A stretch of DNA of 64,000 bases, taken from NCBI RefSeq assembly GCF_011386835.1, contig NC_088791.1:2232001-2296000 (forward strand), given 5' to 3'. Below, piece by piece: positions 1-64,000 of the stretch. The stretch comes from Chrysemys picta bellii (taxonomy: Eukaryota). Below the pieces are notes generated by a model that saw nothing but the letters and a program-made list of their open reading frames with translations, was not told the DNA's origin and made no database searches. Every line of letters begins with the position of its first letter. Positions within the stretch are counted from its first letter, which is position 1. A program made the position numbers and the translations under genes.

Positions 1-10489: not shown

Positions 10490-10920
10490 ACATAAGAATG
10501 GCCCTAATGAGTCAGACCAAAGGTCCATCTAGCCCAGTATCCTGTCTACCGACAGTGGCCAGTGCCAGGTGCCCCATAGGGAATGAACAGAACAGCTAAT
10601 CATCAAGTGATCCATCCCCTGTCGCCCATTCCCAGCTTCTGACAAACAGAGGCTAGGGACACCATCCCTGCCCATCCTGGCTAATAGCCATTGATGGACC
10701 TATCCTCCATGAATTTATCTAGTTCTTTTTTCAACCCTGTTATGGTCTTGGCCTTCGCAACATCCTCTGGCAAGGCGTTGCACAGGTTGACTGTGCATTG
10801 TGTGAAGAAATACTTCCTTTTATTTGTTTTAAACCTGCTGCCTATTAATTTCATTTGGTGACACCTAGTTCATGTGTTATGAGAAGTAATAAACAATACT
10901 TCCTTATTTATTTTCTCACA
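10490..10920 (-). mobile_element. CR1 LINE 3' fragment (unit 2 copy about 40745-41175)
   Basis: Translates as NKEVLF..HNTRTR.HQMKLIGSRFKTNKRKYFFT, the CR1 ORF2 C-terminus, followed by the 3' UTR. Confidence 0.9.
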
Positions 10921-10948
10921 TGCACTGAGCTGAATGCTCAACGGAAAG

Positions 10949-10954
10949 TTTATT
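10949..10954 (-). terminator. Polyadenylation signal AATAAA of lectin gene 1 (gene 2 equivalent 41205-41210)
   Basis: First AATAAA I found downstream of the stop codon (about 230 nt), conserved in both copies. Confidence 0.6.
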
Positions 10955-11180
10955 ATCACTTCACTGTGCTGAGATTGCTGAGAAGAGCAGAGTGTGGGTG
11001 CGACAGGGAGAGAAGGGGGCAGAGCAGAGCGGGAGTGACACAGCGTAACACAGCGATGCTTTGCAGAAGGGACTTTGCAGCCGGGGACGCAGGATCTGGT
11101 CTCCCAGGGGAGCCGGAGGGACCCGATTCGCTCACAGCCCAGGTGCTGGGAGCCCCCCAGATCCAGGCGACCTGCCTCCC

Positions 11181-14100
11181 CTAGGGTTTGCGTTGACAAA
11201 TGAAAGGGAATCTGTCTTCACAGGGAAAATCGTGCCATTTCTGAAAATCTAGAAAGAAAAACAAAAATGATCCCTGGGGTGAGGCAGGCTGGGCCGTTCC
11301 TGCTTGTACAGTGACCCCAATCCTGCCCAGTGCCAGGCCCGACGGAGAAGATCCCAGCTCCTGTGCACAGCCCTGAGGAAGAGGAGGGTGGGATGGAGCC
11401 CTGAGCAGACCAGATTGGGGCAGCCCCATCCTGCCGAGGCTCAGTGTGAAAGGGGAGACGCCTGGTCCATGTGCTCAGGGCCAGCTTTAGGCCGATTCAG
11501 CCGATTCGGCTGAATTGGGCCCCGCGCGAAGAGGGCCCCGCGCTGCAGCTGTTCACCCCGCCCACTTCCCCCTCCTCCCCTGCCCTGCACGCCCCGCCCC
11601 CTCCCCTGCTTCCCGCGAATCAGAGATTCGCGGGAAGTCTGAGACTAAGCAGCAGGGGCGGGCCGGCCGGCAGCACGAGGTAAGCTGGGGTGGGGGCGGG
11701 AGAAGGGCTCCGGGGAGGCGCGGCCCGTTCCCGCAGGCCCCAGGACGGCCCCCCCATCCCCCCCGCGGGCCCCCCCATCCCCCCCGCGGCGCGGCTCGGG
11801 TCCCCCCCCGGCCCCCCTGCGGCGCGGCGCGGCTGGGCTCGGGTCCCCCCCCCGGCCCCCCTGCGGCGCGGCGCGGCTCGGCTCGGGGCCCCCTGCGGCG
11901 CGGCTCGGCTGGGCTCGGGGCCCCCCCGGCGGCGCGGCTCGGGCCCCCCTGCAGCGCGGCGCGGCGCGGCTCGGGGCCCCCCCGGCCCCCCTGCGGCGCG
12001 GCTCGGCTCGGGGGCCCCCCCCGGCCCCCCTGCGGCTCGGGTCAGCCCCCCCCCCCCCCGGCGGCGCGGCTCGGCTTAGGGCCCCCCGGTCCCCCCCGGC
12101 GGCGCGGCGTGGCTCGGGACCTGGGGGCGGGGCTTGCAGCAAGCCCCACCCCCAGGAATCGGGCCCCGCTCTTGCTAAAGCCTGGTCCATGTGCTACTGC
12201 TCCTACCTCCCCCACCCCACGTGCCCCCCACCCCAGCCAGAGGGCAGAGGAGAGAGCGAGAGCCCTGCCCCGGGACTGGGGGCACCCGCTCAGGAACTGG
12301 GCTGCTGCCTCCCTCCCTGCTGAGTGAGCTGCCCCACAGCCAGGCCCCCTCCAGGCCCTGCCCGCCTGGGTCTGGCTACACCCATGGGAACATCTGTCCC
12401 AGGCAGGGCTCAGCCACCATGCAGAGGGGATGTGTCCCTGCCCCAGGAGTCAGTGTTACCGGCCTGCTGTGCGCGGAGCTGCACGTTCCTCCCTCAGACC
12501 CCGTTACCCCTCTGCTCTGGGGATGTCCTGGGGCTGGGCTAGGTGGGCTCTCCCCTCAGCAGCACCCCAGGCACAGCAGGGAGCTCCGCGGGGGGGTATA
12601 GGCCAGTCTCAGTGCCCTGTTCCCTTGGGTGCGGGTTTCTGCTGCTGCTTGACTCTATCCCCGTCCAGTGACTGCAGCCCTGGCTGTGCCCATCTGCCGG
12701 CATCAGGCCTGACGGACACTGAGCCTGTAACTCAAGACTGTATCATGATGCACATGTACCAGGGGCTGAGTTAAGGTTATATGGGCAGCCTTAGACTGGC
12801 ACTTCCTTGACTTTGGGACTTTCATGTTCCTTTAACATAATGTTTTGGGTGTAATTTAGGAATAGTTCATGAATGTAACAAAGAATTAATGGTTTAGTAA
12901 AATGTTAATCAATTATTACAGAGCCCAGTGCTCAATTGGCTGCTTGTTACCCTAGCATGTGACTGTCTAACACACCCGGCTCAGGGCGGGCTCAGGTCTG
13001 TCCCAGTGATAAATGGAATTGGTCTGAGAGCCCCGGCCCTGCCCCTCGCTCCCCCCACCCACTGGCACTGCAGGCCCCACACAGACACAGCACTCAGTGA
13101 TCAGAGTCAGGCGGGGGATTAGTTGTGAATTTCGCCCCTCTCCTGTTCACAGCCTGTCTGCAAAGCGATGCCTCGAATCCACCAACACTGGCTAGTCCAG
13201 GGGTTCTCAAACTTGGGGTCCTGACCCCTCATGGGGTCACAAGGTGGTTACATGGGGGTCGTGAGCTGTCAGCTCTGTGGGGCTGGCAGCCCCAAGTCAC
13301 CATTCAATTAAATGACCCCTCTCGTTGTGAATGTATAACGGGGGTCCCACTGAAAGGCTTGCTGTGAGAAAGGGGGCACCAATACAAAAAGGTGGAAAAC
13401 CACTGGGCTAGTCCCTGTTGCCGTCTGGGCTATTTGGAACTTTCACAAGCAGCCGGCGTGTGTGCAAATGCTTGTGAGTAACACAACCCTGTGAGGGGGA
13501 CAAATGCAGCTCTGGTGCCCACATCATTGTGTGGATCAGGGTTTGCACAGCAGGGGGGCAACAGCGACTCAGAGCCATCGCCCCTTAAAAGCTCACCAGA
13601 TTCCTCGTCTGGGGCCAGGGGTGTCTGTCTGTCTGTCTCTGTTTGCGCGTGTGTGCATATGTCTCTCCTGCCTGTCACTGGAGCAGACATATGACCTGAC
13701 CCAGGGGAGCTGGTAAGCAGCAGTTTTACCAGAAGCAACAAGGGGTTCTCTCCTGACTGCCCTCCCAGCATGGGGCAGGGAAGAGAGGAGCAGGGATTTG
13801 CACTCCATTGCGCACTGGGGCCAGCCTGGATCAGTATCTCAGGACCTGTGTGGTCAGAGCGCTGCCAGGATGGTAGGTCCATGGGGGTCTGAGCCGCCTG
13901 CTTACCTGTAACGTGAAATAACACTGTGCAGTGCTCATTTTTTCCCTTATTATTAGGTTGCCCTTTCTCCCAAGCTCTGAAGCTGACCGGGGATTCATCT
14001 GACCATCTCCAGGTTTGATCCTGCAGACACAAAGGAGAGCAGAGCCCCGGTAAACCCAAGGTTACACAGCTAGAGACATGCCCCGGAGCCGAGGGGCCAT

Positions 14101-17100
14101 GGGCAGGGCACGGACAGAAGCTGCCCAGTGACACTGGAGACACTGATCATTGCTATGAAATGTCAGCGCTGACAACCATGGCTACATTTACTGGCAGCTG
14201 AAGTTACACCAGGACCTGCCCAAGCCCTGGGAAGCATGAAAACAGCAAGTGAAGGGAGAGTCTCCAGCACCCCCTGTCCCTGCCACCCCCACATCGCCGA
14301 GGGGAGCGCACCCCGACCTGCCCTCAGGTTCCACGTCCATCTCCAGCCCAGCCCGACAGGCAGCACCTGCAGCGTCATCCCACGCGCTGTCCCGCAGCCC
14401 CACGCTGCTGCCCCCGTTCTCTCTCGTGTGCACAGATCCACGCGACGACGCTCCCAAAGCCCATCCACGGGGGAGTTACTCTGCTCCCCGCTGCAGAGAT
14501 CACGGCGGTAGGTCTGGGGGACGGGGGCGCTGGATGAAGCTGGGTTCGCACTGTCGGGGATCAGGGGCTGCAGCAGAATTAGTCACCTGGCAACCCAACC
14601 AGCGCAGCCAGCCGGCTGCAGGCCACCCGACTGCCTGCACCCCCTGCCTGGGCAGGAAGGGCAGCTGGCCGGCTCTTAGCCCAGCAATTCTCTGGCTGCT
14701 CAGTGTGGTCATGCCACGGCCGCGATCCTCCCTGTGCTGCTGCTCCTCGCCGGGCTCCTGTCCTGCTCCAGCCCTGCTCCTCCTCCTGCTCCTGCTTGTT
14801 TCCCAGCCTTGCTCCTGCTCAGTCCTGGCCGCCTCGGCTTGCTCCTGGTCCCGGCTTCCTGCCCCTGCCCCTGGGCTCCGGCGCTGACCCTTGATGTGCC
14901 TCCTGGGTCCCCTCCTGGCTCTGACCCTCGGCTTGGCTATTAATTCCTGACTCCGGCTCTGACCCTTGTATTGGATCCGCTTCCTGCTCCTGCTCCGACC
15001 ATTAGCCTGACTGCCCACGGCCCCGTCTCTATCGTGTGTTCCCTTGGGCTGTTTGCTGGGGAGGGAAGCAGACGCCGTCTGCGCCTGGAGTGGGCTGCCA
15101 GCACCTCAGCCGATGGGAAGGAGCCGGGAATGTTGGCGACAATCCCCTTGTTCTGTCCGTGCGTTCAGGGATTCGGGTGGGTCCTGATCCCCCCTTCCCT
15201 GTCCCTGAAGGGAGTTCTGGGTTATTAATTCCCCAGGATTTTGTACGGGGCCGTGTCCCTTGTTGGGCAGCTCCTCAGTGGGCGGGTGCAGGGGGAGCTG
15301 CGGAGGGGCAGAGGCTGACGCTGCCCAGGCTCAGTTGACCCACCGAGGGGTGAAAGGCTGTGACGTGGCCCAGGAGGTCTCTGTCTCTGGCATTTTATCA
15401 CGGTGAGACATGAGGAGGCCAAGAGCCGTCGGGCATGTTTAGCAAGTGACGACAGCCTGTAGGCTGGAGGGAGCCTCGTGCAGGAGTCGTCGCCGTCACT
15501 CCCGTCCCGCTCGGGTCCTGCACGGGAACGAACGGGGCTGGGCTGCCGATGCCTCCGCTCCGGGGCCTCCGCGGGATAGCACCAGCTGAGCAGCCCAGAC
15601 GCGACTGGCCAGGGGCTGGGCGCAGCGTGCGCGCTGCTGGGTCCCCGCTGCAGGCCCAGGCTTGTGGGGTTCGGGGGCGCCAGAGCCGCAGCCACCGAGC
15701 TTGGCCATCGGCCGCTTCCTCCCCCCGCAGCAGTGGCTGCAGCCGCGGCTGCTCCTGAGTCCCGCTGCCCAGGGGGGGAGAACAGCCGCCACCTGGCCCC
15801 GCGGGCCGCCTCACTCCTCTCCCTCCAGTACCGCCCAACTGAGTCCTGCCTGCTCGGGGCCAGGCCAGACTCTCACTCACCCCGGCCCCGCGCTCCTCCT
15901 GCATCTCCCGGGCCTCCCTCCAGCGCTTGCGGAGGGAGGAGGAAGGGTGAGCCTGGGGAAGGGGCCGGGATTCGGGGAGGGAGCCAATGGGGGAAGGAGG
16001 GGGCGGAGTCGTGGGGGGGCGGAGTCAGGGAGGGAGGGGGGCGGCGTGAGCTATTTGCTTGTCTCTCCAGTTTCCCAACCTAACATCGGTCGGGACGTGG
16101 GACAAACAAGGAAATATCGGGACAGTGCCGATAAAATCGGGACGTCTGGTCACCCTACAGGGAGCAGAAGCCGCCTCCCCGGCCAGGCTCTGTCAGGCAC
16201 CTGCCAGGTTGCAGAGCAGCACCCGGGAGGGGCCGGAGTCAGAAGTGGCTCCCTCCTGCCCCCCGCCCAGGCTCCTTCCCTCAGGGAGGGCAGCAGCAGG
16301 TGCCGTGGCGGCGGGGGCAGGCGCCGTGGGAGAACAGACCCCTCCACAGGGAACGTGGGGTGGGGAGAGTGTGGTCACCCTGGGCTGGGTGCGGGGGAGG
16401 GTTGGTCGGGGGGCACATGTGTGTAACCTCCCCTTTAGATCGTGCCCCCGCCCCCAGTATGGGGAGGCACCGGGCATCTAAGGGGCGCCCTTGGGGGAGG
16501 GGGAAGAATGGGGCGGAAAGAGGTGGAGCAGGGGCAGGAAGAGGCAGGGTGGGGTTCTGGGGGAGGGGGCTGAGGGCTAGAGACTGGACTGGAGAGTCCC
16601 CGCCCCCCCGGTGTGGTGGGTCCCTGGGCGCTAGTGTCACGAACGTGAATATTAATACCAACAGTTCACACTCTGCACCGGGCGCTGGGGATCGATCCTG
16701 TGATGGGAAACCCAGGCGGTTACAGCCCCTTTTCACCCCGTTCCCATGGAAATCCTGCTCTGGTGGCACCCCCGCCCCAAACAACAACCTCACTGAGCAG
16801 AGACACAGAGCCCAGGGGCCTGGGGAGGGGCTGCCCGAGGCAGAGCGGGCACCGGGCACTCACATGGTCAGGGTCTGAGAGTCCGATCCAGACATGATTC
16901 TTCTTTGTGGGGTCCCCCTTGATGTAATGGGCCAGCATATTCTTTTCTTCGGCACTGTGAATGGAGGCGAGATGGGCCCCAGGCCAATGCTGCTGGCAGT
17001 CCGCCTGGGACAGGAAAAAACAAAGCCAGTTACCCCCTTCCCGGCACTGCAGGGAGCAGCAGGCGCGAGTCCAGCACTGTTCTGGGCCCTGCCTCCCTCG

Positions 17101-20100
17101 GGCAGCAAGGGCTGTGAGGGGACAGGACCCCGTGTTAGCGCCTCTCCCCTCCCCAGGACCAATGGGAGGAGCAGGTAGAGCCGCCTCCCTCTCTCCATCC
17201 CCCTTCACCTTAGAGGTGCCCGAGGGGTGGTGTGTAACTATCCCAGGCCACTGTTTGGGGGCTCGATCCGGTTCTGTGTTGTACTGTTGAAACGGATCCC
17301 CTAGATACTGAGCTGGCCCGTGTTGCTGCTGGCTTCACCTGGCAGAAGGGTTACAAACATACTAAAATGTAACGTCCCTGTGGTGGGGAAAACACCACAG
17401 CAGCCCACCAAGGTAGCATTTCATTTCAGAAATGAGGAAGTTTGTGAAACAGAAATTAAAAGGTAAAGCACAAAAAGTGAAATCCCTGCAAGCTGCATGG
17501 AAACTTTTTAAAGACACCATAATAGAGACTCAACTTAAACGCATCCCCCAAAAAAACATAGTAAGAGAAACTAAAAAGTGCCACTGTGGCTAAACAAGAA
17601 AGTAAAAGAAGCAGCGAGAGGCAGAAAGGCATCATTTAAAAAGTGGAAGTTAAATCCAACTTGTTAAGTACATCAGAAGCAGGAAGCCTGCTAAACAACC
17701 AGTGGGGCCACTGGACAATCAAGATGCTAAAGCAGCACACAAGGATGATAAGGCCATTGCGTAGAAGCTAAATTAATTCTTTGCATCGGTCTTCACAGCT
17801 GAGGATGTGAGGGAGATTCCCAAACCTGAAACGTTCTTTTTAGGTGACTGTCCAGGTTCCCTCCACACTCTGAACTCTGTGGTACAGATGTGGGGACCCG
17901 CATGGAAGACCCCCTAAGTTTATATTCCACCAGCTTAGGTTAAAAACTTCCCCAAGGCACAAATTTCTTTCCTTGTCCTTGGACGGTATTGCTGCCACCA
18001 CCAAATGATTTAGACAAAAATTCAGGAAAAGAGTCACTTGGAGTCACTTCTTCCCCAAAATATTCCCCCAAGCCCTTTCACCCCCTTTCCTGGGGAGGCT
18101 TGAGAATAATGTGAGTACCAACCAGACCCTTTGTCCCTAGGACACTGAAAATCAAACAGGTTCTTAAAGGAAGAACTTTATGTAAAGAAAAAGTAAAAGA
18201 ATCACACCTGCAAAATCAGTATGTAAGGTAACTTTACAGGGTAATAAAAAGATTAAACACAGAGGATTCCCCTCTAGGCTCAGCTTCAAAGTTACAAAAA
18301 CAGGAATAAAACTCCCTCTTATCATAGGGAAAATTCACAAGTTAAAACAAAAGATAGTCTAACACATTTCCTTGCCTTTACTATCAACTTCTGTAATTTT
18401 ATATGTATAATTTCAGGTTTGTTTTCAGGTATGCTTCGTCTCTCTCTCCATCCAGAGAGGGAACAAAACAAAGAGAGCACAAACAAAACCTCCCCCCACC
18501 CCCGATTTGAAAGTATCTTCTTTCCCCATTGGTCCTTCTGGTCAGGTGTCAATTAGGTTAATTGAACTGATTAACCCCTTACAGGTAAATTGATTCTATA
18601 CCTCTGACCAGGAGGGATTTTATGTTACTGCATACCTAAAGGTTGATACCCTTCCCTTTATATTTATGACAGTGACAAATCTGAGGAACTGTCCCAAATT
18701 AAGGTATCATTAGATGAGGTTTTGGAACAAATTGATAAATTAAACAATAAGTCACCAGGACCAGATGGTATTAACCCAAGAGTTCTGAAGGAACTCAAAT
18801 GTAAATCTGAAGAACTACTAACTGTGATACCATATGATTGGAGGATACCTAATGTGATGCCAATTTTTTTTAAAAGCTTCAGCGGTGATCCTTGAAATTC
18901 AAGGCCAGTAAGCATAACTTCAGTACCAGAAAAAATGGTTGAAACTATAGTAAAGAAAAAAATTGCCATACACATACAGATGAACATAATTTGTTGGGGA
19001 AGAGTCAACATGGTTTTTGTAAAGGGAAATCATGCCTCACCAATCTACTAGAATTCTTCCTTTCCCTGACTCTGCACAGCTCCCGGAAGTGGCTGCCAGG
19101 TCCCTACAGCCCCTAGGCACATATGAGCCAGGGAGGCTCCATGTGCTGCCCCTGCCCGAGTGCCGGTTCCGCAGCTCCCATTGGCTGCGAACCACAACCA
19201 ATGGGAGCTCTAGAGCAGCCATTTCCTAGGAACTGCAATAAGTGCTTTTGGGACCCCATACCCTGATCCCCCTCCCACACCCCAATCCCCTGCCCCAGCC
19301 CGAAGTCTCCTCCTGTACCCAATCTCCCTCGTCAAACCCACACCCTGTTCACACCCCAACCCCGTGCCCAGCTCTGAGCACCTCCTGTACCCCAAACCTC
19401 TCATATCTGGCCCCACCCAAGAACCACCCTCCATTCAGAGCCATGACCCACCACCCGCACCTCAACCCCCTGCCCCAGGCCAGAGCTCTCTCCTGCACCC
19501 GTATCCCATCATCCCTGGCCCCACCCCAGAGGTCACACCCCCAGACTGAGCCTGCATCCCCTCCCTCACTCCAAACCCTTCGGCCCTAACCTGGAGCCCC
19601 CTCCTACACCCCCAGCTCAGAGCCTATACCCCCCCTGCACCCCAACTTCCTGCTCCAGCCCAGAGCCATCTCCCACACCCCAAATCCTTCATCCCTGGGC
19701 CCACCACAGAGCCCGCACCCCAGGCCGGAGCCCTCACCCACTCCCGCACCTGACCCCTTTGCCCCAGACAAGTGAAAGTGAATGATGGTGGGGGAGAGTG
19801 ACAGAGGATGGGGGGATGGAGCAAGTGGGGGTGGGGCCTCGGAGAAGGGGCGGGGCAGGGGTTTGAACTTAGAAAGTTGGCAACTCTACCCCCGCCCCTC
19901 CCACCGTAGCGGATTCCCAGCCTAGCCCAGCTCACTTCCTCTGATATTCACTCTAAACCGCCCCATCCCCCCAGCCTCCAGCTCCAGCCCAGCGCCCCTG
20001 AGCCCCGCTGCCCCAGCCTCTCACCTCAGCCTCCAGCCAGTTTTTCTCTTGGGGGACGTATCGATAGCAGCTGTCGTGGAAGGGTAGCCAGGACCTGGGA

Positions 20101-21492
20101 CATGCTACACCCTGTACCCCTGCAGAGAGAGGGGGCCGGGGGGCAATGGTGGGGACAGGACACCGTGGTTAGCGGCTCTTTCAGAGGCAGAGCCATTGCT
20201 TTAAATTAGGACAATTAACGTCGGGATCCCGTTTGGGGCTGTGTCTGGCTGGCAGGACCCTCCAGGCCCTGGCGCTGCAGGAAGAAGCTGGGTTTGCCCA
20301 GACCCCACATCGACAGAACAGGGCCCCTGGAACCCAGTCCTGAGCAGGGATCCCAGCCGGGCAGCACTGGAGCTGCCAGCCACAGTGGCCCTCATTCAGC
20401 TGTAGCCCTCGGGCAGAGGGAATTCCTGCCACCCTGATCTCCTCCCCGTCTCCCCCTGGGCCATGCAGGACAGTTGGAGCAGGGAAGCCAGCAGTGGGGA
20501 GGGGGGATGGGGAAGGGAACACCCAGGAGCAAGCGGTGAAGCTGGGGGAGCAATGGGGTTGGCACAGACTGGGACTAGAAGAAAATTGAGAGCAGGGGCC
20601 CAGTTCTGGATGGAAGGTTCTGGGGGGTTGTAGGAGGAGGGAAGGGAGAGAGGTGCCCAGGGAGATGGGACATAAAGGGGGGAATAGCAGGGATCTGAGG
20701 GGGCTGGGGTGGAGGAGAAGGGAACACTGCTCCTACCCCAGCCGTGTTGCTTGGGGGGGCTGGGAAAAGGTTCCCCCTCCCCTGCACTCACCGGCGGCGG
20801 GAAGCAGGGTGCCGTGGCGGAGTGGAGCAGGCTGGGGCTGGGCTGCTCCGCTTTCGCCACTGCCGGTGAGTGCAGGGGGGATCCTTTCCCCCAAACTCCC
20901 CCCTCCCCTGAGCGACACGGCTGGGACTGGGGCGAGGGAAGCAGAGCTGACTGCTCCCCGTCTTCCACTAATCCCCTGGGCCACTCTGGGCCAGCGGGGC
21001 CCCCAAAAGTGCCTCCCACAGCTTCTGCCTCCCAGACCCTCCAGGTCTTCGGCAGCGGGACCGTCAGTGCTGGCGAAGAAACCCGGAGTGAGTGAAGGGC
21101 CTGACGCCGAAGACCCGGAGCGCCGCAGCGGGTGGTGCCTTATTTTTTTTATTCCTCCCCCTGTTCCCTCCACCTGGCTACGCCACTGGTCCCACCCTAT
21201 CCTCAGGATAAGAGCAGACCCTGGGGGGACTTTCACCCACCTTCTCTCACCTGCTCCCTGGGGAGGGGCCGCAAGGCCTGGGCTCTCCCCAGGGCAGTGA
21301 CCCCCAGCAGCAGGAGACGGGCAGTGGCTCTGAGAGTGACGAGGGAAATGAATTCACTTCCCAGTTCCCACCATGGTCACCAGCACCCGGGGGCTACAGC
21401 TCCGAGGGGCCAGGCAGGGACTCACCTTCCAGCGAGGGGTTAAAGATCAGGCAGCCGAGGAGGCAGAGGCTGAAGTAGGCGACTGGCCCCAT
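11181..21492 (-). CDS. Secreted single-domain C-type lectin, copy 1, 161 aa (REG/group VII, eggshell- or snake-lectin-like). Coding exons 21492-21426, 20119-20025, 17004-16864, 14020-13906, 11248-11181
   Basis: All introns are GT-AG and phases 1,0,0,1 are consistent. Protein: MGPVAYFSLCLLGCLIFNPSLEGVQGVACPRSWLPFHDSCYRYVPQEKNWLEAEADCQQHWPGAHLASIHSAEEKNMLAHYIKGDPTKKNHVWIGLSDPDHDQTWRWSDESPVSFRAWEKGQPNNKGKNEHCTVLFHVTDFQKWHDFPCEDRFPFICQRKP. It has a signal peptide, 6 CTLD cysteines and the WIGL motif. Confidence 0.95.
11476..12195. mobile_element. 720-bp hAT-like insertion with degenerate GC-rich tandem repeats, in the last intron of gene 1 only
   Basis: Starts CAGGGCCAGCTTTAG and is bounded by the direct repeat GCCTGGTCCATGTGCT (11460-11475, 12180-12195). 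Unit 2 has a single copy of that 16-mer near 41726. Confidence 0.7.
13198..13405. mobile_element. hAT MITE with 8-bp TSD (unit 2 copy 42820-43027)
   Basis: CAGGGGTTCTCAAAC...GAAAACCACTG is flanked by GGCTAGTC on both sides. Confidence 0.9.
17430..19058 (+). mobile_element. Degenerate CR1 ORF2 fragment split by a solo LTR (unit 2 copy about 47890-49507)
   Basis: FASVFTAEDVREIPKPETFFLG|DKSEELSQIKVSLDEVLEQI...SPGPDGI.PRVLKEL rejoins across the LTR. Confidence 0.88.
17849..18671. mobile_element. Solo LTR with 5-bp TSD GTGAC (unit 2 copy 48312-49120)
   Basis: TG...CA ends; GTGAC at 17844-17848 and 18672-18676; removal restores the CR1 sequence. Confidence 0.9.
19058..19888. mobile_element. hAT-like non-autonomous fragment
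   Basis: Ends GTTGGCAAC(T/C)CTA, the reverse complement of TAGGGTTGCCAAC, with a C-rich subrepeated body. Confidence 0.5.
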
Positions 21493-22369
21493 CTTCTTGC
21501 TTCCCCTGGGGAGAAAACACACAGGGGAGATGGGGCCATGAGAGCCTGAGACACCCACCAGAGCAGCTCCCTTCTCTCATGGGGCATTTCACAAGGGGAG
21601 GTGCTTCGTTGCTGGGGCTGTTGCTAAAGGGCCTGGCTGGGCTGGAAGGGCCCCGAGAGGGATCCCGTCCCCCTGCCCCTGCCCTGGGGAACCGAGCTCG
21701 GAGCCCATCTCGCTGGATCCAAAGAGCCCTTCCTCTTCCACCCCTCACTGAGCCAGGTCCCAGCTTCTCAGTGGCCAGGCTCTACAAGCAGCAGCACCTG
21801 GGACTCCCCAACCAGATCTGCAGGTGGGGAGGAGCCAGGGGGAAGCAGGGAGGCCATGGTCACTCAGACGGGACCTGGGTCCCAGGCAACAGGGTCCCAT
21901 TTGCAGAGCAAAGCTGTTCTCAGAAGGGGCATTTGCCATCTCCCGCTGTCCCTCTCTCCCCCATGCTGGAGTTGGCAGGTCCCCATAGTAGCCACCTACA
22001 TGGAACGTGGAGGGAGGGCACAGGTGGCAGGGGGGAGAGTTTGGAAGAGGCACCAGTACCACCAGGATGGAGGCCAGTCTGTGTGCACGTGGCTGGAATG
22101 CCAGCTGCAGGTGCAGCACCTCTGCAATCGTTCTCTGACTAGAGAGCAGTTTAGGGTTAGAAACTTGGAGTCCTCTCGTGTTATCACCCAGCACCTGGTA
22201 CATGAAACACCCACTGACCCCACCCCGAGGCCTTTCCCCACTAACAGGTGTTTCAATCACTCTCATATTTCCATTTCCAGAGATCATGTGTCTGGAAAGC
22301 CAACACCATGTCGTTGGGATGGGCGGGAGGGGAGTGGTTATAGTTACTGCATCCCATGGTGGGGGCTGG

Positions 22370-22775
22370 TGTCACGGAGTGTGGGGGAGTCAGCGCCCGG
22401 CACCCCTCTTCCTGAGATTCACCGTGACTCGAGCCAGCCAGTAAAAGGGAAGGTTTATTGGACAATAGGAACGCAGTCTACAGCAGAGCTTGTAGGTACA
22501 ACCCGGACCCCTTAATCAAGTCCTTCTGGGGCGTTCAGGGAGCTTAGACCCCAGCTTGGGGTTCCCTGCGTTGCACCACCCAGCCCAAAAAGGAAACGAA
22601 AACCAAAACCCTCCAGCAGCATTCTCCCCCCGCCCCCTTCCTCCTCTCCTTTTTTCAGTCTCCCGGGCAGAAGGTGTCATTTCTCCCAACCCCCCTCCTG
22701 GCTCAGGTTACAGCTCAGGTATCTCCCTGCAAGGGCAGCCCCCAATCCCCAATGTAACTCCCCTGCTCCATCACA
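22370..22775 (-). mobile_element. Gypsy-related solo LTR in intron 1 of the lectin gene, TSD GCTGG (unit 2 copy 52665-53070)
   Basis: TGTCACGGAG...CCATCACA is flanked by GCTGG. Its start resembles the reverse complement of the Gypsy LTR end at 55213. Confidence 0.85.
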
Positions 22776-23097
22776 GCTGGGACCCCGTTGCACCATTATT
22801 AAGAAATGGGGTCCATTGGGGAGCCACCCTGCACAGTGATGATCCAGCAGGGACTGGACACAGACTGGAGGTTGGGCCCAGCTCCCAGAGGGGCAGAGCG
22901 CTGGGCACAGCTCCGCAGGGCATTAGGGTGCCGTGTGTAGGGCTGTGCGGGGTGGGAGGAAGGGGTGAGACAGAGACGGCCCCAGGGTCGGGGGACACAC
23001 ACAGGACAAGTTTGGCCACCCACCCCCGTAACAGATCAGCTGCCGCCAGCCACCCAGCGCAGGAGGAGGAAGAAGCTGGAGGAAGCCAGGGTCTCAC

Positions 23098-23185
23098 CTG
23101 ATTGTCTCGCTGGGTAGCTGCTCCGGTGCTAGGCCAGTCCAAGTGCAGCCTGCATGGGACACTGGCCGGACACGGGGCATTTATA
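23098..23185 (-). promoter_or_regulatory. TATA box (23185-23179) and non-coding exon 1 of lectin gene 1
   Basis: TATAAAT lies about 80 nt upstream of a CAG|GTGAGA donor at 23098. The acceptor TTTTCTCCCCAG| at 21506 is 13 nt before the ATG. The layout matches the 6-exon REG-type gene structure. Confidence 0.7.
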
Positions 23186-23548
23186 GACCAGTGCGGGGAG
23201 GGGACCAGGTGTCAACACTGAACATGCAGATCTGTGCTGATGGCAGCTACAATCATTTAACGCCCAGGCAAACAGAGATAAGAGGAGCCAGGACCCGGCC
23301 ACCAGCCGGGCTGTGAGCAGGAGGAAGCGTTTGTCAGGGCTGAGATAACAGATACAATGAGAGCTATTTCCTTCCCTTTCCCCTCCCCACCCCGTCTGTC
23401 AGCGCTGAGATGAGTGTGGCTGTGGGGAGCCATCGTGCCCTGGCCCTGACCAGCCCAACTGCTCTCGTCCATCTTGTTCCATGGAAAGTTCCGGGCAGAT
23501 CCCCAGGGAGTGTAGATCAGCTGGAGTCCCCCTGAAGTCAGTGGGGGG

Positions 23549-23662
23549 ATCCCCAGTGGGTACAGTCTGGTGTGGGGCTATTGGAGTCGTTGGAGTCAGA
23601 CCCCCAGCGGGTACAGTCTGGTGTGGGGCTATTGGAGTCCTTGGGGTCGGACCCCCAGCGGG
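23549..23662. repeat. 51-bp VNTR, 2 units, upstream of the gene 1 promoter
   Basis: Unit CCCCAGCGGGTACAGTCTGGTGTGGGGCTATTGGAGTCCTTGGGGTCAGAC. Confidence 0.9.
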
Positions 23663-24373
23663 GGGCATTGCTCAGAGCTCTGCTGGAGTCACCGGGGCTA
23701 GAACCCCAGCGGGTGTAAACTGGCCAGAGCCCCACGGGAGTCAATGGAGTCACACCAGCTGGGGCCTGGCCCCCCTCAGTGCAGGGTAAAATGGCAACTT
23801 TCCCCATTCCCGGCCCTCAAGCCCGGGGAGCACTCGGCCCATCACGCGCCCTGTGCTTGGCTCGTCAGCGCCCTGACCTGGGTGTTGTCATTTACACCTG
23901 TGCAACGAGACTGGGAAATGCACCATCCTCCCTGGGCGGCGATTTACACGTACCAGGCTCTGGTGTCAATGGTGACGTATGGAGCCGGGACAATCAGGCC
24001 CATGGCAATTGGACTATAACTTGAGGGCGCTGCCTGTGGCCGAGGTATTGGCCCTGTTCTGGGCTGCCCACGCTGCCTCCTGTCTGTCTCTGCTGCATTT
24101 CAAGGGAGCCCATTACCCCGGTATGCAGGTGTGACGGTGCTGCCCTTGGGAGCCAGCTGAGGTCACTCAATCAGGGTGAACTGCAAACAGAACGGGGCAG
24201 ACAAACCCCAAACGCTGGTGGATCTTCCAATACTTAGATTTACCAAAACAGCTTCTGTAGTACCGCACTGGTTACTCAGAGTCCAAACAACGCAGTCCCC
24301 TTAAAGTGCCCAGCCTCAGGCCTCCGTCCATACACATGTCAGATATGATGATTATACTGAAAATCTTATTTCA

Positions 24374-25160
24374 TAGGGTTACCATATGTCTGGGTTTCCC
24401 CGGACATGTCCGGCTTTTGGGTCTTTAAATAGCCGGCTGGGGGGAATTTGTAAAAAGCTAAAAATGTCCGGGATTCCCCCCGGACGGCTATTTAAAGACC
24501 CAAAAGCGCTGACAGGGCAGCTGCGCTGGGGGAACCACGGCAAGCCGGCGCCGCCGGCGCCACTCACCTTTCCTCCCTGGTCCCTGGGGCAGTGCGCAGC
24601 TGAGAGCTCCCAGTGCGGTGGTGTCAGCCCACGGGGCCCCCGGCCCGGCCCGCGGGAGCCTGCAGAGAGCAGTCCTGCCCCTGCCCCGGCACACAGAGAG
24701 GCAGCGAGGAGGTCTCGCTCCCCTGCGCGCTGCAGCGGGGTGGGGCCTGTAGACTTGGGCAGAGATACCCCCCCGCCCCTGCCCCCCTCCCCTCGACCCG
24801 ACCCAACCGTAGGAAGGAGCCAGAGGGATTGAGAGGGACCTGCCTGCTGGATGCTTCCTGGGAGCCGCTCCAGGTAAGCACTGCTGGGCTCACCTGGAAG
24901 ATACCTCTGGGGAGGCTCCCCTCAGCCCCACTGCCCTCAGCCCCCACCCTGACCCTGTTCCCTCAGCCTCCCCCGCAGTGTCCCCCCTGTGCCCCCCCAC
25001 CCTCAATCCACTGCCCTCAGCCCCCACCCTGACCCTGTTCCCTCAGCCTCCCCTGCAGTGTCCCCCCTGTGCCCGCCCACCCTCAATCCACTGCCCTCAG
25101 CCCCCCTGACCCTGTTCCCTCTGCCTTCCCCACAGTCCCTCCCCTCCTCCCCCGCCCGCA
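24374..25160. mobile_element. hAT-like element with internal C-rich tandem subrepeats (unit 2 copy from about 59185)
   Basis: Starts TAGGGTTACCATATGTC and repeats CCACTGCCCTCAGCCCC..CTGACCCTGTTCCCTC. The right end is uncertain. Confidence 0.55.
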
Positions 25161-26365
25161 TCGTCTCACACTGCATGGATGTGGAAATCTGTCCCAGATT
25201 CCAGGCTGTCATTAGCCCCTGGGGCAAAAGATCAGCAAAGGTTTCCAAAGGGAAGTTTGCAGCCTTTGCTCAGACCCAAACATTTTCACTTAAAAAAAAA
25301 ATACCCAAACCCATCCTGACACCCATCTGCTCTGTCCAGATTTGCTGTTATCCCTGTTGAGGCCAAAGTGGTTTGAAAAATTAAAAATCCATGACACCAT
25401 TGTGTTCCTTCCCCCTGTGTTGCTCGTTAATCTGATGGACCTGCCAATAATGACTAAAGATGAATGCCCTGGGAGCAATGTGTCAGGCAGACAGTTTGTG
25501 AGGTAGGAATGTGAATGCTGAAGCCCTCACAAAATGCAGAGGCTTTTCTTAACCTGAGCACTGAAAAAGAACCAGATACCCTGCATGGGTTTGAAAGTGA
25601 CAAGAGCCTAGCGACTGCCCAGAGCAGCGTCAGGTTTGAAGTGACGAGGAGGGTCTGTGTCATGAAGTCTGCATTTCCACTGAGAACTCTTCCATCGCCA
25701 GGGTAGTGCTGGTGCAGGTCTGCTACCCGGCACAGCAATGCTGAGAGGTGCCAGTGTAGACCCTACCCACTGCCCTCAGCCCGCACCCTGACCCTGTTCC
25801 CTCAGCCTCCCCCGCAGTCCCCCCTGTACCTCCCACCCCGAACCCACTGCCCTGAGTCCCTGCCCCCGTTCCAACAGCCTCCCCCACAGTCCCCCTGCTC
25901 CTCCCAACCCACTGCCCTCAGCCTTGCCCTACCCCAAATCTCTTCTTCAGCCTCCCCCGTCATCTCACCCCCATCACTCCCCCTGCTGTCCCACCCCCTC
26001 AACTTCCCCCCATTCCAGTCCTGCTCCCCTCTGTCTCATCCCCTCCAGACTCTGTCCCTCTCCCCAACCCCCCGACCCTCCCCAGCCCAGCTCCATTGTC
26101 TCCCCCACCCCGCCCCACCCCACTCTACACAGTTCTCTCTACCCTGTCCCATTCATATTCCCCTCAGCCCCTAGCCTACTCCCCCATCCCAGTCCTCTCC
26201 CATCCCCCTCAGCCCTCCCCAGTCCCAGTCCTGTCCCCCTCAGTTCCTCCACCCTGCTTGCCCCGATCCATCCCCACACACGCACTGACTCTCTCGACCT
26301 CCCTCCCCCCAATCCCACTGCCTGGACCCACCCCCGTCCCACTCAGGACATGCAGGAAAAAGAAG

Positions 26366-26615
26366 CAATGGGCTTAAATTGTAGCAAGGGAGATTTAGGT
26401 TAGATATTAGGAAAAACTTCCTAACTGTAAAGGTAGTTAAGCACTGGACAAATTACCTAGAGGGTTATGGAATAGCAGTCGTTGGAGTTTTTTAAGAGGT
26501 TAGACAAACACGTGTCAAGGATGGTCTAGTGTTGTTATTCCTCAGTCCTGCTTCAGTGCAGGGGTTTGACTAGATGACCTGTTGATGTCCCTTCCAGTCC
26601 TACATTTCTGTGATT
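26366..26615 (+). mobile_element. Old CR1 3' fragment (unit 2 copy about 61426-61678)
   Basis: GCAATGGGCTTAAATTG...AGGTTAGATATTAGGAAAAACTTCCT...CTAGATGACC...CCCTTCCAGTCC. Confidence 0.8.
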
Positions 26616-27392
26616 CACACTGAATTGCCTTGTGCCACTGTCTAGTAGTAGTGGCACACAGTTCTCTGACATGCAGGTTTATAAAATTATAGTTAATATA
26701 CAGTTTAGAGCACAGCAATTTTAAAGCTCTGCATGTTCAGACCAACTGAGCTGAAAATTGTGATCTTGTATTCAAAACTATTACGATGTGGGCTGAACTA
26801 AAATCAGCATGAATTGCTCAACGATATCAATGGAATCAGCATTGTGCTGCTATATATTGTAAAACATTACAGTGAAATCTTGCAATTACATGGCACGCCG
26901 CCTTTCCCAGGTGGTAACTAAGCAGAACATCTTCCTGTTTCAACATTCTTAACTTGTATCCCTCCTAGAAGTTGTTTTTTTTCAAACACTGAATGCTGCT
27001 AAGGCCTGGTCTACACTAGGAGGTTATGTCGAATTTAGCAGCGTTAAATCGAATTAACCCTGCACCCGTCCACACAACGAAGCTATTTAGTTCGACATAG
27101 AGGTCTCTTTAATTCGATTTCTGTACTCCTCCCCGACGAGGGGAGTAGCGCTAAATTCGACATGGCCATGTCGATTTAGGGTAGGTGTGGATGGAATTCG
27201 ATGCTAATAGCTCTGGGAGCTATCCCACAGTGCACCACTCCCTTGACGCTCTGGACAGCAGTCCGAGCTCGGATGCTCAGACCAGCTACACAGGAAAAGC
27301 CCCGGGAAAATTTGAATTCCTTTTCCTGTCTGGCCAGTTTGAATCTCATTTCCTGTTTGGACATCGTGGCAAGCTCAGCAGCACTGGCAACG

Positions 27393-29430
27393 ATGCAGAG
27401 CTCTCCAGCAGAGGTGACCATGCAATCGCAGAATAGAAAGAGGGCCCCAGCATGGACTGATCGGGAAGTCTTGGATATGATCGCTGTGTGGGGCGATGAG
27501 TCCGTGCTTTCGGAGCTGCGATCGGAAAAACAGAATGCGAAGATCTACGAGAAGATCTCCAAAGCCATGACGGAGAGAGGATACAGCCGGGATGCAACGC
27601 AGTGCCGCATGAAAATCAAGGACCTGAGACAAGGCTACCAGAAGACCAAAGCGGCAAATGGACGCTCTGGATCCCGTCCCCAGACATGCCATTTCTACAA
27701 GGCACTGCATTCAATTCTAGGTGCGGCCGCCACCACTACCCCACCACTGACCGTGGACTCTGACGATGGGGTATTGTTGACGGCCGCTTCCTCGGAGATG
27801 TTCGCGGACGGGGAAGATGAGGAAGGAGATGAGGAGGACGAGGCAGTCGACAACGCTTACAACGCTGATTTTCCCGACAGCCAGGATCTCTTCATCACCC
27901 TCACGGAGATCCCCTACCAACCCTCCCCAGGCGTTAATCCGGACCCTGAATCAGGGGAAGGATCAGTCGGTAAGTGTTTTAAACATGTAAACATTCATTT
28001 TGAACAGAACAGGAATATTAAAAATGGGTTTTTCATGATTAGTTTCCCTTGGCGCTTAACGTTTTAGTCCTTGGCAGTGCAACTACTGCAAAAGAATCTA
28101 ACAATGTCCGGTTTATCATGATTAGTTTGCCCTAGGCGCTCTACTTTTTAGTCCTTGCCAGTGCAACTACTGGAAAATAAGGTCTATATGTCCGGGGATA
28201 CAGCTGAAATCCTCATGGGGACATCTCCAGGAAGCTCTCCTGGAGGTAATTTGAAAGCCTTTGCATGAGGTTCCTGGGGAGAGCGGCCTTATTGCGTCCT
28301 CCGTGGTAGGAAACTTTTCCGCGCCAGGTTATCATCAAGTACTCTGGGATCATTGCCTCGCAGAGCATGGCGGCATACGGCCCTGGGTTTTGCTGGCTTT
28401 CACGCGGCATGCGGTCTTTCTCTGTGTCAGAAATCCGCATCAGAGTGATGTCGCTCATGGTGACCTGCTTTGAATTAGGGGAATGTTAGTACTGGGACTG
28501 CTTGCCTGTTCCTTTACATAACTGTAACCGGTGGTTTACAGCCACGCGGTGGAGGCGGGAGAGGGGCAGCATACAGGGATCTTTCCCGGGGACAGCCGCG
28601 AGGGGGTGGGACAGGGGCAGAGTTCATGCTTGCCGGATTGCCGGCAGCAGGAACTGGCCAACGCTAGGAGCATTGCTTTGAACGTGAAAGGAGGGCACTG
28701 CTATAAATTAAGTTTTAAGCAGCCAAAAGTCTATGGCTTACCATGTCAGCCTGCTACCCGAATTCTGCTGTCCTGCCCCGCTTTTCTCATCTCCACTGCA
28801 AGACCCCAGGCACTGAATGCGAAGGCCGAAAATTTGACCTTGTCCTGAGTGTGCATGTGATAGGTGCTGTGCATGGTTTTGTTCACAGAAAAAGACTATG
28901 TTCATTGTTCACAGAAATGTATCTTTGTGAGGAATTCACTCCCTTTTTCCCATCCCACAGCTGTGACTGTCTCCCAACATACCCCGGCATTCCCCTCCCA
29001 GAGGCTGGCGCAGATTAGGCGGAGAAAGAAAAGGACACGGGACGACATGTTCTCAGAACTTATGGGCTGCTCCTGAGCCGATGCGGCCCAGCAGACCCAG
29101 TGGAGGGAGAACATGTCGCAATACCAGCGAGCACACAGCGAACGGGAGGAGAGGTGGTGGCAGGAAGACCAGCAGGTGACTCAAACGCTGCTTGGACTAA
29201 TGAGGGAGCAAACGGACATGCTCCGGCGCCTTGTGGATGTTCTGCAGGACCGGAGGCAGGAGGACAGAGCCCCGCTGCAGTCTCTCTCTAACCGCCCTCC
29301 CCCGCCACAAAGTCCCATCCCCCCCTCACCCAAAGTCCCAAGAAGGAGGGGCGGCAGGGGCCGTGAAAACTGTCACTCCACCCCTGCAGACTGCTCAAGT
29401 ACCAGAAGGCTCTCATTCCCAAAGATTTGA
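27393..29430 (+). pseudogene. Harbinger A Myb/SANT-like DNA-binding gene (exons 27393-27969 and 28961-29430), premature TGA at 29074
   Basis: RKRAPAWTDREVLD...QCRMKIKDLRQGY; donor G|GTAAGT and acceptor CCCACAG|; in-frame stop in exon 2. Confidence 0.88.
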
Positions 29431-30257
29431 TAAGTCCTTTCCTTCCTGCCTCACCCAAGCCCCCATCCCAGTTTCATCCCCTAACTGTGTAGTTGCTAAT
29501 AAAAAATATGTTTCTGTTAATTACTGTTTCCATCATGTTCTTTTAGAGGAGAGTGTGTTTGAAGGGGGGGGAGGGGGTTGGTAATTGGAGAGGACAGTCA
29601 CCTTTACCAGGGTACAGACACGGGGGCAGGTGCAGCAGAAGGTCACACACACATTGCAGTCACTAGGCACCCTGGTCAGTCTGGGAGGTGGTTTTCATGT
29701 TCTGTGTGGGGGGCTATGTGACTTTGCAGCGGGGGAGGGCAGTTAGAGATCTTATGCAGCGGTCCTTAGCCTGGATGACAGAGCCACGCAGCAGGGGATC
29801 TGTAACCGTCCTCCCCCGCCACAAAGTCACATAGCCCCCCCACACACAGAGTCCCGAAAAGGAGGGGTGGCAGGCTCCGTTGAAACAACCAGTCCACCAC
29901 TGCGGACCGCTCTAGGAGCAGGAGCCTGTCATTCCTCGAGTTTAGAAGCGTTCTGTCCATCACTACGCCTGCTCCCCACCACAGTCTGCGTCCCAGTTTC
30001 AACCCTTTACCGCAAAACCCTTAATAAAGAAAACGGTGTTAATTAACAAAGTTCCATTTATTTTATTTTTAAACGTGTGTTGTAAGGGGGGGAATGGGGT
30101 ATGTAACTGGAGAGGACAGTCAACATTAACTGGGTAAAGAAACGGGGGCAGGTTCAGCTTCTCTTTAAACAAACTTAATAGTCACAGGTTACCCTGCTCA
30201 CTGAGGAACCTAGCTTTCAAAGCCTCCCGGATGCACAGCGCGTCCCGCTGGGCTCTT

Positions 30258-31262
30258 CTAATCAGCAGCCAGGCGACTTGCCTCAACCTCCCACCCCGCC
30301 ATAAAGGTCTCCCCCTTGCTCTCACAGAGATTGTGGAGCACACAACAAGGTGCAATAACAATGGGGATATTGGTTTCGCTGAGATCGGAGCGAGTCAGTA
30401 AGCTTCTCCATCTCCCCTTGAGACGTCCAAAAGCACACTCCACCACCATTCTGCAGTTGCTCAGCCGGTAGTTGAAGAGTTCTTTTTCATTGTCCAAGGC
30501 GCCTGTATAGGGCTTCATGAGCCAGGGCATTAGCGGGTAGGCTGGGTCCCCGAGGATCACTATAGGCATCTCCACATCCCCAACAGTTATTTTGTGGTCC
30601 GGGAAGTAAATACCTTCCTGCAGCCATCTAAACAGACCAGAGTTCCTGAAAACACGAGCGTCATGAACCTTGCCCGGCCATCCGACGTTGATGTTTGTAA
30701 AACGTCCCCTATGGTCCACCAGTGCTTGCAGCACCATTGAAAAGTAGCCCTTTCGGTTAATGTACTGGCTGGCCTGGTGGTCCGGTCCCAGGATAGGGAT
30801 GTGAGTTCCATCTATAGCCCCACCGCAGTTTGGGAATCCCATCGCGGCGAAGCCATCTATGATGACCTGCACGTTTCCCAGGGTCACTAGCTTTGACAGC
30901 AGTAGCTCAATGATTGCGTTGGCTACTTGCATCACAGCAACCCCCACGGTAGATTTGCCCATGCCAAAGTGGTTCATGACTGACCAGTAGCTGTCTGGCA
31001 TTGCAAGCTTCCAGAGGGCTATAGCCACTCGCTTCTGGACAGTCAGGGCTGCTCGCATCCGGGTGTCCTTGCGCTTCAGGGCAGGGGACAGCAACTCACA
31101 AAGTTCCAGGAAAGTTCCTTTACCCATCCTAAAGTTTCGCAGCCACTGTGATTCATCCCAGACCTGCAGCACTATGCAGTCCCACCAGTCCATGCTTGTT
31201 TCTCGGGCCCAGAATCGCCGTTCCACAGCATCAACATGACCCATTGCCACCATGATGTTCAT
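30258..31262 (-). pseudogene. Harbinger A transposase (DDE), split by element B, with a C-terminal deletion; N-terminus lies at about 36263-36394
   Basis: GAIDGTHIPI, GKVHDARVF, LGDPAYPL and RMVVECAFGRLKGRWR motifs. Confidence 0.92.
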
Positions 31263-32389
31263 GGAGCGGGGTCCCGTGCTTTGTGAGAAGTCTGTGCCCC
31301 ACTCAGGGTATGTCTACACTACGAAATTAGTTCGAATTTATAGAAGCCGGTTTTATAGAAATCGGTTGTATACAGCCGATTGTGTGTATCCCCACATAAA
31401 ATGCTCTAAGTGCTCTAGTCGGCGGACCGCGTCCACAGTACCGAGGCTAGCGTCGACTTCCGGAGCATTGCACTATGGGTAGCTATCCCACAGCTATCCC
31501 ACAGCTATCCCACAGTTCCCGCAGTCTCCACCGCCCATTGGAATTCTGGGTTGAGATCCCAATGCCTGGATGATGCAAAACAGTGTCGCGGGAGGTTCTG
31601 GGTACATGTCGTCAGGCCCCTCCCCCTCCGTCACAGCAACGGCAGACAATAGATTCGCGCCTTTTTACCTGGGTTACCTGTGCAGACAACATACCACGGC
31701 AAGCATGGAGCCCGCTCAGCTCACCGTCACCATATGTCATCTGGGTGCCGGCAGACGTGGGACGGCATTGCTACACAGCAGCAGCAGCTAACTGCCTTTT
31801 GGCGGTAGATGGTGCAGTGGACTGGTAGCCTTCATCGGCAATCTGGGTGCTGGCAGCTGTGGGGCTGGCAGCCGTAGGGCTGCATTGCACCAGCCCCTTG
31901 CCTTTTGGCAGTAGATGGTGTATTACGACTGGTAACCGTCCTATTACAAGTTGGATCATCGCACATTAGCAGAATCTTCCCTGAGCAGCAGATTGTGCAA
32001 TAGGCCTGAAGGCCATCGTAATACACTAACTGCCAAGCGCCCAGTATTTGCTGCCAAGCACCCAGAAAAATGCCGAGGGCTATCAGTCACGCTGCACCGT
32101 CATCTTAAGATGTAAAAAATAGATTTGCTCTGTATTCATTTGCTTCCCCCTCCCTCCGTCAAATCAACGGCCTGCCAAACCCAGGGTTTTCAGTTTAATC
32201 TTTGGGGGGACCATTCTGTGTGACAGTTGTTTGTGTTTCTCCCTGATGCACAGCCACCGTTCTTGATTTTAATTCCCTGTACCTGTACGCCATGTCGTCA
32301 CTCGGCCCGCCTTCCCTCCTTCCCCTGGTCCGTCAGATACTAGTTTCGCGCCTTTTTTCAGACCAGGCGCCATAGCTAGCACTGGAATC

Positions 32390-33691
32390 ATGGAGCCCGC
32401 TCAGATCACCGCGGCAATTATGAGCACTATGAACACCACGCGCATTGTCCTGGAGTATATGCAGAGCCAGGACATGCCAAGGCGAAACTCAGACCAGCCG
32501 AGGAGGCGATTGCAGCGCGGCGAAGAGAGTGATGAGGAAATTGACATGGACATAGATCTCTCACAAGGCACAGGCCCCAGCAATGTGGAAATCATGGTGT
32601 CACTGGGGCAGGTTCATGCCGTGGAACGCCGATTCTGGGCCCGGGAAACAAGCACAGACTGGTGGGACCGCATCGTGCTGCAGGTGTGGGACGATTCCCA
32701 GTGGCTGCAAAACTTTCGCATGCGTAAGGGCACTTTCATGGAACTTTGTGACTTGCTTTCCCCTGCCCTGAAACGCCAGGATACCAGGATGAGAGCAGCC
32801 CTCACAGTTGAGAAGCGCGTGGCGATAGCCCTGTGGAAGCTTGCAACGCCAGACAGCTACCGGTCAGTCGGGAATCAATTTGGAGTGGGCAAATCTACTG
32901 TGGGGGCTGCTGTGATCCAAGTTGCCAGGGCAATGAAAGACCTGGTGATATCAAGGGTAGTGACTCTGGGCAACGTGCAGGCAATAGTGGATGGTTTTGC
33001 TGAAATGGGATTCCCAAACTGTGGTGGGGCCATAGACGGAACCCATATCCCTATCTTGGCACCGGAGCACCAAGCCACCGACTACATAAGCCGCAAGGGG
33101 TACTTTTCAATGCTGCTGCAAGCCCTGGTGAATCACAAGGGACGTTTCACCAACATCAACGTGGGATGGCCGGGAAAGGTACATGATGCTCGCGTCTTCA
33201 GGAACTCTGGTCTGTTTTGAAAGCTGGAGGAAGGGACTTTCTTCCCGGACCAGAAAGTAACTGTTGGGGATGTTGAAATGCCTATCGTGATCCTTGGGGA
33301 CCCAGCCTACCCCTTAATGCCATGGCTCATGAAGCCGTACACAGGCAGCCTGGACAGTAGTCAGGACCTGTTCAACTATAGGCTGAGCAAGTGCCGAATG
33401 GTGGTGGAATGTGCATTTGGACGTTTAAAAGCGCGCTGGCGCAGCTTACTGACTCGCTCAGACCTCAGCGAAAAGAATATCCCCATTGTTATTGCTGCTT
33501 GCTGTGCACTCCACAATATCTGTGAGAGTAAGGGGGAGACCTTTATGGTGGGGTGGGAGGTTGAGGCAACTCGCCTGGCCGCTGATTACGCGCAGCCAGA
33601 CACCAGGGCGGTTAGAGGAGCACAGCAGGGCGCGGTGCGCATCAGAGAAGCTTTGAAAACGAGTTTTGTGACTGGCCAGGCTACTGTGTGA
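32390..33691 (+). pseudogene. Harbinger B transposase with one nonsense codon (33218-33220)
   Basis: ORFs 32390-33220 and 33278-33691 are in the same frame and separated only by TGA in SGLF*KLEEG. DDE motifs are intact. Confidence 0.92.
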
Positions 33692-33950
33692 AACTTCTGT
33701 TTGTTTCTCCTTGATGAACCCTCCAAACCCCCCCTCAACCCGGTTCACTCTACTTCCCTGTAAACCAACCACCCCACCCCACCCTCCCCTCCCCACTTCG
33801 AGCACCGCTTGCAGAGGCAATAAAGTCATTGTTTTTTCACATTCATGCATTCTTTATTAATTCCTCACAGAAGTAGGGGGATAATTGCCAAGGTAGCCTG
33901 GGATGGGTGGGGGAGGAGGGATGGAAAAGGACACACTGCATTTTAAAACT

Positions 33951-35874
33951 TTAACTCTTATTGAAGGCCAGCCTTCTGATGCTTGGGCGATCATCTGGGG
34001 TGGAGTGACTGGGTGGCCGGAGGCCCCCCCACCGTGTTCTTGGGCGTCTCGGTGAGGAGGCTATGGAACTTGGGGAGGAGGGCTGTTGGTTAAACAGGGG
34101 CTGTAGTGGCGGTCTCTGCTCCTGCTGCCTTTCCTGCAGCTCAACCATACGCTGGAGCATATCAGTTTGATGCTCCAGCAGACGGAGCATTGATTCTTGC
34201 CGTCTGTCTGCAAGCTGACGCCACCTATCATCTTTAGCCCGCCACTTGCTCTTTTCATCCCGCCATTCAGCCCGCCACCTCTCCTCTCGTTCATATTGTG
34301 CTTTTCTCATGTCTGACATTGACTGCCTCCACGCATTCTGCTGTGCTCTATCAGCGTGGGAGGACATCTGGAGCTCCGTGAACATATCGTCCCGCGTCCT
34401 CCGTTTTCTCTTTCTAATGTTCACTAGCCTCTGCGAAGGAGAAACATTTGCAGCTGGTGGAGGAGAAGGGAGAGGTGGTTAAAAAAGACACATTTTAGAG
34501 AACAATGGGTACACTCTTTCATTACAAGGTCGCATTTTTCCTCTGCCTGCCGGTTTGGTATGAGAGATCACTCATGCAGTGCCCCAGGCAACATATTTCT
34601 GCTTGCAGGCAGCCATGGTAAGCCACAGTCTTTTGGCTTTTTTAACCTTCTTAACATGCGGGAAAGGTTTCAAACAGCAGCGCATTTCCCATATCAAGGA
34701 TGAATTGGGTTGGCCATTTAAAATGGGTTTTCAATGTAAAAGGAGGGGCTGCGGTTTCCGGGTTAACATGCGGCACAAACCCAAGTAAACCACACACACA
34801 CACACACACACTCGATTCTGTGGGATGATCACTTCACCCCTCCCCCCACCGCGTGGTTAACAGCGAGGAACATTTCTGTTCAGAAGAGCAGGAACGGGCA
34901 CCTCTGAATGTCCCCTTAATAAAATCACCCCATTTCAACCAGGTGACCGTGAATGATATCACTCTCCTGAGGATAACAAAGAGAGATAAGGAATGGATAT
35001 TGTCTGCATGCCAGCAAACACCGGGACCATACGCTGCCATGCTTTGTTATGCAATGATTTCAGACTACGTGCTACTGGCCTGGCGTGGTAAAGTGTCCTA
35101 CCATGGCGGACGGGATAAGGCAGCCCTCCCCAGAAACCTTTTGCAAAGGCTTTGGGAGTACATAAAGGAGAGCTTTCTGGAGATGTCCCTGGAGGATTTC
35201 CGCTCCATCCCCATACACGTTAACAGACTTTTCCAGTAGATGTACTGGCCGCGATTGCCAGGGCAAATTAATCATTAAACACGCTTGCTTTTAAACCATG
35301 TGTAATATTTACAAATATTTACAAAGGTACACTCACCAGAGGTTTCCTGTGTGCCCTGAGGGTCTTGGGTGAGTTCGGGGGTTACTGGTTCCAGGTCCAG
35401 GGTCACAAACATATCCTGGCTGTTGGGGAAACCAGTTTCTCCGCTTCCTTGCTGCTGTGAGCTACCTACAGTACTTCCATCCTCATCTTCCTCGTTCCCC
35501 GAACCATCTTCCCTGTGTGTTTCTCCATTGATGGAGTCATAGCACACGGTTGGGGTAGTGGTGGCTGCAACCCCTAGCATGGCATGCAGCTCCACGTAGA
35601 AGCGGCAAGTTTGCAGCTCTGCCCCGGACCTTCCATTTGCTTCTCTGGCTTTGTGGTAGGCTTGCCGTAGCTCCTTAACTTTCACGCGGCACTGCTGTGT
35701 GTCCCTGTTATGGCCCCGGTCCTTCATGGCCTTGGAGACCTTTTCTAATACTTTGCCATTTCTTTTACTGCTACGGAGTTCAGCTAGCACTGATTCATCT
35801 CCCCATATGGCGAGCAGATCCCGTACCTCCCGTTCGGTCCATGCTGGAGCTCTTTTGCGATCCTGGGACTCCAT
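33951..35874 (-). CDS. Harbinger B Myb/SANT-like gene, apparently intact (exons 35874-35337 and 34453-33951)
   Basis: MESQDRKRAPAWTEREVRDLLAIWG...; G|GTGAGT donor and CCACCAG| acceptor join in phase 1 with no stops. Confidence 0.85.
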
Positions 35875-38571
35875 CACGGTTACCTGTGCTGATGAGCTCT
35901 GCGTGGTCACCTGTGCTCTCCACGCTGGGCAAACAGGAAATGAAATTCAAACGTTCGCGGGTCTTTTCCTGTCTACCTGGTCAGTGCATCTGAGTTGAGA
36001 GTGCTGTCCAGAGCGGTCACAATGAAGCACTGTGGGATAGCTCCCGGAGGCCAATAACGTCGAATTCCATCCACACTACCCCAATTCCGACCCGCAAAGG
36101 CCGATTTTATCGCTAATCCCCTCGTCGAAGGTGGTGTAAAGAAACCAGTTTAAAGGGCCCTTTAAGTCGAAAGAAAGGGCTTCGTTGTGTCGACGTGTCC
36201 AGGCTTAATTCGATTTAATGCTGCTAAAGTCGACCTAAACCCGTAGTGTAGACCAGGCCTCAGACTTAATGTCCTCACCACACTGCCGTAGCCTCCTCGC
36301 CCGATTTCTCAGCATCTGACTCTGAAAAAGGTGGACAATAAGGTGCGAGGTGTTGACAACGGCCATAACTGCAGCGATGATCGCAGTGGGCTCCATGATC
36401 GCAGTGCTGTGGCGTCCGCGCTGTCACTCACCAGAAAAGTGCACAAACTGATTGCCCGCCGGCGCTTTCAGGGAGCGAGGGCGGGAGTGACAGTTGAATG
36501 ACGACAGTTACCCAAAAACACCCTCGACACATTTTTTGCCCCAGCAGGCATTGGGGGCTCGACCCAGAATTCCAATGGGCAGCGGGGACTGCGGGAACTG
36601 TAGGACAGCTGCCCACAGTGCACCGCTTCCAATGTTGATGCTTGCCCCGTTACTGTGGACTCACAAAGTTGAATTATTGTCCTTAGTGTGGATACACACG
36701 TTCGACTTTGTAATATCGGTTCCACAAATTATATTGAAGTAAAATCAAACTACTCTCGTAGTGTAGACATACCCTAAGTTATGAGTTTTAACAGGGTTTT
36801 TTCTTTTAAACCACAGCACTGAATGTTAGTCTAAAATTGTTTTCCAAACATTCTTAAACTCCCAGTTTATCCCCCGCTGATGTTCATTGTGAAAAGTATT
36901 GCAGGTCTAATAATAATATTTGGCACTTTTGTAATTCACTGTCCAACATGAATTTTGTGTCCTCCTCTGGTGGATTTTTAGAGGATAACTGTACAGCTAC
37001 CAGCTAAGGGAGTTATATCTTGAACTCAAGTAGTAGAAGCTCATGCTTTTAAGTCTGGATGGCTCGGGTTTCAATCCTTGGTGACTAGCTATGATGGAGG
37101 TTGCTAACTTATAATCCCCTTAATCAGAATTTCTGAATATGCTTTGTTGTAGGCAGAACTAGCCTATAGTTAAGCAACCGAAAATTTAGAATGGGAAGTG
37201 TTGAAATGTTGGGAAGCCTTATAATTCTGCCAATCTGGAACGAACATCCCATCTGAGGGATGGGGGCGGGGAGAGAGGAGAGTGAGACAGGACCAGGAAA
37301 CTGGGACAAGGAATCCAGAGCGGTAGTGGGGGGCAGTTGAAATAAGATGAGGAGCTGGGGTGGGTTAGACAGCAATAGGATAGACATAGACTGGAGAAGA
37401 CGGGGAAGAAGGGTCTTTGACTACTCGAGGCCACTCCGTTCGCCGAACATTTGATTCATGGGAAGCAGGGGAGGGGGACGGGCAGGGGGCGGAGCGTTCA
37501 GGGGAGGGGGCGGAATTGGGGCGGGGACTTTGGGGAAGGGGCGGAGTTGGGGTGGGGAAGGGGCGGAGTTGGGGTGGGGCTGGGGCCCCTTGGAGTGTCC
37601 TCTTTTTCCAGGACTGCAATATGATAACCCTAGTCTATGCTGAGAGGTGCTCTGTGCTTCTGAGATGGGACACTCAGGAGCCCTATGGCCTCCCCACCAG
37701 CCTGTATCTGGGGGGTCTGCAGCCAAGTGTGCCCCTGCCCATCACACTGGAGTCAGGGAGCCCAATCTCCCGGGGCCTGGGCCTGTCCAGGTGGAGGTCG
37801 TTTAGCTCGACCCTTTCAGACGCCCAGGGGTCACAAGCAGCTCAGAACACGGCTGGTCCCTGAGGGCCACCTGGATGAAGAAGGTTCCTGTCCCAGATCT
37901 CCTGCTCCCCCAAGGGCTCTTCACTCTTTCTGCACAAATATTTGCCCTCTTCATGCTGTTAGAAATTCTTTCCCAGTCACCCATGTCAGCGGCTTGCCGG
38001 GATTACAGCGTGTGCTCCCTAGAGCCAGCGCTGGCGTCCCTCCAGACCTGCTCAGGGAGGCTGTGTAAACGTTTCGAGATGCCAGCGAGGCCAGAGGCAG
38101 GGGCCAAAGTAAAGTAATTGTAAGAAATTCCCATATGCATCGTTAACCTCCATAACTGGGATTGTGTGGCTGCAAACGGGGGCGGGGGGCAGAGGGGGCT
38201 GTGATGAGTTGGGGCCACATCTGTATAACACATGCACTCCGATTGCTCTTGGGAAGTGGTGTTATGAAATACCGCTGTATCATGAGTTCCTACGTGTATG
38301 TGAAACCACCACTGCTGACAGGGCCGGTACCATGTACACCCCACACAGGCGCAAAGGCAAATGCTTAAGATTAATAATGGTGCTTAAACCTCACAAAACG
38401 CTATGTTATAAAAAGCAGTAGCATCCTTAGAAAACCCCATTTAGCTGATTCCTCTGACGGGAGGGGGGAAGTAGGAGCAGTGGAAAGTTACCTGGAGGAG
38501 AACAAAAGATGCCAAGTGCTCGGGAGTGGGTAAGGGTGACGCTGGTAGACCAGGTGCCAGCTCATGCCAAG

Positions 38572-39500
38572 ATCTTTGTGCCTCAATTGAACACTGACAA
38601 ATACACGGCTGTAGTCAGCCGGGCTCACCTGCTTTAATCTTCTGACTAGCTCTTGTTTCCTTTTCCTATTAATAAATCGGTGGATAGTTTATTGTAGGAT
38701 TGGCTACAAGCTACAAGCGTTGACTTCGGTGTAAGATCTAAAGTGCAATTGACCTGCAGTAAATGACTAGTCCTTTGGCACTGGGAGTAACTGGAATATT
38801 GCTGTGAGTTTTGCTGTAAGGGACCATCTCTCACAAGCTAGGCTCACCGGGGCGGCATGACGGATCGGAGTATCCACGGGGACTGTCTGTGACTCCGTGT
38901 TTAAGGCTGTTATAGTGCCTGAGGTGTTCACACTTGGAGAACTCTAAGTCTAGATCACACTGCCACTCTGGGGTTCGTGCCCTGGTTTAAACCCACAAGA
39001 ACAGGGGCCGGACAGGAAGAGGATGGTAGCATGGGCAGGAGATGGCAAGGACACCGAAGCGAGGTGAGGGGCTCCAGGAAGGAGACGTCACCCAGTATGT
39101 AGCAGCTTCCTGGGGCAGAGGGGGCTGCTTGTTTTCCTGAGCCCAGAGGGCTCCAAGGGCTCTGGGCAGCCCAGGGCAGTTGGGCCCCTGCCCTGTGTGG
39201 TGAGGAGCCTGAGACAGGGACATACATTGAGTGGGTCTCGTTTGGGATGCTCCGTACTCTCCTGTGCTGTACATGATGCAGGATAAAAGATCATAAAGGC
39301 GTCTGACGGGGCCAAGCGTGAGCATGGCTGAAAAGCCCCATTTCCGAGATGGGGGAACAGACGGAGAGCTGGGGCCCAGGCGTGTGCCAGAGACACCAAG
39401 GGAGGGGCCTGTGCTACAGCCTGCCGAGGCTCCAGGAGCGTAACACAGCTGGGGGACCCTGAGCACGGGGGCTTGGCTTCCCCTCACAGACTCCTAGTGG
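38572..39500. other. 929-bp segment present only in unit 2; the first about 360 bp are LTR-like
   Basis: Unit 1 joins GCCAAG directly to GTGGCCAGC at 9225/9226. No TSD is seen. Confidence 0.7.
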
Positions 39501-41436
39501 GTGGCCAGCAAGGGGTGTCTGCTCGGATCCGTGACAGGCAATTCGCGGTGCCCAGCGTGCTCTGTCCCTCGGCCATTACTCGCTGGATCAATGCTCTGCA
39601 GGGGCCGTGCTGCGGCCCCCGTGGGATGCGTGACTGGAAGTCAGGCTGGGGAGCGCAGAGAACATGGCAGGGTTAGCTAAGGGCGGGGACGTTCTGTGAG
39701 GTTCCCAGTTCCTAGTGCCACCCCCGACCGGGCAGAGGTTGTGTGGAACCATAATTACCCTCACAGAGCAGGGTCTGAATGAGGGACCCTCAGGTCCACA
39801 CCAGAGCCCCCTGCCACTCGTGCCAGTGCGCTCTGCCAGGCACCACACAGCTGTTTGCTACCGAGCAGTAGGATGCTGGGAGCCAGGACTCCTGGGTTTC
39901 ATACCTGGCTCTGGGAGGGGAGTGTGGGCTAGTGGCTAGAGCAGTGGTTCCAGGTGGGACAGCCAAGCCCATAGAATTGGCATACTCCAAAGTGGCTACC
40001 CAAGTGACTGAGCCTTGAGTCCAGACCAGGCCCCGACCTGGCCTACCAAATTTCAAGCCATTCTGACTAGGCATGTGGATTTTAGAGACGATGTGAATTT
40101 CAGCACTGAAGAGATACTCGGATGCAAGTTGGACGGTGGAAGAGGCTATTGCCTTCCCATCATTCCTGGCCAGCCCTGGGACAGAGCTAGGGGTTATCCC
40201 CACTGCTCACCTTGTCCAGGCTGAAAGCTGACTGCCCATTCCCTGGCTTTAGAGAAGGGTGGGGGGAGGCTGGAGGGGGCGATGTGCATTCTGGGTGGAT
40301 GCACCTGTGTTCTTGGTTGGGGGGGAGCCCTGGCACGGTAACACAACGGCGTCTTGTCTACGGCTCAGAGGAGAAGATGGACAGCTCGACGGCCAGGTCC
40401 TCAGCTGGTGGTCAGGGAGCTCTGCTGGTTTACTGCAGTGGAGCGTCACTGACTGCGACGGCAGCGGATCAGGCCCAGGAGTTGTACAGAGACGCTCGTT
40501 CTGTTGCCTGGCTGGCTTTGGCTCTCCCCTGCTGCCTGGAGAGGTGCCGTGCTCTCATTTGCTCGCCTCTCTCATCCTTCACGTCAGGTTTTGGTCCTCA
40601 GACCCCTGGGGGCCTCTGGACACCCCGCTGCTGCGGCTGCTTCTGGTTCTTCTCTTTCACAGAAAGCGCCTTCAGTGCTGCCTTAATTGCCACCTCTTGA
40701 GCCATGAAGCCCTCACCCTTGGGACTGTCTGGATGTCAGATGGGAACATAAGAACGGCCCTAATGAGTCAGACCAAAGGTCCATCTAGCCCAGTATCCTG
40801 ACTTCTGACAGTGGCCAGTGCCAGGTGCCCCAGAGGGAATGAACAGAACAGCTAATCATCAAGTGATCCATCCCCTGTCGCCCATTCCCAGCTTCTGACA
40901 AACAGAGGCTAGGGACACCATTCCTGCCCATCCTGGCTAATAGCCATTGATGGACCTATCCTCCGTGAATTTATCTAGTTCTTTTTTAAACCCTGTTATG
41001 GTCTTGGCCTTCGCAACATCCTCTGGCAAGGCGTTCCACAGGTTGACTGAGCATTGTGTGAAGAAATACTTCCTTTTATTTGTTTTAAACCTGCTGCCTA
41101 TTAATTTCATTTGGTGACACCTAGTTCTTGTGTTATGAGAAGTAATAAACAATACTTCCTTATTTATTTTCTCACATGCACTGAGCTGAATGCTCGAGGG
41201 TAAGTTTATTATCACGTCACTGTGCTGAGATTGCTGAGAAGAGCAGAGCGTGGGTACGACAGGGAGAGAAGGGGGCAGAGCAGAGCGGGAGTGACACACC
41301 GTAACACAGCGATGCTTTGCAGAAGGGACTTTGCAGCCGGGGACACAGGATCTGGTCTCCCAGGGGAGCTGGAGGGACCCGATTCGCTCACAGGCCATGT
41401 GTTGGGAGCCCCCCAGATCCAGGCGACCTGCCTCCC

Positions 41437-44400
41437 CTAGGGTTTGCGTTTACAAATGAAAGGGAATCTGTCTCCACAGGGATAATCGTGCCATTTCTGA
41501 AAATCTAGAAAGAAAAACAAAAATGATCCCTGGGGTGAGGCAGGCTGGGCCGTTCCTGCTCGTACAGTGACCCCAATCCTGCCCCGTGCCAGGCCCGACG
41601 GAGAAGATCCCAGCTCCTGTGCACAGCCCTGAGGAAGAGGAGGGTGGGATGGAGCCCTGAGCACCCCAGATTGGGGCAGCCCCATCCTGCAAAGAGAGGC
41701 CGAGGCTCAGTGTGAAAGGGGAGACGCCTGGTCCATGTGCTACTGCTCCTACCTCCCCCACCCCACGTGCCCCCACCCCAGCCAGAGGGCAGAGGAGAGA
41801 GCGAGAGCCCTGCCCCGGGACTGGGGGCACCCGCTCAGGAACTGGGCTGCTGCCTCCCTCCCTGCTGAGTGAGCTGCCCCACAGCCAGGCCCCCTCCATG
41901 CCCTGCCCGCCTGGGTCTGGCTACACCCATGGGAACATCTGTCCCAGGCAGGGCTCAGCCGCCATGCAGAGGGGATGTGTCCCTGCCCCAGGAGTCAGTG
42001 TTACCGGCCTGCTGTGCACGGAGCTGCACGTTCCTCCCTCAGACCCCGTTACCCCTCTGCTCCGGGGGTGTCTGTGCCCGTGCCCGGGGGCTGCCCCGGC
42101 AGTAGTATTCCTGCTTAGTCAGCCCAGAGAGCGCCTAGGGAAGGACAGTCCTGGGTCTGGGCTGGGTGGGCTTTGCCCCTCAGCAGCACCCCAGGCCGAG
42201 CAGGGAGCTCCGCGGGGGGGTATAGGCCGGTCTCAGTGCCCCATTCCCTTGGGTGCGGGTTTCTGCTGCTGTTTGACTCTATCCTGTCCAGTGACTGCGG
42301 CCCTGGCTGTGCCCCTCTGCCGGCACCGGGTCTGACGGACACTGAGCCTGTAACTCAAGACTGTATCATGACGCACACGTTCCAGGGGCTGAGTTAAGGT
42401 TACATGGGCAGCTTAGTCTGGTACTTCCTTGACTTTGGGACTTTCATGTTCCTTTAACATAATGTTTTGGGTGTAATTTAGGAATAGTTCATAAACGTAA
42501 CAAAGAATTAATGGTTTAGTAAAATGTTCATCAATTATTACAGAGCCCAGTGCTCAATGGGCTGCTTGTTACCCTAGCGTGTGACTGTCTATCACACCCG
42601 GCTCATGGCGGGCCCAGGCCTGTCCCAGTGATAAATGGAATTGGTCTGAGAGCCCCGGCCCTGCCCCTCGCTCCCCACACCCACTGACACTGCAGGCCCC
42701 ACACAGACACAGCACTCAGTGATCGGGGCCAGGCAGGGGATTAGTTGTGAATTTTGCCCCTCTCCTGTTCACAGCCTGTCTGCAAAGCGACCCCTCGAAT
42801 CCACCAACACTGGCTAGTCCAGGGGTTCTCAAACTTGGGGTACTGACCCCTCATGGGGTCGCAAGGTGGTTACATGGGGGTCATGAGCTGTCAGCTCTGT
42901 GGGGCTGGCAGCCCCAAGTCACTATTCAATTAAATGACCCCTCTCGTTGTGAATGTATAACGGGGGTCCCACTGAGAGGCTTGCTGTGCGAAAGGGGGCA
43001 CCAATACAAAAAGGTGGAAAACCACTGGGCTAGTCCCTGTTGCCGTCTGGGCTTTTTGGAACTTTCACAAGCAGCCGGCATGTGTGCAAATGCTTGTGAG
43101 TAACACAACCCTGTGAGGGGGACAAATGCAGCTCTGGTGCCCACATCATTGTGTGGATCAGGGTTTGCACAGCAGGGGGGCAACAGCGACTCAGAGCCAT
43201 CGCCCCTTAAAAGCTCACCAGAGTCCTCGTCTGGGGCCAGGGGTGTCTGTCTGTCTGTCTCTGTTTGCGCGTGTGTGCATATGTCTCTCCTGCCTGTCAC
43301 TGGAGCAGACATATGACCTGACCCAGGGGAGCTGGTAAGCAGCAGTTTTACCAGGTGCGACAGGGGTTCTCTCCTGACTGCCCTCCCAGCATGGGGCAGG
43401 GAAGAGAGGAGCAGGGATTTGCACTCCATTGCGCACTGGGGCCAGCCTGGATCAGTATCTCAGGACTTGTGTGGTCAGAGCGCTGCCAGGATGGTAGGTC
43501 CATGGGGGTCTGAGCCGCCTGCTTACCTGTATTGTCAAATAACACTGTGCAGTGCTCATTTCCTCCCAAATTATTAGGTTGCCATTTCTCCCAAGCTCTG
43601 AAGCTGAACGGGGATTCATCTGACCATCTCCAGGTTTGATCCTGCAGAGACAAAGGAGAGCAGAGCCCCGGTAAACCCAAGGTTACACAGCTAGAGACAT
43701 GCCCCGGAGCCGAGGGGCCATGGGCAGGGCACGGGCAGAGGCTGCCCAGTGACACTGGAGACACTGATCATTGCTATGAAATGTCAGCGCTGACAACAAG
43801 GGCTACATTTACTGGCAGCTGAAGTTACACCAGGACCTGCCCAAGCCCTGGGAAGCATGAAAACAGCAAGTGAAGGGAGAGTCTCCGTCACCCCCTGTCC
43901 CTGCCACCCCCACATCGCCGAGGGGAGCGCACCCCGACCTGCCCTCAGGTTCCACGTCCATCTCCAGCCCAGCCCGACAGGCAGCACCTGCAGCGTCATC
44001 CCACGCGCTGTCCCGCAGCCCCACGCTGCTGCCCCCATTCTCTCTCGTGTGCACAGATCCACGCGACGACGCTCCCCAAGCCCATCCACAGGGGAGTTAC
44101 TCTGCTCCCCGCTGCAGAGATCACGGCGGTAGGTCTGGGGGACGGGGGCGCTGGATGAAGCTGGGTTCGCACTGTCGGGGATCAGGGGCTGCAGCAGAAT
44201 TAGTCACCTGGCAACCCAACCAGTGCAGCCAGCCGGCTGCAGGCCACCCGACTGACTGCACCCCCTGCCTGGGCAGGAAGGGCAGCTGGCCGGCTCTTAG
44301 CCCAGCAGCTCTCTGGCTGCTCAGTGTGGTCATGCCACGGCCGCGATCCTCCCTGTGCTGCTGCTCCTCGCCGGGCTCCTGTCCTGCTCCAGCCCTGCTC

Positions 44401-47400
44401 CTCTTCCTGCTCCTGCTGGTTTCCCAGCCTTGCTCCTGCTCAGTCCTGGCCGCCTCGGCTCGCTCCTGGTCCCGGCTTCCTTACCCTGCCCCTGGGCTCC
44501 GGCGCTGACCCTTGATGTGCCGCCTGGGTCCCCTCCTGGCTCTGACCCTCGGCTTGGCTATTAATTCCTGACTTCGGCTCTGACCCTTGTGTTGGATCCG
44601 CTTCCTGCTCCTGCTCCGACCATTAGCCTGACCACCCACGGCCCCGCCTCTATCGTGTGTTCCCTTGGGCTGTTTGCTGGGGAGGGAAGCAGACGCCGTA
44701 TGCGCCTGGAGTGGGCTGCCAGCACCTCAGCCGATGGGAAGGAGCCGGGAATGTTGGCGACAATCCCCTTGTTCTGTCCGTGCGTTCAGGGATTCGGGTG
44801 GGTCCTGATCCCCCCTTCCCTGTCCCTGAAGGGAGTTCTGGGTTATTAATTCCCCAGGCTTTTGTATGGGGCTGTGTCCCTCGGTGGGCAGCTCCTCAGT
44901 GGGCGGGTGCAGGGGGAGCTGCGGAGGGGCAGAGGCTGACGCTGCCCAGGCTGAGTTGACCCCCCGAGGGGTGAAAGGCTGCGACGTGGCCCAGGAGGTC
45001 TCTGTCTCTGGCATTTTATCACGGTGAGACATGAGGAGGCCAAGAGCAGTCGGGCATGTTTAGCAAGTGACGACAGCCTGTAGGCTGGAGGGAGCCTCGT
45101 GCAGGAGTCATCGCCGTCACTCCCGTCCCGCTCGGGTCCTGCACGGGAACGAACGGGGCTGGGCTGCCGATGCCTCCGCACCGGGGCCTCCGCGGGATAG
45201 CACCAGCTGAGTAGCCCAGACGCGACTGGCCAGGGGCTGGGCGCAGCGTACGCGCTGCTGGGTCCCCGCTGCAGGCCCAGACTTGTGGGGTTCGGGGGCG
45301 CCAGAGCCGCAGCCGCCGAGCGCCATCGGCCGCTTCCTCCCCCCGCGGCAGTGGGAGCTGCAGCCGCGGCTGCTCCCGAGTCCCGCTGCCCAGGGGCGGA
45401 GAACAGCCGCCGCCTGGTCCCGCGGGCTGCCCCCCTCCTCTCCCTACCACCCAACTGAGTCCTGCCTACGATCGGGGGCCTGCTCGGGGCCAGCCCGGAC
45501 TGTTACTCACCCCGGCCCCGCGCTTCCCCTGCGTCTCCCGGGCCTCCCTCCAGCGCTTGAGGAGGGAGGAGGAAGGGCGAGCCTGGGGAAGAGGCGGGGA
45601 TTCGGGGAGGGAGCCAATGGGGGAAGGAGGGGTGGAGTCAGGGCGGAGGGGGGGGTGGAGTCAAGGCGGCGGGGATGGCGCGAGCACTTCCAGGCTCAGG
45701 AGTATTTGCTTGTCTGTCCAGTTTCCCAACCTAACGTCGGTCGGGACGCGGGACAAACAAGGAAATATCGGGACAGTGCCGATAAAATAGGGACGTCTGG
45801 TCACCCTACAGGGAGCAGAAGCCGCCTCCCCGGCCAGGCTCTGTCAGGCACCCGCCAGGTTGCAGAGCAGCACCCGGGAGGGGCCGGAGTCAGAAGTGGC
45901 TCCCTCCTGCTCCCCGCCCAGGCTCCTTCCCTCAGGGAGGGCAGCAGCAGGTGCCGTGGCGGAGGGGGCAGGCGCCGTGGGAGAACAGACCCCTCCACAA
46001 GGAACGTGGGGTGGGGAGAGGGTGGTCACCCTGGGCTGGGTGCGGGGGAGGGTTGGTCGGGGGGCACATGTGTGTAACCTCCCCTTTAGATCGTGCCCCC
46101 CCCCCAGTATGGGGAGGCTCCGGGCATCTAAGGGGCGCCCTTGGGGGAGGGGGAAGAATGGGGCGGGAAGAGGTGGAGCAGGGGCAGGAAGAGACAGGGT
46201 GGGGTTCTGGGGGAGGGAGCTGAGGGCTAGAGACTGGACTGGAGAGTCCCCGCGCCCCCGGTGTGCTCGGTCCCTGGGCGCTAGTGTCACGAATGTGAAT
46301 ATTAATACCAACAGTTCACACTCTGCACCGGGCGCTGGGGATCGACCCTGTGATGGGAAACCCAGGCGGTTACAGCCCCTTTTCACCCCGTTCCCATGGA
46401 AATCCTGCTCTGGTGGCACCCCTGCCCCAAACAACAACCTCACTGAGCAGAGACACAGAGCCCAGGGGCCTGGGGAGGGGCTGCCAGAGGCAGAGCGGGC
46501 ACTGGGCACTCACATGGTCAAGGTCTGAGAGTCCGATCCAGACATGATTCTTCTTTGTGGGGTCCCCCTTGATGTAATGGGCCAGCATATTCTTTTCTTC
46601 GGCACTGTGAATGGAGGCGAGATGGGCCCCAGGCCAATGCTGCTGGCAGTCCGCCTGGGACAGGAAAAAACAAAGCCAGTTACCCCCTTCCCGGCACTGC
46701 AGGGAGCAGCAGGCGCGAGTCCAGCACTGTTCTGGGCCCTGCCTCCCTCGGGCAGCAAGGGCTGTGAGGGGACAGGACCCCGTGTTAGCACCTCTCCCCT
46801 CCCCAGGACCAATGGGAGGAGCAGGTAGAGACGCCTCCCTCCCTCCATCCCCCTTCACCTTCCCGGCCCCCACCCCGCTCGGCACAGCCACAGCCACCCT
46901 GTGCCCTGCTGGTGTCACCGAATCCCTCCCGCGCCAGCTCCTGGGCTCTGCTCTGAGCACTGGCCTGCCCTGGGCCATGGCTCTGCCAGACTCACCCGCT
47001 GTCATGCTGGGAGCAGAGCACAGGTGTGGCTGATGAAGGGCACTGTTCTGACCCCAGGCACTCGGACTCTGCCAGGCGCTCGGCTTGTGCACATGAGCAA
47101 TTAGCACCACATGACCTCAGAGCAGCCCTGGCCGAGGGGATTTCCTGGCAGATCTCACAGAGTCCTAGAGCCCGGGCTCCAGCCCAAGCGCAGAAGCCTA
47201 CACCGCAATGAAACACGCGTGGCAAGCGGGCAGCAGGGCGACTGGCAGAGAGGTTCGTGGCGAGGGCCAGAGCAGAGCCCCACAGAGAAACGCAGCAATC
47301 GACCGTGGGGGTGACGAGCGAGTGCCCGAGCAGTGCAGCGTGTAAGGTGCCTCCTTCCCCCCCTCCACACAGGGCGGGAGGTGAACTCTGCGGATAAACC

Positions 47401-50400
47401 TCTGAACTCTGGGGCTGCACTAGCCAAGGACAGCAACTGTGAGTGGGGTACAGAGAAGAGACGGGCACGTTAATGGAACATTTGGGTTGCTGGACTTAAG
47501 TACCGAGGGGAAAAGGACACCGCCCAACTTACTTGGGGGTGGGTTGTTTGTGTTTATGAACCCTAGTTGTGGTGTTTTCCAAAATTAATGCTGAGTTTTT
47601 CCCCTCCTTTTATTAAAAGTTTTTGCTACACTCAGACTCAGTGCTTGTGAGAGAGGAAGTATTGCCTCTTAGAGGTGCCCGAGGGGTGGTGTGTAATTAT
47701 CCCAGGCCACTGTTTGGGGGCTCGATCCGGTTCTGTGTTGTACTGTTGAAACGGATCCCCTAGATACTGAGCTGGCCCGTGTTGCTGCTGGCTTCATCTG
47801 GCAGAAGGGTTACAAACATACTAAAATGTAACATCCCTGTGGTGGGGAAAACACCACAGCAGCCCACCAAGGTAGCATTTCATTTCAGAAATGAGGAAGT
47901 TTGTGAAACAGAAATTAAAAGGTAAAGCACAAAAAGTGAAATCCCTGCAAGCTGCATGGAAACTTTTTAAAGACACCATAATAGAGACTCAACTTAAACG
48001 GATCCCCCAAATTAAAAAACATAGTAAGAGAACCTAAAAAGTGCCACTGTGGCTAAACAAGAAAGTAAAAGAAGCAGCAAGAGGCAGAAAGGCATCATTT
48101 AAAAAGTGGAAGTTAAATCCAACTTGTTAAGTACATCAGAAGCAGGAAGCCTGCTAAACAACCAGTGGGGCCACTGGACAATCAATATGCTAAAGCAGCA
48201 CACAAGGATGATAAGGCCATTGCGGAGAAGCTAAAGGAATTCTTTGCATCGGTCTTCACAGCTGAGGATGTGAGGGAGATTCCCAAACCTGAAACGTTCT
48301 TTTTAGGTGACTGTCCAGGTTCCCTCCACACTCTGAACTCTGTGGTACGGATGTGGGGACCCGCATGGAAGACCCCCTAAGTTTATATTCCACCAGCTTA
48401 GGTTAAAAACTTCCCCAAGGCACAAATTTCTTTCCTTGTCCTTGGACGGTATTGCTGCCACCACCAAATGATTTAGACAAAAATTCAGGAAAAGAGTCAC
48501 TTGGAGTCACTTCTTCCCCAAAATATTCCCCCAAGCCCTTTCACCCCCTTTCCTGGGGAGGCTTGAGAATAATGTGAGTACCGACCAGACCCTTTGTCCC
48601 TAGGACACTGAAAATCAAACAGGTTCTTAAAGTAAAAGAATCACACCTGCAAAATCAGTATGTAAGGTAACTTTACAGGGTAATAAAAAGATTAAACACA
48701 GAGGATTCCCCTCTAGGCTCAGCTTCAAAGTTACAAAAACAGGAATAAAACTCCCTCTTATCATAGGGAAAATTCACAAGTTAAAACAAAAGATAGTCTA
48801 ACACATTTCCTTGCCTTTACTATCAATTTCTGTAATTTTATATGTATAATTTCAGGTTTGTTTTCAGGTATGCTTCGTCTCTCTCTCCATCCAGAGAGGG
48901 AACAAAACAAAGAGAGCACAAACAAAACCTCCCCCCATCACCCCCCACCCCCGATTTGAAAGTATCTTCTTTCCCCATTGGTCCTTCTGGTCAGGTGTCA
49001 ATTAGGTTAATTGAACTGATTAACCCCTTACAGGTAAATTGATTCTATACCTCTGACCAGGAGGGATTTTATGTTACTGTATACGTAAAGGTTGATACCC
49101 TTCCCTTTATATTTATGACAGTGACAAATCTGAGGAACTGTCCCAAATTAAGGTATCATTAGATGAGGTTTTGGAACAAATTGATAAATTAAACAATAAG
49201 TCACCAGGACCAGATGGTATTAACCCAAGAGTTCTGAAGGAACTCAAATGTAAATCTGAAGAACTACTAACTGTGATACCATATGATTGGAGGATACCTA
49301 ATGTGATGCCAATTTTTTTTAAAAGCTTCGGCGGCGATCCTTGAAATTCAAGGCCAGTAAGCATAACTTCAGTACCAGAAAAACTGGTTGAAACTGTAGT
49401 AAAGAAAAAAATTGCCATACACATACCGATGAACATAATTTGTTGGGGAAGAGTCAACATGGTTTTTGTAAAGGGAAATCATGCCTCACCAATCTACTAG
49501 AATTCTTCCTTTCCCTGACTCTGCACAGCTCCCGGAAGTGGTTGCCAGGTCCCTGCAGCCCCTAGGCACATATGAGACAGGGAGGCTCCATGCGCTGCCC
49601 CTGCCCGAGTGCCGGTTCCGCAGCTCCCATTGGCTGCGAACCACAACCAATGGGAGCTCTAGAGCAGCCATTTCCTAGGAACTGCAGTAAGTGCTTTTGG
49701 GACCCCATACCCCAATCCCCCTCCCACACCCCAATCCCCTGCCCCAGCCCGAAGTCTCCTCCTGTACCCAATCTCCCTCCTCCAAACCCACACCCTGTTC
49801 ACACCCCAACCCCGTGCCCAGCTCTGAGCACCTCCTGTACCCCAAACCTCTCATATCTGGCCCCACCCAAGAACCACCCTACATTCAGAGCCATGACCCA
49901 CCACCCGCACCTTAACCCCCTGCCCCAGCCCAGAGATCTCTCCTGCACCCGTATCCCCTCATCCCTGGTCCCACCCCAGAGCCCACACCCCCAGAATGAG
50001 CCCGCATCCCCTCCCTCACTCCAAACCCTTCGGCCCTAACCTGGAGCCCCCTCCTACACCCCCAGCTCAGAGCCTATACCCCCCCTGCACCACAACTTCC
50101 TGCTCCAGCCCAGAGCCATCTCCCACACCCCAAATCCTTCATCCCTGGGCCCACCCCAGAGCCCGCACCCCAGGCCGGAGCCCTCACCCACTCCCGCACC
50201 TGAACCCTTTGCCCCAGACAAGTGAAAGTGAATGATGGTGGGGGAGAGTGACAGAGGATGGGGGGATGGAGCAAGTGGGGGTGGGGCCTCGGAGAAGGGG
50301 CGGGGCAGGGGTTTGCACTTAGAAAGTTGGCAACCCTACCCCCGCCCCTCCCACCGTAGCGGATTCCCAGCCTAGCCCAGCTCACTTCCTCTGATATTCA

Positions 50401-51787
50401 CCCTAAACCGCCCCATCCCCCCAGCCTCCAGCTCCAACCCAGCGCCCCGGAGCCCCGCTGTCCCCAGCCTCTCACCTCAGCCTCCAGCCAGTTTTTCTCT
50501 TGGGGGACGTATCGATAGCAGCTGTCGTGGAAGGGTAGCCAGGACCTGGGACATGCTACACCCTGTACCCCTGCAGAGAGAGGGGGCCGGGGGGCAATGG
50601 TGGGGATAGGACACCGTGGTTAGAGGCTCTTTCACAGGCAGAGCCATTGCTTTAAATTAGGACAATTAACGTTGGGATCCCGTTTGGGGCTGTGTCTGGC
50701 TGGCAGGACCCTCCAGGCCCTGGCAATGCAGGAAGAAGCTGGGTTTGCCCAGACCCCACATCGGCAGAACAGGGCCCCTGAAACCCAGCCCTGAGCAGGG
50801 ATCCCAGCAGGGCAGCACTGGAGCTGCCAGCCACAGTGGCCCTCATTCAGCTGCAGCCCTCGGGCAGAGGGAATTCCTGCCACCCTGATCTCCTCCCTGT
50901 CTCCCCCTGGGCCATGCAGGACAGTTGGAGCAGGGAAGCCGGCAGTGGGGCAGGAGGGGAACTCCCAGGACCAAGGGGTGAAGCTGGGGGAGCAATGGGG
51001 TTGGCACAGACTGGGAATAGAGAGGAAATCGGGAGCAGGGGCCCAGTTCTGGATGGAAGGATCTGGGGGGTTGTAGGAGGAGGGAAGGGAGAGAGGTGCC
51101 CAGGGGGATGGGACATAAAAGGAGGGAATAGCAGGGATCTGAGGGGTCTGGGGTGGAGGAGAAGGGAACACTGCTCCTACCCCAGCCGTGTTGCTTGGGG
51201 GGGCTGGGAAAAGGTTCCCCCTCCCCTGCACTCACCGGCGGCGGGAAGCAGAGTGCCGTGGCGGAGTGGAGCGGGCTGGGGCCGGGCTGCTCCGCTTTCG
51301 CCACTTTCCCCCAAGCCCCATCCCCTGAGCGACACGGCTGGGGCTGGGGCGAGGGAAGCAGAGCTGGCTGCACCCCATCTTACACTAATCCCCTGGGCCA
51401 CTCTGGGCCTGCCGCCGAAGACCCGGAGCGCTGCAGCGGGTGGCGCCTTTTTTTTTTGACCCTCCACCTGGCTACGCCACTGGTCCCACCCTATCCTCAG
51501 GATAAGAGCAGACCTTGGGGGGGACTTTCACCCACCTTCTCTCACCTGCTCCCTGGGGAGGGGCCGCAAGGCCTGGGCTCTCCCCAGGGCAGTGACCCCC
51601 AGCAGCAGGAGACGGGCAGTGGCTCTGAGAGTGACGAGGGAAATGAATTCACTTCCCAGTTCCCACCATGGTCACCAGCACCCGGGGGCTACAGCTCCGA
51701 GGGGCCTGGCAGGGACTCACCTTCCAGCGAGGGGTTAAAGATCAGGCAGCCGAGGAGGCAGAGGCTGAAGTAGGCGACTGGCCCCAT
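41437..51787 (-). CDS. Secreted single-domain C-type lectin, copy 2, 161 aa. Coding exons 51787-51721, 50570-50476, 46654-46514, 43641-43527, 41504-41437
   Basis: Same exon sizes (67, 95, 141, 115, 68) and splice sites as copy 1. C-terminal part: VWIGLSDLDHDQTWRWSDESPFSFRAWEKWQPNNLGGNEHCTVLFDNTDFQKWHDYPCGDRFPFICKRKP. Confidence 0.95.
47150..47814 (+). mobile_element. LTR-like fragment; only its 3' about 145 bp survive in unit 1 (17211-17355)
   Basis: Ends GGGTTACA and contains ATTAAA. The 5' boundary and TSD are not found. Confidence 0.5.
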
Positions 51788-53391
51788 CTTCTTGCTTCCC
51801 CTGGGGAGAAAACACACAGGGGAGATGGGGCCATGAGAGCCTGAGACACCCCCCAGAGCAGCTCCCTTCTCTCATGGGGCATTTCACAGGGGGAGGTGCT
51901 TCGTTGCTGGGGCTGTTGCTAAAGGGCCTGGCTGGGCTGGAAGGGCCCCGAGAGGGATCCTGTCCCCCTGCCCCTGCCCTGGGGAACCGAGCTCGGAGCC
52001 CATCTCGCTGGATCCAAAGAGCCCTTCCTCTTCCACCCCTCACTGAGCCAGGTCCCAGCTTCTCAGTGGCCAGGCTCTGCAAGCAGCAGCACCCGGGACT
52101 CCCCAAACCAGATCTGCAGGTGGGGAGGAGCCAGGGGGAAGCAGGGAGGCCATGGTCACTCAGACGGGACCTGGGTCCCAGGCAACAGGGTCCCATTTGC
52201 AGAGCAAAGCTGTTCTCAGAAGGGGCATTTGCCATCTCCCGCTGTCCCTCTCTCCCCCATGCTGGAGTTGGCAGGTCCCCATGGTAGCCACCTACATGGA
52301 ACGTGGAGGGAGGGCACAGGTGGCAGGGGGGAGAGTTTGGAAGAGGCACCAGTGCCACCAGGATGGAGGCCAGTCTGTGTGCACGTGGCTGGAATGCCAG
52401 CTGCAGGTGCAGCACCTCTGCAATCGTTCTCTGACTAGAGACCAGTTTAGTGTTAGAAACTTGGAGTCCTCTTGTGTTATCACCCAGCACCTGGTACATG
52501 AAACACCCACTGACCCACCCCGGGGCCTTTCCCCACTAACAGGTGTTTCAATCACTCTCATATTTCCATGTCCAGAGATCATGTGTCTGGAAAGCCAACA
52601 CCATGTGGTTGGGACGGGCGGGAGGGGAGTGGTTATAGTTACTGCATCCCATGGTGGGGGCTGGTGTCACGGAGTGTGAGGGAGTCAGCGCCCTGCACCC
52701 CTCTTCCTGAGATTCACCGTGACTCTCAGCCAGCCAGTAAAATGGAAGGTTTATTGGACAATAGGAACGCAGTCTACAGCACAGCTTGTAGGTACAACCC
52801 GGACCCCTTAATCAAGTCCTTCTGGGGCGTTCAGGGAGCTTAGACCCCAGCTTGGGGTTCCCTGCGTTGTACCACCCAGCCCAAAAAGGAAACGAAAACC
52901 AAAACCCTCCAGCAGCATTCTCCCCCCGCCCCCTTCCTCCTCTCCTTTGTTCAGTCTCCTGGGCAGAAGGTGTCATTTCTCCAACCCCCCTCCTGGCTCA
53001 GGTTACAGCTCAGGTATCTCCCTGCAAGGGCAGCCCCCAATCCCCAATGTAACTTCCCTGCTCCATCACAGCTGGGCCCCTGTTGCACCATTATTAAGAA
53101 ATGGGGTCCAGTGGGGAGCCACCCTGCACAGTGATGATCCAGCAGGGACTGGACACAGACTGGAGGCTGGGCCCAGCTCCTGGAGGGGCAGAGCGCTGGG
53201 CACAGCTTCACAGGGCGTTAGGGTGCCGCGTGCAGGGCTGTGCGGGTGGGAGGAAGGGGTGAGACAGAGACGGCCCCAGGGTCGGGGGACACACACAGGA
53301 CAAGCTTGGCCACCCACCCCCGTAACAGATCAGCTGCCGCCAGCCCCCCAGCGCAGGAGGAGGAAGAAGCTGGAGGAAGCCAGGGTCTCAC

Positions 53392-53479
53392 CTGATTGTC
53401 TCGCTGGGTAGCTGCTCCGGTGCTAGGCCAGTCCAAGTGCAGCCTGCATGGGACACTGGCCGGACACGGGGCATTTATA
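53392..53479 (-). promoter_or_regulatory. TATA box (53479-53473) and non-coding exon 1 of lectin gene 2
   Basis: Same arrangement as gene 1. Confidence 0.7.
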
Positions 53480-53865
53480 GACCAGTGCGGGGAGGGGACC
53501 AGGTGTCAACACTGAACATGCAGATCTGTGCTGATGGCAGCTACAATCATTTAACGCCCAGGCAAACAGAGATAAGAGGAGCCAGGACCCGGCCACCAGC
53601 CGGGCTGTGAGCAGGAGGAAGCGTTTGTCAGGGCTGAGATAACAGATACAATGAAAGCTATTTCCTTCCCTTTCCCCTCCCCACCCTTCCCTTTCCCCTC
53701 ACCACCCCGTCTGTCAGCGCTGAGATGAGTGTGGCTGTAGGGAGCCCTCGTGCCCTGGCCCTGACCAGCCCAACTGCTCACGTCCATCTTGTCCCATGGA
53801 AAGTTCCGGGCAGATCCCCAGGGAGTGTAGATCAGCTGGAGTCCCCCTGAAGTCAGTGGGGGGAT

Positions 53866-54433
53866 CCCCAGCGGGTACAGTCTGGTGTGGGGCTATTGGA
53901 GTCCTTGGGGTCAGACCCCCAGCGGGTACAGTCTGGTGTGGGGCTATTGGAGTCCTTGGGGTCAGACCCCCAGCGGGTACAGTCTGGTGTGGAGCTATTG
54001 GAGTCGTTGGGGTCAGACCCCCAGCGGGTACAGTCTGGTGTGGGGCTATTGGAGTCCTTGGGGTCAGACCCCCAGCGGGTACAGTCTGGTGTGGGGCTAT
54101 TGGAGTCCTTGGGGTCAGACCCCCAGCGGGTACAGTCTGGTGTGGGGCTATTGGAGTCATTGGGGTGGGACCCCCAGCGGGTACAGTCTGGTGTGGGGCT
54201 ATTGGAGTCATTGGGGTCAGACCCCCAGCGAGTACAGTCTGGTGTGGGGCTATTGGAGTCCTTGGGGTCAGACCCCCAGCGGGTACAGTCTGGTGTGGGG
54301 CTATTGGAGTCCTTGGGGTCAGACCCCCAGCGGGTACAGTCTAGTGTGGGGCTATTGGAGTCCTTGGGGTCAGACCCCCAGCGGGTACAGTCTGGTGTGG
54401 GGCTATTGGAGTCCTTGGGGTCAGACCCCCAGC
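53866..54433. repeat. 51-bp VNTR, 11 units, upstream of the gene 2 promoter
   Basis: The 17-aa periodicity in ORFs of several frames shows 11 units. Confidence 0.95.
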
Positions 54434-55555
54434 GTGGGGCGTTGCTCAGAGCTCCGCTGGAGTCACCGGGGCTAGAACCCCAGCGGGTGTGAACTGGCCA
54501 GAGCCCCACGGGAGTCAATGGAGTCACACCAGCTGGGGCCTGGCCCCCATCAGTGCAGGGTAAAATGGCAACTTTCCCCATTCCCGGCCCTCAAGCCCGG
54601 GGAGCACTCGGCCCATCACGCGCCCTGTGCTTGGCTCGTCAGCGCCCTGACCTGGGTGTTGTCATTTACACCTGTGCAACGAGACTGGGAAATGCACCAT
54701 CCTCCCTGGGCGGCGATTTACACGTACCGGGCTCTGGTGTCAATGGTGACTGTGACGAACTGGGCCTGTTCTTACTGTGGTGTGTGAATGCTGACAGGGG
54801 AGTGTGGCTAGGATAGTCTGCATTGGGGGATGGGAGTCTGCCCGAAGGCGAATACCTGAGCGTGTAACATGAGAACCCAGGAAGGGGTTGGAGGCCAGGT
54901 GACACCTTGGCCCGGAAACTGAACAAAGGCTGTGGGAGGGGTCGCTGAAGGCAGAGTGGGAATCAGGCTGGAGAGATGGCTGGGAGGCAGAGATGGCTCT
55001 GACCCCCCCAAAGGGGGGGGGGGGCTGGGATGCCCTGGGACCCCAAGCTGGACCTAACTGAGGGGGGCCCTGTTGTCTGTGCCTGCAAGACCTGTCTTGG
55101 ACTGTATTCCTGTCATCCAAATAAACCTTCTGCTTTACTGGCTGGCTGAGAGTCATGGTGAATCGCAGGAAGCCGAGGGTGCAGGGCCCTGAGTTCCCCA
55201 ATACTCCGTGACAACTGGTGGCAGCGGCGGGATCTACTGCACCCCGTGGACGGCGCTTCCTGCAGTAAGTGACTGGGGAGCAGTAAAACGAAGGGGGATT
55301 GACGGGGACCAGGCGTGCTGAAGAGTGAGAGAGAGACGGTTATTACCCCTGGTAGTGTGTGACCACCGAGAAGGACTTTTGCAGTAACAGGGTCCCCCGG
55401 GGGGATCGCAGCGAGTGGTCCCAGGGGCGGAGGAGTCTGCAGCTCTACCCTGTCAGAGAGGTGGTGACCTCGAGAAGGGCTGGCACACTAGGGGGCCCCC
55501 TGGGAACTGTGGGGAGCTGTGAGCACACAGGCCGGTGAGTGGCCAGCAGGAAGAT

Positions 55556-57030
55556 GTATGCCAAGCGGCTTAAGAGCGACCTGGTGGAGCTGTGCAAGCA
55601 GAGGGGGCTGCGCATTGGGAGGCTCACCAAAGCACAGCTCATTGCCCGGCTGGAGGCGGAAGATCGCGCGAATGAACTGATCCCTGTGTCTCAGGGAAGC
55701 AGCCTGGCAAATGCAGTGCAGGCACCAGTGTCTGTCCCAGCTGGGAGTGGTCAGCCGGCTGCTGAGGGCTTCCCGAGACCCCTCCTTCCTATGCCTAGGG
55801 GAAGGGTGGGGAGCAGCCCAGCAAATCCGAGGGCGCCGTGACCCCCCCGGCCAGCAGGGGATCCTCCCGGCAAAGCTCGCCGGCCAGCAGAGGATCCTCC
55901 CGGTGACGTTTGGCATCCGTGGAGCGGAATTGGCTGGAATGGGAGAAAGAGCTAAAACTGAGAGAGCTGGAGGATCGGGAACAACAGAGACAGCATGAAT
56001 GGGAGGAGAAAGAGAAACGGAGACAGCATGAAGAGAGACAGCGTCAGCATGAACGGGAGGAGAATGAGAGACAGCGTCAGCATGAACTGGAACTGGCGAG
56101 ATTGAAGGGCAGCGAACCCCCGGCTGCGGTGAGTGAGGGGGGACCCAGGACTGCACGTAGCTTTGATAAGTGCATCCTGGCCCCACGCAAGGAGGGGGAG
56201 GACATGGATGACTTCCTGGAGGCCTTTGAGACGGCCTGCGAGCTGCACCGGGTTGATCCCGCGGACAGACTCCGGGTCCTTACCCCCTTACTGGACCCCA
56301 AAGCCGTGGCATTGTACCGCCAACTGGAAGAGGCAGAAAAGGGGACTACGAACTATTCAAAAAGGCCCTGCTATGTGAGTTTGGGCTGACTCCTGAGATG
56401 TACCGGGAAAGGTTCCGGAGTCAGGATAAAACGCCTGAGATCTCATATCTGCAACTAGCCGTCCGCATGGAAAGATACGCCAGCAAGTGGGCTGATGGGG
56501 CCCAGACGAAGGAGGACCTGGTCAAACTGCTGGTACTGGAGCAACTGTATGAGCGGTGCCCATCCGACCTGAGGCTGTGGTTGGTGGACAGAAAGCCAGA
56601 AAACCCGCGACATGCAGGCCGGCTGGCCGATGAGTTTGTAAAGAGCCGGTCAGGAGATAACAGGGAGGAGTCCCAAAGGAACAGTCCCACCACAACGCAG
56701 AGAGAGAGTCACCATGGGACCTCCCCGTGGGAAAATACAGAAAAACCCCATCAAAGGGGAACATCCGGCGTCAGGACCATGCGACCCACTCAAGGGGAAC
56801 CAGGGGACATGGGCTGCTACCACTGTGGCCAAAAAGGCCACATACGGGCCCAGTGCCCCAGGCTCAGGGACAGACTGAGCAGACCGAACCCACAGAGGGT
56901 TGACTGGGTAGAGACCCAGCCCGGCGAGAGGCAGCATTCCCAGGGAAGGGGGGCTGGCAGAGTACCACCTGCTAAGGAGGGAGGAGAGCTCCAGGCCAGC
57001 TCCTCTAGGGGGCTGGATGCTCCAGACTAA
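55556..57030 (+). pseudogene. gag: Gypsy gag: N-terminal helix-extension-helix-like segment, coiled coil, SCAN-like domain, CCHC knuckle; two frameshifts
   Basis: LKSDLVELCKQRGL...TKAQLIARLE; DDFLEAFE; YRERFRS...LVLEQLYERCPSDLRLWL...A..LADEF; CYHCGQKGHIRAQC. Confidence 0.85.
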
Positions 57031-57036
57031 GGGTTT

Positions 57037-57990
57037 TTGGTTTATACGGTAGGCGCGGGGCTGTCCCTCCGGAGAGAGTACCTTGTTCCCCTGGAGGTGG
57101 ATGGGAGGAAGGTCAATGGATACTGGGATACGGGCGCAGAGGTGACGCTGGCCCGGCCCGAGGTGGTGGCCCCAGATCAGGTGGTGCCCAACACCTACCT
57201 GACCCTGACGGGGGGGGGGCGAGACACCAGTCAAAGTGCCCGTGGCAAGGGTACACCTGAAGTGGGGGGCCAAGGAGGGCCCCAAGGATGTGGGGGTACA
57301 CCCGTATTTGCTCACTGAGGTATTGATGGGGGGGGACCTGGAGAACTGGCCAAGCAACCCCCAAAGGGCACTGGTTGTGACCCGCAGTCAGAGCCAGCGA
57401 GGGGCACTGCGTCCTGGCCTTGGGGGGGGTGCCTTGCCTGAGGCGCAGGACCCTAACCTGGTGGGGAGGGAACGCCCAGGGACACGGCTCAGGGAGGCTG
57501 CAGCTTCAGACCCAGCGGGCGAGAAAGAGCAGGTGGCCATCCCTGTCCCAGCTGCCGAGTTCCAGGCCGAGTTGCAGAGAGATCCCTCCTTGCGGAAGAT
57601 AAGGGACCTGGCCGACCTTGATGCGGTACAGACCATGGGACGAGGTGGCCGGAAAAGGTTCCTGTGGGAGAAGGGGTTCCTGTACCGAGAATGGGCTCCC
57701 GCAGGGAAAATGGAGTCAGGGGGGATCAGGAGGCAGCTGGTGGTACCCCAGAAGTATCGCCGCCAGCTGCTGTGCCGGGCCCATGACATTCCCCTCTCAG
57801 GGCACCAGGGAACCTGGCGTACCCAGCAGAGGCTGCTACGGAGCTTTTACTGGCCTGGGGTCTTTGTTACTGTCCGACAGTACTGCCGATCCTGTGACCC
57901 CTGTCAGAGGGGGAGGAAGGCCCGGGACAAGGGGAAAACAGCTTTAGGACCCTTGCCCAGCATAAAGGATCCTTTCCGGAGGGTGGCGAA
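57037..57990 (+). pseudogene. pol: Gypsy pol remnant: aspartic protease followed directly by the integrase HHCC domain, then truncated
   Basis: GYWDTGAEVTL; LVVPQKYR...AHDIPLSGHQG...FYWPG...CRSCDPCQ; frameshift at the poly-G near 57211. Confidence 0.85.
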
Positions 57991-59981
57991 GGTTAAAAGG
58001 GCGGCTCTACACCAAGAGAGCCCAAAGCACAGACCTCCAGACTGGAGCGCTGGGAGAAGACCCCAGCCCAGTTGGAACCCCAGGGGTATTGGGGTGGGGA
58101 AAGGGCACAGGCCGCATAAACCTTCCCACATGGGAACTGCGAGTGCCATCAAGCACCCCCAACCTAAGGGGGGGCGTGAAACTGGAGAGGCCTGGTGTAA
58201 TTCTCACCAAGGAATGGGAGGGATGCGGGGGCATCCATGGGAACGGGGGTAGGTTCGAACTTCCCCAGGTCACTGCCTGAAGTGACCCCGCTCAGTTCGG
58301 TCTCGAAGGGGGGAGAGATGTGACGAACTGGGCCTGTTCTTACTGTGGTGTGTGAATGCTGACAGGGGAGTGTGGCTAGGATAGTCTGCATTGGGGAATG
58401 GTAGACTGCCCGAAGGCGAATAGCTGAGCATGTAACATGAGAACCCTGGAAGGGGTTGGAGGCCAGGTGACTCCTTAGCCCGGGAAACTGAACAAAGGCT
58501 GTGGGAGGGGTCGCTGAAGGCAGAGTGTGGGAAGCGGGCTGGAGAGATGGCTGGGAGGCAGAGATGGCTCTGACCCCCCAAAGGGGGGGGGGGGCTGGGA
58601 TGCCCTGGGACCCCAAGCTGGACCTAACTGAGGGGGGCCCTGTTGTCTGTGCCTGCAAGACCTGTCTTGGACTGTATTCCTGTCATCCAAATAAACCTTC
58701 TGCTTTACTGGCTGGCTGAGAGTCATGGTGAATCGCAGGAAGCCGGGGGTGCAGGGCCCTGAGTTCCCCAATACTCCGTGACAGTGACGTATGGTGCCGG
58801 GACAATCAGGCCCATGGCAATTGGACTATAACTTGAGGGCGCTGCCTGTGGCCGAGGTATTGGCCCTGTTCTGGGCTGCCCACGCTCCCTCCTGTCTGTC
58901 TCTGCTGCATTTCAAGAGAGCCCATTACCCCGGTATGCAGGTGTGACGGTGCTGCCCATGGGAGCCAGCTGAGGTCACTCAATCAGGGTGAACTGCAAAC
59001 AGAACGGGGCAGACAAACCCCAAACGCTGGTGGATCTTCCAATACTTAGATTTACCAAAACAGCTTCTATAGGACCGCACTGGTCACTCAGAGTCCAAAC
59101 AACGCAGTCCCCTTAAAGTGCGCAGCCTCAGGCCTCCATCCATACACATGTCAGATATGATGATTATACTGAAAATCTTATTTCATAGGGTTACCATATG
59201 TCTGGGTTTCCCCGGACATGTCCGGCTTTTGGGTCTTTAAATAGCCGGCTGGGGGGAATTTGTAAAAAGCTAAAAATGTCCGGGATTCCCCCCGGACGGC
59301 TATTTAAAGACCCAAAAGCGCTGACAGGGCAGCTGCGCTGGGGGAACCGCGGCAAGCCGGCGCCGTCGGCGCCACTCACCTTTCCTCCCTGTGCCCTGGG
59401 GCAGTGCACAGCTGAGAGCTCCCGGCGCGGCGGTGTCAGCCCACGGGGCCCCCGGCACGGCCGGCGGGAGCCTGCAGAGCGCAGCCTGCCCCTGCCCCGG
59501 CACACAGAGAGGCAGCGAGGAGGTCTCGCTCCCCTGCGCGCTGCAGCGGGGTGGGGCCAGTAGACTCGGGCACAGAGACCCCCCCGCCCCTGCCCCCCTC
59601 CCCTCGACCCGACCCAACCGTAGGAAGGAGCCAGAGGGATTGAGAGGGACCTGCCTGCTGGATGCTTCCTGGGAGCCGCTCCAGGTAAGCACTGCTGGGC
59701 TCACCTGGAAGATACCTCTGGGGAGGCTCCCCTCAGCCCCACTGCCCTCAGCCCGCACACTGACCCTGTTCCCTCAGCCTCCCCCGCAGTGTCCCCCCTG
59801 TGCCCGCCCACCCTCAATCCACTGCCCTCAGCCCCCCTGACCCTGTTCCCTCTGCCTTCCCCACTGTCCCTCCCCTCCTCCCCCCCGCATCGTCTCACCC
59901 TGCATGGATGTGGAAATCTGTCCCAGATTCCAGGCTGTCATTAGCCCCTGGGGCAAAAGATCAGCAGAGGTTTCCAAAGGG

Positions 59982-60305
59982 TGTAGAGACACACAGCTCC
60001 CGAATTGCTAGTTCACGGCTGCGGCACACTGCGCCGGAGCGGCCTACACCCCCACGCCTGTGATTAAGAAACTTATTGGCTGACCTAATCATCACCCTCG
60101 CTGCTCGCTTTCACGTGCACAAGATATGACCTTGTTAAGTCATGTTGATGAGTATTGTATGCTCCTCCTATGCGCAGAAATTCAACCACTTATAAGTGTT
60201 GTAAATAGAAAAGTAAGATAATAAAAACCCCAGTGAAAAGTCCCTGGGAGGCTTTTTCCGCTACCACGACCTGGCGCTCTGTCTCCTTCCTTTCTCGTCG
60301 CCACA
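59982..60305 (+). mobile_element. 324-bp solo LTR with 6-bp TSD AAAGGG, unit 2 only
   Basis: TGTAGAGAC...GCCACA with AATAAA at 60220. The unit 1 empty site CCAAAGGGAAG is near 25245. Confidence 0.88.
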
Positions 60306-62666
60306 AAAGGGAAGTTTGCAGCCTTTGCTCAGACCCAAACATTTTCACTTAAAAAAAAAAATACCCAAACTCATCCTGACACCCATCTGCTCTGTCCAGA
60401 TTTGCTGTTATCCCTATTGAGGCCAAAGTGGTTTGAAAAATTAAAAATCCATGACACCATTGTGTTGCTTCCCCCTGTGTTGCTTGTTAATCTGATGGAC
60501 CTGCCGATAATGACTAAAGATGAATGCCCTGGGAGCAATGTGTCAGGCAGACAGTTTGTGAGGTAGGAATGTGAATGCTGAAGCCCTCACAAAATGCAGA
60601 GGCTTTTCTTAACCTGAGCACTGAAAAAGAGCCAGATACCCTGCATGGGTTTGAAAGTGACAAGAGCCTAGCGACTGACCAGAGCAGCGTCAGGTTTGAA
60701 GTGACGAGGAGGGTCTGTGTCATGAAGTCTGCATTTCCACTGAGAACTCTTCCATCGCCAGGGTAGTGCTGGTGCAGGTCTGCTGCCCGGCACAGCAATG
60801 CTGAGAGGTGCCAGTGTAGACCCGACCCACTGCCCTCATCCCCCACCCTGACCCTGTTCCCTCAGCCTCCCCTGCAGTTCCCCCTGTACCTCCCACTCCG
60901 AACCCACTGCCCTGAGTCCCTGCCCCCGTTCCAACAGCCTCCCCCACAGTCCCCCTGCTCCCCCCAACCCACTGCCCTCAGCCTTGCCCTACCCCAAATC
61001 TCTTCTTCAGCCTCCCCCGTCATCCCACCCCCATCACTCCCCCTGCTGTCCCACCCCCTCAACTTCCCCCCATTCCAGTCCTGCTCCCCTCTGTCTCATC
61101 CCCTCCAGACTCTGTCCCTCTCCCCAACCCCCCGACCCTCCCCAGCCCAGCTCCATTGTCTCCCCCACCCCGCCCCACCCCACTCTACACAGTTCTCTCT
61201 ACCCTGTCCCATTCATGTTCCCCTCAGCCCCTAGCCTACTCCCCCATCCCAGTCCTCTCCCATCCCCCTCAGCCCTCCCCAGTCCCAGTCCTGTCCCCCT
61301 CAGTTCCTCCACCCTGCTTCCCCCGATCCATCCCCACACATGCACCGACTCTCTCGACCTCCCTCCCCCCAATCCCACTGCCTGGACCCACCCCCGTCCC
61401 ACTCAGGACATTCATGAAAAAGAAGCAATGGGCTTAAATTGTAGCAAGGGAGATTTAGGTTAGACATTAGGAAAAACTTCCTAACTGTAAAGGTAGTTAA
61501 GCACTGGACAAATTACCTAGAGAGGTTATGGAATAGCAGTCGTTGGAGTTTTTTAAGAGGTTAGACAAACACCTGTCAAGGATGGTCTAGTGTTGTTATT
61601 CCTCAGTCCTGCCTCAGTGCAGGGGTTTGACTAGATGACCTGTTGATGTCCCTTCCAGTCCTACATTTCTGTGATTCACTCTGAATTGCCTTGTGCCACT
61701 GTCTAGTAGTAGTGGCACACAGTTCTCTGACATGCAGGTTTATAAAATTGTAGTTAATATACAGTTTAGAGCATAACAATTTTAAACCTTGCATGTTCAG
61801 ACCAACTGAGCTGAAAATTGTGATCTTGTATTCAAAACTATTACGATGTGGGCTGAACTAAAATCAGCCTGAATTGCTCAACGATATCAATGGAATCAGC
61901 ATTGTGCTGCTATATATTGTAAAACATTACAGTGAAATCTTGCAAGTATTCCATAGCACGCCGCCTTGCTCAAGTGGTCACTAAGCAGAACATCTTCCTG
62001 TTTCAACATTCTTAACTTGTATCCCTCCTAGAAGTTGTTTTTTTTCAAACACTGAATGCTGCTAAGTTATGAGTTTTAACAGGTTTTTTTCTTTTAAACC
62101 ACAGCACTGAATGTTATTCTAAAATTGTTTTCCAAATATTCTTAAACTCCCAGTTTATCCCCCGCTGATGTTCATTGTGAAAAGTATTGCAGGTCTAATA
62201 ATAATATTTGGCACTTTTGTAAATCACTGTCCAACATGTGTTTTGTGCCCTCCTCTGGTGGATTTTTAGAGGATAACTGTACAGCTACCAGCTAAGGGAG
62301 TTATATCTTGAACTCAAGTAGTGGAAGCTCATGCTTTTAAATCCGGATGGCTCGGGTTCAATCCTTGGTGACTAGCTATGATGGAGGTTGCTACATTTAT
62401 AATCCCTTTAATCAGAAGTTCTGAATATGCTTTGTTGTAGGCAGAACTAGCCTATAGTTAAGCAACTGAAAATTTAGAATGGGAAGTGTTGAAATGTTGG
62501 GAAGCCTTATAATTCTGCCAATCTGGAATGAACATCCCATCTGAGGGATGGGGGCGGGGAGAGAGGAGAGTGAGACAGGACCAGGAAACTGGGACAAGGA
62601 ATCCAGAGCGGTAGTGGGAGGCAATTGAAATCAGATGAGGAGCTGGGGCGGGTTAGACAGCAATAG

Positions 62667-63491
62667 ACAAATTAGAGGATTGGGCCAAAAAAAACCTGAT
62701 GAGGTTCAACAAGGACAAGTGCAGAGTCCTGCACTTAGGGCGGAAGAATCCCATGCACTGCTACAGACTAGGGACCGAATGGCTAGGTAGCAGTTCTGCA
62801 GAAAAGGACCTAGGGGTCACATTGGACGAGAAGCTGGATATGAGTCAACAGTGTGCTCTTGTTGCCAGGAAGGCTAATGGCATTTTGGGCTGTATAAGTA
62901 GGGGCATTGCCAGCAGATCGAGGAACGTGATCGTTCCCCTTTATTCGACATTGGTGAGGCCTCATCTGGAGTACTGTGTACAGTTTTGGGCCCCACACTA
63001 CAAGAAGGATGTGGAAAAATTGGAAAGAGTCCAACGGAGGGCAACAAAAATGATTAGGGGTCTGGAACACATGACTTATGAGGAGAGGCTGAGGGAACTG
63101 GGATTGTTTAGTCTCCAGAAGAGAAGAATGAGGGGGGATTTGATAGCAGCCTTCAACTACCTGAAGGGGGGTTCCAAAGAGGATGGAGCTCGGCTGTTCT
63201 CAGTGGTGGTAGATGACAGAACAAGGAGCAATGGTCTCAAGTTGCAGTGGGGGAGGTCCAGGTTGGATATTAGGAAAAACTATTTCACTAGGAGGGTGGT
63301 GAAACACTGGAATGCGTTACCTAGGGAGGTGGTGGAGTCTCCTTCCTTGGAGGTTTTTAAGGCCCGGCTTGACAAAGCCCTGGCTGGGATGATTTAGTTG
63401 GGAATTGGTTCTGCTTTGAGCAGGGGGTTGGACTAGATGACCTCTTGAGGTCCCTTCCAACCATGATATTCTATGATTCTATGATTCTATG
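62667..63491 (+). mobile_element. Young 5'-truncated CR1 LINE, TSD AATAG
   Basis: Uninterrupted ORF2 C-terminus (62699-63397) and (ATTCTATG)n tail. AATAG occurs at 62662-62666 and 63492-63496; the sites near 8026 and 37375 are empty. Confidence 0.95.
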
Positions 63492-63721
63492 AATAGGATA
63501 GACATAGACTGGAGGGGACGGGAAGGAAGGGTCTTTGACTACTCAAGGTCACTCCGTTCTCCGAACATTTGATTCACGGGAAGCAGGGGAGGGGGACGAG
63601 CAGGGGGCGGAGCGTTCAGGGGAGGGGGAGGAGTCAGGGCTGGGACTTTGGAGAAGGGGCGGAGTTGGGGTGGGTAAGGGGCGGAGTTGGGGTGGGGCTA
63701 GGGCCCCTTGGAGTGTCCTCT

Positions 63722-63875
63722 TCTCCTTCCTTGGAGGTTTTTAAGGCCCGGCTTGACAAAGCCCTGGCTGGGATGATTTAGTTGGGAATTGGTCCTGCTT
63801 TGAGCAGGGGATTGGACTAGATGACCTCTTGAGGTCCCTTCCAACCCTGATATTCTATGATTCTATGATTCTATG
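63722..63875 (+). mobile_element. Second CR1 3' fragment, no TSD, replaces about 16 bp of target
   Basis: Units 1 and 2 read CTCTTTTTCCAGGACTGCAATATG(G/A)TAACC here; unit 3 has the CR1 3' end instead. Confidence 0.9.
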
Positions 63876-64000
63876 GTAACCCTAGTCTATGCTGAGAGGT
63901 GCTTTGTGCTTCTCAGATGGGACACTCTCAGGAGCCCTATGGCCTCCCCACCAGCCTGTATCTGGGGGGTCTCCAGCCAAGTGTGCCCCTGACCATCACA

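Follow-up and report, generated by a model that had tools for sequence, protein, structure and literature searches.

Two neighboring C-type lectin genes in the window (the whole stretch of 64,000 nucleotides of DNA from an emydid-like turtle that was analyzed) differ at 13 of 486 coding nucleotides; none of the differences is synonymous, and 10 residues are replaced. Amino-acid change in exons 4 and 5 has proceeded at about four times the neutral rate, and exons 1–3 are constrained. The explanation that we consider probable is positive (diversifying) selection that favors differing ligand specificities in a pair of secreted lectins expressed together.

Gene structures, duplication and transcription

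The two gene copies are carried by a tandem segmental duplication of ~30 kb, as revealed by blastn self-comparison. Each gene has five coding exons and is encoded on the minus strand; all introns are GT-AG, the open reading frames are intact, and each coding sequence of 486 nt encodes 161 amino acids and a stop. The features are as follows.

6915..27003, no strand: duplication unit 1, which pairs with unit 2 at ~96% identity (blastn self-comparison, repeat families)
36259..62066, no strand: duplication unit 2 (blastn self-comparison, repeat families)
21492-21426, minus: copy 1 coding exon 1, ATG and signal peptide; no difference from copy 2
20119-20025, minus: copy 1 coding exon 2, start of the C-type lectin domain (CTLD) and first Cys pair; no difference from copy 2
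17004-16864, minus: copy 1 coding exon 3, helices and WIGL motif; a single difference from copy 2 (P99L)
14020-13906, minus: copy 1 coding exon 4, QPN loop and E-H-C; 9 differences in 115 nt, all non-synonymous
11248-11181, minus: copy 1 coding exon 5, WHD, last two Cys and stop; 3 differences, all non-synonymous
10935..11180, minus: copy 1 3´ UTR, to just beyond the AATAAA that starts at 10954; end approximate
23098..23186, minus: copy 1 TATA box and putative non-coding first exon; same sequence in copy 2
51787-51721, minus: copy 2 coding exon 1
50570-50476, minus: copy 2 coding exon 2
46654-46514, minus: copy 2 coding exon 3; L99 derived
43641-43527, minus: copy 2 coding exon 4; W121, D137 and N138 derived, L126, G128 and F113 ancestral
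41504-41437, minus: copy 2 coding exon 5; Y147 and G150 derived, K158 ancestral
53392..53480, minus: copy 2 TATA box and putative non-coding first exon
53866..54434, no strand: 51-nt tandem repeat, 11.2 copies, ~400 bp upstream of the copy 2 promoter

In copy 1, the TATAAA is located at 23186-23181 and the putative first-exon donor (AG/GT) at 23098/23097. The N-terminal extension of the NCBI models in Emys and Trachemys corresponds in sequence to this putative non-coding first exon. The 51-nt repeat has a counterpart of 2.2 copies at 23551-23662 upstream of copy 1. Unit 2 contains an extra insertion at ~54750-58784, which includes an integrase-like open reading frame (57236-58252). A third duplication unit begins at ~62062, and the twin genes are part of an extensive array located towards one end of turtle chromosome 1.

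Tandem arrays are error-prone in assembly, and this one runs on past the window end; the pair might therefore represent two haplotypes or a mis-assembled, collapsed or expanded repeat. We consider such an artefact highly improbable. The units are separated by 2.6% divergence, many indels and differing transposon insertions, and divergence of this size together with indels is well above the allelic variation expected in a turtle. Independent sequencing runs contain contigs with mismatch counts that match each copy, and Emys too has tandem neighbors at the lectin locus. The twin pair is fairly young: its non-coding divergence amounts to approximately two-thirds of what separates it from the Trachemys ortholog. 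The family as a whole is old and occurs throughout turtles.

The runs carry coded tissue labels, and none is on record as RNA; we infer their RNA origin from splice joints and from the exon-to-intron depth ratio. A contig joint at 11248 to 13906 links exons 5 and 4 in three runs, and a joint at 14019/20 to 16863 links exon 4 to exon 3. Both joints have GT..AG ends on the minus strand, the depth being 40 in one run, 478 in a second and 4790 in a third. Transcription is abundant: in run X1, the exon depth is 5000–10000, compared with ~20 in the introns. Transcripts were assigned to copies by mismatch counts, not by bases seen. By this measure, one contig fits copy 1 with 0 mismatches over 11100-11176 (3´ UTR), and mismatch counts of 4 in the UTR, 3 in exon 5 and 9+1 in exon 4 fit copy 2; the contigs closest to copy 2 still have one additional change, and the spliced contig resembling copy 1 has five. 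Run X25 contains contigs fitting each copy at similar depth. Both copies thus appear to be transcribed, and the objection that one of them might be unexpressed, which the original prediction had raised against itself, is answered by contigs whose mismatch counts fit both.

Rate and direction of amino-acid change

The predicted count of differences and the ten listed replacements were reproduced exactly. From copy 1 to copy 2, they are P99L, V113F, G121W, K126L, K128G, H137D, V138N, F147Y, E150G and Q158K. Exon comparison also confirmed their predicted placement, with 12 differences in the last 183 nt and one in the first 303 nt, and identified the three codons with two differences each as 126, 128 and 138.

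The non-coding DNA of the twins differs at 287/11040 positions (2.6%), and the introns provided a neutral mutation spectrum that is aware of CpG sites and of the transition/transversion ratio. Under this spectrum, the expected silent fraction is 0.276 and the probability of 0 silent changes in 13 is 0.015, so that the earlier estimate near 0.02 holds; with a sample of only 13 differences, this test by itself gives P ~0.015–0.04. Exons 4-5 contain 12 non-synonymous differences versus 3.09 expected (P = 9e-5). In contrast, exons 1-3 contain one versus 5.4 expected (P = 0.03). The 300-nt intron flanks of exon 4 are only 1.7% diverged between the twins, which indicates that the local mutation rate is not raised. 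The rate excess is visible only when exons 4-5 are split off, a partition along natural exon borders but suggested by the data; over the whole coding sequence, 13 non-synonymous differences versus 8.5 expected are not significantly above neutral.

Relaxed drift, or incipient pseudogenization of one redundant copy, would account for a whole-coding-sequence divergence (2.7%) that equals that of the introns (2.6–2.7%). It would not account for the uneven spread, in which at least 12 of 13 differences fall in the last 183 nt (P = 7e-5) and a single one in the first 303 nt versus 7.9 expected. The differences include no silent change, stop or frameshift; open reading frames, splice sites, TATA box and first exon are intact in both copies, contigs fitting both occur at similar depth in run X25, and both lineages have changed. 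We therefore regard drift as improbable.

The Emys ortholog (L001) and the Trachemys ortholog (L002) served as outgroups to polarize the changes. Copy 1 gained V113, K126, K128, H137, V138 and Q158, and copy 2 gained L99, W121, D137, N138, Y147 and G150. Codons 137 (ancestral TAC) and 138 (ancestral GAT) each changed independently in both copies: the double difference at codon 138 consists of independent single changes on the two lineages, and one nucleotide of codon 137 changed twice. The polarized total is 14 substitutions, all non-synonymous, spread over both copies.

A few complex events in tolerant loops, that is, relaxed constraint combined with multinucleotide mutation or with micro-conversion from array paralogs, could produce a similar cluster; we consider this account rather unlikely. 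Adjacent pairs comprise 6 of the 13 exon differences versus 10% in non-coding DNA (Fisher P = 0.002). Copy 1 carries two tandem double substitutions (TT>AA and GG>AA) 4 nt apart, which could be a single complex event or a micro-conversion from a paralog located outside the window. As a count of events, however, the polarization of codons 137 and 138 leaves at least 11 in exons 4-5 versus 3.1 expected (P = 4e-4), and the most conservative count, 9 events, still gives P = 0.005.

For micro-conversion, the exons of donor paralogs, but not their introns, would be similar enough to pair, and exon-level mosaicism does occur in the family. The Trachemys ortholog shows exchange of an exon 4 cassette (exon 4 is 17% diverged, the flanking intron 3 ~4%), and the Emys P1/P2 pair is a mosaic (intron 2, 9.6%; introns 3-4, 3–4%). 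The family-wide omega is near 1, and V113, K128, H137, N138 and Y147 are present in other paralogs; in contrast, few or none of the other sequences in a set of 66 homologs have K126 in NNKGK, V138, W121, D137, G150 or Q158. In exons 4-5, the twins share every synonymous state that separates them from other paralog lineages. No synonymous marker from any sampled paralog lineage has been imported, which limits any conversion tract to less than ~18 nt, and neither the window nor any of 10 retrieved loci contains a donor k-mer for the derived patches. Judged by these markers, there is no long conversion tract between the twins and the sampled paralogs. A lookup of contigs encoding the proteins P0005 and P0006 found none.

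Diversifying selection, the explanation that we favor, would have acted after the ~30 kb tandem duplication had produced two intact 161-residue secreted lectin genes. In both copies, purifying selection has preserved the scaffold encoded by exons 1-3, and replacements have been fixed in the loops and strands that exons 4-5 encode, the canonical CTLD ligand site; selection would thereby have led to separate ligand specificities. The original prediction of a young, diversifying lectin family stands in that both copies changed and the loops changed above neutral; as to age, only the twin pair is fairly young.

Predicted binding face and selection across the family

Both copies are predicted secreted single-CTLD proteins with a signal peptide, a long-form CTLD and six Cys. 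Pfam PF00059 (Lectin_C) matches residues 47-159 with E = 8e-25 (88.1 bits versus a cut-off of 22.6), in support of the predicted secreted C-type lectin. C29, C40, C57, C132, C149 and C157, together with W93-I-G-L96, are present in both copies and are (nearly) invariant across 23 family members; the six Cys would pair in disulfides as in the CTLD fold. Both twins have a hybrid QPN at 122-124, for which close paralogs have QPN or QPD and remoter members EPN. At 144-146, both have WHD, which occurs in 36 of 68 aligned family members (WND in 14). Both twins thus lack the canonical WND motif and have His where the Asn ligand of Ca2+ and sugar would be. E130 is invariant in the 23-sequence alignment and aligns with E104 of the rattlesnake lectin RSL, the Glu ligand that follows the tripeptide.

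The binding site was mapped by sequence alignment to RSL (1JZN) and the contacts in PMC4583214; an AlphaFold2 model of copy 1, for which the 23-sequence alignment was the input, had a poor mean pLDDT of 44.7 and was kept out of inference. Residues 3-134 of the 1JZN chain align with residues 29-160 of the query at a constant offset of 26. In RSL, the Ca2+ ligands are Q96, D98, E104, N119 and D120, N119 being a ligand of both Ca2+ and galactose; Y100 lies on the galactose ring, and Q121 reaches the 2-OH through water (PMC4583214). With the offset, twin positions 126 and 147 are the equivalents of Y100 and Q121. Positions 121 and 128 flank the ligand equivalents Q122 and E130. The changed residues, which had been predicted to lie around the QPN...E-H-C loop and WHD, therefore align with the Ca2+/galactose site of 1JZN. 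Because WHD replaces WND, canonical Ca2+/sugar binding is doubtful, and a glycan specificity of the twins is an assumption from sequence. The replacements would be expected to alter binding, the ligand may be a glycan or a microbial surface, and the roles suggested for the lectin pair, in immunity, eggshell or a secretion, are putative.

The loops are hypervariable across the family. In an entropy ranking over 66 homologs, positions 126, 138 and 137 are third, fourth and fifth of 138 (Mann-Whitney P = 0.012). Site models were fitted to 12 turtle paralogs with purpose-written GY94 M1a/M2a code and NEB, ignoring recombination within the region. For exons 4-5, M2a exceeds M1a with an LRT of 41.2 (omega2 = 6.2), and with 34.7 when the twins are left out; the largest LRT in null simulations (n=12) was 6.1. 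The selected sites are 104, 113, 126, 127, 128, 137, 138, 151 and 153, of which only 126, 127, 151 and 153 are called without the twins. Exons 1-3 give an LRT of 27.7, with site 99 included. Six of the ten twin positions (99, 113, 126, 128, 137 and 138) are called selected, only 99 and 126 of them without the twins, and the other four (121, 147, 150 and 158) are without family-level support. These models support family-wide diversifying selection, and the dN/dS on which the original prediction had staked its claim exceeds 1 at several of its sites in this larger set of paralogs.

An omega above 1 over the whole of exons 4-5 was considered and rejected: pairwise NG86 omega by region is mostly <1, with a median of 0.53 in exons 4-5, and only a subset of sites exceeds 1. 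Parsimony counts without the twins give an omega of 1.1 at the ten twin positions versus 0.76 at the other exon 4-5 codons, a contrast that is suggestive only. The Emys tandem neighbors P0001 and P0002 differ again at 126, 137 and 138.

Meaning and comparison with known lectins

Calibrated on their own introns, the twins are a clean example of adaptive divergence following tandem duplication, at residues aligned with sugar contacts. Diversifying selection on lectin binding loops is already well known, so that the case is neat rather than surprising. A natural pair only 10 residues apart also lends itself directly to experiments on how specificity depends on the loop residues of a CTLD, and it could reveal the effect of His for Asn in WHD on metal and ligand binding. 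The twins point to an extensive array of secreted turtle lectins that is strongly expressed and seems to be unstudied. A bolder reading, which we put forward tentatively and consider doubtful, is that the array is an undescribed, megabase-scale set of QP(N/D)...WHD lectins, with an invariant signal peptide and a loop sequence particular to nearly each member, and serves as a germline-encoded repertoire for variable recognition, possibly with another metal or a non-glycan ligand. If so, the twins would represent diversification in progress, with codons 137 and 138 changed independently in both daughters, and the Emys pair would repeat the variation at 126, 137 and 138 independently.

Among single-domain proteins of solved structure, the best relatives are 1JZN (RSL; E = 4e-29) and 5F2Q (BJcuL; E = 1e-28). 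These galactose-binding snake-venom lectins have the same length as the twins, align with them at the constant offset of 26 and conserve the Q-P-x, Glu and Asp ligand positions, and the NCBI names of the turtle proteins follow snake lectins ('BpLec-like', 'lectoxin-like'). They differ from the twins at the site itself: QPD, which is fully conserved in the SVgalLs (PMC4583214), is QPN in the twins, WND of RSL is WHD, and Tyr100 of RSL corresponds to Lys (copy 1) or Leu (copy 2) at position 126. Unlike the snake lectins, the turtle genes have no link to venom.

Other PDB matches are lithostathine (3e-26), REG4 (2e-25), OC-17 (3e-20) and SCA-1 (3e-19). The REG/lithostathine proteins and the avian eggshell lectins (OC-17, struthiocalcin and dromaiocalcin; XCA locus) are, like the twins, small secreted single-CTLD proteins, and turtle 'dromaiocalcin-1-like' proteins share 46–51% identity with the twins. 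The XCA genes are clustered in birds and reptiles, and turtles have two XCA1 paralogs (PMC8144736). In contrast to the REG and XCA proteins, the twins are members of a distinct and much larger turtle subfamily with a QP[ND]/WHD site, which comprises at least 8–13 clusters at 90% identity per genome. A literature search with the NCBI family names in turtles returned no relevant paper; the 2013 painted-turtle genome paper describes expanded 'NK C-type lectin-like' predictions, mostly without transmembrane domains (PMC4054807).

The turtle family combines a conserved scaffold and signal peptide, hypervariable loops, omega >1 at a few sites, exon mosaicism and an array that may evolve by birth and death. 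By analogy, it may be compared with the snake-venom C-type lectin-like proteins and the NK-cell C-type lectin-like receptors, which are tandem families with diversifying selection at their binding loops.

Organization of the duplicated region

Comparison of the window with itself revealed a tandem duplication, in which each unit contains one minus-strand lectin gene (copy 1 and copy 2, the twins). Both gene models were built from motif matches and splice sites, and their outer ends, 11181 and 51787, are exactly the limits given in the original prediction.

Features of the window
About 6915-27003: duplication unit 1, ~96% identical to unit 2
36259-62066: duplication unit 2, tandem partner of unit 1
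From about 62062 (visible 62062-64000): third duplication unit, 95% identical to 7430-8029
21492 to 11181, minus strand: copy 1 gene
51787 to 41437, minus strand: copy 2 gene
23186-23098, minus strand: TATA box and putative short non-coding first exon, copy 1
53480-53392, minus strand: TATA box and putative short non-coding first exon, copy 2
23551-23662: 51-nt repeat of unit 1, 2.2 copies
53866-54434: 51-nt repeat of unit 2, 11.2 copies, 97% matches
27201-28067: Myb/SANT ORF, unit 1-only transposon remnant
30258-31262 and 32390-33220: DDE_Tnp_4 ORFs, unit 1-only transposon remnants
54750-58784: unit 2-specific insertion
57236-58252: integrase zinc-binding-domain ORF within this insertion

The third unit, starting at about 62062, extends the lectin array beyond the window end, and just outside there is probably a third copy of the gene. 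The ~9 kb present only in unit 1 holds PIF/Harbinger-type transposon remnants (27201-33220), and the unit 2 insertion with the integrase ORF is probably a retroelement fragment. The 51-nt tandem repeat, which lies ~400 bp upstream of both promoters, is unequal in number, so that expression could differ between copy 1 and copy 2.

Each copy consists of five coding exons (67, 95, 141, 115 and 68 nt; CDS 486 nt) separated by GT-AG introns, with an AATAAA 227 nt beyond the stop codon. The stretch containing the TATA box and the putative first non-coding exon does not differ between the copies. The TATAAA (TATAAATG) at 23181-23186 and 53475-53480 (minus strand) overlaps an upstream ATG, which gives a 32-aa N-terminal extension (MPRVRPVSH...) in the NCBI models of Emys, Trachemys and Chrysemys. 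This ATG probably precedes the transcription start; if it does, the 193-aa isoforms are likely to be artefacts of annotation, with the 161-aa signal-peptide form as the real product. This protein comprises a signal peptide and a single C-type lectin domain (PF00059, E = 8e-25) with six Cys, WIGL, QPN (122-124), E130 and WHD (144-146).

Intron 4 is longer in copy 1 (2657 nt) than in copy 2 (2022 nt); in copy 1 it contains a very GC-rich imperfect tandem repeat (11770-12118; periods 32-132 nt). An intron 2 stretch (17807-18830 versus 48270-49279) shows only 5 mismatches over ~1000 nt between the copies, compared with 2.6% overall, and is also the best conserved against Emys (96.5%). Its GC content is lower, and the near-identity may reflect fewer CpG sites; alternatively, the stretch may be a conserved element or have undergone recent conversion.

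Differences between the twins at the predicted ligand site

The coding sequences differ at 13 positions, none of them silent, giving ten replacements, which confirms the original prediction to the base. The predicted uneven distribution, with a single difference in the first 303 nt and the other twelve in the final 183 nt, was also reproduced, as were the three codons with two differences apiece (126, 128 and 138). The non-coding DNA of the twins themselves was used as the neutral yardstick, with 287 mismatches in 11,040 well-aligned columns (2.6%; ts:tv 172:115; 36% at CpG sites). Applied to the CDS, the context-specific neutral rates predict 3.25 silent and 8.5 replacement differences. The probability of 0 of 13 silent, earlier put near 0.02, was recomputed as P = 0.015 (0.02-0.04 when doubles are counted as single events). 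Exons 4-5 carry 12 replacements versus 3.09 expected (P = 9e-5), an excess that is retained when events are pooled (11 events, P = 4e-4; 9 events, the most conservative count, P = 0.005); exons 1-3 carry 1 versus 5.4 expected (P = 0.03). Clustering of at least 12 of the 13 differences within the last 183 nt has P = 7e-5. The divergence peak coincides with exon 4 itself, and the local mutation rate is not elevated, since the 300-nt flanks of exon 4 are only 1.7% diverged.

The closest solved single-domain relative is the rattlesnake galactose lectin RSL (PDB code: 1JZN; E = 4e-29), of which chain residues 3-134 align to residues 29-160 of the query with a constant offset of 26. In RSL, Q96, D98, E104, N119 and D120 are the Ca2+ ligands, the first four also hydrogen-bond galactose, Y100 touches the sugar ring, and Q121 contacts the 2-OH via water (PMC4583214). 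The predicted twin equivalents of the Ca2+ ligands are Q122, N124, E130, H145 and D146. Positions 126 and 147 would correspond to Y100 and Q121, and 158 to Q132 of the RSL sodium site; 121 is the residue just before Q122, and 128 belongs to the loop linking N124 and E130. The predicted placement at the binding face thus holds by homology. In contrast to WND lectins such as RSL, the twins have His for Asn (WHD), as do 36 of 68 aligned family members, and with this His canonical Ca2+/sugar binding is not assured.

To polarise the changes, loci of Emys and Trachemys were employed as outgroups; the window is ~94-96% identical to both in blastn. The best protein matches, none of them identical, are from turtles (Emys orbicularis 88% and Trachemys 87%, over 88% of the query). 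The twins are nearest to each other in all four introns (1.6-3.9%), which suggests that the duplication is younger than the Emys and Trachemys splits. The Trachemys ortholog diverges by 3.2-3.9% in introns 2-3 and Emys P0001 by 3.6-5% in introns 2 and 4; the larger divergence in intron 1 and Emys intron 3 comes from a multiple alignment that is rough there, with big indels. Derived residues are V113, K126 (TT>AA), K128 (GG>AA), H137, V138 and Q158 in copy 1, and L99, W121, D137, N138, Y147 and G150 in copy 2. The adjacent codons 137 and 138 were each hit independently in both copies, from ancestral TAC to CAC (copy 1) and GAC (copy 2), and from ancestral GAT to GTT (copy 1) and AAT (copy 2). 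All 14 polarised substitutions are amino-acid-changing, and their occurrence on both lineages argues against the decay of one redundant copy.

Possible gene conversion and tests for family-level selection

The main rival explanation is that the twin differences were introduced by micro-conversion, with an unsampled paralog as donor; the changes at 126-128 may alternatively stem from a complex mutation. The lectin family is clearly mosaic, as two cases show.

Mosaic loci
L002 23119-23233, Trachemys scripta CM023056.1: ortholog exon 4
L001/L003, Emys orbicularis CM051430.1, 2.86-2.94 Mb: Emys tandem neighbours P0001 and P0002

The Trachemys ortholog differs from copy 1 by 17% in exon 4 but by ~4% in the adjoining intron 3; this exon resembles the exon 4 type of the paralogs P0003 (Emys) and P0017 (Chrysemys) and looks like an exon-sized cassette replacement. 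P0001 and P0002 diverge by 9.6% in intron 2 and by just 3-4% in introns 3-4. Their exon 4 differences include 126, 137 and 138, which also differ between the twins. Adjacent double differences are over-represented in exons (6 of 13 versus 10% in non-coding DNA, P = 0.002); however, once polarised, the one at codon 138 separates into two single hits, which arose independently. No synonymous marker of the sampled paralog lineages has been imported into exons 4-5 of the twins, and therefore any conversion tract would have to be under about 18 nt long. None of the derived patches has a donor k-mer in the window or the ten fetched loci.

Diversifying selection was also assessed across the family, which has at least 8-13 matching protein clusters per turtle genome, side-necked and soft-shelled turtles included; in five species, the loci retrieved map to chromosome 1, 1.4-2.9 Mb from one end. 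The signal peptide is almost invariant, while 68 sequences contain 62 distinct 12-residue loop motifs, and positions 126, 138 and 137 rank 3rd, 4th and 5th in entropy among 138. Sites were tested with our own GY94/F3x4 code (M1a versus M2a) on 12 CDS, exons 1-3 and exons 4-5 each having their own tree. With few sequences and a single tree per region that ignores recombination within it, exons 4-5 gave an LRT of 41.2 (omega2 = 6.2 in 15% of sites), with NEB posterior >0.5 at 104, 113, 126, 127, 128, 137, 138, 151 and 153. Leaving out the twins lowers the LRT to 34.7 (sites 126, 127, 151 and 153); exons 1-3 gave 27.7, with sites including 99-101, and 12 simulations under M1a gave LRT <=6.1. Pairwise omega over whole regions is mostly <1, as expected when selection acts on only part of the sites.

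Transcription and relation to known lectins

Four runs, whose type is uncertain and whose labels are coded, were aligned to 11100-17050. Contig joints at 11248->13906 and 14019/20->16863 have GT..AG ends on the minus strand, with depths of about 40, 480 and 4800 in three runs, and run X1 has a depth of 5000-10000 in exons versus about 20 in introns. In at least three samples from one organism, then, the gene or its closest copies are transcribed at high levels and spliced. Transcripts were assigned to copies by mismatch counts rather than by bases seen: the 3' UTR contigs of run X25, with 0 and 4 mismatches, match copy 1 and copy 2, one contig with exon 5 spliced to exon 4 has 3+10 mismatches (3+9 expected for copy 2), and another spliced contig, with 1+4, is copy-1-like. 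Copy-1-like and copy-2-like contigs of run X25 are similar in depth, and a third copy may be the source of some RNA contigs whose mismatch counts are intermediate. RNA contigs of three runs carry a synonymous CAC>CAT (coding strand) at codon 70 in exon 3 (16957); two runs show it as fixed, and in the third it accounts for about 28% of depth. The variant is either a polymorphism or another paralog.

We found no account of this turtle lectin array in the literature. The painted-turtle genome paper reports only expanded "NK C-type lectin-like" predictions, mostly without transmembrane domains (PMC4054807), and a review of the eggshell toolkit mentions just two XCA1 paralogs in turtles (PMC8144736). 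Following tandem duplication, diversifying selection on the binding loops of lectins is a familiar pattern. The original reading is largely supported, in that such selection probably acts at the predicted ligand site of the two apparently expressed paralogs.
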